The translations under genes were made by a program, and so were the position numbers. DNA of 64,000 nt from Bacteroidia bacterium (GTDB lineage: Bacteria; Bacteroidota; Bacteroidia; UKL13-3). Within the stretch, counting starts at the first letter, position 1; each line of letters opens with the position of its first letter. Location of the stretch: assembly GCA_044370475.1 (NCBI GenBank), contig JBILVK010000005.1, positions 1,147 through 65,146 on the forward strand. Direction: 5' to 3'. The notes beneath the pieces are model-generated. The model was given only the letters and a program-made list of their open reading frames with translations. It did not search any database and had not been told where the DNA came from. This document shows, one piece after another, positions 1 to 64,000 of this stretch.

Positions 1-3000
1 TTGCCAGAAGTAGTTGTAACAGTTAAATTAGAACCACCATTTATATTGTATGTAAATGTATAAGGTGCGGTTCCTGTTGCACCTGTAAAGGTTACATTCG
101 GACTTGAAGCGTTTCTACAAACTGTAGTGCTTCCAGAAATACTTGCAGTAGGCAAAGGATTAACATTTACTGTTGAACTTACAGTAGTGGTACATCCATT
201 TAATTCCACAGCATACGCAATTATTGCCGAACCAGCTGTTACGCCAGTTACCAATCCTGAGGTATTTACTGTAGCAACAGAATTGTTATTGCTGCTCCAT
301 GTTCCACCTGCCGTAGCTGAAGTTAATTGTAGGTTTGAACCAACACAAACTGCGCTATTGATGGTAAATGTATTATTACCAGGTGTTGTAAATGTATGTA
401 ATGTGTATCCACCTGCTTGGGTTATTGTTCCCCCTGTTGCTTGTGGGGTTCCTAAATAACGAATTACAACAGCACCATTGGCACCTGCTCCAGCAACCCC
501 ATCTAATTGTCCGTTTGGCTGACTATTTCCACCTCTTCCCCAATTTGAAGAGTAATTAAAATCTGTTGCATTAGCTATTGCTGAGGTGGTACCTGTACCA
601 CCGCTTATGGTGCTATTATTGCCACTATTATTATCGTTACCTACATTTCCTGCATATTGATTTCCGGTAATTAAGTTGGTTGAAGAAAAATAATTTGAAC
701 CTCCATTTCCAACACCACCACCATTAAGGTTTGTTTGACCGCTACCGCCAAGGTAACCGCCACCACCACCTGCGCCACCGCCACCATCACCAGAATAAGC
801 CTCCCCAATTCCTCCGTTCATGGTGCCTGTATTGTTTGATTGTGTACCGCCGCCTGGTGAAGTTACATTGTTAGCAGTACCTTCATTACCAGCACCACCA
901 CCAGATGCACCACCTGCAACAACATAGTAGGTTCCACCTTGGTAGAAACCAGACCAGCCGCCGCCGCCGCCGCCGCCACCAGAACAACCACCAAAACCAG
1001 CCGCGCCACCATTTCCACCACCATTTGTTCCACCTATTCCACCGGCAGAACCAGGATTACATCCCAAGCCACCCTGACCAGCGCCACCAATGGCAACTGT
1101 AAAGGAGTTTGAGCCACTAATTAAATTATATTTTCCATAAACAACACCACCAGCACCTCCGCCAGCACCAACAGGTCCATCTGGTCCACCGGCACCACCA
1201 CCACCACCTACAGCTAGAATCTCAACAGTAGAAATTCCAATTGAAGCCACAGTTGGCAATGGATTAACAACCACATTTGCAGAACCGCTTGAGGTTCCTG
1301 CAAAACTTGCATCGCTTACAGAGCTAACTGTATAAGTTCCGGCTCCAGCGCCGGTTATAATATATGGATTTGTAGAAGTAGCTGTTACTGTAGTTGGTGT
1401 AGTTCCATTGGTATAAGTGAATGTCCAAGGAGCAACACCTGTTAAAGCAATAGAAACATTAGGCAAGGATGCACCTGCGCAAACTGTACCTCCACCAGAA
1501 ACAGTTGCTGTAACTGCTGTGTTTACTGTAACGGTAGCCGTATTAGAACATCCATTATCGGTATAGGTAACAACAGTTGTTCCTGCTGTTACACCCGTAA
1601 CCAAACCACTGCTAGAAATGCTTGCATTTGCATTAGAGGCGCTCCAAGGATTTGAAGCCCCCGAAACCACTACTGGCGAACTTGTATTTGTATTGTTTCC
1701 ATTTCCTAATGCTCCAGTTCCATTATATCCCGAGCTCATGATGGTTCCATCAGAAAGCAATACAAACCCAGTACCATCACCTATAATAACTTTAACTGCA
1801 TTAGAAGTAACTAAGGTAGAAGAAACCGTTAAGGTCTGTGAAGTATTTCCATTACCCAAAGCTCCTGAACCATTGTGTCCATATCCATAAACTGCACCAT
1901 TCTTAACAAATAACCTATCATAAGAACCTGGACCAGCAGAAACATCTGTTACGCCTGAACCAAAGCCTGATAAAATAGTTGGCGTAGGTTGATTAGACAC
2001 ACTTCCATTTCCAGAATAACTACCCCATGTATAAAGAGCGCCACCAGAAGTAAGAGCCATAAATCCAGCACTATAACCACAGGCAGCAGAAACAATTCCA
2101 CTAGGAACCCCACTCACTGTGGTGGTAGTATTAGACATGGTCCTCCATAAAACACCTCCTGTTTTTATAATTAAAGTTGCATCTGAGCCTCCAAATACAT
2201 CGATAACTCCAGACGACATATTATCAACAGCACCAGGTGTAGTTCTTCTTGCCCCATTTCCTGTTGGTAAACTGCTGTTTCCTAAACTTCCTGAATAGTT
2301 GCCACCCCAACTTTTTAAAGATCCACTTACAATTGCCCAAGATGTTCCTATTCCATTTGAAATATGAGTTGCACCACTATTAATAACTTTTACTGGTGAT
2401 AAAACATTGCTTAAAGATCCATTACCAACTTGACCATTGTTATTAAATCCCCAAGCCCAAACTTCACCATTAGAATTTAGAGCCATTTTAGTTACTCCAT
2501 CCGAACTAACTTTGGTCCAATTGCTAGCAGTTCCAACCTGAACAGGAACATTGCTAGAACCTGAAGAAGTTCCGATACCCAATTGCCCTGCATTATTATC
2601 TCCCCATGTCCATAAAGTACCATCCGTTTTTATGGCAATCTTATCTCCAACAACACTGTATGATGCTCCACCAACTCCAGATCCACTCAATTGCGTTGTT
2701 GCGCCAGTAAATACGCTTAGGTTACCCGTAATACTTGGTGTTGCATTGATGATTATTGCCACTGCATTTGAAGCAGGAGAACCACATGAACCAGTAATTA
2801 CTGCATAATAATAAGTAGTACCCACACTATTGGTTGGTGGTATAAAAGTACTTCCTGTGCCCACAGATGTGCCTCCAGAATTGCTATTGGCAACATTGCT
2901 AAACCATTCATAAGAAAGCACTCCAGCACCTGTTCCTGCAACGCTTAATGCCGTTGAAGTAAGGTTGCTACAATAAGTTGCCGCAATGGGGTGGGTAGTA

Positions 3001-6000
3001 ACAACAGTGCTTGGATTAACCAAGATTGCAACCACATTCGATTTTAAATCCAATCCGCAATCGCTGTGAACTACTGCATAGTAATAGGTAGTCCCAGCAT
3101 TGCTTGTAGCTATTGAATAAGTTTGGTTCGAACCAACCAATGTTCCACCAACGTTTGAATTAACGGCATTGCTATACCAATTGTAAGTAATAGTACCCGT
3201 TCCCAAACCAGTTACGCTCAAATCTGTAGCAGTAGCATTCTGACAATAAGTAGCGCCACTTGGCTGCGCAGTAATGGTAGTTGATGGATTAACAGTTACA
3301 GTTACATTATTAGTACCAGAACATCCATTATTGCTTAAAGTATAAACATAAGTAACAACTATCGGACTAGTAGTTGTATTGATTAAAGTTTCGCTGATTC
3401 CATTTGAGCCATTACCTGCAACATTGCTTATTCCAGCAACTGCATCTCTTGTCCAAGTAAACGCCGCGCCAGGAGTGGCACTCGTTGGTGTATAAGAAAA
3501 CACAGTTCCATTGCATATTGCTGCAGGTGTTAAACTGCTAGATAAAACAGGTGTTGTATTCACTGTTATCGTTGAAGTAAAATTATTTCCAGAGCAACCA
3601 TTTGCCACTGGAGTAATGGTAAATACCTCGTTTTGGGTTGTAACACCAGCGTTCGTTAAGGTTCCAGAAATAGGCCCATTTGCATTGGCACCATTTGCTA
3701 TTCCAGATACATTATTACTGTTACTGGTCCAATTATAGGTAGTTCCAGAAACATTGCTACTTAATGCAATATCAGAAATGGCAACTCCAGAGCACAAAGA
3801 CTGAGAAGAAGGTAGGGCCGATCCAATTGGCTTAGGATTTATGGTTACTGTTAAAGTTGCAGGTGTTGGATTAACACAACCTGCACTTGAAGTTAAATTT
3901 AAAGTATAAGACTCTGGCAATGCATTGGCAGAAGTATTTGTTAAAGTCTCAGTTATTGGTCCACCAGCTGGCATGGCATTCGGTGTTGGTGTTATGATGC
4001 CAAACTGATTGAACATAGATGTGTTCCTTACCCATGTAAATGATCCCGCATTGGCAACATTTCCTGCTGCTGCATAACTCAAAGCAGAACCACTACAAAC
4101 ACTCGCGGTGGTGTTTGTTAAGATTGGCATTGGATTAACAGTTAAGGTAAGTTCGCTTGTTGCATAACAGCTAGTTGAACTCGCATTTTCTACACGTGCA
4201 TAAATCACCTGCGAACTGGCTGTTGTATTTGTGAATGGCGATGCCAAAGCATTGATATCATTTTGAGCATCGCTTAAACTTGCATGGTATGAAATGGTAA
4301 CACCTGCTTGCGAAGCGCCTACTGTGGCATCTGCACCAGTTAAGGTAAAGTTTACATAGCCATCATTGGTAACATCATCGCAACTTGCCAAACTTGCAGC
4401 ACTTGCAGTTGGGGTTCTGTAGAAATTGATGGTATACGTTTTAATGGTAGTTCCATCTTCGGCAGTAACTTTAACATCTACTGTATTGTTACCCGAAATT
4501 AAAGTTAAATTGATAGCTGCACCACTCGTAGCACTTGTGAATGAACCACTATTTAAACTATATTGAACACTTGCATTGGCATCAACGAGTGTTGGCGTAA
4601 CACTCATGCTTGTTGCGCCATTTGCAATACAAGTTGAATAAGTAAGGGTATTAGCATCAAAGCTAGGAGCAAGTGATCCTGAACCAATTGTTAATGTAGA
4701 TAAATTTGCATTGGTGTTAGCACTTCCTCCAAATGAGAATGGTGAAAATGTACCTGCATAATCAAATGAAACAGTATAAGGATTCGTTCCCGATGGCATG
4801 GCAGTATTACCAGAAACCTCAGTCCATTGTCCACCCGTGTAATGCATCAATACTTTTCTTTGTGTATTTGAGCCACTCAATAAATCTCCATTATTGTATT
4901 GGAAACTAAGAGTAACAGGCGAAGCTGGTATTCCACTTGGGGTAACATTCCAACTTCCTTTAAAAGTTCGGGCAGCGGTATAACTACTTAATGTGCCTCC
5001 ATTCGGATAAGATGCACTCATTGAAATGGTATAGTCTAAACCTTGTCCGTTTGAAATTGTTATTGGGGTGGCACTTTCAGACCATCCTCCTTTTGCCACA
5101 TTAAATGTTCTTGGTGCTACACCAATATTTTTTATCTTCAAAAATCCACCCGCAACACCAATTCTACCCGAACCTGTCATGGTTGCTCCATCTTCGAGTG
5201 TAATTGTTCTGCTATAATAGATTTCTGGTGTTCCAATAATATTTAAGTTATTGGTTATCTTTAATGGCACCTGAATGGATCCATTGCCGTTAAAGGTAAA
5301 ATTATAAAAAGTTATTTCACCGCCATAATTTTCAATGTGGTGGTTGTTTGGTCCCTGAACAGAAACTGTTCTGCTATTGGCGTTAAAGGTTCCAGAGTTT
5401 CTAATAAAAACACTTTGGAGAATCAAATCACCTCCATTAGCGTTTGATAAATTGATGGTACCATTATTTGAAAAAATGTCGGAAACAGAACCCGTACCTG
5501 CAGTTCTTGAGCTTGAAATGGAACCAAAGTCCAAAATCACCCCATTGTCTACGGTCAAAGAACCAACACCAACACTACCTGTTGGCCACTCATTGCCAAC
5601 ATTGATAGTACCTGTTCCAGAATATTGAAGATGCGCATTTGAATAACTTGGCTTATTTACAATCGACCCGCCTACATTAATTCTTATAATGCCATTTAAG
5701 GTCGAATTGGCACCAAAATCTACAGCTCCACTTACATATGCGTTAGCAAATGCTACTGTTCCACTTATGGTAGCAGAACCAGCAAAATCAAACGTACTAA
5801 TGCTTGTAAAGGTTCCATTATTATTGGTAATACTGCCCCCATTTTGCACAGTTAATGTATTTACATTATGACTAAGGCTTTTTCCACTATTGATGGTTAA
5901 GCTATTGATTGTTGCATTTGTGGTCAAAACAATTCCTGTTGCATCAATAACCACATTAGCTCCTGAAGGAGGTACAATATTGCCATCCCAAGTGGAAGCA

Positions 6001-7157
6001 GTGCTCCAATTTCCTCCATTTGTAACGGCAGTGTAATTAGCACGGGTTACAGTGGTTGTATAAGTTTTTATTGTTGTTCCATCCTCTGCAGTAACTTTAA
6101 CATCTATGGTATTGTTTGCAAAATTTAGAGGTAATGAACTGGAAGGACTGCCACTTGTAACAGTTGCAAACGATCCTCCATTTACTCTAACTTGTATTAC
6201 TGCTCCAGCATTCGACTTTGTTGGTGTAACAGTTATAGAACTTACTGCACTATTTACGTTCGAAGTGTATGAAGTTGTTCCAGAACTAAAGGATGGATTC
6301 AATGACCCAGAACTTAATGTCATAGCTGATAAGTTGGCATCTGAAGAAACATTAGAAAGGGAAACCCAATTGCTCGTAGTTCCATTTTTAGCAAAATTTA
6401 CCATGGTACCACTGCTATTCCCTGTTGCATCAACTAAATTTGACGATATAGCGGTATTGTTAGCATTAGCAGTTCCTTCATTTAATTTACCATAAAATCT
6501 CAAATTTGAAGAGTACGACCCACTATAGCCCAACATATCTGTGGCTACTTGTCCTTGAGTTCTAGCTGTATTCCAAATTTGTATTTCATCGATATATTGA
6601 TTTATATATCCAGTTGAAGCTCCACCATATGGCCAGGCCATATTATCTCGTCCAAATCTATAACCAACACTTGAATTCCTTAAACCCAAATTTGTACCAT
6701 AAAAACCTGTAAACTCAAGATTCCCATTTAAATATACTGTGGTATTTCCATTTGATGCATCATGAACCAAAGCTATATGATACCAGGTATTTGCGTTTAA
6801 TACGGTGGTACCAACAGGATGGGTACCAGCGGCCATACAGCATTTGTAACTATTTAACCTTCCATCGGTTTGCAATTGCAATTGGATACTCCAGCCGCCA
6901 AAATTATCATCACCTCTTATTAAAATTGGTTTATTTATAGTTGGCAAACTCGTGTATTTAAAATAAAATTCTACGGTTTGACTTTCATTGTCATTGGTAA
7001 TAGATGCAGGAAAATCCAAATAATCATCCGTTCCATCAAAATGCAAAGCTTGCGCGCCTACACTGTTTATTTTTAGAAAAAACAACAATAGAAGCGTTGC
7101 AATTCGAATAAAGCTTTTGGCTTCACGTAAATGCTTAAAAATTGTAAAAGTTTTCAT
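1..7157 (-). CDS. giant secreted cell-surface protein, C-terminus cut by window edge (LamG-like N-terminus, cadherin-like beta-sandwich modules, Cys-containing Ig/PKD-like modules, RCC1-type propeller, Big_2-like modules, Gly-rich domain)
   Basis: Absent from the ORF track because it runs off the window. ATG is the complement of 7155-7157. Hand translation begins MKTFTIFKHLREAKSFIRIATLLLLFFLKINSVGAQALHFDGTDDYLDF and the frame stays open down to position 3 (more than 2385 codons). Motifs read directly: ANLSAMTLSSGSLNPSF, DGTLWTWGDNNAGQLG, ISSSGLVTGVTAGTTVVTYT, GGAGGPDGPVGAGGGAGG. Confidence 0.85.
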   Translation of the reverse strand, partial: MKTFTIFKHLREAKSFIRIATLLLLFFLKINSVGAQALHFDGTDDYLDFPASITNDNESQTVEFYFKYTSLPTINKPILIRGDDNFGGWSIQLQLQTDGRLNSYKCCMAAGTHPVGTTVLNANTWYHIALVHDASNGNTTVYLNGNLEFTGFYGTNLGLRNSSVGYRFGRDNMAWPYGGASTGYINQYIDEIQIWNTARTQGQVATDMLGYSGSYSSNLRFYGKLNEGTANANNTAISSNLVDATGNSSGTMVNFAKNGTTSNWVSLSNVSSDANLSAMTLSSGSLNPSFSSGTTSYTSNVNSAVSSITVTPTKSNAGAVIQVRVNGGSFATVTSGSPSSSLPLNFANNTIDVKVTAEDGTTIKTYTTTVTRANYTAVTNGGNWSTASTWDGNIVPPSGANVVIDATGIVLTTNATINSLTINSGKSLSHNVNTLTVQNGGSITNNNGTFTSISTFDFAGSATISGTVAFANAYVSGAVDFGANSTLNGIIRINVGGSIVNKPSYSNAHLQYSGTGTINVGNEWPTGSVGVGSLTVDNGVILDFGSISSSRTAGTGSVSDIFSNNGTINLSNANGGDLILQSVFIRNSGTFNANSRTVSVQGPNNHHIENYGGEITFYNFTFNGNGSIQVPLKITNNLNIIGTPEIYYSRTITLEDGATMTGSGRIGVAGGFLKIKNIGVAPRTFNVAKGGWSESATPITISNGQGLDYTISMSASYPNGGTLSSYTAARTFKGSWNVTPSGIPASPVTLSFQYNNGDLLSGSNTQRKVLMHYTGGQWTEVSGNTAMPSGTNPYTVSFDYAGTFSPFSFGGSANTNANLSTLTIGSGSLAPSFDANTLTYSTCIANGATSMSVTPTLVDANASVQYSLNSGSFTSATSGAAINLTLISGNNTVDVKVTAEDGTTIKTYTINFYRTPTASAASLASCDDVTNDGYVNFTLTGADATVGASQAGVTISYHASLSDAQNDINALASPFTNTTASSQVIYARVENASSTSCYATSELTLTVNPMPILTNTTASVCSGSALSYAAAGNVANAGSFTWVRNTSMFNQFGIITPTPNAMPAGGPITETLTNTSANALPESYTLNLTSSAGCVNPTPATLTVTINPKPIGSALPSSQSLCSGVAISDIALSSNVSGTTYNWTSNSNNVSGIANGANANGPISGTLTNAGVTTQNEVFTITPVANGCSGNNFTSTITVNTTPVLSSSLTPAAICNGTVFSYTPTSATPGAAFTWTRDAVAGISNVAGNGSNGISETLINTTTSPIVVTYVYTLSNNGCSGTNNVTVTVNPSTTITAQPSGATYCQNATATDLSVTGLGTGTITYNWYSNAVNSNVGGTLVGSNQTYSIATSNAGTTYYYAVVHSDCGLDLKSNVVAILVNPSTVVTTHPIAATYCSNLTSTALSVAGTGAGVLSYEWFSNVANSNSGGTSVGTGSTFIPPTNSVGTTYYYAVITGSCGSPASNAVAIIINATPSITGNLSVFTGATTQLSGSGVGGASYSVVGDKIAIKTDGTLWTWGDNNAGQLGIGTSSGSSNVPVQVGTASNWTKVSSDGVTKMALNSNGEVWAWGFNNNGQVGNGSLSNVLSPVKVINSGATHISNGIGTSWAIVSGSLKSWGGNYSGSLGNSSLPTGNGARRTTPGAVDNMSSGVIDVFGGSDATLIIKTGGVLWRTMSNTTTTVSGVPSGIVSAACGYSAGFMALTSGGALYTWGSYSGNGSVSNQPTPTILSGFGSGVTDVSAGPGSYDRLFVKNGAVYGYGHNGSGALGNGNTSQTLTVSSTLVTSNAVKVIIGDGTGFVLLSDGTIMSSGYNGTGALGNGNNTNTSSPVVVSGASNPWSASNANASISSSGLVTGVTAGTTVVTYTDNGCSNTATVTVNTAVTATVSGGGTVCAGASLPNVSIALTGVAPWTFTYTNGTTPTTVTATSTNPYIITGAGAGTYTVSSVSDASFAGTSSGSANVVVNPLPTVASIGISTVEILAVGGGGGAGGPDGPVGAGGGAGGVVYGKYNLISGSNSFTVAIGGAGQGGLGCNPGSAGGIGGTNGGGNGGAAGFGGCSGGGGGGGGWSGFYQGGTYYVVAGGASGGGAGNEGTANNVTSPGGGTQSNNTGTMNGGIGEAYSGDGGGGAGGGGGYLGGSGQTNLNGGGVGNGGSNYFSSTNLITGNQYAGNVGNDNNSGNNSTISGGTGTTSAIANATDFNYSSNWGRGGNSQPNGQLDGVAGAGANGAVVIRYLGTPQATGGTITQAGGYTLHTFTTPGNNTFTINSAVCVGSNLQLTSATAGGTWSSNNNSVATVNTSGLVTGVTAGSAIIAYAVELNGCTTTVSSTVNVNPLPTASISGSTTVCRNASSPNVTFTGATGTAPYTFTYNINGGSNLTVTTTSG
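3125..3134. repeat. over-represented word family, palindromic variant GGTTCGAACC
   Basis: Read directly. Context gtttGGTTCGAACCaacc, inside the giant surface-protein gene. Confidence 0.9.
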
Positions 7158-7166
7158 GTTTATCAA

Positions 7167-7448
7167 TTATTTTTTTGAAGTAGAGGTTTGTATTTGTGTC
7201 GATTCGATGTGCATAGAGGCACTAGGTTTGCTATTAAATTCGCTTGTGTATATCACTTGTCGTGTAGTTAGGCCATGCTTGCTCACCTTAATCCGCATCT
7301 GACTTTGCAGACTAAAAGGCGCTTCATTGGTCCCAAAATTCCTAAATGAATTTGTTTGGGTAAACAGGTTCTGACCTGTAGTAAAAAAAAGAAAAAATGC
7401 TAGAACGAAAAGTCCGTAGCTTTGGTATAAAAACAAACTGGTTTTCAT
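7167..7448 (-). CDS. small hypothetical protein with N-terminal hydrophobic signal-like segment
   Basis: 93-aa ORF ending 9 nt upstream of the giant gene start. Hydrophobic stretch GLFVLAFFLFFTTG. No recognisable family. Confidence 0.35.
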   Translation of the reverse strand: MKTSLFLYQSYGLFVLAFFLFFTTGQNLFTQTNSFRNFGTNEAPFSLQSQMRIKVSKHGLTTRQVIYTSEFNSKPSASMHIESTQIQTSTSKK

Positions 7449-7814
7449 AGGCTATAAAAAAAATTTGAGTTAAATGAGTAAAAGGTTTAAAGTAAGTTTC
7501 AGTATAAAAAGATATTTTTAATGCAAAAAAGACTCAAAAAAATATGATTTACCCTCCATTTTTAAATTCTAATTAGCGATTTTTCAGTTTTAATAGCTGA
7601 AAGTTATTAAAATAATTTTTCTCAAAATAGGAAATGTGCTATTCGATGATTCAAAATGGGAAAAATGCGACATGAAAAAGATGTCCAAAAAATTACAAAA
7701 CTTCATAAGCGCCGCATACCAAGCTCTTAGCTCATTTTTCCACGCATTTCAAACCTAAAATTATAGAGAAAATTGTAAACAAGGTATCCACAAAGCAATA
7801 GAGAAAATGCGTTT

Positions 7815-7824
7815 GGTTCGAACC
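7815..7824. repeat. over-represented word family, palindromic variant GGTTCGAACC
   Basis: Context gtttGGTTCGAACCgaaaa, intergenic. Confidence 0.9.
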
Positions 7825-7940
7825 GAAAAATGCACCTATTTAGCCCCCAGAAAAGGCTTACTTGCAGTAATTGCAAAACAAACTGCTGATTGCAATACAT
7901 TGAGGTGCAAATAGGTGTTAAAAGCGCCATTTCATGACAT

Positions 7941-7971
7941 AAAAAAGGCTGCTCCAAAACTTGAAGCAGCC
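7941..7971 (-). terminator. rho-independent terminator downstream of the PFOR gene
   Basis: Stem GGCTGCT (7947-7953) pairs with AGCAGCC (7965-7971). On the minus strand the stem is followed by TTTTTT (7941-7946). It lies 20 nt after the stop at 7992. Confidence 0.6.
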
Positions 7972-7991
7972 TTTTAATTCTTATGAATTTA

Positions 7992-10900
7992 CTATAAACC
8001 TTTTAAGGTTTGCAGCCTATCCCATTTGCTTGCACGGGCTTCTTCGGCTTGTTGCAAGAAACGCTCTGCCAATTCTGGATCCTTGGCCTTAATTACATTA
8101 AAGCGGTTCTCATGATACATAAACTCGCTTAACGGAATGGTTGCTTCCTTAGAATCTACCACCATACGCTCGCCTTTTGGCTTCATTGGATTGTAATGGA
8201 ACAATGGCCAATAACCAGATTTTACCGCAAAATCTTGCTCATCTGCACCATGTGCCATGTCTATTCCATGCGCAATGCAATGACTATAGGCCAAAATTAA
8301 GGACGGACCCGGATAGGCCTCTGCTTCCAAAATGGTGCGCAGGGTATGCACATCGTTACCGCCCATGGCAATTTGCGCCACATAAGCCGTGCCATGCGCA
8401 ATTGCCTGCATGGCCAAATCTTTCTTGCCCGTAGTCTTGCCGTTCACAGCGAACTTAGCACTGGCTCCTATTGGTGATGACTTAGATTTTTGTCCGCCCG
8501 TATTAGAATACACCTCGGTATCCAATACCAAAATATTTACATTCTCTCCAGTAGATAAAATATGGTCTAAACCTCCAAATCCAATATCATAAGCCCAACC
8601 ATCTCCACCTATAATCCATACAGATTTATCGGCCAAGAAATCGGCCAAATGATACAAGTTTTGGGCCTGAACCGTATGCGTATGCTTCAGTTTTTCTTTT
8701 AATACCTTTAACAAATCATGCTTGTGGTGAATCTCTGCCTCGGTTTTCTCTGGCGCACTTTGAATGGCCGTAACCAATTCATCACCTATCTCATAACGCA
8801 ATTCATTCAATAAAAACTCGGCACGCAATCGCTTGTGGTCGTTGGCCATCTTTATGCCCAAACCAAACTCTGCATTGTCTTCAAACAAAGAATTAGCCCA
8901 AGCCGGACCTCTACCATCGGTTGTTTGCGACCAAGGTGTGGTTGGTAAATTGCCCCCAAAAATACTTGAGCACCCTGTTGCATTGGCCACTATCATGCGC
9001 TCACCAAAAAGCTGCGTAAGCAATTTTATATAAGGTGTTTCGCCACAACCGGCACAAGCGCCAGAGAATTCAAACAATGGCTGAAAAAACTGTGAGCCTT
9101 TAATGGTATTCTTGTTTACCCTACTCCTATCCAACTCTGGCAACTGCAAGAAATAATCCCAATTCTTAATCTCTTTCTCTTGCAAAGCAGTCTTATCAAC
9201 CATGTTGATGGCCTTATGTCCGGGTTCTGTTTTGCTCTCTATTGGACAAAATTCTACACATAAAGTACAACCTGTGCAATCTTCTGTAGAAACCTGCAAA
9301 GTGTAAGCCTCCGCTGCCTTATCAAACTCCTTGCCTATTGGCGCAACATGCTTAAAGCCTTCAGGCGCATGGTCTAAATGCTCCTTGGCATAAACTTTTG
9401 GTCGTATAGCTGCATGCGGACAAATAAAGAAACATTTGCCACATTGCGTACACAAATCGGTATCCCAAACAGGTACCGCATCTGCAATATTACGCTTCTC
9501 ATACTGGGTGGTTCCAGAAGGAAATGTGCCATCCACAGGAAATGCACTCACTGGCAATTCATCGCCTTCTCCAGCAATAATCTTGCCCAATACATCTCTC
9601 ACAAATTCAGGTGCACTATTAGGTACAGCTAAATCCAATGGGCGCGACCCAATTGACTCCTGACTGTAATCTATCTCATATAAGTTGGCCAAGGTTTGAT
9701 CAACCGCCTCGTAATTCTTGTTCACAATAGACTCGCCCTTTTTCCAGTAAGTCTCGTAAATAGACTCCTTAATTTTTGCGATGGCCTCTTCCCTTGGTAA
9801 GATATTAGAAATGGCAAAAAAGCAGGTCTGCAAAATGGTATTAATGCGATTGCCCATGCCACTTTCCTTGGCAACCGTGTAGGCGTTGATGGCATAAAAG
9901 CGCAATTTTTTGTGCTTAATTTCCTCCTGAATCTTGGCAGGCATTCTTCCCCAAACCTCATCCTTTTCATAAGGTGCATTGAGCAAAAATACTCCACCAG
10001 GAGCAGCATCTTTTAAGATATCAAATTTAAATAAATAGTTAAAGTGGTGACAAGCCACAAAGCTTGCTGAGGCCACCAAATACGAACCCCTTATTGGGTT
10101 CTTGCCAAAACGCAAATGCGAAGAAGTAAGCGATCCCGATTTTTTAGAATCGTATACAAAATATCCTTGTACATGGTTATCTGTTTTCTCGCCAATAATC
10201 TTAATTGAATTCTTGTTTGCCGAAACAGTACCATCTGCACCCAATCCAAAAAACAATCCCCTAAAGGCATGCTGCTCATCAAGGTTAAATACATGGTCAT
10301 AACTTAAACTCAAATGCGTAACATCATCTTCTATACCCACCGTAAAATGGTTCTTAGGATGTTCTTTTTTAATCTCTTCATATACAGCCATCACCATGGC
10401 TGGCGTAAACTCCTTACTAGACAATCCATATCTGCCACCTACAATATGCGGATGCTTGCCTTCCATGCTTTCATTATAGGCATTCACCACATCCATATAC
10501 AAAGGCTCACCCATGCTATTTGGCTCTTTACATCTATCCAAAACAGCAATTTGTTTCACCGTAGCTGGAATCTCATTGATAAATGCATCAATAGAAAATG
10601 GCCTAAACAACCTAACAGCCAAAACGCCCACTTTCTCTCCTTTACTCAACAAATAGTCAACCGTTTCTTGCACGGTTCCCACTGCAGAACCCATTAATAT
10701 AATTAACCTATCAGCCTCTGCATGTCCGTAATACTCAAATAACTTATACTTTCTGCCAGTTAGCTCACCCAATAAATCGAATTTGCTTTGTACAATTCCA
10801 GGTACCGCATTGTAATAAGAATTTGCGGCCTCTCTATTCTGAAAATACACATCTGGATTCTGTGCAGTACCTTTAATAACTGGGTGCTCAGGAGACAATG

Positions 10901-11543
10901 CCCTGTCGCGGTGTGCGTCAATGGCAGCCTCACTAATCATGGCTTTTATCACCTCATCCTTTAGCACATTTACCTCGCGTAACTCATGCGAAGTTCTAAA
11001 TCCATCAAATATATTCAAGAAAGGAATTTTAGCATCGAGGGTGGCAGATTGACAAACCAAGGCCATATCCATCACCTCTTGGGCATTGTTGCCAAACAAC
11101 ATGCTAAAGCCTGTAGCCCTTACTGCCATTACATCAGAATGGTCGCCAAAGATAGACAAAGCATGTGTAGCCAAGGTTCTTGCCGCCACATGAAACACCG
11201 CCGGAGTAAGTTCACCAGCAATTTTATACATGTTTGGAATCATGAGCAACAAGCCCTGCGAGGCAGTAAAAGTAGAAGCAATAGCTCCTCCTTGTATGGC
11301 ACCATGAATGGCCCCAGCAGCACCTGCTTCACTTTGCATTTCCATGACGCGCGGTACTTGCCCAAAAATATTTCGCCATCCTTTTGCACTCCATTCATCC
11401 ACCCATTCGCCCATGGTAGAGCTTGGCGTAATAGGGTAAATAGCACAAACTTCACTTGTTTTGTAGGAGATGTAAGCTGCGGCCTCATTGCCATCCATAA
11501 TGCTCACTTGGTTCAAACCGTCTTTTTTATCTTTAACTTCCAT
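7992..11543 (-). CDS. nifJ: pyruvate:ferredoxin (flavodoxin) oxidoreductase
   Basis: 1183 aa. Two 4Fe-4S ferredoxin motifs (CTQCGKCFFICP, CTGCTLCVEFCP). TPP-binding GGDGWAYDIGFGGLDH. Single-chain PFOR length and N-terminus (MDGNEAAAY). Confidence 0.95.
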   Translation of the reverse strand: MEVKDKKDGLNQVSIMDGNEAAAYISYKTSEVCAIYPITPSSTMGEWVDEWSAKGWRNIFGQVPRVMEMQSEAGAAGAIHGAIQGGAIASTFTASQGLLLMIPNMYKIAGELTPAVFHVAARTLATHALSIFGDHSDVMAVRATGFSMLFGNNAQEVMDMALVCQSATLDAKIPFLNIFDGFRTSHELREVNVLKDEVIKAMISEAAIDAHRDRALSPEHPVIKGTAQNPDVYFQNREAANSYYNAVPGIVQSKFDLLGELTGRKYKLFEYYGHAEADRLIILMGSAVGTVQETVDYLLSKGEKVGVLAVRLFRPFSIDAFINEIPATVKQIAVLDRCKEPNSMGEPLYMDVVNAYNESMEGKHPHIVGGRYGLSSKEFTPAMVMAVYEEIKKEHPKNHFTVGIEDDVTHLSLSYDHVFNLDEQHAFRGLFFGLGADGTVSANKNSIKIIGEKTDNHVQGYFVYDSKKSGSLTSSHLRFGKNPIRGSYLVASASFVACHHFNYLFKFDILKDAAPGGVFLLNAPYEKDEVWGRMPAKIQEEIKHKKLRFYAINAYTVAKESGMGNRINTILQTCFFAISNILPREEAIAKIKESIYETYWKKGESIVNKNYEAVDQTLANLYEIDYSQESIGSRPLDLAVPNSAPEFVRDVLGKIIAGEGDELPVSAFPVDGTFPSGTTQYEKRNIADAVPVWDTDLCTQCGKCFFICPHAAIRPKVYAKEHLDHAPEGFKHVAPIGKEFDKAAEAYTLQVSTEDCTGCTLCVEFCPIESKTEPGHKAINMVDKTALQEKEIKNWDYFLQLPELDRSRVNKNTIKGSQFFQPLFEFSGACAGCGETPYIKLLTQLFGERMIVANATGCSSIFGGNLPTTPWSQTTDGRGPAWANSLFEDNAEFGLGIKMANDHKRLRAEFLLNELRYEIGDELVTAIQSAPEKTEAEIHHKHDLLKVLKEKLKHTHTVQAQNLYHLADFLADKSVWIIGGDGWAYDIGFGGLDHILSTGENVNILVLDTEVYSNTGGQKSKSSPIGASAKFAVNGKTTGKKDLAMQAIAHGTAYVAQIAMGGNDVHTLRTILEAEAYPGPSLILAYSHCIAHGIDMAHGADEQDFAVKSGYWPLFHYNPMKPKGERMVVDSKEATIPLSEFMYHENRFNVIKAKDPELAERFLQQAEEARASKWDRLQTLKGL

Positions 11544-11742
11544 TGGAGTATAAATTACAATTTAAAAGGCCACTTTAGGTAGTAACCCAATATCAAAGAT
11601 ATTCAGATAGGTAGCCTTAAAACATGATATTAGTCAAACTTGAGCATGATTTATAGCAGCAGCAAACCTTAGTTCAAATCAGGCAAAAAAAATAAATGAG
11701 TGCGTCAATAAAAGCAGTAAAAGACACTACTGGCACCAGCTT

Positions 11743-12333
11743 TTAAGAATAAATAATTAACAAAATTAACAAGATTACCGCAACAAAACCAACATACGCA
11801 CTTGCAGCTATTCCTACTACATATGTTACAATTGTTTTGCCCTTTTCCTTGCCATACACATCCAAACGCTTAATGCCATCCAAAGGAATAACAACAAAAT
11901 TTAAGCTATCCACAGAATATTCGTTGATATACAAATGCACCTCCGTGCTGGGGTCTCCCGACCTATATTTATACCTATTTCCATGCCGCCTCTTGGCCAA
12001 TTTATAAAACTCATGATCTATTCCCAAAGGAGTCATTTTCCCTGTAAGCAAACTGTTTGTTTTATCAACCTCTGGGTAGGATAAATGCCACACACCATTG
12101 TCTGTATGCACCACAATATATTTGTCGCGCCGCACTGCACCATCAACCTCGGTACCATCAGTTGTGGTAGCAGCAATCTTAAAATAGTGACAACCTTGCA
12201 AGGTCAACAACATCGCAGGTAACAAAACAAAAATTGCAAATTTCGGTCCGAACCGAAGCGCCTTTAACACCTTTCTTAAACCCGATTTAGCTTGGATACT
12301 CACGCGTAAGAACTTAGAATCTATATCCAACAT
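11743..12333 (-). CDS. hypothetical lipoprotein with C-terminal TM helix
   Basis: Lipobox-like AMLLTLQGC after a basic N-region. C-terminal hydrophobic helix. The true start may lie downstream of 12333, because the first 20 nt overlap the upstream gene. Confidence 0.5.
   Translation of the reverse strand: MLDIDSKFLRVSIQAKSGLRKVLKALRFGPKFAIFVLLPAMLLTLQGCHYFKIAATTTDGTEVDGAVRRDKYIVVHTDNGVWHLSYPEVDKTNSLLTGKMTPLGIDHEFYKLAKRRHGNRYKYRSGDPSTEVHLYINEYSVDSLNFVVIPLDGIKRLDVYGKEKGKTIVTYVVGIAASAYVGFVAVILLILLIIYS
12245..12254 (-). repeat. over-represented word family, variant GGTTCGGACC
   Basis: The plus strand reads tttcGGTCCGAACCgaag. Confidence 0.9.
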
Positions 12334-13186
12334 TCATCCCTGCCCTAAAGGCAAAATCATGCATATTTTCTACATAAATATCCCCAGGATGCTCATTTAA
12401 TACATCGTTGTGCATAAACCGAGTTCGTGTATAACCCATGCCTATGGTTAAAGAAAAATTAAAGTTGGAAGAAGGCTGAAACAAAAAGCCATTTTGCAAT
12501 AAAAGCGACTGAAAATTAGCCCCCATTCTCTCATCCACTTTCACATACGGATAATTGCCTACAGAGCCAAAATCTAAATAATCAAACCATCCAAATTCTA
12601 TGGATGGTCCTACAAAATACCTTACCTTTCCTTGCCCATTTGGAAAATAATTAATGTCAACACCCGTACTAAATTTCTTGTTCTCTCTGTAATATCCTTG
12701 CCTTCCATATTGAGCCTCTAAAACAGCATACTTGTTTAAACCAATTGCATACAATCCAAGCGATACAGGCACGCGAACACTGTAATCACCAGTTTTAGTA
12801 AAATACTCATAAGACAAGGTAAGAGAACCTGCAAAATAATCGGGGACATTTAATTGAATCATGCGTCTGTTAAAATTGGTTCGGAATGGATCCTCGCGCG
12901 GCGCATCTCCCCATACCTTAGAGCCCTCTGAAACTGGCGCAGCAACAGTAAACTGCTCTGATGTTCCATTGGCATATACAATACGCTTAACCTCCGATTT
13001 GCTTAATACAAATAAAGGGCCACCCATGCCTGCCGGATTTTTATACTTGACTTGTGTAGGTGTAACTTCAATAATTTGTACTGGCATTACTTTGCCGTTT
13101 ATCCTATATAAAGTATCTTGGGCTTTTGCGCCTTCCATTCCTAAAAGTATCAAAATAGATACAACTAAATATTTCATAGCATTCAT
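12314..13186 (-). CDS. hypothetical outer-membrane beta-barrel protein
   Basis: Signal peptide MNAMKYLVVSILILLGMEGAKAQ. Alternating-hydrophobicity strands. C-terminal aromatic residue (..NVGYRF), typical of OMPs. Confidence 0.6.
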   Translation of the reverse strand: MNAMKYLVVSILILLGMEGAKAQDTLYRINGKVMPVQIIEVTPTQVKYKNPAGMGGPLFVLSKSEVKRIVYANGTSEQFTVAAPVSEGSKVWGDAPREDPFRTNFNRRMIQLNVPDYFAGSLTLSYEYFTKTGDYSVRVPVSLGLYAIGLNKYAVLEAQYGRQGYYRENKKFSTGVDINYFPNGQGKVRYFVGPSIEFGWFDYLDFGSVGNYPYVKVDERMGANFQSLLLQNGFLFQPSSNFNFSLTIGMGYTRTRFMHNDVLNEHPGDIYVENMHDFAFRAGMNVGYRF

Positions 13187-13269
13187 TTAAAAGTAAGCTC
13201 AAAAATAGCACTTATTATTCCAATATTGCATACTAAATTTCTATAATGGTATTTTTAAAATTCAACTTA

Positions 13270-13797
13270 CTATCCAAGCTTATAATGCGCTTGGATCAAG
13301 CCAGATGAAAATGATTTTGAACCCAGCAACTGCAGCGCCCTTTCTGGAATGCCTTCTTTAAATAGCTTGGTGCCAGCACCCAAAATAACGGGTATGGTAG
13401 ATATAATAATTTCGTCCATTAATCCCAATTGCAACAAAGCATTTGCAGCATCTGCACCACCATCACAAAATATGTTTTTACCGCCTTTTGCTTTTAAGGT
13501 CTGAACCAATTCGCGCAAATCGCCGGTATAAAAATGGGTATTCCCAATGCTATCTTTAGCAGTGCGCGTTAGGATATAACTCTCCTTATCAGCATGCGGA
13601 AAAACCGGCACTTGCTTCATTATCCAATCATAGGTCTTTCTACCCATGATTACCGTATCAACAGATTGGGTAAAATCAACATATCCATAATCTTCACCAG
13701 GGGTTTCTACCATTGACAGAAAACTCAAATCGTCACCAGGTCCGGCTATGTAACCATCTAAGCTAGCAGCAATGTATAAAATAACTTTCATCGGCAT
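13270..13797 (-). CDS. dihydrofolate reductase family protein (RibD C-terminal domain type)
   Basis: VILYIAASLDGYIAGPGDDLSFL and VDTVIMGRKTYDWI motifs, 175 aa. Confidence 0.8.
   Translation of the reverse strand: MPMKVILYIAASLDGYIAGPGDDLSFLSMVETPGEDYGYVDFTQSVDTVIMGRKTYDWIMKQVPVFPHADKESYILTRTAKDSIGNTHFYTGDLRELVQTLKAKGGKNIFCDGGADAANALLQLGLMDEIIISTIPVILGAGTKLFKEGIPERALQLLGSKSFSSGLIQAHYKLG
13498..13507 (-). repeat. over-represented word GGTTCAGACC (exact)
   Basis: The plus strand reads aaGGTCTGAACCaatt. Decoded as L-V-Q-T in the DHFR-like gene. Confidence 0.95.
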
Positions 13798-14214
13798 CTA
13801 ACTTTTAGCAATAAACCAATCAAAAATAGCACTTAATACCTTTGTGCCTTCCGCATTATATACCTCGGTTTTCACTTGCAATTGCGCCCTTCCTTTTGTT
13901 TGCAAATCGTTTAAAAAAGCAAGCTTATCTATCTCCACAAATTGAGCCTTACAAAACAAAGAACCATTGGCAGGTTTGTTATACTTAACCTCCGTTTTGC
14001 GCACCACAGGAATCAAGCCTTCTGAAGCCCCAGCAAACTCTTGCAACAGAAATTCACCTGCACTTGCCTCAGCCAAACTCAACTGCACACAGGCATGTAA
14101 GGTACCCAAATGATTTAACAAATTTGCTTGCTCCTCTAACATAAAAATATAGCCAGGTAGCGTCGCTTTTTTTATCCCAATAAGCTGGTGAAAAGGTATC
14201 TTTAAAATATCCAT
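13798..14214 (-). CDS. hotdog-fold thioesterase (PaaI / YiiD C-terminal like)
   Basis: 138 aa. The pattern NHLGTLHACVQLSLAEASAG resembles the PaaI-type active-site helix. The gene is adjacent stop-to-start to its neighbours. Confidence 0.55.
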   Translation of the reverse strand: MDILKIPFHQLIGIKKATLPGYIFMLEEQANLLNHLGTLHACVQLSLAEASAGEFLLQEFAGASEGLIPVVRKTEVKYNKPANGSLFCKAQFVEIDKLAFLNDLQTKGRAQLQVKTEVYNAEGTKVLSAIFDWFIAKS

Positions 14215-14218
14215 ATAC

Positions 14219-14704
14219 TTAAGTTAATTGCAAAACCATTTCGTACCTATCTATACCTTCTCCATACCCATTGGCAAAAAATTGTGTCACCACAAAACCA
14301 TGTCGCACATAAAAGGCATATGTTAGCTGCGAAGTGCCTAAATCTATGGTATAGCCAGGAAACAAATTTCGCATCAATTGGATGCGGTGTTTTAGGTGGG
14401 CCGATCCAATGCCTTGCTTGTGGTAATCCTTATGCACCATGCCCCAGGCCATTCTCGCTACCGATTCTCCACTAACAATATAATAGCCAGCACAACCCAC
14501 AATTTCATCGCCCAACAAAGCTACTTCATAATAGTCTAAGCTGGCATTTTCATAGGCCAATAATCCAGCGCCCTTATTCATTAACCATTGGGCAAAAGGT
14601 GCGCGTTCGGCAGCATCAAAATAGGGTGGTGTATTGCTATCAAACACAGCCAAACAGGCCGCATAATCTGCTGCCATATAGGGCCTAAAAACTAGCTCCA
14701 GCAT
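14219..14704 (-). CDS. GNAT family N-acetyltransferase
   Basis: Acetyl-CoA binding motif HKDYHKQGIGSAHLKH (Q/RxxGxG/A), 161 aa. Confidence 0.8.
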   Translation of the reverse strand: MLELVFRPYMAADYAACLAVFDSNTPPYFDAAERAPFAQWLMNKGAGLLAYENASLDYYEVALLGDEIVGCAGYYIVSGESVARMAWGMVHKDYHKQGIGSAHLKHRIQLMRNLFPGYTIDLGTSQLTYAFYVRHGFVVTQFFANGYGEGIDRYEMVLQLT

Positions 14705-15267
14705 TACTTAATTTTTTGCAAGCTGTTCATATCGGAAAACTGCTTTTTGTGCTTTGGAAACTCTGCTTTAAAGCTAGCCATCATTTTCTTAAATTCTGCC
14801 GTTCCACTGGGTACCACCTTGCCACCAGAAACCCATTTAATTAGGGTCTCATTGTTAAAATAATACCAATTCTCTGTCATAGATTTTATCTTGGTACGTG
14901 GGTTAACAGACAAAGGCGATTCGTACACAGAATTCTTCGCATAAATAACAATAAAGGCTCCTGCATCATTTACATACTCATCGGCTTCCACTTTGCTAGT
15001 ATCTGTATAAAAATTAGCATTGATCATGCGCAATTTTGTGCCTTCAAAATACCCAAAAAAAGCAGTGCCTTCTACTTTGGTTGTTGGTGAGTAAATCGAT
15101 AGGCTCTTCCTTTTGGCATCTATGGCCAAGAATTGCGATTTAACAACTGCTACCGACTTTACGGTATCAATTTTGGCAAGCGCAAAGCCATGCATTGAAA
15201 CAGCGTTTATAGCATTGCTTGGTTCAGACCAAAGCAAAGAAAATAACAAAGAAAATAGTAGGTTCAT
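14704..15267 (-). CDS. hypothetical secreted protein
   Basis: 187-aa ORF with N-terminal hydrophobic leader. Its stop overlaps the next start by 1 nt. No recognised family. Confidence 0.5.
   Translation of the reverse strand: MNLLFSLLFSLLWSEPSNAINAVSMHGFALAKIDTVKSVAVVKSQFLAIDAKRKSLSIYSPTTKVEGTAFFGYFEGTKLRMINANFYTDTSKVEADEYVNDAGAFIVIYAKNSVYESPLSVNPRTKIKSMTENWYYFNNETLIKWVSGGKVVPSGTAEFKKMMASFKAEFPKHKKQFSDMNSLQKIK
15221..15230 (+). repeat. over-represented word GGTTCAGACC (exact)
   Basis: Context gcttGGTTCAGACCaaag. Decoded as W-S-E-P on the opposite strand. Confidence 0.95.
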
Positions 15268-15304
15268 AACAATAAATTATCTTTCGAATATATAAAGCTT
15301 CTGC

Positions 15305-15571
15305 TTAATTTTCATCATGTGCAGCATCACCCAAAAACCGCTCGGCTCTTTTTAAATCGCGTTTCACATATAAATACAAACTCTCTACCTTAGCCCGCGC
15401 CCATGGCGTTTTGCGCAAGAATGCCAAACTAGATTTAATACTTGGATTCTTCTGAAAGCAATTGATATTTACCGCCTCACCCAAATAGGGCCAGCCCATG
15501 GTTTCTACCAAAAAAGTGAGCATTTGCTCCAAGGTAATGCCATGTAAGGGATTATTCTTTTGTTCTGTCAT
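15305..15571 (-). CDS. DUF2132 (VF530-like) small protein
   Basis: [25 protein letters not shown]....[26 protein letters not shown] matches my memory of the DUF2132/VF530 family. Confidence 0.65.
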
Positions 15572-16028
15572 TGCTCGTTTTCATAAAAATAATATCGGCA
15601 TTCAATTGGATAAAATCTTGGTTTTTTATATTCACAATGCGCAAACGCTCCAGCTTATTTTCATATAAAACAGTCTCCAAATTTCCAGCCTTAACTTCAC
15701 TCCTCTCCAACAAAACCGAATGGTCTAATTGCGGAATAAAAGCTTCTGCCGTTTCCTCATCTTTGCCATAAATTACATAGGCTGCCAAAGTCTCATCCTT
15801 GTTGCTGCCGTAAGCTGCAAATGGAACACCCACTTCAAAAATTCGCACACACTCGCCTCGCAATTCACTCCATTGGTACCCTGCCGAACCTATGCATCCA
15901 TGTGCATCTTTGTCTCCTCCCACCACAGCTTTTTCAGTGTCTGTTGGCGCTACCGTTGCCTTTGGTTCTGGGTTGCTACATGCACTTAGCACAGCAACCA
16001 CACATATCAATACTTTTAAACTTTTCAT
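15552..16028 (-). CDS. hypothetical lipoprotein
   Basis: Signal peptide with lipobox VLSAC. Cys-containing motif [25 protein letters not shown]. 158 aa. Confidence 0.55.
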
Positions 16029-16070
16029 ATTCTATTTTTTATAAAAATGATCACACCAAAAACATCAAAC

Positions 16071-16586
16071 TTACTTTCTAAAAACCATGCTTTGTTCTGG
16101 ACAAACTAATTTATGACTTACACTCGGAGCTCCGTCAAATGCCACATGCACCAAGTTTGTTTGTCCCGAAATCTCTTTACATAAAATAGAATTCTCAATA
16201 TACAATTCTGTTGCAGCTTGTTTAAATGGCGCTTCCAAATAGCACCAAATCGCCTCCTCCTCTACCTCATAACCTATGCAAGTTAAAGCAAGTTTCTGCT
16301 TTCCCAAGCTTATTGCCAAATGCGCCTTCAGATAAGATTCTAACAATGTTTTGTTATTGGCATCTTTGCTTGCCAAATCAATTTTCTGATGTTGTATTTG
16401 TGCCAATGCCTGCTGTATATCGTCTGTAAAAATTTTACAACTCACCTCAAGCTTTTTCTTCTTGGTATCTACTTTTACCTCAGTAGAACTTAAATAAAAA
16501 GGATGAGCGGTTTCTACAAATGATAAACTCACTGCGCTAGCACACAAAAGTAGCAAGAGAATCAAATTATTTTTTTTAGTTTGCAT
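16071..16586 (-). CDS. DUF6702-like secreted protein
   Basis: Signal peptide followed by HPFYLSSTEVKVDTKKKKLEVSCKIFTDD, as I recall for DUF6702. The gene is divergent from the HupE/UreJ and M1 peptidase genes. Confidence 0.55.
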   Translation of the reverse strand: MQTKKNNLILLLLLCASAVSLSFVETAHPFYLSSTEVKVDTKKKKLEVSCKIFTDDIQQALAQIQHQKIDLASKDANNKTLLESYLKAHLAISLGKQKLALTCIGYEVEEEAIWCYLEAPFKQAATELYIENSILCKEISGQTNLVHVAFDGAPSVSHKLVCPEQSMVFRK

Positions 16587-16606
16587 TTCTTCAAATATAG
16601 AAAAGA

Positions 16607-17197
16607 ATGCAGAACTTTTGGCTTTGGTTTAGTACAGGTATTACGCACATCACCGACTTAACAGGATACGATCATATCTTGTTTCTCATGGTGCTTTGCG
16701 TGCCCTATTCTTTTAAACAAAGCAAACACCTATTATGGCTCATCACTGCATTTACCGTTGGTCACAGCATTTCCTTAGCCCTGAGTGTCCTCGGTATTTT
16801 TAGTCCAAACACCGCTGCCGTAGAATGGCTAATTGCGCTCAGCATCCTTATTCTGGCAGTACAAAATATCAGCAATTTTGGTCCGAACCAAGGCGCTAGC
16901 AAATGGGTAAATTATGGCCTCACCACTTTATTCGGACTCATTCACGGCTTGGGATTCTCTACCCTCTTGCGCGCCATGTTGGGCAAAACAGAATCTTTGG
17001 CGTTTCCACTATTCTCTTTTAACCTGGGTATAGAGTTTGGACAAATAATTATTCTCGCTTGCATCTTAGGCATTATTGCCGTTTGGACAATTACACTGAA
17101 ATTGCCACAAAAATACATTACGCTTAGTTTTTCAATAGTTGCATTGGTGGTATCACTATTTATGCTCATTGATAGATTTAAATTATTAACCACCTAA
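16607..17197 (+). CDS. HupE/UreJ family membrane protein
   Basis: GITHITDLTGYDHILFLMVL N-terminal motif, about 6 TM segments, 196 aa. Confidence 0.8.
   Translation: MQNFWLWFSTGITHITDLTGYDHILFLMVLCVPYSFKQSKHLLWLITAFTVGHSISLALSVLGIFSPNTAAVEWLIALSILILAVQNISNFGPNQGASKWVNYGLTTLFGLIHGLGFSTLLRAMLGKTESLAFPLFSFNLGIEFGQIIILACILGIIAVWTITLKLPQKYITLSFSIVALVVSLFMLIDRFKLLTT
16880..16889 (-). repeat. over-represented word family, variant GGTTCGGACC
   Basis: The plus strand reads ttttGGTCCGAACCaagg, inside the HupE/UreJ gene (F-G-P-N-Q). Confidence 0.9.
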
Positions 17198-17200
17198 AAC

Positions 17201-19579
17201 ATGAATAAATATTTCCTTTTTATGGTAATGGCTTGCCTTACCCTTAACGCGGTTCTTGCACAAAATATAAGAAACAATCCGCAATCTAAACATGGCAATA
17301 AGTTTGAGCAGCTGGGCACCATATTGCCAGATGCCAATACCTATAGAACCGCATCTGGCGCACCCGGAGCAAGCTATTGGCAGCAACAGGCAGATTATAA
17401 AATCAATGCTAGGCTCGACGAAAAAGATTTGCGTCTCCATGGCGAGGAACAAATTACTTACCACAACAATTCGCCCGATGTGCTCACTTACCTTTGGTTG
17501 CAACTCGACGAAAACCAACATAGTCCAAATGCAGAGTCTATCTTGTTTGATGGCAGCGAAAAATCTTACCCGCTTACCACCAATCAGCTTGATGGTTTGG
17601 ACCCAAAAAAGAACTTGCAAGGATATGGTGTAAACATACTTTCGGTTACCGATTCGCTAGGCAAGCCGCTCAAGTACACCATCAATTATACCATGATGCG
17701 CATAGAACTTGCAAAGCCGCTTAAATCAAAACAGAAGTTTAGTTTTAGAATAAAGTGGAACTATAAGTTGCCAGAGCGCATGAAGATTGGTGGTCGTGGC
17801 GGTTATGAGCGCTTTGGTTCAGATAGTAATTGCACTTTTACCATTACCCAATGGTACCCGCGTATGTGTGTTTATAGCGATTACCAAGGCTGGAACAACA
17901 AGCAGTTTACGGGCAGGGGCGAGTTCTCTTTGGTGTTTGGAAACTTTGAGGTGAACATGCAAGTTCCGGCCGATCATGTGGTGGCGGCTACTGGTACTTG
18001 TAGCAATTATGCCGAGGTACTTACGGCGGCGCAATTAGAAAGATGGAGCAAGGCGCAGCAGCTAAATGGCCAAAATGTTGCGGAGGAACCTATTGAAGTT
18101 GTGACCTTAAATGAGGCCAAGCAGCGTGAAACAAAACCCGATACCATCACGTATAAAACATGGAAATATAAAGCACAAAATGTGCGTGATTTTGCTTGGG
18201 GCAGTTCGCGCAAATTTGTGTGGGATGCGGTTCCTGTGACCATTGAGGGCAAAAAAATAATGGCCATGAGTTATTATCCCAAAGAAGCGTATGGCCTGTA
18301 TAGGCGCTACTCTACCAAGACCGTTGCACATACTTTGCGCGTGTATTCTAAGCATACCATTGCCTATCCATACCCTGTGGCCATTAGTGTGGAAGCGGCC
18401 AATGGCATGGAGTACCCTATGATCTGTTTTAATTTTGGCCGAACCGAGGAAGATGGTACCTATTCATCGCGCACCAAACATGGCATGCTGGGTGTAATTA
18501 TTCATGAGGTTGGACATAATTTCTTTCCCATGATTATTAATTCTGATGAGCGCAATTGGAGCTGGATGGATGAGGGTTTAAATACTTTTGTGCAGTTCTT
18601 AACCGAACAAGAATTTGACAACAATTATCCTTCAAATAGAGGTCCGGCACACAAAATGGTAGATTATATGCGCTTACCAAAAGACCAATTAGAGCCCATC
18701 ATGACCAATAGTGAGAACATTAATCAATTTGGTTCAAACGCTTATGGAAAGCCAGCTACGGCGCTAAATATTTTGCGTGAAACGGTAATGGGAAGAGAGT
18801 TGTTTGATTATTCATTTAAAGAATATTGCAGGCGTTGGGCTTTTAAACATCCTGCTCCGGCAGATTTCTTTAGAACCATGGAAGATGCCTCTGGCGTAGA
18901 TTTAGATTGGTTCTGGCGGGGTTGGTTTTATGATATAGAGCCAGTAGACATTTCCTTAGATAGTGTGCTGTGTTTTACGGTGGATGTTCCCAGCAAGCCT
19001 TTGGTAAGAGAAGACAAGGTGCGCAACAGAGCAGCGCGCGCACAAAAAGATTTTATTCATGTATCGCGTCAAAGAAATTTAGAGTCGGGCATGAAGTTTT
19101 TGGTGGACCAAGATACTTCGCTGCGCGATTTTTACTATTACTATAAAGAAGAGTTAGAGCCAGTAGACACAAGCGCTCCCAAGACTGTAAATAGGTACGA
19201 AAACATTACCCCTATTACGGAAACGGAGTTCGAAAAATACAAAGGCAACTATTATTATGAATTGCATTTTAGCAATGTAGGTGGATTGGTAATGCCCATT
19301 ATTATTCAATGGAATTTTGAAGATGGAACAAGCGAAATAGATCGCATAAGTGCCTATATATGGCGCAAAGATGAGCAGCAGGTGACCAAAACTTTTGTCA
19401 AGAATAAGGCCGTAAAATCAGTGCGCATAGATCCTTTTAAAGAAACTGCAGACATACAAGAAAGCAATAATGTATGGCCCGCAGAGCAGACTCCTACTAG
19501 GTTTGAGCTGTACAAGGCCAAAACTTTGCAACGCGGTCAATTTGATGACGACAATAAAATGAAGAAAGCAAAGAAATAA
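17201..19579 (+). CDS. M1 family zinc metallopeptidase (secreted)
   Basis: HEVGHNFFP (HExxH) followed by WMDEGLNTF (third Zn-ligand Glu). Signal peptide. 792 aa. Starts 4 nt after the HupE stop. Confidence 0.9.
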   Translation: MNKYFLFMVMACLTLNAVLAQNIRNNPQSKHGNKFEQLGTILPDANTYRTASGAPGASYWQQQADYKINARLDEKDLRLHGEEQITYHNNSPDVLTYLWLQLDENQHSPNAESILFDGSEKSYPLTTNQLDGLDPKKNLQGYGVNILSVTDSLGKPLKYTINYTMMRIELAKPLKSKQKFSFRIKWNYKLPERMKIGGRGGYERFGSDSNCTFTITQWYPRMCVYSDYQGWNNKQFTGRGEFSLVFGNFEVNMQVPADHVVAATGTCSNYAEVLTAAQLERWSKAQQLNGQNVAEEPIEVVTLNEAKQRETKPDTITYKTWKYKAQNVRDFAWGSSRKFVWDAVPVTIEGKKIMAMSYYPKEAYGLYRRYSTKTVAHTLRVYSKHTIAYPYPVAISVEAANGMEYPMICFNFGRTEEDGTYSSRTKHGMLGVIIHEVGHNFFPMIINSDERNWSWMDEGLNTFVQFLTEQEFDNNYPSNRGPAHKMVDYMRLPKDQLEPIMTNSENINQFGSNAYGKPATALNILRETVMGRELFDYSFKEYCRRWAFKHPAPADFFRTMEDASGVDLDWFWRGWFYDIEPVDISLDSVLCFTVDVPSKPLVREDKVRNRAARAQKDFIHVSRQRNLESGMKFLVDQDTSLRDFYYYYKEELEPVDTSAPKTVNRYENITPITETEFEKYKGNYYYELHFSNVGGLVMPIIIQWNFEDGTSEIDRISAYIWRKDEQQVTKTFVKNKAVKSVRIDPFKETADIQESNNVWPAEQTPTRFELYKAKTLQRGQFDDDNKMKKAKK

Positions 19580-19651
19580 ACACGTGTAACAAATATCACA
19601 CAAATATTTTTGAACGCACTTTACCTTTGCCAGCAAATAAATAAAATACCA

Positions 19652-19930
19652 ATGGAGAATTTAGCAAATCAAGTAAAAGCAGGTGAGGTTAAAATAGTTG
19701 ACGTAAGAACACCTATGGAATTTATGGGCGGACATGTAGCAGGAAGTATCAATATTCCTTTGAATGAAGTTCCAGAAAGAGTAGAAGAGTTTAAATCAAT
19801 GAAGAAGGTTATTTTGTGCTGCGCCTCGGGTGGTAGAAGCATGCAAGCAACAGGCTTTTTACGTCAGCATGGCATCAATTGCGATAATGGCGGCTCATGG
19901 TTAAGTGTGAATAATGCCATGCAAAACTAA
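19652..19930 (+). CDS. rhodanese-like single-domain sulfurtransferase
   Basis: VDVRTPMEFMGGHVAGSINIP and active-site loop CCASGGRS. I prefer the internal ATG at 19652 (MENLANQ) over the ORF-track start at 19610. Confidence 0.85.
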   Translation: MENLANQVKAGEVKIVDVRTPMEFMGGHVAGSINIPLNEVPERVEEFKSMKKVILCCASGGRSMQATGFLRQHGINCDNGGSWLSVNNAMQN

Positions 19931-20181
19931 TGGGAACATTTAGCATAGCCAATTTAAAGAGCAATTGGACGCTTATTAAAGTGCTTAAAATTGCTTTGGC
20001 CCTCACGGTAATGTTTCAATCGTGGGAGGCAAAGGATATTCTTTTGGGCTCTTTTGGCGCCCTGTTCTTGGGTCAGGCCTTGCTTAATATTGGCTGTTGC
20101 GGACCACAAGGATGCGCTGTGCCAGTAAGCAAGAAAGAAGATGACAACATCAAAGACATTAGCTATACAGAAGTTAAATAG
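19930..20181 (+). CDS. small membrane protein with Cys-rich tail
   Basis: Its start overlaps the rhodanese stop (TAATG at 19928-19932). Two hydrophobic helices followed by GCCGPQGCAVP. 83 aa. Confidence 0.5.
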   Translation: MGTFSIANLKSNWTLIKVLKIALALTVMFQSWEAKDILLGSFGALFLGQALLNIGCCGPQGCAVPVSKKEDDNIKDISYTEVK

Positions 20182-20210
20182 TAGCAACTAGGGTGCTTCA
20201 AAAACTATTT

Positions 20211-20220
20211 GGGCCGAACC
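20211..20220 (-). repeat. over-represented word family, variant GGTTCGGCCC
   Basis: The plus strand reads atttGGGCCGAACCaaca, intergenic. Confidence 0.85.
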
Positions 20221-20298
20221 AACAAATTTGATGTATTGTTGTTTCTTCATTGAGTAGGATGCACCAAGAGGATTATAAATAGGTATAAGATAAAATAT

Positions 20299-21015
20299 AT
20301 GAATAAAGTAGTGAGTTTAATTGTGCTTGCATTTGCACTGAGTTTTGCAGCATGTAACCAAGCACCAGCGGGCAAGGGAGGTAAAGTTTCTCCCGATGAA
20401 TTTGAGCAATTGGTAGCCAAAACACCAGGCGCACAAATTGTGGATGTGCGCACACCCGGTGAGTTTGCAAGCGGACATGTGGCAAATGCCATAAACATAG
20501 ACGTAAACGGTTCTGATTTTGAACAACGCATACAAGAGCTCGATAAAACGAAACCTGTTTTTGTGTATTGCAAATCGGGTGGCAGAAGTGCCGGAGCAGT
20601 TTCCACCATGCGCAGCAATGGCTTTGATACTATATACGAAATGCCCGGAATGATGTCGTGGAACAATGCTGGCAAACCTGTAGTAACGGGCGATGCAGCG
20701 CCAGTAAAAGCTGCGGGCCTGACTATGGAAGATTATCAAAAAGCAGTTACCAGCGACAAATTTGTGTTGGTAGATTTTAATGCGGTTTGGTGCAAACCTT
20801 GTAAAGTATTATCGCCTATTTTAGATAAAATTGGTTCAGACAAAAAAGACAAATTAATTATTCTAAAGATAGATGCAGACGAGAATGAGGCATTGGTTCA
20901 GCAAAAAGGAATTGATGGCATACCTTACATGGAACTATACAAAGACGGCAAAATGGTATGGTCGCACAAGGGCATGATAAGCGAAACAGAATTGTTAAAA
21001 GAAACTGGTTTGTAA
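20299..21015 (+). CDS. rhodanese-thioredoxin fusion lipoprotein
   Basis: Lipobox LSFAAC. Rhodanese loop CKSGGRS. Thioredoxin WCKPCK active site. 238 aa. Confidence 0.85.
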   Translation: MNKVVSLIVLAFALSFAACNQAPAGKGGKVSPDEFEQLVAKTPGAQIVDVRTPGEFASGHVANAINIDVNGSDFEQRIQELDKTKPVFVYCKSGGRSAGAVSTMRSNGFDTIYEMPGMMSWNNAGKPVVTGDAAPVKAAGLTMEDYQKAVTSDKFVLVDFNAVWCKPCKVLSPILDKIGSDKKDKLIILKIDADENEALVQQKGIDGIPYMELYKDGKMVWSHKGMISETELLKETGL

Positions 21016-21134
21016 GTTTTGAAATTGAATTTTAAATAAAATCCCGCAAGTGTAATATTAAACACCTGCGGGATTTTTTGTTTTATAACACCTGAGGCTT
21101 ATTTATTCCTTCACAATTTTGCCACTGTGAAATT
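20985..21134 (+). repeat. ~150-bp direct repeat, copy A (gene 3' end plus terminator plus TTCACA-N10-TGTGAA palindrome)
   Basis: Near-identical to 23140-23291, apart from the hairpin loop and a few substitutions. Confidence 0.85.
21038..21080 (+). terminator. rho-independent terminator of the rhodanese-thioredoxin gene
   Basis: AAAATCCCGCA..TGCGGGATTTTTT hairpin about 25 nt after the stop. Confidence 0.65.
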
Positions 21135-21310
21135 GGTTGTTTGGTTTTTTTTACTTGCATCCTTTTAAAATTAAATATGATAACTAATTTGGCTTGCCCT
21201 GCGAAATAAAAGCACCCCTTTTGGCAAAATTCTAAGCGCCATTTTTGCGAACATATATAAGGAGAATAATTAGATAAAGTGTAATTTAACCGACTGAAAA
21301 AAATTTGTAG

Positions 21311-21750
21311 ATGGATTTAAAAGAATTGAAACCTAGAAAAGCCCTGAACAAAGCCTTTTTAAAGGTAAAGCCGAATAGACCTGAAATTGAAGGTTTCAAA
21401 ACTAATCTCGTAAAACAATTCAAGGACTTTGAGGATGGCCGTTTGGCAGAAATCAAAACAGATTTTTTCTACAAACAAATTGCGGAGCCATATATCGATA
21501 GCATTACATCTGATATTGAATTTACTTACTTTAACATTCAGGACTTTCAAAAACCATTTCGAAATGCCGATAAAGTAGACGATAATTGGCTAATTGCCTT
21601 ATTCAAACTATTGTCGCCAGAACATCTTTTAAAACTCCCATTCAACAATGATAGCAACAGCCTTGATAAACGCTTTTACAAATAGAAAAAATGGTTTACC
21701 AACTTTACGAGTTGACAGAGGAGGAAATAAAAATTATTGAAGAAAAATAA
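21311..21750 (+). pseudogene. remnant of a large type IIG/Eco57I-like restriction-modification enzyme gene (N-terminal piece plus detached C-terminal tail)
   Basis: The N-terminus KALNKAFLKVKPNRPEIEGFKTNL resembles the N-termini of about 1000-aa fused RM enzymes. A separate 19-codon ORF at 21691-21750 reads MVYQLYELTEEEIKIIEEK, the typical C-terminal tail of that family. The methylase core between them is missing. Confidence 0.4.
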
Positions 21751-21758
21751 CAGCAACC

Positions 21759-22592
21759 ATGAGCGGTATAAAAATCTTTGAGAATAAAAAGGTGCGTAGC
21801 CTATACGATGCCGATAAAGAAATTTGGTATTTCAGCATAGTAGATATTGTTGGCATTTTAACTGAGCAGCCCACGGTGGAAAGAGCAAGAAACTATTGGA
21901 AAATGCTGAAAAGTAGGCTCATAAAAGAAGGAAATGAAACGGTTACAAATTGTAACCAGTTGAAACTGGAAGCCGAAGATGGCAAACTTCGACTCACGGA
22001 TGTGGGCAATGTTGAAGATGTTTTTCGCCTTATTCAATCCATCCCTTCCCCTAAAGCAGAACCCTTTAAGCAATGGCTTGCTAAAGTAGGTTACGAAAGG
22101 TTGCAAGAAATAAACGATTCCAGCCAAAGCATAGACAGAGCCAGAGAAAACTGGCAAAAATTGGGCAGAAGCGAAAAATGGATTCAGCAACGAATGACAG
22201 GGCAAGAGACCCGAAACAAGCTAACTGACTATTGGCAAGAAAGTGGCGTAAAAAAAGGAGATGAGTTTGCGGCATTAACGAATATCATTCATCTAGAATA
22301 GACAGGATTGACCGTCAAGAACCATAAGGAGTTAAAGGGTTTAAAATCTCAAAACCTTAGAGACCATATGAGTGAAGCGGAATTGATATTTACTGCATTG
22401 GCAGAACTTTCTACAAGACAAATAGCAGAAACAACAAAGGCAAAAGGATTAAAAGAAAATGCTGAAGCCAGCAAAAAAGGTGGTGCAGTAGCCAAAAATG
22501 CAAGAAAAGAATTAGAAGCAAAAACGGGTAAAAATGTGGTAACTGGAGAGAACTTTTTACGACCTGCTAAGGATAAAAAGAAATTGAAATAG
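21759..22592 (+). pseudogene. Bro-N / DinD-family gene interrupted by an in-frame TAG
   Basis: ORFs 21759..22301 and 22308..22592 share one frame and are separated only by TAG (22299-22301) plus 2 codons. Bro-N-type N-terminus (KEIWYFSIVDIVGIL, SPKAEPFKQWLAKVGYERLQE). DinD-like C-terminus (LKGLKSQNLRDHMSEAELIFTALAELSTRQ). Confidence 0.7.
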
Positions 22593-22597
22593 CATAA

Positions 22598-23026
22598 AAG
22601 AAAGCCTACGAACTACAAATAAATAATTTCTTTTCAAGCTCCCAAGGTGCAATTTGTAATGCCGACCAAGAGAAATGGTATATCTCAATTGTAGATGTAA
22701 TTGAAATACTCACGGAAACAGACCTTCCAAGAAAATACTGGAGCGACCTGAAAGCCAAGCTGAAAAGGGAAGGCAGTGAAGTGTCCGAAAAAATCGGACA
22801 GTTGAAAATGATTGCAGAAGATGGTAAAATGCGGGACACCGATGTAGCCGATACCGAGCAGCTATTCCGTTTAATTCAATCTATTCCATCACCCAAAGCA
22901 GAGCCATTTAAACTTTGGTTAGCACAAGTAGCTTCAGAAAGATTAGAGGAAATGCAGGATCCCGAGTTGAGTATAGACAGGGCATTGGAGCAATACCTTA
23001 AATTGGGATATTCTGAAAATTGGTAA
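22598..23026 (+). pseudogene. second Bro-N / DinD-family copy, lacking a start codon and internally deleted
   Basis: The frame is open from 22598 (..CNADQEKWYISIVDVIEILTE..SPKAEPFKLWLAQVASERLEE) with no ATG before 22781. It stops after ..YSENW. The following out-of-frame segment (about 23030-23110) still resembles the family's C-terminal tail. Confidence 0.6.
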
Positions 23027-23139
23027 AAAAGTAGTTACTGCCCTTAATGCAAAAGATACGTTGAAAGAGATAAATCAGCCCCGAAAACTCAATGATAAAA
23101 AGAAAAAATAAAAGCTACCAAATTCAACAGTAAACACAA

Positions 23140-23291
23140 AGCAGAATAGCTAAAAGAAACTGGGTTGTAAATTTTGAAATTGACTTTTAAATAAAATCCC
23201 GCAAGTATTTCATTATAACACTTGCGGGATTTTTTGTTTTATAACATCTGCGGTTTATTTATTCCTTCACAATTTTGCCACTGTGAAATTG
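23140..23291 (+). repeat. ~150-bp direct repeat, copy B
   Basis: Contains aaagaaactgggttgtaa (copy A has aaagaaactggtttgtaa, the last codons KETGL-stop of 20299..21015). Also carries the same hairpin arms AAAATCCCGCAAG / CTTGCGGGATTTT and the same ttattccttcacaattttgccactgtgaaattg. Confidence 0.85.
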
Positions 23292-23328
23292 CCCATTGCT
23301 TCATTTTGTTACTGAAATACAATTTTAT

Positions 23329-23523
23329 TTAAGCAACTACCTTCTTACTTTTAGCTTTCATTTGAGGTCGTTTAGCAGGCGTTGACAATAATTTTTTTCG
23401 TCCAGTTGCTTTGTAATATGCAATAATTTCACTTATTTTTTTTCTGTCTTCAATCGTTAATGGCGTTGAGTCAACTACGAAGTCAATTCCTGCTGGTTCT
23501 TTGATGTATCCCATGTTAATCAT
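23329..23523 (-). CDS. small basic-tailed hypothetical protein, partner of the GNAT-like gene
   Basis: 64 aa. Starts 2 nt after the upstream stop. Lys-rich C-terminus KRPQMKAKSKKVVA. Confidence 0.5.
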   Translation of the reverse strand: MINMGYIKEPAGIDFVVDSTPLTIEDRKKISEIIAYYKATGRKKLLSTPAKRPQMKAKSKKVVA

Positions 23524-23525
23524 TT

Positions 23526-24053
23526 TTAAATTGGAAAATATTTTCTAATAAGTTTTAAGGCTTCTTTGGGGAATATTACCATTTTTTGTCCACCAATATG
23601 AGTAGCTCCTAATGTTTTTTCATAATGTTCTACCAACTTTGTCTTGGAGGTGAAAGAGATGAAACCTTGATAACCTTGATCCCAAGAAGTCTTACAAGTA
23701 AATGCAAATAAATTGCCAGGAACACCTTCATAAAGTTTGTTTTTTCCTAAGTTGAAAGGAGAACTTTCAATAAGGTGCAAGTAAATGTGATCGTTCAAGT
23801 CGCTAATACTTAAAAGCCCTTGAATGATTTCAGGATTATTGCGGATTGTTAACTTGAAAACACGTCGGTCAGCAAGTTTACTTTCACTTGCCCAATTAAA
23901 AAGCCAACCTTTCTTCTTGGTGATGTTTTTTAAATCAACTTTAGATATTGGGTGAACATCTGTTGGGAAACTATCACCCGAAATGGTATTTACAATACTA
24001 TTTGTTAGTTTGTCAATTTCAACTCCTAAATAATATTTTGTTTGTTTTGCCAC
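23526..24053 (-). CDS. GNAT-fold-like protein (putative acetyltransferase)
   Basis: 175 aa. The C-terminal half HLIESSPFNLGKNKLYEGVPGNLFAFTCKTSWDQGYQGFISFTSKTKLVEHYEKTLGA has the beta-strand, G-rich loop and helix layout of GNAT acetyl-CoA sites. I recall similar Bacteroidota proteins being annotated this way. Confidence 0.5.
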   Translation of the reverse strand: MAKQTKYYLGVEIDKLTNSIVNTISGDSFPTDVHPISKVDLKNITKKKGWLFNWASESKLADRRVFKLTIRNNPEIIQGLLSISDLNDHIYLHLIESSPFNLGKNKLYEGVPGNLFAFTCKTSWDQGYQGFISFTSKTKLVEHYEKTLGATHIGGQKMVIFPKEALKLIRKYFPI

Positions 24054-24149
24054 TGCTCAAATATACAAATTATTGTCCTTAATTATGCCAGGAAATCTTA
24101 TTTTGCTTTCAGGGATTTATGCCTATTAAGTATCGGAAATAAAGACTGT

Positions 24150-24173
24150 CTATTCCGTTTAATTCAATCCATT
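24150..24173 (+). other. 24-nt orphan fragment of a Bro-N gene (codes LFRLIQSI)
   Basis: ctattccgtttaattcaatccatt matches 22862-22885 at 23 of 24 positions. It lies in intergenic DNA. Confidence 0.6.
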
Positions 24174-24179
24174 AATATT

Positions 24180-24189
24180 GGTTCAGACC
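24180..24189 (+). repeat. over-represented word GGTTCAGACC (exact, extended form)
   Basis: Context attGGTTCAGACCgaaaaa, intergenic, immediately after the orphan Bro-N fragment. Confidence 0.95.
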
Positions 24190-24274
24190 GAAAAATTAAA
24201 TTTGGGTTTAGCGACTCATAACCCTTTTTAAAAAAAGGTGCAAACCTTTGGTACTTCTGTTCAAATTAGAATAG

Positions 24275-24306
24275 TTTGCGCAAACCAGAGATATGCGGTA
24301 CTTTTG
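24275..24306 (+). promoter_or_regulatory. candidate Bacteroidota sigma-A promoter for prfC
   Basis: TTTG (24275-24278), 20-nt spacer, TACTTTTG (24299-24306), matching TTTG-N19-21-TAnnTTTG. Confidence 0.4.
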
Positions 24307-24346
24307 CGGCCCCGATAATTGATATTGGGGCCTTTTTATTGCATAC

Positions 24347-25957
24347 ATGAGTCTCAAAAAAGAAATAGATAAGCGGAAAACCTTTGCCATCATCTCCCAT
24401 CCAGATGCGGGTAAAACAACTTTAACAGAGAAATTTCTCTTATTTGGCGGGGCCATTCAGGTAGCGGGTGCCGTTAAAAGCAACAAGATAAAAAAGACTT
24501 CAACCTCAGATTTCATGGAGATTGAAAAGCAACGTGGTATTTCTGTTGCTACCTCGGTAATGGCTTTTGATTACAAAGACAAGCGGGTTAATATTTTAGA
24601 TACTCCTGGTCACAAAGACTTTGCCGAAGACACCTACCGTACCCTTACCGCAGTAGATTCTGTAATTTTAGTGGTGGATTCTGTAAAAGGGGTGGAGGAG
24701 CAAACCAAGCGCCTGGTGCAGGTTTGCCGCATGAGAAATACGCCCATTATTATTTTTATAAATAAAATGGACCGTGAGGGAAAAGATCCTTTTGATTTGA
24801 TTGAGGAAATTGATGCTACTTTACATATCCAAACCAGACCTTTAACTTGGCCAATTAACCAAGGTTCATTGTTTAAGGGGGTTTATAATTTGTTCCGCAA
24901 TAGCCTTAATTTATTTGAATCCAACAAAACCCAATTGGCAGATGAGGTAATCAATATCCCCGATTTGATGGGTACCGAAATCTCCAATTATTTAAGCGAA
25001 AAAGACACCAAAAAACTACGCGATGACGTGGAATTAATCAATGGTGTTTTTGAACCTTTTGATGTAGAATTATACCAATCTGGATTGTTGGCGCCTGTGT
25101 TCTTTGGATCGGCCATTAATAATTTTGGTATACAAGAATTGCTGGAAACTTTCTTGGAGATAGCTCCTAGTCCGCGTAACCGCGAGGCTGCCGAGCGCAT
25201 GGTGGCTGCCGAGGAGCCGAAGCTTAGCGGCTTTGTGTTTAAAATACATGCCAACCTCGATCCAAATCACCGCGATAGAATTGCCTTTATGCGCATTTGC
25301 TCTGGCAAGTTTGAACGCAATACTTTTTACTACCATACCCGTACGGGCAAGAAGTTGAAATTTGCCAATCCCGCCACCTTTATGGCCAATGAAAAAATAT
25401 TGGCAAGTGAAGCATATCCTGGCGATGTTATTGGTTTGTACGACAGTGGTAATTTTAAAATTGGTGATACGTTAACGGAAGGTGAAAACCTCCATTTTAA
25501 AGGCATACCGAGCTTTTCGCCCGAGATTTTTAAGGAGCTAGAAAACCGCGATCCCATGAAGACCAAACAATTGGAAAAAGGTATCTCACAATTAAGCGAA
25601 GAGGGTGTGGCGCAATTGTTTATTCAGGAGCCTGGTAATAGGAAGATTATTGGTACGGTGGGCGACCTTCAATTTGAGGTAATACAGTTTAGGCTAGAGC
25701 ATGAATATGGCGCGAAATGTGCGTTTATTCCGCTTAAATTTTATAAGGCATTCTGGATTACCAGCACCAATAAATTGATGCTGGAAACCTTTATGCAAAG
25801 AAAGTCGTACGCCATTGCGCGCGACAAAGAAGGCAATCCTGTCTTCCTTGCCGAGAGCGAATGGAATGTTACTTTATCTAAAACAGATTACCCAGATATT
25901 GTGTTCCACACCATTTCTGAATTTGATGCGGTGGCCAATGAATCTGCTGTAAGCTAA
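24347..25957 (+). CDS. prfC: peptide chain release factor 3
   Basis: [36 protein letters not shown] and NKMDR GTPase motifs. 536 aa. RF3-typical N-terminus. Confidence 0.95.
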
Positions 25958-25958
25958 A

Positions 25959-26585
25959 TTATTTCTTCATCCAACCTTCTGCGAAGGCCTTCATTTTCTC
26001 AAAATTATCGCGCAATTGGCTATTCATAGCTTCCATGTTTTCCATGGTAGTTGCCTGAATGGTTTTATATTGCTGGTTAAGCTCTACAAGCTTTTCTCCA
26101 ATTTCTTTTTGCTTCTCTGCAAATTCATCCTTGGCATCCATTTTTGCCAAAGAGAATTGTAGTTTTATAATCTCTAAACCTGTTTTAAATGCGTCTGCAT
26201 TTTGATCGAACAAGGTGATGCTTTTAGCATAAGATTCATTAAAATTGGTTTTGCCTGCAACGTATAATTCGTGCATGGCCAATTCTATTTTCTTCTTTTG
26301 TTCTTCAAACGCATCCATGCCATCTGCCTTGCCAAGTGCCAATTGCAAGCGCAATTCTTCAATTTTCACTTTCATTTCGGCAAGTTTATCTTCTGCCACA
26401 TCTGTTGCCTTGTCTAGGTTTTCTTTTAGCGTTACCAAAGAATTGCGGTACTGCTCTTTTTGTTTTTCGAATGCATCTCCAGCATCCATTTTACCTAAAG
26501 AGAATTGCATTTGCATTTCTTCCATGCGCTTTTGCCAATCGGAAACAAATTGTTTCATTTGGTCGGTCATTTTGTTTGTGTCCAT
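25959..26585 (-). CDS. coiled-coil protein with three internal repeats
   Basis: 208 aa, rich in K/E/Q/M. Repeated motif FSLGKMDAGDAFEKQKEQ / LALGKADGMDAFEEQKKK / FSLAKMDAKDEFAEKQKE. Confidence 0.6.
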   Translation of the reverse strand: MDTNKMTDQMKQFVSDWQKRMEEMQMQFSLGKMDAGDAFEKQKEQYRNSLVTLKENLDKATDVAEDKLAEMKVKIEELRLQLALGKADGMDAFEEQKKKIELAMHELYVAGKTNFNESYAKSITLFDQNADAFKTGLEIIKLQFSLAKMDAKDEFAEKQKEIGEKLVELNQQYKTIQATTMENMEAMNSQLRDNFEKMKAFAEGWMKK

Positions 26586-26596
26586 AATTTTTATTG

Positions 26597-28255
26597 TTAG
26601 TATTTGCCTTTTCTATAAATTGAGAATAACATCATAAAGCCAAAGATTCCAGAAACGATAATTCCAATTAAGCCAATGATAGGAATACCGTTCCACAAGG
26701 GAGGTATATGCGACAAGACCACTAGGCTCGAACCTAAGATCATGGCTGCAAGAATAATGGCTGCCGACAATCTATTGGCCACCACATCAAGGGTATGTAC
26801 GAGTTGGTTCAGACCGAGAAATTCTAGCTTTACTTTGCCCTCTTTTAAGCGGTTAATAATGCTGCGAACATCTCTTGGTAAAACCCTTACAAAATCCCAA
26901 ATTTCTACTACTTCGTGAAGCGCTGTTTTCAATAAATTCTTGGGCTCTAATCCTTCTTCAAATAAGCGCATAGAATGTTTCCTTATTCTTTCCAAAGTAT
27001 TAAATGATGGGTCTAATTGCCTGCTTATTCCATCGAGTATGACAAGGGTTCTGAGGAGCAAGAAAAAATCGTTGCTAAAGCTTAATTTGTGCTTGTAGAT
27101 AATCTTTTGGAGGCGGTCTACAATTTCGCTCATATTGCGCTCATCGATGGTTTCTGGCGGAAATTCTTCTATGAGTATGCTGATATCGTACTCTAATTCT
27201 TCTTTGCCCGTAACGCGTTTGCCTTTGGTTAGTGCCTCTATGGCATCTGTGAGGTTGCGCAAGTCGCCTTTGGCAATAGCAATGATAAAGTCTTTGAAGG
27301 CCTCTTTATCTTTTCTATTCATGGTGCCTACCATGCCAAAATCGATGAGGCAAATTCTGCCATCTTTTAGCACCATTACATTGCCAGGATGTGGGTCTGC
27401 ATGGAAAAAACCGTAGCGGAATATTTGCTGGAAGTAGATGAATAAGCCCATTTCTGCTAGGTTGTGCAGGTTAACATGTTGGGCTTGCAGCTCGGCAATT
27501 TTGTCTACCTTGATGCCTTCCATAAACTCCATGCAAATTACCCTTCTGGTGCTGTATTTGCTGTATACTTCTGGCACATAAACGCTGGGTTCGTTTTTAA
27601 ACAAGTGCTTAAAGTGGTTGATATTGTAGGCTTCTAGCAAAAAATTAAGCTCTCTGCCCATGCTTTTTGTGAGCGATTTTACCAGTTCAATGGGCTCATA
27701 TCGGGCAAATTGTGGGAAGTTGTTTTCAGCAATTTCTGCAAGCTCACCCAATATTTTTAGGTCCTCTTCAATGATTTCCTCCATATCTGGGCGTTGCACT
27801 TTTACCACCACCACCTCGCCTGTATGCAATATTGCTTTATGCACTTGGGCAATGCTTGCACTGGCAATGGGTTGTTCTGAAAAGGAGTGAAAAACTTCCT
27901 CTAATGTGCCATTTAAATCTTTCTCGATAATGGACCTTACATCTTCAAAAGCAAAACAAGGAACAGCATCTTGCAGTTTCTTGAGTTCTGCAATGAGCTC
28001 TGCAGGCAGAATATCGGGCCTATTAGCTAAAATCTGACCAAATTTGATGTAGGTTGGGCCCAATTCCTCAATGGCCATTCTGATTCGCTCAAAACGCGTG
28101 TGGGTAATGGTAAGGATTTTTCCTTTTACCTGACGGTGAAATCGAACTTTGGGAAGAAACTTTTGCAGACTAGAATGGGCCAATAAATCATCGAGTCCAT
28201 GACGCATTAAAACCTGCAAAACTTGCTTATAGCGTTTGAGGTGTTTAAATGTCAT
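26597..28255 (-). CDS. ABC1/UbiB-family atypical kinase with C-terminal TM helices
   Basis: ASASIAQVHKA, HADPHPGN and IDFGMVG motifs. 552 aa. Two C-terminal hydrophobic helices. Confidence 0.9.
   Translation of the reverse strand: MTFKHLKRYKQVLQVLMRHGLDDLLAHSSLQKFLPKVRFHRQVKGKILTITHTRFERIRMAIEELGPTYIKFGQILANRPDILPAELIAELKKLQDAVPCFAFEDVRSIIEKDLNGTLEEVFHSFSEQPIASASIAQVHKAILHTGEVVVVKVQRPDMEEIIEEDLKILGELAEIAENNFPQFARYEPIELVKSLTKSMGRELNFLLEAYNINHFKHLFKNEPSVYVPEVYSKYSTRRVICMEFMEGIKVDKIAELQAQHVNLHNLAEMGLFIYFQQIFRYGFFHADPHPGNVMVLKDGRICLIDFGMVGTMNRKDKEAFKDFIIAIAKGDLRNLTDAIEALTKGKRVTGKEELEYDISILIEEFPPETIDERNMSEIVDRLQKIIYKHKLSFSNDFFLLLRTLVILDGISRQLDPSFNTLERIRKHSMRLFEEGLEPKNLLKTALHEVVEIWDFVRVLPRDVRSIINRLKEGKVKLEFLGLNQLVHTLDVVANRLSAAIILAAMILGSSLVVLSHIPPLWNGIPIIGLIGIIVSGIFGFMMLFSIYRKGKY
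26806..26815 (+). repeat. over-represented word GGTTCAGACC (exact)
   Basis: Context gttGGTTCAGACCgaga. Decoded as G-L-N-Q in the ABC1 kinase gene on the opposite strand. Confidence 0.95.
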
Positions 28256-28553
28256 GACCCATTTCCTTTAAAATCATTTCTAGTTTCTCGACCCGTTTTT
28301 GAAGCAGGAAAAACTCTTTTTTGCTAGGCGTATCTATTTCATTTAAGACTTCGTGAAAATAACGCATAGCATCATCCTTTAAATGGGAACCCTCACTTTT
28401 TACACCCTGAATTATTTCACCCACAATGCGTTTACCTTCTTCCTCACTTAACTGCCCTTCCATCTCCATTTTCTCAAGCAAAAGCTGCGCTTTCCTGGAA
28501 GTAGATGCTAGTCCAACACCCATATATAACAAGCTTTTTAAGCGATCGTCCAT
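28245..28553 (-). CDS. phasin-like small helical protein
   Basis: 102 aa. GVGLASTSRKAQLLLEKMEMEGQLSEEEGKRIV resembles the COG3937 phasin-like family. Overlaps the kinase start by 11 nt. Confidence 0.55.
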   Translation of the reverse strand: MDDRLKSLLYMGVGLASTSRKAQLLLEKMEMEGQLSEEEGKRIVGEIIQGVKSEGSHLKDDAMRYFHEVLNEIDTPSKKEFFLLQKRVEKLEMILKEMGHDI

Positions 28554-28624
28554 AGCGTTAGAATTAAAAAGTAAAGGTAACTAAAATAAAAGGAATTAAC
28601 TATGATATTCCTCAGGTTGCTTAC

Positions 28625-30811
28625 CTACCACAAGTGTAAGATTCCAAACCTTTTCAAGGTAAATAACACAGTACCTCCTAAAATCAAAATCCCTAAAATC
28701 ACCTTCCAAATTGGAGTGCCCTTTTTCTTAAATGGATCATTCAAATTTATTTTTGAATTTAATGGCAAAGTAGCGGTCTGAGTAAGCAAATTGCCAAAGC
28801 TAATATTTACTGTTGCCCTGGCATTTATTGCCCAACCATTGGCATCTAAAATAGGTGCCAAATTGCGCTTCCTTAATTTTAAATAAGCAATTAACATAGA
28901 GGGACCAGAAATCAATAAAAGTAGGCCCAAAAGTGCCAATGGAATCTTCCACCAAGTTAAGCCCAATATTCCAGCCACCAAACTTCCTAAAGCCGCTCCC
29001 AAAGCACCCAATGCCAAACTTATAGCAGCAAAAATCCCTACAAATTTTCCAATGTCAAATGGCTTTTCTGGCTCTGCTGTTTGAACCTGCACAATTTGCT
29101 TGTTAGCTACAGCATTGTTTGCATGTGCATCTGCCTCGCCAGCCTTCTTTTCTATGTTAGAAGTAGCCTGTGCTTGCACCTTATCATCTTGCGCAGAAGC
29201 AAACTTGTTTACTTGCGTATTAATAAACTTAGATATCTTTCTATACGGAGTCCAAAACGCTTGTCGTATGCTTATTGGATTATCTACAATCTTTATCACA
29301 ACTGCATCCCAATCCAAACCATCCCTGTCATAAAAAATGGCATTCCTGCCAACAATCAAATTGTCTATATCCCCATTTGTTAACGCAGCTGCAATAATCA
29401 TTTCTTGCTGGGTAGCTTTAGAAACACATTTGCAATAAATTAAAAACATACCACTTATAGCCACCATCGAATCATGCCTTCCCATATCATTTACCTTAAT
29501 ACATAAAGTACAACTGCGTTGATCTATGTACAAAGTTCCTGCCTGAAAAATTGCTTTATTACCGGGTGTATAGAAATCGTAAAACGTCACAAAGTTCTTC
29601 AACAACTGAAACAAATCTCTGTAATAACGCACCAATTGATCCACCAAAATTATTTGTCCGGCTTCGTCTGCTAACTCTAAATCTTTTTCTATTAAGCCTT
29701 TTAATTGATCGCCTTTTGCATGCTCCAAAATTTCACGCACTCTTTGTATTCCTAATGCCTCAACTTCTTTGCCCGACATCATATCTAGCCAATTGGCATA
29801 AGCATCAAAACGTGCAGAAATATCTCTCCAATTTTCTTCCGTTAAGGTTTTACTTCCCGGGAAAAGAACCGCAACAACCTCTTTGCTAAAATCAAAAATA
29901 GCCGCCTCCCACATTGGGTTCAGACCGCCCTCTAAGGGTAATGCTTTACCACCCTCTATCTTGGCTAAGGGATAGCCGCTTATCTCTTCCTTGCAAACAT
30001 TTAAATCTTTGGCTGCAATAGATTCTACACGTGCACTCAATTGGTTCAAGGCTTCTGCAGTTTGCGGATCAAAAGCAGCTAACTTACAGCGTAAAAAATA
30101 ATCATCTATCTTGGCTTGCAACCCTTGCCATTTCTCATATCCAGCAGCAGTATGCGCTCCCAATGGAAGCACCTCTGCGGCCTTGCCTTCAGAAATACGC
30201 AACCAAGAATCATACGCCTCACATGCCACATAAAAAGCATTTAACAACTCCAAATCTATGCCCTCTTTGCCTCCCCTATCTGCCTTTGAGCCTACACATG
30301 CCATGATATCTTTTATCAAAGAAATCAAGTCAGCATCCTCCGTGCTATCCTCTGTAATGATGCCATCTCCATTAAACTGAGTACCCGCAAAAATTCGCAC
30401 AAAATCTAAGGTATCTTCTACCCCAATTTCGGTGGCATCTGCCTTACCTAAATTTTGCAAAATAATTTTAGCACTCTCCAAAATTGCCCTGCCAGCCTCG
30501 GTTTCAACATTTATGGCACTTAATGGCAAAGTAGCTCCCTGCTTTAAAATATCATCTGCATTTTTCAACATGGAAGTAAGCCATTTTACAGCCTCCAAAA
30601 TCTCTGGAACCCTAATATGTCCATCACCATCAGAATCTATCAAAGCCAATGTTTTTGAGTCAATTTCCAAACCACTCACTGGGCAACTTAAAGCTGTCCA
30701 TAATTTCTGATCCAATTGCTCCAAGGCAAGTAAATCTGCCCCTGTTTCTAAATTTACTCGTTTAACTCCCCCAACAGTAGAGAAGCTCCAAACATGGTTA
30801 CTATTATTCAT
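28625..30811 (-). CDS. large conserved hypothetical membrane protein with EF-hand-like loops
   Basis: 728 aa. Loops DSDGDGHIRVPE and NGDGIITED. Three to four C-terminal TM segments (FVGIFAAISLALGALGAALGSLVAGILGLTWW...). Confidence 0.6.
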   Translation of the reverse strand: MNNSNHVWSFSTVGGVKRVNLETGADLLALEQLDQKLWTALSCPVSGLEIDSKTLALIDSDGDGHIRVPEILEAVKWLTSMLKNADDILKQGATLPLSAINVETEAGRAILESAKIILQNLGKADATEIGVEDTLDFVRIFAGTQFNGDGIITEDSTEDADLISLIKDIMACVGSKADRGGKEGIDLELLNAFYVACEAYDSWLRISEGKAAEVLPLGAHTAAGYEKWQGLQAKIDDYFLRCKLAAFDPQTAEALNQLSARVESIAAKDLNVCKEEISGYPLAKIEGGKALPLEGGLNPMWEAAIFDFSKEVVAVLFPGSKTLTEENWRDISARFDAYANWLDMMSGKEVEALGIQRVREILEHAKGDQLKGLIEKDLELADEAGQIILVDQLVRYYRDLFQLLKNFVTFYDFYTPGNKAIFQAGTLYIDQRSCTLCIKVNDMGRHDSMVAISGMFLIYCKCVSKATQQEMIIAAALTNGDIDNLIVGRNAIFYDRDGLDWDAVVIKIVDNPISIRQAFWTPYRKISKFINTQVNKFASAQDDKVQAQATSNIEKKAGEADAHANNAVANKQIVQVQTAEPEKPFDIGKFVGIFAAISLALGALGAALGSLVAGILGLTWWKIPLALLGLLLLISGPSMLIAYLKLRKRNLAPILDANGWAINARATVNISFGNLLTQTATLPLNSKINLNDPFKKKGTPIWKVILGILILGGTVLFTLKRFGILHLW
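29917..29926 (+). repeat. over-represented word GGTTCAGACC (exact)
   Basis: Context ttgGGTTCAGACCgccc. Decoded as G-L-N-P on the opposite strand. Confidence 0.95.
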
Positions 30812-30830
30812 TTGCTAATCAATTTTTTTC

Positions 30831-30840
30831 GGTCTGAACC
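30831..30840 (-). repeat. over-represented word GGTTCAGACC (exact, extended form)
   Basis: The plus strand reads tttttcGGTCTGAACCaaag, intergenic, 20 nt upstream of the 728-aa gene start. Confidence 0.95.
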
Positions 30841-31020
30841 AAAGATAAGTTTGGAGCAAATTAATAAATAAACAAACATTCTCTATACCCATTCAAAACT
30901 TGATTTTAATAGGCATCATTCTTATTCAAACTACCTATTTCACTTTGTTAATTTTATTTTTCAATTAATTGGGCGTACAAACATTCCCACCTAAATTCGC
31001 AACCTTAAGTAAAATCAACT

Positions 31021-33504
31021 GTGTCGTTCGATCCATTCTCCATACAACTTCCCGTTACCGAAATTATTCATGAGGTAAAAGAAAAGCTCATTCAAAACAA
31101 TACCCTTATTATTCAAGCGCCTCCAGGTGCCGGAAAAAGCACTTTGCTGCCGCTTGCCTTGCTAGATGCTCATTACCTCAAAGGAAAAAAAATCATCATG
31201 CTAGAGCCGCGCAGATTGGCCACTCGCAGCATTGCCATGCGCATGGCAGAATTGCTCAACGAGGAAGTGGGTGCAACTGTGGGTTACAGAATACGCTTCG
31301 ATAACCGCATTGGCAGTCAAACAAAAATTGAAGTAGTAACAGAGGGAATCCTTACCCGCATGCTGCAATCAGACAATGCCCTAGAAGAATATGGCATGGT
31401 TATTTTTGATGAGTTTCACGAACGTAGCATCCATGCAGATGTGGCCATGGCTCTCTGCAGAGAAACCCAACAAGTGCTTAGGCCCGACCTGCGCATGGTG
31501 GTTATGAGTGCTACCTTAAACATGCCTCAACTGGTTACCTTACTTAAGGCTCCTGTATCAACCAGTCAAGGCAAGCAATACCCGGTAGAAATAAAATATG
31601 TGGGTCAACAAGATGAACGTCTCTTGCCAGAAACCACAGCCAGAATTGTAGTAGAGGCCACCAGAAATCATGAGGGCGATGTTTTGGTCTTCCTTCCTGG
31701 CGAAGGAGAAATACGAAGAACCGCAGAATTGCTTAAAGCAGACCTCAACCAATTTGCCATACATCCTTTGTACGGAATCTTGCCGCAACATGAACAGTAT
31801 GCAGCCATTATGCCCAACAAACATGGCAAACGTAAAATTGTTCTGGCCACTTCCATTGCCGAAACAAGTTTAACCATAGAGGGCGTGAAAGTAGTAGTAG
31901 ATACAGGCTTCGCCAAGATGCAACGCTTTGATCCAAAAAGCGGATTGAGCAGGTTAGAAATCGTTCAAATAGCTCAAGATAGTGCCGACCAACGTGCGGG
32001 CAGAGCAGGAAGATTAAGTGCAGGTGTTTGTTACCGCATGTGGACCAAAGCCACGCACGATAGACTACCGCAACATCGCATCCCAGAAATTATGGAGGCC
32101 GATCTAGCTTCGCTGGTTTTAGATATGGCGCAATGGGGCATTGTGAACTTAGAACAAATGAGCTGGCTCAACAATCCGCCAAGGGCACATGTGGCCCAAG
32201 CCAGTGAGGTGCTGCACCAATTGGGTGCCTTGGAGAATGGCCGCATTACCGAGCATGGCAAGCAAATTCACAAGCTGGCTTGTCACCCACGCATTGCCCA
32301 TATGTTGCTTCTTGCCAAGGAAGATCATACCATTCAATTGGCAAGCGATGTTGCTGCCGTATTAGAAGAGCGCGATCCACTGCCCAGAGAATCGGGCATA
32401 GATATCAACTTACGAGTTGAGGCTTTGCGCAGAGCAAGAAAAAACAATGCCCTAGGCAAGAATTTTGCGCGCATAGAAAAGGTAGCAGAATCGTATAGAA
32501 AATTGCTTCAAGTAGAGGTGAGCAATGCCCCAGTAGACCCTTTTGAAACAGGCCTGCTCATTGCCCATGCTTACCCAGAAAGAATAGCATGTGCGCGTCC
32601 TGGCAACAATGCGCAGTTTCAATTGTCGAATGGAAAATATGCTGCAGCCGGTCATAAAGATGATTTGGCACATGAGCCTTGGTTGGCGGTTGCACATATG
32701 GATACGCGCGATGGCTTGGGCAAGATTTTCTTGGCAGCTCCTTTAAATCCTACCGACCTTAGGAGCTTGGTGAAAGAGAAGGAAGTGATTACTTGGGATA
32801 CCCGCAAAGGCGGACTCATTGCCACAAAGGATTTGCGCATTGGAAGCATTGTTTTACAATCTAAACCACTGCCCGCACCTGACCCAAAACACTTGGTAGA
32901 TGCTATCTCGGAAGCCTTAAAAACTGAAGGAGAAAACTTGCTCTCTTTTAATGATACCATGAAGCAATTGCAAAACAGAATTCTGAGTTTGCGCAAATGG
33001 AACAATGCCTCAGATTGGCCAGATGTAAGTACCCATACCTTGTTGTTACAAAACAAAGAATGGCTCGGACCTTATCTCAATCAAATTAAAAAACCAGACG
33101 ACCTAAAAAAGCTAGATTTGGCGCAGGCTTTGTTTAACCACTTGCCTTATCAAAAACAATTAGACCTGAACCAATTGGCGCCACAAAAGCTCGAAGTACC
33201 CAGTGGCTCTTTTATAGAAATTGAATACTTTGCCCATGGCGAAACTCCCGTTTTGGCAGTTCGTCTACAAGAAGTATTTGGTCTTAGCGATACGCCCACC
33301 ATCAATGCCGACAAAACACCTGTAGTGATGCATTTGTTATCGCCCGGCTTTAAACCCGTACAAGTAACCTCAGACCTAAGAAGCTTTTGGAACAATACCT
33401 ACCACGAAGTAAAAAAGGAACTCAAACGCAGGTATCCAAAGCACTCCTGGCCCGAAGACCCTTGGGCCGCAGTACCCGTAGCTAAAGGTCGCAAACGCAG
33501 TTAA
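31021..33504 (+). CDS. hrpB: ATP-dependent RNA helicase HrpB
   Basis: GTG start. APPGAGKST (Walker A), DEFHER (DEAH box variant), SIAETSLTIEGV, QRAGRAGR. 827 aa with an HrpB-type C-terminal domain. Confidence 0.9.
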   Translation: MSFDPFSIQLPVTEIIHEVKEKLIQNNTLIIQAPPGAGKSTLLPLALLDAHYLKGKKIIMLEPRRLATRSIAMRMAELLNEEVGATVGYRIRFDNRIGSQTKIEVVTEGILTRMLQSDNALEEYGMVIFDEFHERSIHADVAMALCRETQQVLRPDLRMVVMSATLNMPQLVTLLKAPVSTSQGKQYPVEIKYVGQQDERLLPETTARIVVEATRNHEGDVLVFLPGEGEIRRTAELLKADLNQFAIHPLYGILPQHEQYAAIMPNKHGKRKIVLATSIAETSLTIEGVKVVVDTGFAKMQRFDPKSGLSRLEIVQIAQDSADQRAGRAGRLSAGVCYRMWTKATHDRLPQHRIPEIMEADLASLVLDMAQWGIVNLEQMSWLNNPPRAHVAQASEVLHQLGALENGRITEHGKQIHKLACHPRIAHMLLLAKEDHTIQLASDVAAVLEERDPLPRESGIDINLRVEALRRARKNNALGKNFARIEKVAESYRKLLQVEVSNAPVDPFETGLLIAHAYPERIACARPGNNAQFQLSNGKYAAAGHKDDLAHEPWLAVAHMDTRDGLGKIFLAAPLNPTDLRSLVKEKEVITWDTRKGGLIATKDLRIGSIVLQSKPLPAPDPKHLVDAISEALKTEGENLLSFNDTMKQLQNRILSLRKWNNASDWPDVSTHTLLLQNKEWLGPYLNQIKKPDDLKKLDLAQALFNHLPYQKQLDLNQLAPQKLEVPSGSFIEIEYFAHGETPVLAVRLQEVFGLSDTPTINADKTPVVMHLLSPGFKPVQVTSDLRSFWNNTYHEVKKELKRRYPKHSWPEDPWAAVPVAKGRKRS

Positions 33505-33619
33505 ATGTTCTACCAAAAGAGATAGGTTGTCTTGCAGACATTGTGCAATTTGTGCAATGAATGTGCAATTGATTTATGCCGCAATTTTAGTAGACTAGTG
33601 AATTTGCATTTCTGATATT

Positions 33620-36600
33620 TTAATCAATCAACTCAATTCGTCTTACAAAAGATTCTCCTTCTGGGGTGCTGAGTTTAATGAGGTAAATGCCGTTGCTTAA
33701 GTTGCTTAAATCTATGCTACCATCTAGCTGTGCTTTGCCTTGGAACACCTGCTCGCCCAAGATGCTCTGCACGCTCACAACCAGGTCTCGGTTCAGACCG
33801 TCTTGAATAAATATTGTGCCATTGCTTGGGTTGGGGTATAGCAGAATATCATGGTTCCAAGCCAATTCTGAGCCGCCCAAAGGTTTATTGATGGTGATGT
33901 TTAAGTAAGCGGTATCGCCATAACATCCTCCACCTGTGCGTTCCAATAATTTGAGTTCTGTGGTCCCTATGTCTGTCCACCTAATACTGATGTTTGAAGT
34001 ATTGCTAAAGCCCACTCCTTTATCGTACATCCAAGAGTATGTTGAGCCGTTACTAGGCGTTACAGCATAGGTTTCTGTGGTGCCACGTATCACATTGATA
34101 TTTCCGTTGATGCTTACGGGATCAGGGTTGGGAATGAGATAAATTCTTATACTAGCAGTATCTGCGCAGGCTCCGCTTAAGCTGTTTATAAGCGTTACAA
34201 CAAAGGTATTTTCTGTGCCAAAAACATAACTCATAGAGTCTACAACATTGCCAGAATACATCCCATTGCCAAAGTCCCACGTGCGGGTAATATTGGGGTT
34301 GCCAGCTTGCGTGGTATCTGTAAAAACAAAGTTATTGTCTCTGGCACATTGAATAGATTTATTTAATAAAAAACCCGCTTGCAATTTCTCACTCACACTT
34401 ATAGCCACTACATTAGAGGTATGAACTTCTGTGCCAGAAAATACAGTGCGTCTATACCATGTATTGGTGCTTAAAACACCTGGCGAATAGCTATTGGCAT
34501 TGTTTACACCTGGGGCAGGAGTATAAGCACCTGCGGCGCCAGTAGTGCTTTGCGTCCACAAATAAGTATAGGAGCCTGTGCCTCCAGTTGGTGCCGTGCC
34601 TGTTAACAAACCCGCGGCTTCGCTTAAACATAAACCTTGGTCTGAACCTATAATATTGTTATCTAATGCACTAGGTTGTGCCAAATTATACCTAACCAAA
34701 AAGGCATCAAAGCCACCATTATTGGTAGTATCCGTAGCATTTGGTGTGGCAATGCCAGAATCGGAAGTAGAATATCCAGCAATAAATAAATTTCCTAATT
34801 TATCAAGCTTAACCTCCTTTAAATAATCATGTGCATTGCCCCCATAATAGGTTCCAAGTTGTCTTGTCCCGGCTTTATCAAAAATAATTAAATAACCATC
34901 TCCAGTCCCTTTTAAAGTTGATTGAATCGCGCCAAATGAAGCAATATCTGTAGTAGAATTGGTAAACCCAACCCCATAAATATTGTTAAGTGTATCACTA
35001 GTTATTCCATAAAGATAATCGGTATTGTTACCGCCATAATATGTAGCCCAAATACGCGTTCCGGTATTATCCATCTTTAACAAAAATCCATCGTTGGCAC
35101 TTGGCTTGTAATAAGAGGTATCATACCCATTTGCAGATGCAATTCCAGAATCAGAGGTGGTATTACCAGAAACCAAAATATTCCCTTCATAATCCAATTT
35201 CAAATCATTTGGCACATCAATACCAGGGCCACCATAATAAGTTCCGTACCCCAATGAACCATCCTTTTTAAACTTGGCTATAATACCATCTGTGCTGCCT
35301 CCTAAATAACCTTGATGCGCTCCAGATGTAGCTATACCAAAAGTAGAAGTAGTGGTACCCGTTAGAAAAATATTACCAGTTTTATCGCCAGATAAAGCGT
35401 ATATATAATCTTCATTATCACCGCCATAAAAAGTGCCCCACTTGACTACCCCATTTTTACTAAATTTTACCAATATACCATCTGTATAACCTACTAAGGA
35501 AAATTGATGTGTATTAGGATAAGCAGGATAAATAAAAACCATATCCCCAGAATTTGAATAACCCCCAACCACTATATCACCTAAATAATCTACCATGATG
35601 GCATCCATACCATCAGTTAGCAGTCCACCAAAATAAGTCCCCCAAACAAGGCTACCAGAAGAATTAAATTTAGCTACAATACCATCCGAACCTCCAGCAA
35701 TCGTGGTTCTGTGCGCTCCTGCTGTGCTAATTCCACTAGGCGAATTCGATTGCCCTGCTACATAAATATTTTGTTCAACATCAATGGCAATATCATTTAA
35801 CACATCATTATTTGCCCCGCCATAATAAGTAGCCCACAACAATGCCCCCGCTGGCGCATATTTAGCAATAAACCCATCTAAACCTCCACCTACAGTTGTT
35901 TGATGTGCACCAGTTGTTGCCACAGAACTATTAGAGCTTGTATAACCTATAATGTATATATTTCCCAAACTATCCAAAACCATATCGTTTACAAATTCTC
36001 CATTTGTTCCACCAAAATAAGTACCCCAAGCCAAAGGGTCAATTACCAGTGTATTGTTTCTATCTCTTGCATCTACTTCTATGCCAAAAAGCCTATCATG
36101 TATCTGTCTGAACCGAGCACCAATGGAGCGGCCTTGCCTACCTTGTTTGGCGAGCTCATAGCTAAGTGGCACTTGCTCCTCTAGCACGCCTAGTGTGGTT
36201 TGCATGGCAATGGAACCTTCTTCTGTTAAAGTGTTTTTGCTGGCGCCTTCTATTAAAAATTGCACCTTGCTTTCATCTGCACCTGGGTGCAAAATAATAT
36301 TGTACTTAAACCTTGCTTGACCATCAATTTCTGTGACTAAAAACTCAATGTCTGTTTGGGGGTACACATTCTTATACAAGATGCGTTTAATGGTTCTTTG
36401 CGTGGTTACTTGGTTTGCATTTTGCTTCGAATGAATTTTTATGACACCATCATTCTGCTCACAAACAAGCTTCTCTATTAAGCTATTTGAACCTACAAAA
36501 TCTATGTCAATGCGATGTGCTCTTTGTACAGCATTTGTTGCAGCTATATTGGGTTCAGACAGAAGCGAAAGACTGCTTGCTTTTGTTTGGCGAAGCTCAT

Positions 36601-36811
36601 AGCTAAAGCCGTTCTCCCTTAGCTGCACGCTCAATGCCGGCGAGGAAAACAAAAACAACACTTGGGTATTTACCTTGCCATTTTGGTCGTAAATCTGACC
36701 TTCATTCTTAATAAAACCACTTTCATTTTTAAGCTTACCTGCATCTATTGCCTCCGCAAAAAGCAAGCAATTAAATAGCAAAAATAGGAGGCTTAGGAGT
36801 AACTTTTTCAT
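33620..36811 (-). CDS. SBBP beta-propeller-repeat protein with PKD-like domain and T9SS C-terminal sorting domain
   Basis: Many repeats of the form D..GNIY..G.T.S....T.GA.Q....G..DGF..KF. WDFGNG PKD motif. C-terminus LYPNPSNGTIFIQ...GIYLIKLSTPEGESFVRRIEL. Confidence 0.85.
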   Translation of the reverse strand: MKKLLLSLLFLLFNCLLFAEAIDAGKLKNESGFIKNEGQIYDQNGKVNTQVLFLFSSPALSVQLRENGFSYELRQTKASSLSLLSEPNIAATNAVQRAHRIDIDFVGSNSLIEKLVCEQNDGVIKIHSKQNANQVTTQRTIKRILYKNVYPQTDIEFLVTEIDGQARFKYNIILHPGADESKVQFLIEGASKNTLTEEGSIAMQTTLGVLEEQVPLSYELAKQGRQGRSIGARFRQIHDRLFGIEVDARDRNNTLVIDPLAWGTYFGGTNGEFVNDMVLDSLGNIYIIGYTSSNSSVATTGAHQTTVGGGLDGFIAKYAPAGALLWATYYGGANNDVLNDIAIDVEQNIYVAGQSNSPSGISTAGAHRTTIAGGSDGIVAKFNSSGSLVWGTYFGGLLTDGMDAIMVDYLGDIVVGGYSNSGDMVFIYPAYPNTHQFSLVGYTDGILVKFSKNGVVKWGTFYGGDNEDYIYALSGDKTGNIFLTGTTTSTFGIATSGAHQGYLGGSTDGIIAKFKKDGSLGYGTYYGGPGIDVPNDLKLDYEGNILVSGNTTSDSGIASANGYDTSYYKPSANDGFLLKMDNTGTRIWATYYGGNNTDYLYGITSDTLNNIYGVGFTNSTTDIASFGAIQSTLKGTGDGYLIIFDKAGTRQLGTYYGGNAHDYLKEVKLDKLGNLFIAGYSTSDSGIATPNATDTTNNGGFDAFLVRYNLAQPSALDNNIIGSDQGLCLSEAAGLLTGTAPTGGTGSYTYLWTQSTTGAAGAYTPAPGVNNANSYSPGVLSTNTWYRRTVFSGTEVHTSNVVAISVSEKLQAGFLLNKSIQCARDNNFVFTDTTQAGNPNITRTWDFGNGMYSGNVVDSMSYVFGTENTFVVTLINSLSGACADTASIRIYLIPNPDPVSINGNINVIRGTTETYAVTPSNGSTYSWMYDKGVGFSNTSNISIRWTDIGTTELKLLERTGGGCYGDTAYLNITINKPLGGSELAWNHDILLYPNPSNGTIFIQDGLNRDLVVSVQSILGEQVFQGKAQLDGSIDLSNLSNGIYLIKLSTPEGESFVRRIELID
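33790..33799 (+). repeat. over-represented word GGTTCAGACC (exact)
   Basis: Context ctcGGTTCAGACCgtct. Decoded as D-G-L-N-R in the SBBP gene. Confidence 0.95.
34639..34648 (-). repeat. over-represented word GGTTCAGACC (exact)
   Basis: The plus strand reads ccttGGTCTGAACCtata. Decoded as I-G-S-D-Q in the SBBP gene. Confidence 0.95.
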
Positions 36812-37026
36812 AGCATTGAATTAAACCAAAACAAGTAAATATGAAGTAATTTAATGCTAGCAACCCTAAAATAAAAATCGACTTTCTTAATAATTTATTT
36901 AATTATTCCAATGGAGAAAATGGGGCATTTCCACTACAAGAAATCAACAACAAAAAGGCTTGCTTAAACCGCATAAAAAAGGCCGTCTCTTTTGTGAAAC
37001 AGCCTTTAAAATGCTAATAAAAAATA

Positions 37027-37230
37027 CTACTTAGTTTTGCAGGTATTCATACCCACAAGGGTGTAAAGCGGACAAAAGCTGATAACGCTCGTTGCCAAAA
37101 ACACACCGCCTAATACCACCAACACAATGCCCAATGTGCCTGTTACAGTTTTAGTAAAAAATAGTACAGCAAATACCACAGCAAGGATTATTCTAATCAC
37201 TTTGTCTGTTCCACCCATGTTTGTTTTCAT
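37027..37230 (-). CDS. DUF2892 (YgaP-like) small membrane protein
   Basis: 67 aa. DKVIRIILAVVF...SFCPLYTLVGMNTC pattern. Confidence 0.7.
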   Translation of the reverse strand: MKTNMGGTDKVIRIILAVVFAVLFFTKTVTGTLGIVLVVLGGVFLATSVISFCPLYTLVGMNTCKTK

Positions 37231-37386
37231 AGTTTATTGTTTTAAATATAAGTTCTTTTCTAGCTATTAATAAAAAGCAAGGTAAGGTATTCTCTTGCCA
37301 ACTTGCTTCATCAAATGTAAAATGATATAGCCAAGAGGAATGTAACTTTTGTTACATAAGAATGAAGATAGAGAAAAATCATGAAA

Positions 37387-38667
37387 TTACTTCACAAAAA
37401 ACGGGAAATTAGCACATGCCACTTGTTGGTGCTTATCCTCAATATAAACAAATAGCCTATAAGCTCCTTTTTGAAAGGGTGCTTTAAAACTATAACCCGA
37501 CTCTGCATTTCCTTTCATCAAAACAGGGATGGCATCGGGCTTTATTTCTGCATCTCCACCACTTTTGGTAAACTCACTTTCGGGCAAGATTTCCCATTTG
37601 TAAATGAGGCTGCTTGGCTCTGTATGTTGCACCTTTAAATCAACTTGTATCGAAGCGCCTTTCTTGCTTATAACACTGGCTGTCGCGGCGCTTTGGTTCA
37701 GACCGAAAGAAAGGATTTGTGGCGCCCAAAAAGCAGGCTTTGAACCGCTCCATTCTTCTTGTAACACATTCACCGCTTCTGTTTGCCTATCACCCACAAA
37801 AACACCATACCAAGTGGGTGTAGTTTCTTGTTTTTGTCCCCATAAAAACACATAAGAACCCAAGCATATATTGCTGTCTTTTTTAATAAAATCTCTATAG
37901 CGCTCTCTGTAGGTTATTGCCTTTTCGCTAGAGGTTTGTTCTATGGCTGCACCCCAACTTGTTTTGGCAACTTCCCAATGGCCGTTTGGACCCCATTCTG
38001 TTACCATATAGGGTTTATCCCAGCCATAAAGCCTAATCTTTTCTGGCAATGCGGGCAAATCGCCATAAGTATTTACACCTAATATATCTATGTCTTTACA
38101 ATGGGCTTTTATTAAGGCAACTTCTGGCGCATCTATGCCTGCTGTAACCACGCAGGTAGGGTGGTTTTTATCTTCTTCATGAATCATAGCAGCTATGTTT
38201 TGTACGGCATGCCAAACCGCAAAATCTGTATAAGCCAAATCTACCTCATTGCCCACTCCCCACATCAACAATGCTGGGTGATTTTTATACTTGTTTACAA
38301 CCGATTTAAATTGCGCTACTTGGTCTTCACAGGCCCATTTATCGCTATAATCAAAGCCATGTCGCTCAGGTGGCATCCACAATCCCAACATCACCGTTAA
38401 TCCCTTTTTCTGTGCTTCATCTAATACCTCCTGCGCGTTTTCTGCTCCCCATAAGCGCACAGAATTTCCACCTGCCGCTACTACCTTATCCATAAAAACA
38501 TGTCCGCCCGCTCCCTTCACATAATAAGGGCTATTGCCTCTTTGCAACTCATAAACACCTGCTCCTTTAGGCACTACCACGACCTTAATTGCTTGCGCTT
38601 GCACTTGGTAAACAAGTACCAGAAATAGGCCCAAAAGCAACATTATTCTTCTCATATCAATTAGCAA
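37387..38667 (-). CDS. glycoside hydrolase, clan GH-A TIM barrel (GH2-TIM/GH5-like) with C-terminal beta-sandwich
   Basis: NHPALLMWGVGNEVD (acid/base NE) and YMVTEWGP (nucleophile E). Signal peptide. Last gene of the glycan operon, overlapping the GH16 gene end by 11 nt. Confidence 0.7.
   Translation of the reverse strand: MLIDMRRIMLLLGLFLVLVYQVQAQAIKVVVVPKGAGVYELQRGNSPYYVKGAGGHVFMDKVVAAGGNSVRLWGAENAQEVLDEAQKKGLTVMLGLWMPPERHGFDYSDKWACEDQVAQFKSVVNKYKNHPALLMWGVGNEVDLAYTDFAVWHAVQNIAAMIHEEDKNHPTCVVTAGIDAPEVALIKAHCKDIDILGVNTYGDLPALPEKIRLYGWDKPYMVTEWGPNGHWEVAKTSWGAAIEQTSSEKAITYRERYRDFIKKDSNICLGSYVFLWGQKQETTPTWYGVFVGDRQTEAVNVLQEEWSGSKPAFWAPQILSFGLNQSAATASVISKKGASIQVDLKVQHTEPSSLIYKWEILPESEFTKSGGDAEIKPDAIPVLMKGNAESGYSFKAPFQKGAYRLFVYIEDKHQQVACANFPFFVK
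37695..37704 (+). repeat. over-represented word GGTTCAGACC (exact, extended form)
   Basis: Context tttGGTTCAGACCgaaag. Decoded as F-G-L-N-Q in the clan GH-A hydrolase gene. Confidence 0.95.
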
Positions 38668-40471
38668 CTTTTACAATTTTTACTTGGTAATTCTTAAGCC
38701 CATTTCCCATCCATAAAAAATAAGTTCCGGGCGCCAATTCAGCAAATTGCTCGTTCAAAACATTTGCATGCGAGCAAGAAATTTTTGTCCTACCCAATAT
38801 ATCTCTGACCAAAAACTGATTGGCCTCAAAATTAAAGTGCAAATCCATTCCCTCAGCAAATGGATTTGGATATACCAAAATGCTATTTAATAAAGCCGCT
38901 TCCTCAACCCCACTCAACACTTCCTTACAAGGCATTTCTTTTACCCCTATTTCATCAAAATAAAACACATCGGTGCTATTGGTATTAGGCGCAAAAAGCA
39001 ACACCAATTGATCTATGCTGCCCTCTGGCGTGCCCGCATCTGGCTTTAGAATTAGTTTAAAAACCAACTCATCCCAAGCGCGTTCTTTGGTAGTTTTTGC
39101 TTGCAAAACACAACGTCTTCCCAAAGGATAATCACCCTTGGCACGTGCCCTATTTTCAAAGTTCAAATTAACCTCAGTACCTACTGGCGCGGTAGTATAC
39201 ACCTTCATCTTAAAAATCATTTTACCATCCTCAAACTCCTTTGCCGCATGTATCACATCGGTGCGCAAAAACATGGCATCATACGCCGTACCACCATTTC
39301 TATAATACCTGTTCACAGAATTACTGGTGTTTAAACTATCTTTATCTGGGTTAGTAACACCTGCTTTATAATTGCCGCTTCCACCCACCCAATAAGTAGT
39401 TCTAAGGGTCTCCACATTGTCTATTGCCCCTTCACAAGTATCTGGCAGCGCCATAATATATTTACTAATTTTCTGTCTGAACCCATTATAGTTAACCCAT
39501 ACAGATAGGCTATCAGAACTCAAACCCCAATCTACCCGCACTTCATGTGTATTAGCCGGACCAATGATCTTGGCATCACTAGGAACCTCCCACTCATAAC
39601 TTGCTCCTTCTAACTTCTGTGCATAATAATAGCGCTGCTTATCTAGGCGTAATACGGCGGGCTGACCACTGATAAAAATTTGTTTCATGTCCTGGTACAC
39701 CCTTATATAATCTACCTGCAAGCTTGCAGTATCTGGTGTACTTGCATCTGGATATCCTAGAAAATTACCCCCAACCGCTAGGTTGAAAATCGCATGAAAA
39801 TTGCGATCGAATGGCCACCAAAAATCAACCAAATTGCTCCTCGTTTTTGTGCTAAATAATACGCCATCTACATACCACATAATGCTATCATTGGTCCACC
39901 TTAAACCAAAATCATGAAAGCCCGAGGTAAAAGAGTCAGTGGCCAAAGTATAGGAAGTTCCAGTATACTTATTGTTAGGTGCATAAGCACCATAATGTAT
40001 GGTGCCATGCGTGGTCTTAGGCTCCTGCCCACGCGCTTCCATCAAGTCAATTTCGCCACTCAAAGGCCAAGATCCATAATAACTTTCTGTAGGCAAAAAC
40101 CAAATAGCTGGCCAGTATCCTCTGCCAATTGGAAGCCTCGCTCTTACCACTATTCTCCCAGATGCAAAATCCATCTTATTCATGGTTCTTATTCTTCCCG
40201 AAGTATAGGTGCTGTTTCCAACATTGGCTTTGGTAGCTTTGATCTTTAATAATCCACCTTCCACTTTTATTGCTTCCCGCTGGTACCACTGCAATTCTGC
40301 ATTGCCCCATCCGCATAATTCCGGACAACCATCGCCTATTTGGTAATTCCAATAGGTAGTGTCTAAACTGCTGCCATTAAACTCATCACTCCAACGCAAA
40401 AACTCTTGCGCAAGCAATGATTGCGGAATAACAAGTGCTAATACAATAAGTATTTTATAATAGATGCGCAT
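38657..40471 (-). CDS. GH16 family beta-glucanase (laminarinase-like) with T9SS C-terminal domain
   Basis: Catalytic motif GEIDLMEARG. WPAIWFLP. C-terminus VYPNPFAEGMDLHF...GTYFLWMGNGLKNYQVKIVKV. Its start shares TAATG with the GH3 stop. Confidence 0.85.
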   Translation of the reverse strand: MRIYYKILIVLALVIPQSLLAQEFLRWSDEFNGSSLDTTYWNYQIGDGCPELCGWGNAELQWYQREAIKVEGGLLKIKATKANVGNSTYTSGRIRTMNKMDFASGRIVVRARLPIGRGYWPAIWFLPTESYYGSWPLSGEIDLMEARGQEPKTTHGTIHYGAYAPNNKYTGTSYTLATDSFTSGFHDFGLRWTNDSIMWYVDGVLFSTKTRSNLVDFWWPFDRNFHAIFNLAVGGNFLGYPDASTPDTASLQVDYIRVYQDMKQIFISGQPAVLRLDKQRYYYAQKLEGASYEWEVPSDAKIIGPANTHEVRVDWGLSSDSLSVWVNYNGFRQKISKYIMALPDTCEGAIDNVETLRTTYWVGGSGNYKAGVTNPDKDSLNTSNSVNRYYRNGGTAYDAMFLRTDVIHAAKEFEDGKMIFKMKVYTTAPVGTEVNLNFENRARAKGDYPLGRRCVLQAKTTKERAWDELVFKLILKPDAGTPEGSIDQLVLLFAPNTNSTDVFYFDEIGVKEMPCKEVLSGVEEAALLNSILVYPNPFAEGMDLHFNFEANQFLVRDILGRTKISCSHANVLNEQFAELAPGTYFLWMGNGLKNYQVKIVKVAN

Positions 40472-42711
40472 TAAGGTTGTATGTTAATTGAATCTGTTAA
40501 TTGAGATACCTCAAACTTAAATTTCCCAGGCTCTAACACCCACTTATTGTCCTTGTCTACAAAGCGTAATTGCGAAACTGGAATCTTCATTTTAATCGTT
40601 TTACTTTCATTGGCTTCAAGTGAAACACGCTCAAAAGCCCTTAATTTTCTGATGGAAGGAGTAATGCTAGCAACCTCATCTATGGAGTAAACCAATACCA
40701 CTTCTGTACCAGCCCTGCTGCCAGAATTCTTCATCTCAAAACTAATTTCAACGCTGTCTTTCGACTTCAATTCTCTATGCGCAATTTGCATATTACTGTA
40801 ATCAAATTGAGTGTATGAATGTCCGCTCCCAAAGGCAAATAAAGGCTTATAGGTTGGCTTAAAATTATTATCTAACAACTCTGTGTACTTACAATCATAA
40901 GTAATATGAACTGCTGCATCTCTTGGAAAACTAAAGGGCAATTTGGCACTTGGATTCACCTTGCCAAGCAACAAATCTGCAATGGCTCTTCCTCCTGCAT
41001 CTCCTGGTAATCCTGCAAAAAATATGGCATCACACATAGGCTCTGTCTTACTAAAAGTCCTTGGTCGGCCTTCCAATAATACCACCACCACTTTCTTTCC
41101 GGCATTGGCAAATACCCTAATCAAATTCTGTTGTGCCTCTTCTAATTCTAAATCATAAATATCTCCAGGCTTTTCGGTATAGGTATCTTCCCCTAAAAAT
41201 AAAACAACCGTCTTAATATCTTCTGCTGCGGCTAATAACGCAGATACAGGTAAATGTTGGGTATAGGTATTGCCTCTTAAATAGCGCACACGGTCTTTAC
41301 CCAAAGTCTGTTCTAATGCTTGTAGCGGACTTAATACCTTAGAATTATAACTCGTATCTCTGCCTTGCCAAGTATGCGTCCAACCGCCATTTAAAGCGTT
41401 TATATAATCTGCATTCGGACCCGTAACCAATATTTTTTCATTGGTACTTAATGGCAAAATACCGTCTTTGTTTTTTAATAATACAATAGATTGTGTAGCC
41501 AATTCATAACTTAAATTCTTACTCTTTTCCGATCCTAAGCCTTCATATATCACTGTTTGCGAACCGGCTTCATCAAATAAACCTAAGTCCATCTTTAACA
41601 TCAAAATCCTATAAACGGCCTCATCCAAAACTTTCTCCTCTATCTTGCCCTCTTCTACATTCTCAATTAAATACTTGGTAAAATCTAAATCCAAGGGCAC
41701 CATCGCCAAATCAATTCCAGCATTAATGGCCAAAGCCACAGCCTCTTTATAGGTAGCTGCTACATGATGCCTATCGCATAAGTTTTTTATGTCTTCCCAG
41801 TCCGTTACTGTAACACCCTTAAACTTTAATTCTTTGCGCAAAATGGTTTGCAATAAAAACTTACTTGCATGCACTGGCTCCCCATTTACTTCCGAAGAAT
41901 TAATCATAATGGTTTTTGCTCCCGCTGCAATAGCGCGTTCAAAAGGTGGAAGAAAGATTTCACGCAATTGTCGCTCCGGTATATAGGCAGGCGTTCTATC
42001 TAAACCACTCCTAGCATCTCCATAACCAATATAGTGCTTTAGACAAGCTGCCAACATTGGCTTGCCATTGGCCTGCACTTGCTGATACCCATTCACCATA
42101 GCAACTCCCATCTCAGAGGCTAAGTATGGATCTTCTCCAAAAGTCTCCCAAAACCTAGGCCATCTTGCATTTCTAGCCACATCCAACACCGGCGAAAAAT
42201 TCCACGGAATACCTGTTGCCCTCACATCATTTGCCACATACCCACTCATCTTATTCACCAAGTCAACATTAAAGCTAGAGGCCAAAGAAATTTGTTGTGG
42301 ATACAAGGTGGCTCCTGCCGTATAATTGGCACCATGAATGGCATCAATGCCATACAATACAGGCACCTTTAACCTACTCAATTTTTCATACGCATGTATG
42401 GCCTTCATAATCTCTTTCCAATGTGCCTCAGTATAAGTATGTCCGCCCACATTTAAAATTGAACCAACGCCCAATTCAACAATCATACGATGCAATTTTT
42501 GGGTATCCAAGGCATGCGGCTCAATAAGCTTATTTGTTTCCCCAGCAGAAATCATCTCAATGCTCAACTGTGTCATCTGACCAGCCTTTTCGGCCAATGT
42601 CATTTTGCCAATTAACTCTTTTACACGTTGCTCACCATCATCTATTTTCGGTATAGAACATTGTACCAAAAGCAACAAAAAACTCAAATAAAAAACAACT
42701 TTACCTTTCAT
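40471..42711 (-). CDS. bglX: GH3 family beta-glucosidase
   Basis: 746 aa. GQMTQL, GIDAIHG, KHYIGYG and GVTVTDWEDI (nucleophile Asp region). C-terminal fibronectin-like domain. Confidence 0.9.
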   Translation of the reverse strand: MKGKVVFYLSFLLLLVQCSIPKIDDGEQRVKELIGKMTLAEKAGQMTQLSIEMISAGETNKLIEPHALDTQKLHRMIVELGVGSILNVGGHTYTEAHWKEIMKAIHAYEKLSRLKVPVLYGIDAIHGANYTAGATLYPQQISLASSFNVDLVNKMSGYVANDVRATGIPWNFSPVLDVARNARWPRFWETFGEDPYLASEMGVAMVNGYQQVQANGKPMLAACLKHYIGYGDARSGLDRTPAYIPERQLREIFLPPFERAIAAGAKTIMINSSEVNGEPVHASKFLLQTILRKELKFKGVTVTDWEDIKNLCDRHHVAATYKEAVALAINAGIDLAMVPLDLDFTKYLIENVEEGKIEEKVLDEAVYRILMLKMDLGLFDEAGSQTVIYEGLGSEKSKNLSYELATQSIVLLKNKDGILPLSTNEKILVTGPNADYINALNGGWTHTWQGRDTSYNSKVLSPLQALEQTLGKDRVRYLRGNTYTQHLPVSALLAAAEDIKTVVLFLGEDTYTEKPGDIYDLELEEAQQNLIRVFANAGKKVVVVLLEGRPRTFSKTEPMCDAIFFAGLPGDAGGRAIADLLLGKVNPSAKLPFSFPRDAAVHITYDCKYTELLDNNFKPTYKPLFAFGSGHSYTQFDYSNMQIAHRELKSKDSVEISFEMKNSGSRAGTEVVLVYSIDEVASITPSIRKLRAFERVSLEANESKTIKMKIPVSQLRFVDKDNKWVLEPGKFKFEVSQLTDSINIQP

Positions 42712-42713
42712 AC

Positions 42714-43886
42714 CTATTTGCGTTTATCAATAATTATATCATCAAAATACACTTCGCCTTTTCCACTAAATTGAATCAGAAATTGCTTAAATCTGGCGCC
42801 ATTAAAACCTGCCTTATCAAAATTAAACTCGGTAAAAGGTACCACCACCTGCTGCCATTTTCGGTCTGAACCAATCTCGCTTAAATAACTTTTCTTCAAA
42901 GGCACAAAAACACTTTTACCATCATAATCCTCAAAACCAAGCATCAAATTTGAATTGCTTCCTAAGTCTGATCCAGCCACCCTACATGTTAAAACATAAG
43001 CACCTAATGAATCTGGAAAAGAAATGGCTTGCCATCCTTCCCAATTCATCCCTACTTGTTTATTTCCTTTTGGAGAAAACTCTCCATTCCATTGCAAATA
43101 CAAGGCCTTGTTGCCTTCACCTTCTTCTACCACCTGCACATTTCTTCCAGGCAGGTTTCCCAAACCCCAAGTATTTTGTAATTCATCTTTAAACAATACC
43201 ACCGGGAATTTTTGCGTACTTGTTTGTCCATACTTTTGCACTGCCCCCGCTTGCACCAAAGCCCCACCAATGCTTATCTCATCAATGAACAATGCTCCTG
43301 CTCCCTGACATTCAATATTCAAACTTTTGATATTGCTAAAGTCGCACAAAGGCGCAGCAGCTTGCAAAAATCCACTTAAGGGTATACTTACTTTTTGCCA
43401 AGTTTCAGTTATAGGATACCTCTCCAAATGCTTCGCCTTTAATAACATCGCAGATTGCGTTCCAGCATAGTCTTCTAACAACAAAATAAAAGTGGGTATA
43501 AATTGATTGCCTGTAATAGACCTCACATAAAAATCTATGCTACCTGTTTGCATCACATCCGTCAAATCCTTTGCAGCATAACCATTCCACCCTATTCCAA
43601 ATCCTATCCACGGACAATTACCTTCTTTGTTCCAAACCAAACCTAAACAAGATTTTCCTTTATAAAAAACAGTATCAACGCGTGCAAAATTCTTGCAACT
43701 AGTCTTTTCCATTCCCCATACATCCACCGTTTGGTCATGGTAAACTTCCCTATCGGTAAACAACCTATTTGCACTTTGCTCATAGGTATTTCCCCACTCA
43801 TCTACCAATTGCGTTTGATGCATACGCACTCCACAACTTGCTATAAGTATTAGCCCAAATAACCCTAAGAATAATTGATTTTTCAT
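42714..43886 (-). CDS. lipoprotein with two CBM-like repeats (putative glycan-binding)
   Basis: Lipobox LIASC. Two repeats of the form G..L.L.WN......W.G.G..W.G.....D and W..V..P...F. 390 aa. Confidence 0.55.
   Translation of the reverse strand: MKNQLFLGLFGLILIASCGVRMHQTQLVDEWGNTYEQSANRLFTDREVYHDQTVDVWGMEKTSCKNFARVDTVFYKGKSCLGLVWNKEGNCPWIGFGIGWNGYAAKDLTDVMQTGSIDFYVRSITGNQFIPTFILLLEDYAGTQSAMLLKAKHLERYPITETWQKVSIPLSGFLQAAAPLCDFSNIKSLNIECQGAGALFIDEISIGGALVQAGAVQKYGQTSTQKFPVVLFKDELQNTWGLGNLPGRNVQVVEEGEGNKALYLQWNGEFSPKGNKQVGMNWEGWQAISFPDSLGAYVLTCRVAGSDLGSNSNLMLGFEDYDGKSVFVPLKKSYLSEIGSDRKWQQVVVPFTEFNFDKAGFNGARFKQFLIQFSGKGEVYFDDIIIDKRK
42863..42872 (-). repeat. over-represented word GGTTCAGACC (exact, extended form)
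   Basis: The plus strand reads ttttcGGTCTGAACCaatc. Decoded as I-G-S-D-R-K in the lipoprotein gene. Confidence 0.95.
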
Positions 43887-44921
43887 CTAAGGTAGAAAGG
43901 GTTTATAATAGGTAAACGACGCATAATCTATCCCAACTTTAGTGTTTCCACTGGTACCTGGTTGAGCCAATAACAAGAATTGAGTGGCTATAATTCTATC
44001 CAAATCTTTCTTCCCAGTTCGGTCTCTGTTTCCAAAGCCACCAGAGGTAGATATTTTAGTCTCATCATATGAAAAACTAACTACCTTCCAACCTGTCCAA
44101 TTCACAGGCAACCTATACGTATAGGCTCCTTCTTCTGCTGGCTGATAAATGCCGTCTTTATTGTCGTCTTCCTGAAACTCAATGCTGATCTCTGCCTTGT
44201 TATCTCCCCATCCATAGATATAGGCATTGAAGTAAACATTCTTAGGATTCTCGGTATTAAACTTAAAGTAGTTTTCGCCTGTTCCCTGACTAATTTTAGA
44301 AGTTAAATTCATGCCGCATAAAAACAAACTTGCACTGGCTCCATGATTTCCGGCCAACACATAATAGCGAGTTTTCTCTGCAGGTGATACTCCTTGAAAA
44401 TTAACCGAGGTACCATTAAAACTTTGCTGTCCCTCGGTAAAGGTATTGTAAGGGCGTTGCGGACTCTCAAAATCATCAATCAAAATATCTACCGTAGGCG
44501 ATGGCCTTACGTCTTCTATCACTAGGGTATCAGAGTATAAAGTATCTGGGTAATTGGCAAAACTCATGCGGGCAACACAAGGTTCATTCTTTCTAAAAAA
44601 GGGAGCAAAAGTGATGGTGCCATCCCAAACAATTGGATGCAAAACAAAGTCTTTTTCATTGCCAGTAAACACCTTCCTTGCACCACTATTTAAACCTATT
44701 ACTTCAATGGTCCAACTGGTTCTAATAGATAATTTACAGGCATATTGCACCACATCTCCATTGGCAAAATTGACCGTGGACTTAGACCCTTTTAATGGCT
44801 CCAACACTTCAAATGTGCCGAAAATATCTACCAACTCTGGTCCTTCAATGCTGCTATCTTTTTTGCATCCTGCTATCACTAACAGTCCCATTAAATAAAA
44901 ATATATGCTAATTCTTTTCAT
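43887..44921 (-). CDS. hypothetical lipoprotein of the glycan operon
   Basis: I prefer the internal start MKRISIYFYLMGLLVIAGC (lipobox), which leaves 7 nt to the upstream stop. The ORF-track start at 44996 would overlap the upstream gene. Confidence 0.55.
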   Translation of the reverse strand: MKRISIYFYLMGLLVIAGCKKDSSIEGPELVDIFGTFEVLEPLKGSKSTVNFANGDVVQYACKLSIRTSWTIEVIGLNSGARKVFTGNEKDFVLHPIVWDGTITFAPFFRKNEPCVARMSFANYPDTLYSDTLVIEDVRPSPTVDILIDDFESPQRPYNTFTEGQQSFNGTSVNFQGVSPAEKTRYYVLAGNHGASASLFLCGMNLTSKISQGTGENYFKFNTENPKNVYFNAYIYGWGDNKAEISIEFQEDDNKDGIYQPAEEGAYTYRLPVNWTGWKVVSFSYDETKISTSGGFGNRDRTGKKDLDRIIATQFLLLAQPGTSGNTKVGIDYASFTYYKPFLP

Positions 44922-44928
44922 CTTGTTT

Positions 44929-46650
44929 CTAGAAAAATAGGTTATACAATACCGCAAATCTGCTAATCTTATACTGATTGGCAGGCAATAATTCATTATC
45001 CCAATTCACTTGCTGCCACTGGAGTTTAAGACAATTAGCTTTACTAAACTGATAGTTTATTCCGCCAATCCAAAGGGTCTCATTTAACTGTGCTTTATAG
45101 GCTGTATAAAAATTAATTTCATTAAATGAATTGCGTTCAGCCAAATATTCATTACCCTTTGCTATTAATTGAACAGCGGCCAATTGAAGCGAGAGTTTTG
45201 GAATAATTTCATAAGATACTCCCAACTTAAATTGTTGGGTCTTTAAATCTACTTTATCAATATTCTCTGTTCCATCTCGCATGGTATTTTGCAAACGTAC
45301 ATAAGCACTCACTGCCAATTTTCTTTTCCCTTTATACAATTCACTTATGCCTAAATCTGCAAAGGTTTCTACCTGGGTAAAATTGCGCAAATTCAAAGTA
45401 CCTTGTCCAGTTATCTCCTTGAAGTTTGCCGCAGCTACTCCCACTTTAAATCCTTGCAGCTTCTTAGCATCCCAATTAATTGCTAAATCAAGTCCTTGCC
45501 TGTTAGGCGTTGCCTTGCCATAGGGCATCATGTTCTCATAACTTGGATTAAATTGCTTCAATTCAGGACGTAAATACATGTTATAATAAGCACCGTCTGT
45601 TAAGATATCCATGATATTGGCTGGCCTTGGAATTTCTCTATTGGTATAATAAGAATACTCGGTAGCTGTAGCACTAAAATCAACCCTCCTACTCTGTGCT
45701 CCCATACTCCTAAAATGAGTTTCTACATTTCTAATATTTACCATGGCACTTAAGCCGCTTTGCTTACTCTTCCATAAAACGCCAGCTTCTGCAAAACTTC
45801 CATCGGGTATAATTGGCGCGGCTGCATTATTCTCATAAACTACCTTAGACTTGCCCAACTCTGCACTCAATTCAAAGGCATGTTTCTCTACTTCAAACTT
45901 TTCTTTTAAGCCAAAACTGTGCACCGTATTTTTAAACAAAGCATCAGAAAACATAGCAGAATTCTTCACATCAAAGGTATGGGCAAGGTTATACTCCAAT
46001 TCCAATTGTTTAAACAATTTTGCACCAAGCGTAGTTCCAGAAAACAACCTATCTGGCGAGCTAAAATAATCTGTTTGCCTGTTCTTACTTATCAACGACT
46101 TTACTTGCAAATGATTGAGGTATTTATCAAAATCAAATCCAAAATCTACCATGGCACCTTGCTGCCTCCAAGCATGGTCAACATAAAACTTGTCGTACTC
46201 AATTACCTCACTAAAGGTGTTTAAGGCAACTGGATTATGGCTGCTTAACTCCCCTTCATTGTTGTAAAGGGTATAGGCCGACATCCGCGTGTTTAAATCG
46301 CCCACCTGATATTTAAAACGCTTCATAAGCAATCCACGCAAATACAATTCACGCACATTAAAAAGCACGCCTCCACCCCAAAATCCATTGATATCGTTGC
46401 TTACCCTTGTAATTGCCTTAATCTCTGTTTCGGAACTTGGCCTTATATGAAATCCCAAATCAAATAAGGTACTGCCACGCATTTGCTTCTGCGGCGTTAC
46501 CGTATCTGTCTTGGTTAGCTCACCACTCATATTGCCATTGTTCAAAGCAAATCTGCCCGAACCAAAAAAATCAACCTTCTTCTCTTGCGCCATCACAAAT
46601 AGCGGAAGAAAGGTCACCATCATCCAAATATACCCGTAATATTTTTTCAT
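44929..46650 (-). CDS. large outer-membrane beta-barrel protein (not SusC-like)
   Basis: 573 aa. Signal peptide ..LFVMAQE. Alternating beta-strand pattern throughout. C-terminal ..YNLFF. No plug or TonB-box-like segment that I can recognise. Confidence 0.6.
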   Translation of the reverse strand: MKKYYGYIWMMVTFLPLFVMAQEKKVDFFGSGRFALNNGNMSGELTKTDTVTPQKQMRGSTLFDLGFHIRPSSETEIKAITRVSNDINGFWGGGVLFNVRELYLRGLLMKRFKYQVGDLNTRMSAYTLYNNEGELSSHNPVALNTFSEVIEYDKFYVDHAWRQQGAMVDFGFDFDKYLNHLQVKSLISKNRQTDYFSSPDRLFSGTTLGAKLFKQLELEYNLAHTFDVKNSAMFSDALFKNTVHSFGLKEKFEVEKHAFELSAELGKSKVVYENNAAAPIIPDGSFAEAGVLWKSKQSGLSAMVNIRNVETHFRSMGAQSRRVDFSATATEYSYYTNREIPRPANIMDILTDGAYYNMYLRPELKQFNPSYENMMPYGKATPNRQGLDLAINWDAKKLQGFKVGVAAANFKEITGQGTLNLRNFTQVETFADLGISELYKGKRKLAVSAYVRLQNTMRDGTENIDKVDLKTQQFKLGVSYEIIPKLSLQLAAVQLIAKGNEYLAERNSFNEINFYTAYKAQLNETLWIGGINYQFSKANCLKLQWQQVNWDNELLPANQYKISRFAVLYNLFF

Positions 46651-46651
46651 T

Positions 46652-48583
46652 CTAAAAGTATAATTTTAGCTCAACTGTTGTTTCTGTTCCTTTAATATTA
46701 TCTAGCACAAAGCTCTTGTCTTCTTGCTTAAACCACCTTCTGCGCACATAGAAATAGGTGTTTCGCGAAATGCGATAATCCAATCCCAATCCATATAAGG
46801 TGCCTTCTTGATTCACCGCATCGTTGTTTATACTGCCCAATACCCCATCATTATTATCGCCTCGGTTCATGGCACTATTGCCCTTGATATATTCTTTGCC
46901 ATAAGTGCTCACCAAACTCAAATCTTTGCCCAACATAAATATGGCATCCAACTCATGATAATAGGTGCGCAACAAAGCCTTATTGCTAAAATTAGGTAAA
47001 AGCTCAAAACCCTCTTGGGCCGAACCAAAAGACCCCACATACAACACATAAAATGGCAGCAAACTAAAGTTCACCTTTTGCTTCAATTGAACCTGCAACA
47101 TGTTAAATCCCAGCAAAGAATTTGGCATACCCATGGCATTGGTATCTGTTATCGACATCACCTGCGAAAATCCCCTAAAATAAGAGGTCCAATTGTTGTA
47201 CGTCCCTACATTGTTAGTAAACGGCGTAAAACGAGAAAAAGGTAAGGAGTTAATTTTATGTCCAAATGCCAACTGACGGCTTACTGACCTAACCTCCATC
47301 GAACTCATATTGCCTATATTCAACTTGGTTGTTTTGGTTATATCAAACCAAGCATTAATGCTTATTCCTTTTCTGTTATTGCTAACCTGACCTACATCGG
47401 TAATTGATCCAGCAAAATTACTGATACCACCACTTCCTCCCAGTGTTGAGCCATTTTGGTTCAGCGCTGCTGTACTAACAATATTGGTATTGGCACTTAA
47501 GAAATTGCCATAGTAATTAATAAACTCCGGACTCAAATAAAATGCTTCTACTTCTATAGGGAAATAAGTTGCTTTTGCGGGCGATTTAATACTTATTCTT
47601 CCTGCATCACCCCAGCCTGCTTTTTGCACCTGAGAATACAATTGTCCCCTCCCTGCCTCTGCTGCCACAACCCAACCTTTGTATTGCAAATCATAAGAAA
47701 AAGTGTACAACTGAATGCCCGCCTGCTCCTTAGCTACCGAATCTACATACAACCTATAATCCATGCCATTAAATCCAAACGTGTGGTTGTTCAACTTCTT
47801 TCTTACCCTTCCACCCAATGTATAAGAAGGAATACCATTTGCTGTAAAGGCCTGCGCTGGCGTTGTTCCATACAAAAACCTAAATGAAACATCTCCTGGC
47901 AATTCTGCCCCATCTATTAACAAGCCTTTAAATGGCTGCATCCCAAAGCGCATGTCGCGACTAATATTCCCAAACTCATAGTAGTTAGAAGCCCTATCAA
48001 AGGATATGGCATTTCCCTCCCATGGCCAACGTTCATAAATACTGTAGCGTTGGTAACCAATAAAGCTACTAAATACCATGCCACTCACATCTACCCAATT
48101 TATTCCGCCCATATGGGCCGTAAATTTCCCAATATCTGTTTGTATACTGCCCGTTAAATTAATCCCTAAATTGAGGTTAACTGGACTCGATCCTGGCAAG
48201 CCTGTAAAATTGTGGTACAAGGCATAATCCATCCCAATAAAGGTTTTAGAAGTGGGCTGAACCGATAAATTTAACAGCATTAAAGGCGGGTCTCTGTAAA
48301 CATCACCTGTGCCCAAAATATAAGCAGGTGCACTGGCATAAGGATTACCTGGTATCACCACAAAAGGCTGCTCCAAGTTTCTGTTTATGCCAAAAAATCG
48401 GTAATAGCCACCAACCGTAAGCTTCTTTAAGGGTACCACTGCGGCTGGACTGCTCGGAATAGGCAGGCTTAATTCCTCCATCAAGCTATCTGCCATTTGC
48501 CCAAAACTCGCATTTGTTGCCAAAACTGCCATTAGCAGCCAGCTTGCAACAATTTTTCCTAAAAATTTGTAAAGTGATTTCAA
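46652..48583 (-). CDS. large outer-membrane beta-barrel protein (not SusC-like), first gene of the glycan operon
   Basis: 643 aa. Signal peptide. C-terminal ..VELKLYF. Tyr/Gly/Asn-rich strands. No plug domain recognised. Confidence 0.6.
   Translation of the reverse strand: MKSLYKFLGKIVASWLLMAVLATNASFGQMADSLMEELSLPIPSSPAAVVPLKKLTVGGYYRFFGINRNLEQPFVVIPGNPYASAPAYILGTGDVYRDPPLMLLNLSVQPTSKTFIGMDYALYHNFTGLPGSSPVNLNLGINLTGSIQTDIGKFTAHMGGINWVDVSGMVFSSFIGYQRYSIYERWPWEGNAISFDRASNYYEFGNISRDMRFGMQPFKGLLIDGAELPGDVSFRFLYGTTPAQAFTANGIPSYTLGGRVRKKLNNHTFGFNGMDYRLYVDSVAKEQAGIQLYTFSYDLQYKGWVVAAEAGRGQLYSQVQKAGWGDAGRISIKSPAKATYFPIEVEAFYLSPEFINYYGNFLSANTNIVSTAALNQNGSTLGGSGGISNFAGSITDVGQVSNNRKGISINAWFDITKTTKLNIGNMSSMEVRSVSRQLAFGHKINSLPFSRFTPFTNNVGTYNNWTSYFRGFSQVMSITDTNAMGMPNSLLGFNMLQVQLKQKVNFSLLPFYVLYVGSFGSAQEGFELLPNFSNKALLRTYYHELDAIFMLGKDLSLVSTYGKEYIKGNSAMNRGDNNDGVLGSINNDAVNQEGTLYGLGLDYRISRNTYFYVRRRWFKQEDKSFVLDNIKGTETTVELKLYF
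47017..47026 (-). repeat. over-represented word family, variant GGTTCGGCCC
   Basis: The plus strand reads cttGGGCCGAACCaaaa, inside the OMP gene (F-G-S-A-Q). Confidence 0.85.
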
Positions 48584-48772
48584 GTGCGGCTATTTTTATG
48601 GTAAATGTCATCACTCTTTAGCAAAAACCAACTTTTTTACACCCCAACTCACCTACATCAAACAAAGTCTTCCTTACATCATGGGTACTACAAAAAATGT
48701 CAAATTACTGATAACAAACTAATTATTATTTGCATTCTTCTGAAGTTTTATTATCATTTGCATGTCCAAATC

Positions 48773-51658
48773 ATGAATAAAAACCAAAAAATACACCTTT
48801 TTGTAAGATCAATACTGGCCATGTTGTGCCTTTTTGCGCAGCCAATTTATGCGCAAAGTCTCTTGGCAGCCCCAATGGTTATTAATTATACCAAACAGGT
48901 TTATAAAGGGGGTACGCAAACTTGGGATATTTGTACAGGTAAAAACGGACTGGTATTCTATGCCAACAACAATGGTTTATTGCTTTTCGATGGAAAAGAC
49001 TTTAGTAATTTTCCCCTCCCAAAAAACACCATCCTTAGGTCCATCTTTTATGATGAGACAACTCAAAGAGTTTATGCAGGCGGACAAAGTGAAATTGGTT
49101 ATTACCAATTAGAAAAAAACGGCAAAATACACTTCCAATCCCTCGCTCACCTGCTTTCTCCCAACAACAAGGGGTTCGAAGATGTTTGGGGAATTGAGGG
49201 GCACAACAACAAAATATTCTTCCAAACCACCCAGCAAATATTTTGCTACGATGGCAAACAAATTACCAGCCTCAAACCTTCAGAAAACCTCCTCGAAAAC
49301 CTACATCTAGTAAATCAAAAACTTTTCTTAACCGATATTTCTGGCAGCATTTACGAGTATAAATTTGGTGCTTTTAAACCCCTACTGCTTAATACCAAGC
49401 TCGATATTTCTGCCATTCTTCCTTACAATAACAAGGATTTGTTTATCACCACCTACAAAAATGGAATCTATCTTTTGATAAACGATAGCCTTCAAAAGGC
49501 AAAATTTAACTACCCAGAAATTCAACAAAGTAGAATCTATAGGGCCATTAAATATGGCAACCATTACCTCCTAGCCACCAACAGAGGTGGACTGTTTTTC
49601 TTAGATAACACTGGCAAAATCATCAACCGCATTAGTGTTCAAGACGGACTACAAAACAACAATGTACTCAGCCTGCATCAAGACAAAAACAAGAATGTTT
49701 GGCTTGGTCTAGATAACGGTATCGACCTGGTTAGACTTAATTATCCCTTTGGGTATTTGTACCCAGATGGCATTCTTAAAGGCACTGGATATGCCATGAC
49801 GCAGTTTGGCCCCAATTACTATTTTGCTACCAATAACGGATTATATACAAGGCCCATCCAAAGCAATACAAATACCGCTTTCCAATTGGTAGAAAACACA
49901 GAAGGCCAAGTTTGGTGGGTGCAAGAAATCAATGGCAGCCTCTTTGCCTCTCACCACGAAGGGCTTTTTCAAATCAATGGAACCTCCGCCCAAAAAATAT
50001 CCAATATTCGCGGTTGCTGGAAACTCCTTCCCCTCAAAAAACACCCAGGCTATTTTGCCCTTGGAACCTATAACGGAATCAATATTTTTAAATGGGAAAA
50101 CAATAGCCTCCAATTTGTCTCCAAACCCTTGCCATTCAAGGAATCGAGCCGCTTCTTAGAAGAAGATGAATTTGGAAATATTTGGGTGGGTCATCCCTAC
50201 AAAGGCATCTATAAAATCGGTCTGAACCAATCACTGCTCAATATAGCTTCCGTTAAACGTTACGGCAGCAAAGAAGGTCTGCCCAATGAAACAGAAAACT
50301 ATGTGTTTAACCCCGACCAAGGTTTATGCTTTGCCACATCAAAAGGTATCTATGCCTATAACCCAGATTTGGACAAGTTTCAATTGGCACAATCTCTTCA
50401 TCCATGGCTCGATTCGAGTCTTACCTACAAACGAATTTTTCAAGGAAAAAATGGCCATATTTGGTATATCACCCAATCCGAAATTGGCTACCTAAACCCT
50501 AGCTACAATGGGGTAGAATACAGCTACCAAAAAATCAAATTGCCACAATTGGATCAAAACTTGGTGGGCGGATTTGAGTTTTTGGAGGAGTGCCAAAATG
50601 GTAACCTTTTCCTAGGTGTAGAAACGGGTTTTGTACAAATAAATCTCCAGCAAATTGGTCGGTTCAAACAGGATCCACCACAGGTGATTGTTACGTCTAT
50701 TAACTCCATGGTGGAGCCAGATTCTGTCTATTATCAGTATGTAGCGCTTGGTTCAGACCAACTGGAAATTGATGATAGGTCTGTGTATTTCTCTTTGAGC
50801 TCACCTAATGCAAACTTTTATAACGACCTCAATTTCTCGAGTTATTTGGAGGGTTGGGACAAAAATTGGTCGGCCTGGAAACCCAATAATACCCGCGAAT
50901 TTAGTCGCCTCAGCTATGGCGATTATGTGCTGCGCATTAAGGCGCGCTGCATGGGCTTAGAAGGGCCAGAAACCGCTATTCGCATTCATATTCCTGCACC
51001 TTGGTATTGGACCCGCTTTGCCAAATTTGTGTATTCTATTATTGGTATTGTATTGGTGTTGCTTATTGGTTTTTACCCGCAAATGTTGGTACGCAAAAAG
51101 GCCAGCAGAATTATTGCCGAAAAGGATGATCACCACAAAAAACAAACGGAACAACTGCGCTTAGAAAAAGAAAAGCAGGAGAAAGAATTAATTGAGTTAA
51201 AAAACCAACAACTTCAAAAAGAGGTGGAGCACCAAGGCAAAGAACTGGCTTCTTCTACCATGCATTTGGTTCAGAAAAGCGAAATGCTTTTAAGCATAAA
51301 AGATAAGCTGAAGCACATCTCTAGCATTAGCAACGATCCCAAGATTAAGCCCGAAATTAGTGAGCTCATTAAAAACATTGAAAAGGATACCTTGATTGAT
51401 AAAGATTGGCAAAAATTTGAATTGTATTTTAACAATATTCACGACAGTTATACCCAGAGTTTAAAGGAGCGGTTCCCTGTATTAACGGCCAACGACATAA
51501 AAATGTGTGCTTACCTGCGGATGAATCTTTCTACCAAAGAAATTGCCACCATTCTTAACATTTCAACCCGAGGCGTGGAGATAAGTAGGTATAGATTGCG
51601 CAAGAAAATGGAATTAGAAAACGGTATTAACTTAACCGAATATCTATCTAAGCTTTAG
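48773..51658 (+). CDS. transmembrane one-component sensor: beta-propeller repeats plus Y_Y_Y domain, TM, coiled coil and LuxR-type HTH
   Basis: I prefer the start MNKNQKIHLFVRSILAMLCLFAQPIYAQ. Repeated propeller units (GL..F.......). Y_Y_Y-type segment (YSYQ..W..W...REFSRLSYGDYVLRIKA). TM helix FAKFVYSIIGIVLVLLIGFY. C-terminal LTANDIKMCAYLRMNLSTKEIATILNISTRGVEISRYRLRKKM. Confidence 0.85.
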   Translation: MNKNQKIHLFVRSILAMLCLFAQPIYAQSLLAAPMVINYTKQVYKGGTQTWDICTGKNGLVFYANNNGLLLFDGKDFSNFPLPKNTILRSIFYDETTQRVYAGGQSEIGYYQLEKNGKIHFQSLAHLLSPNNKGFEDVWGIEGHNNKIFFQTTQQIFCYDGKQITSLKPSENLLENLHLVNQKLFLTDISGSIYEYKFGAFKPLLLNTKLDISAILPYNNKDLFITTYKNGIYLLINDSLQKAKFNYPEIQQSRIYRAIKYGNHYLLATNRGGLFFLDNTGKIINRISVQDGLQNNNVLSLHQDKNKNVWLGLDNGIDLVRLNYPFGYLYPDGILKGTGYAMTQFGPNYYFATNNGLYTRPIQSNTNTAFQLVENTEGQVWWVQEINGSLFASHHEGLFQINGTSAQKISNIRGCWKLLPLKKHPGYFALGTYNGINIFKWENNSLQFVSKPLPFKESSRFLEEDEFGNIWVGHPYKGIYKIGLNQSLLNIASVKRYGSKEGLPNETENYVFNPDQGLCFATSKGIYAYNPDLDKFQLAQSLHPWLDSSLTYKRIFQGKNGHIWYITQSEIGYLNPSYNGVEYSYQKIKLPQLDQNLVGGFEFLEECQNGNLFLGVETGFVQINLQQIGRFKQDPPQVIVTSINSMVEPDSVYYQYVALGSDQLEIDDRSVYFSLSSPNANFYNDLNFSSYLEGWDKNWSAWKPNNTREFSRLSYGDYVLRIKARCMGLEGPETAIRIHIPAPWYWTRFAKFVYSIIGIVLVLLIGFYPQMLVRKKASRIIAEKDDHHKKQTEQLRLEKEKQEKELIELKNQQLQKEVEHQGKELASSTMHLVQKSEMLLSIKDKLKHISSISNDPKIKPEISELIKNIEKDTLIDKDWQKFELYFNNIHDSYTQSLKERFPVLTANDIKMCAYLRMNLSTKEIATILNISTRGVEISRYRLRKKMELENGINLTEYLSKL
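50219..50228 (-). repeat. over-represented word GGTTCAGACC (exact)
   Basis: The plus strand reads aatcGGTCTGAACCaatc. Decoded as I-G-L-N-Q in the sensor gene. Confidence 0.95.
50750..50759 (+). repeat. over-represented word GGTTCAGACC (exact)
   Basis: Context cttGGTTCAGACCaact. Decoded as L-G-S-D-Q in the same sensor gene, in the opposite orientation to 50219. Confidence 0.95.
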
Positions 51659-51727
51659 GTTAAACAGAAACGGCTCTTCCAAATTATTGGAAGAGCCGTA
51701 CCGTCAATTACACACAAAAATCAAAAG

Positions 51728-54481
51728 CTATTCTACTACTATTTTGTAGGTTTTTACAGCCTCATTCATTTCAATCTTCACTAGGTAAATACCTGCTTCC
51801 AAAGATTGAATATCTAAACTTACCATGCCATTGCTGGTATTGGTAAAACTCTTTTCTGATACTTTAGCACCTACCAAATTGTATATGCCAATTTGTGTTT
51901 TGCCCTTTACACTTTGTCCAAAATCTATATGCAAAGTTTCGTTGGCTGGGTTAGGGAAAAGTGTTGCATTGTTCAACAATACTTCTTCTAAACCTACCGC
52001 GTTACAAATGGTACAAGTATTCCAGCAATAAGCACCCACCATAATGGCGGCGGTATCTTTAATATCTACAAAACGATTGGTGAAATTACCATCTGTTTTG
52101 GTACAAGGATCGCCAGGAGCAAAAGACTCTTCATCGTCCCAATTTCCAATGGTATATTTAAAGGTATAGCTTCCTGTATCTAATGTTAAGGTAACAGAAT
52201 AAATATTGTTTCCAATTAAAGTCATTGGGGTACAATTTCCACACCAGCCATTAAAGCTACCGTTAAGCGTTACTCCTTTGCTTAAATCACCTACATAGTT
52301 TTTCATGTTTACACGGAAAGTAATTTTGGTCTTAGGTGCAGCATTGGCGCAGCTTACACAACTTTCCCAACATACAACAGGCATAGTATCATTAACCTTG
52401 TTTACTGTAACGGTTCTATTGGTAAAACCAGACTTGGTAGTAGTACAAGAAGAACCTTCTTTCAAGATTTCTTGTGCCGCCCAATTTCCGATGGTGTATT
52501 TAAAATCATATGTAGAATCTTTATCTAACAACACAGAGGCTGTCCAAACATCTGTACCTGCTTTTTTGGTCATAGGTGTGCATTTGCCACACCAGTTGTT
52601 AAAGCTACCATTTAAGGTTACGGTATCGCTAGGCGCCAAGGCGTATTTGCTCATATCAACTTGGAAAGTTAAATTGGTTTTGGTTGGACCACCAGCGGCG
52701 CAAGGACCACAAGTTTCCCAGCATACTGTTGGCAATGTTTGGTTGTTTTTACCAGTTGTAAATACCCTATTGGTAAAACCACTTGTTGTTTTGGTACACG
52801 TTAAGGTAGAAGCCAAATTTTCTGAAGATACCCAATTGCCAATGGCATACTTAAACTCATATTCTTTGGCAGTATCCAAAGCTAAGGTGGTTGTCCAAAT
52901 CTTGGTTCCAACTACATTGGTCATTTTATTACAAGCACCACACCATCCATTAAAGGTACCATTAAGCGTTACAGTATCACCAGGCGCCATTGGCACGTTC
53001 TTGGCATCAACCGTAAAAGTTACATTTACCTTCGCTCCTGGCGGCGGCGGTGTAATTCCTCCACCAAAAACTACATTGTCAAAATAATAGGTCTTTTCGC
53101 CAGTTACGCTTCCAGCAACATTAAAATTAAAGAAAGCAGAAAGCATGTTATAGGTATAAGTATAATTAATAGCTGCTGTACCTGTTCCTTGGTTGGCAAA
53201 ATTAAACTCAAGGGTTTGCCAAGCATTGGCAACAGTGGTGCGTGCATCGGTTTCAACAGACTTGGTATTGTCTCCAACTTGTTCTGCTTTTAAACGCACT
53301 ACAATTCCGCTATCTGGTGAATAAACACGCATAGTCATTTTGTTTGCAGTTGGTGAAAATGGAATGGCCTGAGCCAAACCTGCTGTGGTGCTAAGTGTAG
53401 TTCCAGCCCATGTTTCAGCGGTATTCGATTTAATTGCTTTTCCTACTTTATTGCTGCTATTGGTTGGATCAGCCACAACAGAAGAAGTATTGCCACCAAA
53501 ATCTACCATCGTGTAGTTTACATTGGCACTATCAAAATAAATTGGCACCCTAACTTGAGCCAAAACCGGACCCGTTGGAGCAACCATAGCTATATCATCA
53601 AAATAATAAACCTTGGCACCAGCTGTACTTCCGGAAACATTAAAGTTAAAGAATACAGACATCTTTTTATAGGTATTGCCATAGTTAATAGCTGCTGTTC
53701 CTGTAGCTTGGTTGGCAAAGTTAAACTCGAGTGTTTGCCAAGCATTTGCAACTGTAGTACGTGCATCTGTTTCAACCGTAATAGTATTAACGGTTGCATC
53801 TTCTGCCTTTAATCTCACCACAATGCCGCTATCAGGTGAATATACGCGCATAGTTATTTTGCTGGTAGAAGGAGTAAACGGAATGGCAATAGGGAAACCA
53901 ATAGTGCTACCAAGTGTGGAACCTGCCCATGTTTCGGCATTATTAGGTTTGGTAATCTTACCTACTTTGTTGGTAGAAACCACTGGGTCGTTTGCAACTT
54001 CACTGGTATTTCCGCCAAAATCTATCATGGCATAGCTTACATTGGTACTATCGAAACGTACAGGCAAATTCATAGGCAATAAAGAAGAACAAGCAGTACA
54101 TGAGTTCCAGCATACTGTTGGAATGGTAGTAGCAGCACTTACACTGATGGCCCTATTGGTAAAACTTCCTGAGGTAATAGTACAAGGTGAACCATTGGTT
54201 AAAGCCTCTTGAGCCGTCCAACCCCCAATGGTGTATTTAAATTCGTGGTTTCCAGCAGGAATAGAGAAGGTGCCCTCCCAAACATTGGTGGTTCCTTGTT
54301 TCACGAGTGGGTTACATCTTCCACACCAGCTGTTCCAAGTACCATTTACGTAAACGGTATCGTTTAGTCCCACATACTGAGACATGTCCACCTTAAAGGT
54401 AACATTGTAATTTTGTGCCTGCGCACTTGCCGACAGCAAGAGCAAAAGCATAAAAAGTTTAAAATTTGTAAATATTTTCAT
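51728..54481 (-). CDS. multi-CBM secreted protein with T9SS C-terminal domain
   Basis: I prefer the start MKIFTNFKLFMLLLLLSASAQAQ at 54481. Five repeats of about 100 aa of the type V.F.VDM.......V.LNG.FN.WCG.C..M......W......L....Y.FKY.IG.W (CBM20/48-like). Two repeats of about 160 aa. C-terminus LFPNPANETLHIDF...GIYLVKIEMNEAVKTYKIVV. Confidence 0.8.
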   Translation of the reverse strand: MKIFTNFKLFMLLLLLSASAQAQNYNVTFKVDMSQYVGLNDTVYVNGTWNSWCGRCNPLVKQGTTNVWEGTFSIPAGNHEFKYTIGGWTAQEALTNGSPCTITSGSFTNRAISVSAATTIPTVCWNSCTACSSLLPMNLPVRFDSTNVSYAMIDFGGNTSEVANDPVVSTNKVGKITKPNNAETWAGSTLGSTIGFPIAIPFTPSTSKITMRVYSPDSGIVVRLKAEDATVNTITVETDARTTVANAWQTLEFNFANQATGTAAINYGNTYKKMSVFFNFNVSGSTAGAKVYYFDDIAMVAPTGPVLAQVRVPIYFDSANVNYTMVDFGGNTSSVVADPTNSSNKVGKAIKSNTAETWAGTTLSTTAGLAQAIPFSPTANKMTMRVYSPDSGIVVRLKAEQVGDNTKSVETDARTTVANAWQTLEFNFANQGTGTAAINYTYTYNMLSAFFNFNVAGSVTGEKTYYFDNVVFGGGITPPPPGAKVNVTFTVDAKNVPMAPGDTVTLNGTFNGWCGACNKMTNVVGTKIWTTTLALDTAKEYEFKYAIGNWVSSENLASTLTCTKTTSGFTNRVFTTGKNNQTLPTVCWETCGPCAAGGPTKTNLTFQVDMSKYALAPSDTVTLNGSFNNWCGKCTPMTKKAGTDVWTASVLLDKDSTYDFKYTIGNWAAQEILKEGSSCTTTKSGFTNRTVTVNKVNDTMPVVCWESCVSCANAAPKTKITFRVNMKNYVGDLSKGVTLNGSFNGWCGNCTPMTLIGNNIYSVTLTLDTGSYTFKYTIGNWDDEESFAPGDPCTKTDGNFTNRFVDIKDTAAIMVGAYCWNTCTICNAVGLEEVLLNNATLFPNPANETLHIDFGQSVKGKTQIGIYNLVGAKVSEKSFTNTSNGMVSLDIQSLEAGIYLVKIEMNEAVKTYKIVVE
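53075..53548 (-). repeat. tandem intragenic repeat unit 2 (~160-aa CBM-like module)
   Basis: VPIYFDSANVNYTMVDFGGNTS...SPDSGIVVRLKAE...TTVANAWQTLEFNFANQ...YYFDNV parallels unit 1 almost residue for residue. The DNA is also visibly similar. Confidence 0.8.
53588..54067 (-). repeat. tandem intragenic repeat unit 1 (~160-aa CBM-like module)
   Basis: VRFDSTNVSYAMIDFGGNTS...SPDSGIVVRLKAE...TTVANAWQTLEFNFANQ...YYFDDI. Confidence 0.8.
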
Positions 54482-54874
54482 GTCGTGTTGATTTGTTGCG
54501 GTAAATTTAAAGCAATGCTGGAGCCTTGCCCGCATTTCCCAACCCTTCATTGCTTTCACTTGCAATCTTACTTGGAAACTAAACTACAACAATGCTACTA
54601 CAACAATATCTAAAAAATTGTTTTACAGATATTTAGAGAATTTTTGAATTAAACGAACTCCCCAAGCAAAACCCCACAATTGCCTCCTAAAGCAAAAATG
54701 CCATTCCCTTTTATAACCGTAAAACAACCTGCTAAATTAAATTAATTTTAGATTTCAAGTAAATTCAAGCTTTGCAAGAAGCTCAACTTGCAATAGAAAA
54801 AAAGTCCAAAACCAGATATAAATGCCAAAAAATGAAGCCAATTGCGCATAAAAACAGATATTTTTACTTTTTCA

Positions 54875-54905
54875 TTTGCAAAAGTGCAACAAATCCTTAC
54901 TTTTG
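54875..54905 (+). promoter_or_regulatory. candidate Bacteroidota sigma-A promoter for tRNA-Phe
   Basis: TTTG (54875-54878), 19-nt spacer, TACTTTTG (54898-54905), 12 nt upstream of the tRNA 5' end. Confidence 0.45.
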
Positions 54906-54917
54906 CACTCCCCAATA

Positions 54918-54990
54918 GGTGCGGTAGCTCAGTCGGTAGAGCAAAAGACTGAAAATCTTTGTGTCGGGGGTTCGATTCCCTCCCACACCA
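54918..54990 (+). tRNA. tRNA-Phe (anticodon GAA)
   Basis: Hand-folded cloverleaf. Acceptor GGTGCGG/CCACACC. D arm GCTC-AGTCGGTA-GAGC. Anticodon arm AAAGA-CTGAAAA-TCTTT. Variable loop GTGTC. T arm GGGGG-TTCGATT-CCCTC. Discriminator A. CCA is not encoded. Confidence 0.9.
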
Positions 54991-55005
54991 CAAACAAAAA
55001 ACAGA

Positions 55006-55040
55006 AAGCCTTGAATATTAAGTTATTCAGGGCTTTTTTG
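55006..55040 (+). terminator. rho-independent terminator after tRNA-Phe
   Basis: AAGCCTTGAATA..TATTCAGGGCTT hairpin (one G-T pair) followed by TTTTT. Confidence 0.55.
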
Positions 55041-55310
55041 TGTCTTTTAGTGGAACTATAGTGGAACTTTTGGGATATTTGACTTTTTAATCTTTGTCTA
55101 ACGAATAACTTATAACCCCTGTTTTATTAATCGAGGCATAACCTGTTTTATGATATAAGTGGAAATTCCGGACATATTGACCCCCTCTTACCGGCGCAAA
55201 CTGACCCCCTCTTTTCCGGAGTAAATTGACCCCCTCTTACCGGCGCAAAATGACCCCCTAAAATAGCATGGTTGTTTAAGCGATTATAGTCACTGTCTTT
55301 GTTTGCCCAA

Positions 55311-56885
55311 ATGGCAACATTCATGTCTAATAATCGAATCAACATGTTCAAAATTAAACAAATTATTCAACATTACACAGAAGGTCATGGTAGCAAGGCT
55401 ATCAGCAAAATTACCCACACTTCGAGAAACACTGTTAAAGACTACATCCAGAGGTTCAAGACCTTTGGAGTTCCCTGGAATGAAATTCAGAATATGGATA
55501 ACCAAACGTTATTCAATATTTTCACAAAACGTTCAGAAGAGAGTAGTCAGATTCTGGATCCTAAATACACAATGCTACAAAGCCTTCTGCCTGAAATTGT
55601 AAAGGCATTGAGAAAGAAAGGTATGACCATTTTTGAGCAATGGAGTCGGTATAAACTAAATCATCCTCAAGGGTATCAATCGTCTCAGTTTTCATTCTAT
55701 TTAAGGAGTTACCTAAAGACAAAAGAAACCTCTATGCATATTGATCACAAGGCAGGAGATAAGATTTATGTTGATTATTGCGGTGATAAACTCAAGATTG
55801 TAGACATTCTTACTGGTGAATTAATACCTGTTGAAGTATTTGTTGCCATATTGGGTTGTAGTCAATTAACCTTTGTTTGCGCTGTAAGAAGTCAGAAGAC
55901 TGAGGATTTTATTTTGGGTTGTAAATTGGCTTTTGAATATTTTGAAGGAGTAACAAGGGCGATTGTACCGGATAATCTTAAGGCAGCAGTAATCAAAACA
56001 AATAAGTACGAGCCTCAATTAAATCCACTTTTTGAGACCTTTTGCGAGCACTATGGCACAGTTGTAATACCTGCAAGGGTTTATAAGCCCAAAGATAAGG
56101 CGCTGGTTGAAGGAGCAGTAAAGTTAACTTATCAGAAAATCTATGTTGGCCTTAGAGATCAAATATTTTTTAGTCTGGAAGAATTAAATGCGGCAATCCT
56201 TGAACTTCTCGAATTATATAACAATGCTCCTTTGAATAAGGAGGAGAGCCGCAGGGTTCGGTTTGAACAGGAAGAAAGGTCGGAAATGATTCCGCTTCCA
56301 GAATTGCCTTATGAAATAAGGGAAATGAAAATTTGCACGGTTTATAACAATGGTCATATCAAACTCTCTGTTGACAAGAATTTTTATAGTGTACCCTATG
56401 AGTATGTTGGAAAAAAGGTGAAAGTCCTTTACAACTCTTCTGTTGTTGAAATATTCCACCAGTACACAATGCTAGCCAATCACCCGAGAAGTTACAGGAG
56501 AAATGCCTTTACGACTACCATGGATCATTTGGCCAGCACCCACCAGTTCATTGGAGGCAGGACTGAAGAATACTATTTAACAAAAGGATTGTCCATCTCT
56601 CCTGAAGTTGGCGCCTACCTCAAAGTTGTGTTCGACAACCATGATCACCCTGAGCAATCATTTTTAATATGTCAAGGAATCCTAAACCTATCGCCTGGTG
56701 TAGATCCCATAAGATTATCAAATGCCTGTAAAAGAGGTATGGAATATGGAGTTTACAATTACCACACTATCGTAAATATTTTAAAAAAGGGATTGGATAA
56801 CTATTCCTTAGAAGATGAAACACTATCCGAAAAAACAAAAACACCAAAACATAAAAACATTAGAGGCAAAGCCTACTATAATTAA
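55311..56885 (+). CDS. istA: IS21-family transposase IstA
   Basis: N-terminal HTH (IKQIIQHYTEGHGSKAISKITHTSRNTVKDYIQ). DDE-type core (IDHKAGDKIYVDYCGD...PDNLKAAV...PKDKALVEG). First ATG at 55311 (the ORF-track TTG is at 55299). The stop is 8 nt before istB. Confidence 0.9.
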   Translation: MATFMSNNRINMFKIKQIIQHYTEGHGSKAISKITHTSRNTVKDYIQRFKTFGVPWNEIQNMDNQTLFNIFTKRSEESSQILDPKYTMLQSLLPEIVKALRKKGMTIFEQWSRYKLNHPQGYQSSQFSFYLRSYLKTKETSMHIDHKAGDKIYVDYCGDKLKIVDILTGELIPVEVFVAILGCSQLTFVCAVRSQKTEDFILGCKLAFEYFEGVTRAIVPDNLKAAVIKTNKYEPQLNPLFETFCEHYGTVVIPARVYKPKDKALVEGAVKLTYQKIYVGLRDQIFFSLEELNAAILELLELYNNAPLNKEESRRVRFEQEERSEMIPLPELPYEIREMKICTVYNNGHIKLSVDKNFYSVPYEYVGKKVKVLYNSSVVEIFHQYTMLANHPRSYRRNAFTTTMDHLASTHQFIGGRTEEYYLTKGLSISPEVGAYLKVVFDNHDHPEQSFLICQGILNLSPGVDPIRLSNACKRGMEYGVYNYHTIVNILKKGLDNYSLEDETLSEKTKTPKHKNIRGKAYYN

Positions 56886-56893
56886 AAACAAAC

Positions 56894-57634
56894 ATGAAAA
56901 ATGAAGTAACACTTGAACAGATGAGAAAAATGAAGCTCACTGGAATGTACCGAGGCTTTAAGACAGCCTTAGAGACTCAAAGCCTTTCAACACTCACAAC
57001 GGATGAATTATTATCAATGTTGGTCGAACAGGAATGGGATGATCGACAGAACCGTATGGTAGAAAGATCGCTAAGAAATGCCAGGTTCCGCTATAAAACA
57101 AGCTTTGAGCAAATATCCTTTACAGAAGAAAGAGGAATAGACAGGAATCAAATAAACAGGTTGATGAATTGTGATTACATAGAAAAAGCAGAGAATATAA
57201 TCATAACCGGAAGCACTGGAACTGGCAAGAGTTTTTTGGGTTCGGCTTTAGGAAACCAAGCTTGTTTGGCTGGATATAAAGTGTTTTACGCTAACACCAA
57301 TCGATTATTTACTCAGATAAAAATGGCAAAAGCTGATGGGTCATCAATAAAAGAGCTAAGTCGACTCGAAAAAACGGACTTAATAATACTTGATGATTTT
57401 GGAATTCAACCCTTCGACAACCAATCAAGACTGATATTAATGGAATTGATTGAAGACAGGCATGGGAAAAAATCTACGATATTTACTACCCAGGTACCAG
57501 TTACAAATTGGTATGAAATTATCGGAGATGAAACAATTGCAGATGCTATTTTAGACAGGGTGGTACATGATGCCCATCGGATAGAATTGAAAGGAGATTC
57601 ATTACGAAAAAAGGGAAGGCCTAAAATTGAATAA
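56894..57634 (+). CDS. istB: IS21-family ATP-binding helper protein IstB
   Basis: Walker A GSTGTGKSFL, Walker B LIILDDFG. 246 aa. IstB-typical N-terminus (KLTGMYRGFKTALE). Confidence 0.9.
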   Translation: MKNEVTLEQMRKMKLTGMYRGFKTALETQSLSTLTTDELLSMLVEQEWDDRQNRMVERSLRNARFRYKTSFEQISFTEERGIDRNQINRLMNCDYIEKAENIIITGSTGTGKSFLGSALGNQACLAGYKVFYANTNRLFTQIKMAKADGSSIKELSRLEKTDLIILDDFGIQPFDNQSRLILMELIEDRHGKKSTIFTTQVPVTNWYEIIGDETIADAILDRVVHDAHRIELKGDSLRKKGRPKIE

Positions 57635-58431
57635 AAATCCCTTTATTTGTATGTGACTAGTTGCTTAAATAATCAATGCTATTTTGCATCACCAAATGGG
57701 GGGTCAATTTCAAACGGAAACAGGGGGTCAATTTCACCGGTATATGCAGTTAAGGATGTTTATATTTGTGGTGGTGGGACCATAATGATAGATTGTAGAA
57801 ATTAATAAAACCCAGTATCCAACTCAGGTATGTGCCAATTTATTTAGAAAATATTAGCATCAATAAAAATAGGTTTCTCATTGGTTTGTTCCTACTTATC
57901 CCAATAATTTATAATTGCCTTTATTCCCTCTATATTAGCAAAATAGCAAGCAAGATTTTGTAATAAAAAATATTAAATCAGGTTTCCCGGATTTAATATT
58001 CAACCCTTATAGGAATAATAACTCAAGATGTTCATCTTTGATTCTTTAAGCCAATTTTATGAACAAAATGATAGAAAACCTCGAATCAACATTATTCTGT
58101 GTCATACAGGTTAATGAGTACTACCTACATCAAATGTTAAACACTAATATTCCATTGCGTACACCAACTTTTGGAGTTCCACGCCATACAACAGTAAATA
58201 TAATTGGGCACGGAATGTGAATTTTAGTTCAAATGCGGTAGGCAGATTTTACGGAGCTCTTTTATCTGGCTTTCCCTGCAGATGCATCAAAATAAAGTAG
58301 GCATAAAGCCAGACCAAAAAAAACTTCAATTATCTAAACCACCTCATTTAGTTTATAAAAATGCCTGAAAAATAGCATTTGAGTTTTAATCTTTTTACTA
58401 TATTGGCTCTTCATTAGGGCATAGGATTCAG

Positions 58432-60201
58432 ATGAAAAAAAGGGTTCAAATAGTAAACAAAATCTATCTTTTTACGAAGCTTATAGGGATATCGTGCGCT
58501 ATATTTTGGTTCGAACCGACCCTTGCACAAACAAAAATTGATAGCCTTAGAACCTTACTTGAGGCCGAAACAAACTTGCAACAAAGGGCAAACCTTTATA
58601 ATGAACTTGCCTTAGAACAAAGGACATTCGACCTAAACAGCGCTTTTTCCTACGCAAGAACGGCACAAGAAATTGCTACCCAACATAGTTTTACGCGTGA
58701 ATTAGGCGTGGCCCAAAGTGTTTTGGGCTTACTTTACTCCTATACCGACCTACTAGATAGTGCTGTTTATTGGAACTATTCGGCCATAGAATTGCTGCTG
58801 CCCAGTAGAGATAGTTTAGAGATTTCCAGGAATTACAACCGCTTAGGGTCAGACTACCTATTACTCTTGCAAACAGATCAAGCCGCTGAGTACCTATTGC
58901 AAGGCGTGCATTGGTCCAATACGCCAAAAGTTAAAACCGTTGCGTTTAACAACCTTGGCATGATTAGTAAAAAAAATGGCGACTATGCCAAGGCTGTTTT
59001 TTATTATTTAAATGCTTTGAAGGAGCATGATAAAATTAATGAACCTGTTAGCAGAATGAGGGTGCTAAATAACTTGGGTGCGCTCTACATTCAAAAGAAG
59101 GATTATGTAAAAGCACAAAATTGTTTTGAGGAAGCTTATGAAATTGTAAAGATAAGCAATGATCAAGAAAGTTTGGCCCAAGTGTTTGGCGGATTAGGCA
59201 TAACCACACACCATTTAGGTACTAAACAAGATGCCTTAAACTATTTTATTCAATCTGCTGATTTGTTTAAAAAACTAGGACTTACAAGCGATTATGGCAA
59301 ACAAATTCTCTCCATTGCTGACATTCAAAGTGAGTTAAAAAAATATAAGCTTGCTGAGGAAAACTACCATTTGGCAGAGCAAATATTAATTGAGAAAAAA
59401 GATACTTACGCCCTATCCGCCGTATATAATAATTTATCTGAGTGTCTCATTAACCAAAATAAGCCCAAACAAGGGGCCCAATATTTGGAAAAAGCCTACA
59501 AATTATCCCTAACCTATAAAGATCTTAATTTTAATCGCCTCATCGTAAAAAATCTTAGCAGCATTTACGAAACGTTGGGAGAACCAGAAAAAGCCCTTAA
59601 ATACCGAAAAATATATGAGGAATTGCATGAAGAAATGATAAATGTGGCCGAAAATGTAAAGTATGCAGAACTAAACCACCAGTACGAAACAAGCAAAAAA
59701 GAAAAGAAAATTGAACAACAAAAAGTTCAAATCACAGAGATGACAAATAGTCGAAAAAGCTACTTATATATCCTTGCCATTCTTACTTTGCTACTAATTT
59801 TGTTTGGTTTCCTGTACAGAAAAAGAATAAAACACCAACAATCTCTCGAAGAAAATATTTCTTCCATTGCCAAGCAAATTTCTTCCCTTAAATCAGAAAA
59901 TGTCGCACTCAAGTCAAAGTTGGTTCAGACCGAAACAGAACTGCAGTCATTAGTACTAAAATACTCAGAAGCTAAAGAAAAATTGCCTCCAAATTTAGTG
60001 GCGCTTTCTAAACGCGAATATGAAGTCCTACTTTTTATAGCCGAGGGCCTGAGCGACAAAGAGATAGCAGACAAAATCTTTGTGAGCGTCAATACAGTGA
60101 AAACACATGTGCGCAGAATCTATGATAAGCTACTTGTGAATAGCAGAATGGAAGCAACTAAAATGCTTAATAACTACCAATTGTTAGCCGAGGCTTCTTA
60201 G
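58432..60201 (+). CDS. TPR-repeat, single-TM, LuxR-type HTH regulator
   Basis: Multiple TPR-like units (NNLGALYIQKKDYVKAQNCFEEAYEI and others). TM helix YLYILAILTLLLILFGFLY. C-terminal LSKREYEVLLFIAEGLSDKEIADKIFVSVNTVKTHVRRIYDKL. Confidence 0.8.
   Translation: MKKRVQIVNKIYLFTKLIGISCAIFWFEPTLAQTKIDSLRTLLEAETNLQQRANLYNELALEQRTFDLNSAFSYARTAQEIATQHSFTRELGVAQSVLGLLYSYTDLLDSAVYWNYSAIELLLPSRDSLEISRNYNRLGSDYLLLLQTDQAAEYLLQGVHWSNTPKVKTVAFNNLGMISKKNGDYAKAVFYYLNALKEHDKINEPVSRMRVLNNLGALYIQKKDYVKAQNCFEEAYEIVKISNDQESLAQVFGGLGITTHHLGTKQDALNYFIQSADLFKKLGLTSDYGKQILSIADIQSELKKYKLAEENYHLAEQILIEKKDTYALSAVYNNLSECLINQNKPKQGAQYLEKAYKLSLTYKDLNFNRLIVKNLSSIYETLGEPEKALKYRKIYEELHEEMINVAENVKYAELNHQYETSKKEKKIEQQKVQITEMTNSRKSYLYILAILTLLLILFGFLYRKRIKHQQSLEENISSIAKQISSLKSENVALKSKLVQTETELQSLVLKYSEAKEKLPPNLVALSKREYEVLLFIAEGLSDKEIADKIFVSVNTVKTHVRRIYDKLLVNSRMEATKMLNNYQLLAEAS
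58508..58517. repeat. over-represented word family, palindromic variant GGTTCGAACC
   Basis: Context ttttGGTTCGAACCgacc. Decoded as W-F-E-P in the TPR-LuxR gene. Confidence 0.9.
59922..59931 (+). repeat. over-represented word GGTTCAGACC (exact, extended form)
   Basis: Context gttGGTTCAGACCgaaac. Decoded as L-V-Q-T-E in the TPR-LuxR gene. Confidence 0.95.
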
Positions 60202-60357
60202 TTAATGTTTCCTCAAAAAATACTCACTCATTACCTCTAAAAAACACAAAACTCTGCTTACCTGAACATTACAATTAAAGAAATTACAAAAAATCATCCT
60301 TTTGGATGACATCCTCAGGGTAAGGGTAAAGTTAAATTTGTCCATAAACTTAAATTT

Positions 60358-63024
60358 ATGGAAACAAAATTGTACCTAAAGGGCCTCATGTTACCCTTCT
60401 TAGCATTGACCCTGAAATTTTCATTGGCTCAAACAGTGGTAAACATTCCAGATGTGGAAGATGTTTGGGGCGGACGAATTAATGCCATGGCAGGTTATTC
60501 TAAAACTAGCGACACCAGCGGCATCTACATTGCTACCGAAAGTGCCAATTCTCTCTTCTACACCAGCATTTACAATCCAGTTGGTGCCGGATTTACTTTT
60601 GGAAGATTTAGGGTTTTGCCAACTGCCAATTCTGAAGCAAACCTAGGTGGTGGCATTAGTCAAATGGCCGTGCACGCAGCCTCTGGTAAACTGTTCTTTA
60701 TCAATAATGGACTTTACAGTACCTCTCCAACAGAAAGTTCATTAACCTTAATTGATAACGGTAATTTTTCTACCGTTAAAATCAAGGACTCCATTCTGAT
60801 GTATGTGGAGGGCATACAATTGCATTGGGGTAAAATTAGCAGTGCAGGTATATATACCGCAGATGCAGCTTCACCCATTTCACTGGGCTCTGCGCCATCT
60901 TGGCCAGTTGTTATTGATGTAAACCCTAAAACAAATTATGTCTACATTTCCTTTTTAGGCACCTCGCCAAGCATCAAATTATCCAGCAATTATTTCTATG
61001 CTTTAGGTTCTGGAACAACATTTTCTAGCTTAACAATGGGCTCCATTCCTGCAAGCACAACATACTCTGGCTTTGGTATTAGTCCTTCTGGGAGGTTGTT
61101 TTTAGGCGGACAATTATCCGTTGGTTATAATACCTATAAAGCTTTTAGATATTCGGATGATGGAAGCACTTGGACCCACGTTTCTACCCTAGTTTCTGGA
61201 GTAACGGGAACCAGCATTTCATTCTCTGGAACAGAATATACTTACCGAACCTATTTTGCTAAATGCTATTCTACAGACCAAGGAAACAATTGGCTTGAGT
61301 TTGGCAATTCAAGCTACCAAACCCATCCAAATGATGGTTCTGTTCTGTCTGATCCAAACGATAGCATGACCGTTTATATGACCTCCGATCAAGGCATAGC
61401 CTATTCTGTAAATGGAGGCTCTGCGATGCATGAAATGGATAGAGGTGTTGAGGCTGTGCAGGTAAATGATATTAGCATGACCACAGATAAAAATACCGCA
61501 TGGATTGCCTCAAAAGCAGGTGTAAGAAAGGTAAGCAATTATACCTCAACAAAGGATTGGTCAAGGGCCAAATTTCCCAATGGAGATGGCTCTCCTTACT
61601 ACAGTGCAGAAATGAAAACGGGAGATACAAATACTGTTTATGTGGGAAATGTAAGGGTCTATAAAACAACCGATGGTGGTAATAATTGGTCACAAAAGTT
61701 TACCCCAGAAAATGCACCCTACAGTTGGCCGCAAGTTGCCATAAGGGTTGAAGCAATTGAGGTTTGCCAGTGGAACACTAATATCGTTATGGCTGGGTAC
61801 TATGTGCAAGATTCTACCAAAGGTGGACTATTCTATTCACTAGATGGAGGAAACACTTGGTCGCAACAATACTTATATGCCTCTTCTGGATACTACGATG
61901 TAGATGTATGGGATATCATTTTTAATATTGAAGGAACAGATACTATTGCCTATGTAGGTGTGGAGTACGACTTAGCTTATCCTACTGGAAGAAGTGTGTA
62001 CAAACTCGTAAAATCTGGAAGCAGTTGGACAGTTAGCCAGGATATGAATGCGGGCACAACCAGCACCGGGTCTCTTATTGTTGCCACCATAAGAGATTTA
62101 TATAAAAACGAAACTGGCGATACCATTTATGCTTGTGGTACCGATGCAGGCGTTAACCACCCCATTGCTTATTACAAACCTTTGGCTAGCACCGGCAAAT
62201 GGACTCCCCTTCCGACTTCTGGTTTTCCAATGTCAACGGGCGATCAAGGGTATGCCATAACCCAAGGAGTGGATACCATTTATGTTGCTGTTGAAAATGA
62301 GGTGTACTATTTACCTTCTTTCAGCTCTTCTTGGAGCTTGGGTTACAGCTACCCGGAAGGAACAGAAATTAATTTTCTATACTATGATGAACTATTGGTT
62401 GGCACAGAATCTGGTTTATACGGACATAGGACCTTTGAAGCACAACCCACCACATTGGCTTTAACGGTTTTCTTTGAAGGCATGTACAGTGCACCACAAA
62501 CCATGACAGCTGCTCCCTATAATAGCAATCCATCTTTATCTAGTTCCATTGCAGATACCATTATAGTTGAATTGCATGCTGCTACCACACCTTTTGCTGC
62601 GGTAGATACTGTAGTTGCTTTATTAAGAACAAATGGAACTGTTGATTTAAGTTTTGATGCTTCAACTGCAGGAAACTCTTATTATTTGGTTGTAAAACAC
62701 AGAAACTCTATAGAGACTTGGAGTGCTAATACAATTACAATAGGGACCAACCTAACTTATGATTTTAGTACAGCTGCTAATAAAGCTTATGGCAGTAATC
62801 TAAAAAATATTGGCTCTGGAGTGTATGTAATTTATACAGGAGATATAAACCAAGATGGAACCATTGATTTTAGCGATTACCCAAGCTTAGATTTGGGTCA
62901 GATAAATGGTTATACGGGTTACCGATCCGCAGATCTAAATGGTGATGGAACCATTGATTTTAGTGATTACGGCATTATTGACATTAATAGTTTAAATGCA
63001 ATTAGCGTAGCTCAACCATTTTAA
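60358..63024 (+). CDS. secreted BNR/Asp-box beta-propeller protein with C-terminal dockerin-like module
   Basis: Asp-boxes SDDGSTW, TDQGNNW, TDGGNNW, LDGGNTW. C-terminal pair of Ca-loop motifs DINQDGTIDFSD and DLNGDGTIDFSD about 29 residues apart. Signal peptide. Confidence 0.7.
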   Translation: METKLYLKGLMLPFLALTLKFSLAQTVVNIPDVEDVWGGRINAMAGYSKTSDTSGIYIATESANSLFYTSIYNPVGAGFTFGRFRVLPTANSEANLGGGISQMAVHAASGKLFFINNGLYSTSPTESSLTLIDNGNFSTVKIKDSILMYVEGIQLHWGKISSAGIYTADAASPISLGSAPSWPVVIDVNPKTNYVYISFLGTSPSIKLSSNYFYALGSGTTFSSLTMGSIPASTTYSGFGISPSGRLFLGGQLSVGYNTYKAFRYSDDGSTWTHVSTLVSGVTGTSISFSGTEYTYRTYFAKCYSTDQGNNWLEFGNSSYQTHPNDGSVLSDPNDSMTVYMTSDQGIAYSVNGGSAMHEMDRGVEAVQVNDISMTTDKNTAWIASKAGVRKVSNYTSTKDWSRAKFPNGDGSPYYSAEMKTGDTNTVYVGNVRVYKTTDGGNNWSQKFTPENAPYSWPQVAIRVEAIEVCQWNTNIVMAGYYVQDSTKGGLFYSLDGGNTWSQQYLYASSGYYDVDVWDIIFNIEGTDTIAYVGVEYDLAYPTGRSVYKLVKSGSSWTVSQDMNAGTTSTGSLIVATIRDLYKNETGDTIYACGTDAGVNHPIAYYKPLASTGKWTPLPTSGFPMSTGDQGYAITQGVDTIYVAVENEVYYLPSFSSSWSLGYSYPEGTEINFLYYDELLVGTESGLYGHRTFEAQPTTLALTVFFEGMYSAPQTMTAAPYNSNPSLSSSIADTIIVELHAATTPFAAVDTVVALLRTNGTVDLSFDASTAGNSYYLVVKHRNSIETWSANTITIGTNLTYDFSTAANKAYGSNLKNIGSGVYVIYTGDINQDGTIDFSDYPSLDLGQINGYTGYRSADLNGDGTIDFSDYGIIDINSLNAISVAQPF

Positions 63025-63053
63025 TATTTAATCACCTTTAAAGAATTTAAATC

Positions 63054-64000
63054 ATGAAAAAAATCATAACAGGAATACTGCTTTATATAATACTTAGCAG
63101 TACAAATATCTTTGGTCAATCTTCCTTATCAAACTTTGAATTAAGAATGGAAAATGGCCAACTTTCGAGTCCTAGCTCCTACCAATTTGATGTGTATTTG
63201 TACAATACCAGCGTAAGTGCATTTGAATTGAGAGCAGGAACTGTGTCCTTTTGGATAAATGCTTCTTGGAGAAATGGAGGAACCATTACTCCAAGCATTA
63301 CCTCAAGTAATTTAGTTACAGCCCAACAATCTGGGACTTCTGCATATACAAATGGTTCAACAGACTTCTTTAGAAGAACCATTGCCAATGTAGCTTCTGG
63401 TGCTGGAACCTCGATAGCAGCTGGCTCAAGAACAAAATTGTTTACCATCACTTTTTCTAATTCTGCAAGCTTCTCAAATTCTGCAACACCAAATTTTGCA
63501 TGGAAATTTTCAGGCACCAACTCATGCGGCTTCACATACACAGATACTACAACAACCGCTTCTGCTGTCGCCGTAAATGCCACTACAGTTGTTGCAACGC
63601 AATCTAATTGTTATACTCCTGCTTACTGGACAGGCACACAATGGAATTCAGGCTCTAGCTCTGCAGCTGTGGCTTCTACCACAGCACCAACCACAAGCAA
63701 AGATGCTGTTATTTATACTGGAACTTTTAACGGAGCATTAAGCTGCAGAAACTATTACCTTTCACCAAGTACAACACATAATTTGGGTAGCTCAACCCTA
63801 GAAGTTTCTTATAATTTAACAAACAGTGGAACCCTAAGTGCAAGCACTGGAACCCTTAACTTGGTTGGCACACAAATAGCACAAACCAACAACCAAAGCT
63901 TAGCAGGAAATTCCATTGCAGTTCAAAACCTAGGATTTGGCGTTGCCAGCAATGGCGGCACAAAATCACTATCTGCCAATGTTTCTGTTTCGGGCACGCT
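63054..64000 (+). CDS. secreted hypothetical protein, truncated by window edge (possible cohesin-like N-terminal module)
   Basis: Absent from the ORF track because it runs off the window. ATG at 63054. Hand translation MKKIITGILLYIILSSTNIFGQSSLSNFELRMENGQLSSPSSYQFDVYLYNTSVSAFELRAGTVSFWINASW...KLFTITFSNSASF. The frame is open to 64000. Confidence 0.6.
   Translation, partial: MKKIITGILLYIILSSTNIFGQSSLSNFELRMENGQLSSPSSYQFDVYLYNTSVSAFELRAGTVSFWINASWRNGGTITPSITSSNLVTAQQSGTSAYTNGSTDFFRRTIANVASGAGTSIAAGSRTKLFTITFSNSASFSNSATPNFAWKFSGTNSCGFTYTDTTTTASAVAVNATTVVATQSNCYTPAYWTGTQWNSGSSSAAVASTTAPTTSKDAVIYTGTFNGALSCRNYYLSPSTTHNLGSSTLEVSYNLTNSGTLSASTGTLNLVGTQIAQTNNQSLAGNSIAVQNLGFGVASNGGTKSLSANVSVSGT

Follow-up and report, generated by a model that had tools for sequence, protein, structure and literature searches.

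The window analysed here, a 64-kb stretch of DNA, carries genes for a giant adhesin, PFOR, prfC/RF3, a UbiB/ABC1 kinase, proteins with DUF7948, GH2-like, CBM30 or GH16 assignments, a hybrid regulator and a TPR-LuxR protein. Scattered through these genes and the spaces between them is a short DNA word that recurs about every 3 kb (3.1 per 10 kb; Table 1). Thirteen copies match GGTTCAGACC exactly (8 on the plus strand and 5, read as GGTCTGAACC, on the minus strand), all where an earlier sequence-only reading of this DNA had placed them. The expectation is 0.10 copies from 100 dinucleotide-preserving shuffles (shuffle maximum 2), in agreement with the chance value of ~0.1 given earlier, and 0.05 from an order-3 Markov model, making the word ~266-fold over-represented. 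When the 10-mers of the window are ranked against the Markov-3 background the list is headed by overlapping sub-words of the motif (GGTCTGAACC, CGGTCTGAAC). Pooling the variants of the central dinucleotide as GGTTCRRACC gives 20 distinct sites where 0.26 are expected. These data come from ~64 kb of window and ~400 kb of relatives, the latter partly ascertained, a sample smaller than a whole genome.

Table 1. Positions of the word and its variants in the 64-kb window.
Copy	Position	Strand	Context
AG copy attGGTTCAGACCtta	13498..13507	-	RibD_C-like gene, sense, L-V-Q-T; kept in divergent L001 allele
AG copy	15221..15230	+	antisense in 187-aa gene, W-S-E-P frame; identical in six same-population contigs
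full 16-mer TTGGTTCAGACCGAAA	24178..24193	+	intergenic, between divergent 23526-24053(-) and prfC/RF3 24347-25957(+)
AG copy	26806..26815	+	antisense in UbiB/ABC1 kinase gene, G-L-N frame
AG copy	29917..29926	+	antisense in 728-aa gene; orthologous site AG in L101, AA (GGTTCAAACC) in L102
full 16-mer	30827..30842	-	intergenic, ~20 nt upstream of 728-aa gene start; L101 AG, L102 GA palindrome
AG copy	33790..33799	+	antisense, DUF7948/SBBP/T9SS-tail gene; context repeated in three L101 paralogues
AG copy	34639..34648	-	sense in DUF7948 gene, G-S-D frame
full 16-mer	37693..37708	+	antisense, GH2-like gene; missing at L102 orthologous position (substitutions only, no indel)
full 16-mer	42859..42874	-	sense in CBM30 gene, G-S-D-R frame
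AG copy	50219..50228	-	antisense, hybrid regulator gene 48605-51658
AG copy	50750..50759	+	sense, hybrid regulator gene 48605-51658
full 16-mer	59920..59935	+	sense, TPR-LuxR gene, L-V-Q-T-E
GA copy, palindrome GGTTCGAACC	3125..3134	.	giant adhesin gene; flanks tttGG..CCaac
GA copy gtttGGTTCGAACCgaaaaa	7815..7824	.	intergenic, downstream of PFOR terminator
GA copy	58508..58517	.	near TPR-LuxR gene 5' end
AA copy GGTTCAAACC	332..341	-	giant adhesin gene
AA copy cttGGTTCAAACCgtc	11510..11519	+	PFOR gene 5' end, antisense
GG variant ttcGGTTCGGACCgaaat	12245..12254	-	L102 GA palindrome at ~corresponding position 8283 (coordinate extrapolation)
GG variant cttGGTTCGGACCaaaa	16880..16889	-	HupE/UreJ-like gene
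degenerate copy TTGGTTCGGCCCAAA	20211..20220	-	intergenic; strong half-site whole, weak half-site mutated
degenerate copy TTGGTTCGGCCCAAG	47017..47026	-	
one-mismatch copy attGGTTCAGACAaaaaa	20833..20842	+	
one-mismatch copy GGTTCAGACA	36105..36114	-	L101 same variant, aligned DUF7948 5' block, 14897 (coordinate mapping)
one-mismatch copy GGTTCAGACA	36552..36561	+	L101 same variant, aligned DUF7948 5' block, 15344 (coordinate mapping)
one-mismatch copy atgGGTTCAGACAgaaaa	39474..39483	-	GH16 gene

The seven variants that had been noted as keeping the GGTTC...CC frame are real; they comprise GGTTCGAACC, GGTTCGGACC and GGTTCGGCCC, entered in Table 1 as GA copies, GG variants and degenerate copies, respectively. 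The reported surplus of about ten one-mismatch copies also stands, with 12 found against ~1.55 expected (1.65 for zero to one mismatches less 0.10 for exact copies), but position 26725 had been misclassed, since GGTTCGAGCC differs from the AG word at two positions and from the GA form at one. This ~8-fold excess is as expected from a balance between mutation and drive. The flanks are conserved as described, with TT before 10 of the 13 copies, G after 9, and TGGTTCAGACCGAAA present five times.

In full, the word spans 14 nt as the quasi-palindrome TYGGTTC|RRACCRA and occurs in the window mainly as TTGGTTCAGACCGAAA. All 14 positions are informative, yet the half-sites are unequal: T-Y-GGTTC is strict, with T at -2 in 98–100% of copies, whereas the other half is relaxed. 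A weaker A/T-rich flank, GAAA(A), lies beside the conserved core, and beyond ~±3 nt the bases are at background composition. With GA at the center the word becomes a perfect palindrome of 16–18 nt. In sister species the GA, AA and GG forms first taken as variants are the leading dialects, and a family of 14-nt quasi-palindromes is a better description of the motif.

The constraint acts upon the DNA. Eleven of the 13 exact copies are coding, without bias toward either sense (5) or antisense (6), and are decoded as G-S-D, G-L-N, V-Q-T or W-S-E-P, while two (24180, 30831) are intergenic; across the window and the blocks of related MAGs the word uses 4–5 reading frames and both strands. Shuffling synonymous codons within genes leaves ~3 copies that the shuffle cannot touch and creates ~0.2 new ones, compared with 13 observed. 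Such shuffling thus abolishes the word, placing the constraint on DNA and on neither peptide nor RNA, and the earlier view of a DNA word is strengthened by gains that change amino acids (see below). In the MAG blocks 27 copies are sense, 24 are antisense and 21 lie between genes; the intergenic share of 29% corresponds to a ~3-fold enrichment between genes. The frames tolerated there are few (LVQTE, FGLNQ, FRSEP and GSDR).

How general is the word? We set the bounds of the clade by HrpB amino acid identity of at least 79%, and the word is present in every locus sampled at or above that limit (L101 93%, L124 87%, L102 83%, L125 81% and L103 79%). Three outgroup loci at 75–76% effectively lack it: L126 and L104 (Bacteroidetes bacterium UKL13-3) have no copies, and L127 has a single GGTTCAAACC in 20 kb. 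Sampled over 976 kb from other Bacteroidota, its density falls to 0.03 per 10 kb, ~100 times below that of the window. Scanning genome contigs gave multiple hits only in six MAGs labelled Bacteroidia, Bacteroidetes or bacterium, and none of the viral contigs searched was enriched. The word is confined to one clade of uncultured freshwater Bacteroidota, with a range of about a genus or family.

Within this clade the central dinucleotide differs between relatives. AG is dominant in the window, L101 and L124, AA in JAIOYZ (22 AA against ~2 unascertained AG) and the GA palindrome in L125, while GA and AA are equally frequent in L102. Orthologous sites hold their position while the dialect changes in concert. 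The AG copies at 29917 and 30831 are AA and GA, respectively, in L102, in a region that is only 65% identical and conserves just 1.9% of its 10-nt windows. At the position orthologous to 59922 in MAG CAILJQ (L084) the 16-mer is identical, inside an 18-nt identical run, in a gene of ~66% identity. L087 and L079 each have an AG copy downstream of the PFOR orthologue, where the window has the GA copy at 7815.

Individual sites come and go. Every copy in the HrpB gene is lineage-specific, indicating a high turnover of sites. Those in L103 and L102 were created by base substitutions, with no insertion or deletion, at a cost to the protein, converting EVKEK to LVQTE and LLQNK to LVQTE. Gain or loss by substitution alone is also seen at 31176 (L124) and 37695.

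The word has much in common with the DNA uptake sequence (DUS) of the Neisseriaceae (ATGCCGTCTGAA and its dialects), a word of at least 12 nt, over-represented more than 100-fold on both strands within and between genes, with family-level range, dialects one or two bases apart that track phylogeny, and copies derived from point mutation. The DUS also has the 7-mer GTCTGAA in common with the window word in reverse complement (TTTCGGTCTGAACCAA), which we regard as coincidence. The two differ in phylum and sequence, the window word is quasi-palindromic with one dialect fully palindromic, and its density is roughly 3-fold below that of DUS or of the uptake signal sequence (USS); for the window lineage neither a ComP-type pilin receptor nor competence is known. 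The USS of the Pasteurellaceae (AAGTGCGGT plus AT-rich flanks) shares a conserved core next to a weaker flank rich in A/T, mostly coding copies in few tolerated frames, amino acid changes imposed on proteins, unbiased orientation and abundant one-mismatch copies; the window word is unrelated to it in sequence, dyad-symmetric and less dense. The third comparison is with cyanobacterial HIP1 (GCGATCGC), another hyper-abundant (quasi-)palindrome, genic in all frames, kept between orthologues and characteristic of one lineage. The GA dialect GG-TTCGAA-CC is even laid out as the extended HIP1, GG-CGATCG-CC. HIP1 is however a perfectly palindromic 8-mer of phylum-wide range, tied to the orphan methyltransferases DmtA and DmtC, unlike a 14-nt word with asymmetric main dialects, a range of about a genus or family and no known methyltransferase link. 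HIP1 is now reported to boost natural transformation (10.1101/2024.09.10.611283).

The pattern suggests that the word evolves like uptake sequences of the DUS/USS type, and like HIP1. Its clade restriction, dialects and concerted switching make the likeness to DUS and USS stronger than the sequence-only reading could see in proposing an uptake-like signal, although the motif it described had to be recast as a quasi-palindrome. The most likely reading, to which we give a probability of about 0.5, is that it is a self-recognition tag linked to transformation. We infer both the driving process and a dedicated receptor. The tag would be lineage-specific, carried on double-stranded DNA and amplified chromosome-wide by a directional process, most likely a bias in how conspecific DNA is taken up or processed during natural transformation. 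A putative surface or periplasmic receptor, probably a dimer or a protein with two similar DNA-contacting halves because the word has dyad symmetry, would favor fragments bearing the word. A mutation that creates or improves a copy would raise the rate at which its fragment is taken up and recombined, and copies would thus accumulate wherever the proteome tolerates them; should the preference of the receptor for the central dinucleotide shift, the copies of the genome would follow, generating dialects. No comEC, dprA, comF or pilin genes are found in the window or in the annotated flanks covered by the analysis.

Some features sit less easily with uptake. The quasi-palindrome and the palindromic GA dialect differ from the asymmetric DUS and USS, and are characteristic of sites at which dimeric proteins bind or modify DNA. 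The word seldom forms inverted-repeat terminators, unlike about half of DUES. Close inverted pairs and terminator contexts are rare (~4 pairs among 171 sites), whereas they hold about half of DUS/USS (10.1101/2025.10.24.684340). Given the dyad symmetry, the main rivals are dimeric DNA-binding proteins, whether architectural or concerned with modification or repair.

In the architectural form, which we consider unlikely, the copies would be densely arrayed sites bound by a dimeric protein particular to the clade and acting on the chromosome in nucleoid organization, segregation, occlusion or a similar role. Natural selection would hold the sites in given positions, and they would co-evolve with the specificity of the protein. 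The sites of ParB (parS), Noc (NBS), SlmA (SBS) and MatP (matS) are likewise 12–16 bp palindromes lying in genes in either orientation, bound by dimers as double-stranded DNA. One strict and one relaxed half, fully palindromic in the GA dialect, would suit such a protein, as would orientation independence; the spacing of sites is also marginally more even than random (CV 0.74 vs 0.95), though not significantly (P = 0.11). Selection on what the sites do at those places could explain equally well why positions persist so strongly across species through dialect change. However, the known arrays are regional and number tens of sites per genome, where the present density implies roughly 700–1400, with high turnover, dialects and common one-mismatch copies. 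Drive accounts for the amino acid changes that copies cost proteins more readily than does the need for a site in an exact place.

Rather less probable is a by-product of modification or repair without a role in uptake, the classical view of HIP1, whereby a methyltransferase or nicking-repair enzyme recognizing the (quasi-)palindrome would bias mismatch correction toward the word. The GA dialect GGTTCGAACC is a palindrome of 10 bp that encloses another of 6 bp, TTCGAA, the layout of extended HIP1 (GGCGATCGCC around CGATCG), and copies are indeed created by point substitution. The abundance of HIP is reported to track orphan methyltransferases (PMC4390886). Against this, the dominant AG (window) and AA (JAIOYZ) dialects are non-palindromic and lack TTCGAA, and the window shows no gene for a methyltransferase or a Vsr-like protein. 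A specificity of 14 positions is longer than that of known methyltransferase or Vsr-type sites. Since HIP1 itself has been tied to transformation, this explanation blurs into the self-recognition tag.

A polar signal of recombination or translocation, of the Chi, KOPS/SRS or architecture-imparting type and read by RecBCD/AddAB or FtsK, is nearly excluded. Those too are over-represented chromosomal words marking self or direction, and the word does lie inside genes, with the G-rich strand of the MAG blocks weakly favored (44 vs 28). But they are asymmetric words of 5–8 nt strongly co-oriented with replication, while here orientation is mixed within single stretches (asymmetric sites 9 + / 8 - in the window, AA copies 5 + / 4 - in L103), in keeping with the lack of a strong orientation bias noted originally, and the perfectly palindromic GA dialect can have none. 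Least credible of all is a small mobile or repeated unit, such as a REP, MITE or terminal inverted repeat, or an artefact of composition, peptide or assembly, and for the copies in the window it is already refuted. In its favor, the word lies in each unit of a 105-bp tandem repeat in the relative L096, and GGTTCGA of the GA dialect bears a superficial likeness to the tRNA T-arm. Against it, the copies share no flanking homology, most lie in frame in conserved genes without indels relative to orthologues, Rfam matches only a tRNA gene, synonymous-codon and dinucleotide shuffles both remove the word, and it recurs in assemblies made independently in several studies and drawn from different sources (JGI, NCBI MAGs and Logan).

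The literature searched yielded no account of this word, and the 12-mer is absent from the papers searched. Reviews and preprints up to 2025–26 name only the Neisseriaceae and Pasteurellaceae as having uptake sequences, to which cyanobacterial HIP1 has lately been added as a proposal, and DNA-uptake tags of this type have not been described in Bacteroidota before. Within that phylum, Riemerella columbina is naturally competent with a preference for its own DNA, yet no USS was identified (PMC7965970). If the reading as a self-recognition tag is correct, the word would be a Bacteroidota analogue of the DUS of Neisseriaceae, the USS of Pasteurellaceae and, as newly proposed, the HIP1 of cyanobacteria.

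All 13 copies of GGTTCAGACC or its complement that the sequence-only reading had claimed in these 64 kb are exactly where it placed them, eight on the plus and five on the minus strand. Dinucleotide-preserving shuffles of the window give an expectation of 0.10 with a maximum of 2; under an order-3 Markov model it is 0.05. An unbiased census of k-mers puts overlapping sub-words of the same motif, GGTCTGAACC and CGGTCTGAAC, at the top of the over-represented 9-12-mers of the window. The conserved flanks are also as described, with TT before 10 of the 13 copies, G after 9 and TGGTTCAGACCGAAA occurring five times. The variants listed alongside are correct except that at 26725, which is two mismatches from the exact form. 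There are 12 copies with one mismatch, where about 1.55 would be expected. We name the forms by their central dinucleotide, the exact copies being AG. There are 20 distinct GGTTCRRACC sites in the window (AG 13, GA 3, AA 2, GG 2) against 0.26 expected, about one per 3.1 kb; regular spacing of these sites was tested and was not significant.

The consensus of the copies pooled from the clade is TYGGTTCRRACCRA, with T at position -2 in 98-100% of copies, then Y at -1, GGTTC, RR, ACC, R at +1, and A at +2 in 67-94%. The word is a 14-nt quasi-palindrome, TYGGTTC-RRACCRA, of which one half is strict and the other relaxed. A second, weaker word is over-represented in the window (see table), its 9-mer occurring 7 times against 0.84 expected; it has the GGT....ACC frame in common with the main word, and its flanks are not conserved.

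At what level does the constraint act? Of the 13 exact copies eleven lie in coding sequence, five on the sense and six on the antisense strand and in several reading frames, and the other two are intergenic, both between divergent genes. Permutation of synonymous codons within each gene left only the copies that the shuffle cannot touch, plus about 0.2. Because this permutation removes it, the word is driven neither by peptide nor by codon. The frames, the two gene orientations, the intergenic copies and the shuffle together uphold the earlier view that it is the DNA word that is constrained. Sense and antisense counts are equal, and therefore it is not an RNA signal. No homology was found in the flanks of the copies past about 3 nt, so that the word is not a MITE or REP, the alternative that the first reading had itself raised; nor are copies present or absent as indels.

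The only place where the word belongs to a longer repeat is a tandem array in the MAG JAWXAZ01, in which three of the four copies are the exact 16-mer and the last differs from it at one flank position, T for C. Unrelated Bacteroidota metagenome contigs (L131, L139, L145 and L205) have repeated 10-mers of their own, for example CTCGCAATGA / ACGAAGCAAT, shared by L131 and L139, and ten copies of TAATAGGTAA in L205, which are probably REP-like or tandem elements. Several other candidates were rejected: an RNA family (Rfam and tRNA scans of the window gave tRNA-Phe only), a resemblance to the tRNA T-arm or B-box (no extended homology), a promoter motif (no conserved upstream TA/TTTG register) and invertase sites (the word is far too dense, and no fixed spacing is kept in its inverted pairs).

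How far does the word extend beyond the window? A search of 185,579 species genomes for TTGGTTCAGACCGAAA matched at least 94 blocks. Among the matches listed, single hits are at chance level and spread over phyla, and the genomes with multiple hits are six MAGs only (JAWXAZ01, CAILJQ01, JAIOYZ01, JAKRSG01, CANHDN01 and VEQB01), labelled Bacteroidia, Bacteroidetes or 'bacterium'. In two of the six there is a PFOR orthologue whose DNA is about 80% identical to that of the window. The blocks of these MAGs hold extra copies beyond the seeds, and 344 kb of single-hit genomes hold none. In the MAG blocks 29% of the copies are intergenic, and the reading frames are restricted to tolerated peptides (LVQTE 24, FGLNQ 15, FRSEP 9, GSDR 3).

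A graded series of relatives was built from homologues of HrpB, and their contigs were scanned for the word (see table). Along this series there are three dialects, AG, AA and GA, and each clade locus has 2-4 sites per 10 kb in total. A metagenome scan with RF3 homologues returned distant relatives only (64-74% identity) and served as negative control: 80 loci around these homologues, on diverse Bacteroidota metagenome contigs, held 3 GGTTCRRACC sites in 976 kb, a density of 0.03 per 10 kb where the window has 3.1. In IMG/VR no viral contig was enriched, and the hits, 19 and all single, are consistent with chance. On the strength of these results the word is a property of one clade, at roughly the genus to family level. 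In the MAG JAIOYZ01 an adjacent inverted AG and AA pair could form a hairpin with a 13-nt stem.

Relatives in the HrpB series and other features of the clade loci and the window
Locus	Position	HrpB identity (aa, %)	Feature
L101		93	AG word, 5 in 22 kb
L124		87	AG word, 3 in 10 kb
L102		83	GA twice, perfect 18-nt palindromes TTTTGGTTCGAACCAAAA, and AA twice
L125		81	GA four times in 12.7 kb, TTCGGTTCGAACCGAA
L103 (JAIOYZ, GCA_021740845.1)		79	TTTTGGTTCAAACCGAA nine times in 17 kb
L126		76	none
L127		75	effectively none; one stray GGTTCAAACC (AA copy) in 20 kb
L104 (Bacteroidetes bacterium UKL13-3, complete genome)		75	none
L103 (MAG JAIOYZ01)	4202-4228		inverted AG and AA copies, TTTCGGTCTGAACC-taatttt-GGTTCAAACCGAA, between divergent genes
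L096 (MAG JAWXAZ01)	2779-3104		tandem array, four units of about 105 bp, motif copy TTT(C/T)GGTCTGAACCAAACAA in each
Window	941, 13702, 15500, 45364, 53972		second word GGTTTCTACC / GGTAGAAACC, five copies
Window	3-7157 (-)		giant ORF, >2,385 aa, continuing past the left end
Window (L001)	13150-13900 (40-790)		SNP-dense patch, RibD_C-like gene and downstream; several percent divergence vs <1% elsewhere
Window (L003)	21140-22650 (8061-10058)		strain-variable island
Window	54918-54991		tRNA-Phe, adjoining the IS21 element
Window	55170-57740		IS21-family element
Window	55178-55258, 57699-57730		repeated TGACCCCC at the IS21 element ends, four direct and two inverted copies respectively
Window	55311-56885		istA (rve and Mu-transposase C domains)
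Window	56894-57634		istB

Codon alignments reveal how copies are gained. In the HrpB gene of L103 GAGGTAAAAGAAAAG (E-V-K-E-K) has become TTGGTTCAAACCGAA (L-V-Q-T-E), and in that of L102 L-L-Q-N-K has become L-V-Q-T-E, in both cases without an indel. There are two more substitution-only cases, in L124 and at window site 37695 compared with L102. The gains change 2-4 amino acids and involve no indels; therefore the word is written into genes by point substitution, at the cost of several amino-acid changes. Acquisition by point mutation (drive) and not by insertion is also a feature of the DNA uptake sequence (DUS) of Neisseriaceae and the uptake signal sequence (USS) of Pasteurellaceae.

Sites persist while their dialect changes. 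Window sites 29917, 30831 and 33790 are kept in L101. L102 is 65% identical to the window around 29917-30831, where fully conserved 10-nt windows amount to only 1.9%, and its orthologous sites are still present in another dialect, AG having become AA at 29917 and GA at 30831. It also has a GA palindrome at about the position matching the window GG site 12245. The copy at 59922 retains all 16 nt in the MAG CAILJQ, inside an 18-nt identical run of a gene that is about 66% identical. A copy lies downstream of the PFOR terminator in all three species, that of the window being GA, and the surrounding DNA is not alignable. A PFOR coding alignment with L079 and L087 was uninformative for the two one-mismatch sites. 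Like DUS and USS, the word is shared at family level in dialects that track phylogeny, and orthologous sites switch dialect.

The window comes from the chromosome of an uncultured Bacteroidota organism, of a lineage known from JGI metagenomes and MAGs. Encoded in it are proteins that bear T9SS sorting domains, a glycan-utilisation cluster, PFOR, RF3, HrpB and UbiB. All word sites are invariant across six contigs of the same population (L001-L006), which at 99.2-99.99% identity are too alike to test conservation. The SNP-dense patch looks like a recombination import, and the word copy at 13498 is kept in it; the RibD_C-like gene encodes 173 aa in L001, L002, L005 and L006, four of these six contigs, and 175 aa in L003 and L004. 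The strain-variable island has DUF7149 and Bro-N genes in most of these contigs, and in L003 a different segment with a Bro-N gene and a 506-aa protein having a T9SS sorting tail. Neither the island nor the IS21 element contains the word. The giant ORF, with cadherin-like, PKD-like, RCC1-repeat and Ig-like domains and GCC/GGC-rich repeats, probably encodes a cell-surface adhesin. NCBIfam and Pfam scans of the unannotated proteins found no methyltransferase gene in the window.

What might such a word be for? Its most likely explanation, to which we give a probability of about 0.5, is a self-recognition word linked to transformation, with an uptake step and a receptor that are both inferred. The reading draws on a word that is long (14 nt), independent of orientation, read in double-stranded DNA, tolerated in coding sequence, specific to a clade, divided into dialects, gained by directional point substitution and accompanied by an excess of near-matches. 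By our analysis this combination is the signature known for DNA uptake enhancing sequences; these spread by biased uptake plus recombination. Hundreds-fold over-representation on both strands, a mark of DUS and USS, is seen in the window. Against the explanation stands the dyad symmetry, which in the GA dialect makes a full palindrome. Moreover, a large share of copies as terminator-type inverted pairs typifies DUS and USS, and here such pairs are rare, with about 4 close inverted pairs among 171 sites. The density is about 3-fold lower than that of DUS or USS. Nor is there evidence of competence, the window and its annotated flanks lacking comEC, dprA, comF, a ComP-type pilin and obvious DNA-receptor genes. 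Given the points against, the word would be at least an unusual member of the class. Tentatively, and with the odds slightly against it, we propose a true uptake or self-recognition system based on TYGGTTC-RRACCRA in an uncultured freshwater Bacteroidota clade, with species-level dialects co-evolving with a putative receptor other than a type IV pilus.

The word might instead be the site of a dimeric chromosome-associated protein, repeated in a dense array. This would account for the symmetry and the persistence of position, but would leave the number of copies, their turnover and the amino-acid cost unexplained, and we consider it unlikely. The word could also be a by-product of modification and repair, which is how the cyanobacterial palindrome HIP1 has classically been viewed, but this is improbable: the GA palindrome with its embedded TTCGAA would fit, whereas the asymmetric AG and AA dialects and the 14-nt specificity would not. 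A polar Chi or KOPS signal, which the sequence-only reading had already argued against, is nearly excluded by the mixed orientation within contigs (17 asymmetric sites in the window, nine plus and eight minus without runs; AA copies in L103, five plus and four minus) and by the palindromic dialect; the GC-skew profile of the window follows mainly gene strand and gives no replichore information. Dinucleotide and synonymous-codon shuffles and the substitution-only codon alignments exclude a mobile-element, peptide, compositional or assembly artefact.

The clade consensus does not match the DUS/USS consensus of the ATGCCGTCTGAA or AAGTGCGGT type, and the DUS overlaps with the word in the 7-mer GTCTGAA only. 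Of the features of HIP1-type palindromes, perfect symmetry is seen in the GA dialect but not in the AA dialect or the main AG dialect of the window, and abundance and conservation between orthologues are seen in the word as a whole. HIP1 itself has been shown to make transformation more efficient, and a role as uptake tag has been proposed for it (10.1101/2024.09.10.611283; 10.64898/2026.06.24.733823). As of 2025 uptake enhancing sequences were documented in Neisseriaceae and Pasteurellaceae only (10.1101/2025.10.24.684340). Within Bacteroidota, Riemerella columbina is naturally competent and prefers its own DNA, with no specific word found (PMC7965970); Riemerella k-mer lists contain A-rich words only. 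Neither TTGGTTCAGACC nor its complement was found in the literature searched, and a search for uptake sequences in the phylum found none, in agreement with the earlier statement that no equivalent is described there. Hyper-abundant genomic recognition words are a known kind. What is new here is the phylum and the unrelated quasi-palindromic sequence; the recognition machinery presumably differs also, and we therefore regard this as a variant within that kind.

Sequence-specific DNA uptake is textbook biology for two proteobacterial families only, and the reason for uptake sequences and the manner in which word and receptor co-evolve are still debated. An independent system in a further phylum, with a different word, dyad symmetry, dialects and concerted switching, would offer a natural experiment on molecular drive versus selection. 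Given a genome-wide analysis, a methylome or an isolate, the word can be tested directly through its series of dialects and their concerted change at orthologous sites. It is also a lineage barcode for binning and assigning metagenomic contigs, and a handle for better genetic tools if an isolate is obtained. Even if the word is architectural or linked to repair, a motif of 14 nt that takes precedence over protein sequence at intervals of about 3 kb, in dialects differing between sister species, is a genome-wide phenomenon new to descriptions of Bacteroidota. If the uptake reading is true, this would be the first uptake-sequence system in Bacteroidota and the third or fourth known anywhere, and would point to a novel type of DNA receptor in bacteria that are generally not known to have type IV competence pili. 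It would imply that an abundant environmental lineage is frequently transformed by natural means, with preference for own-species DNA, and that populations of uncultured freshwater Bacteroidota are shaped by transformation.
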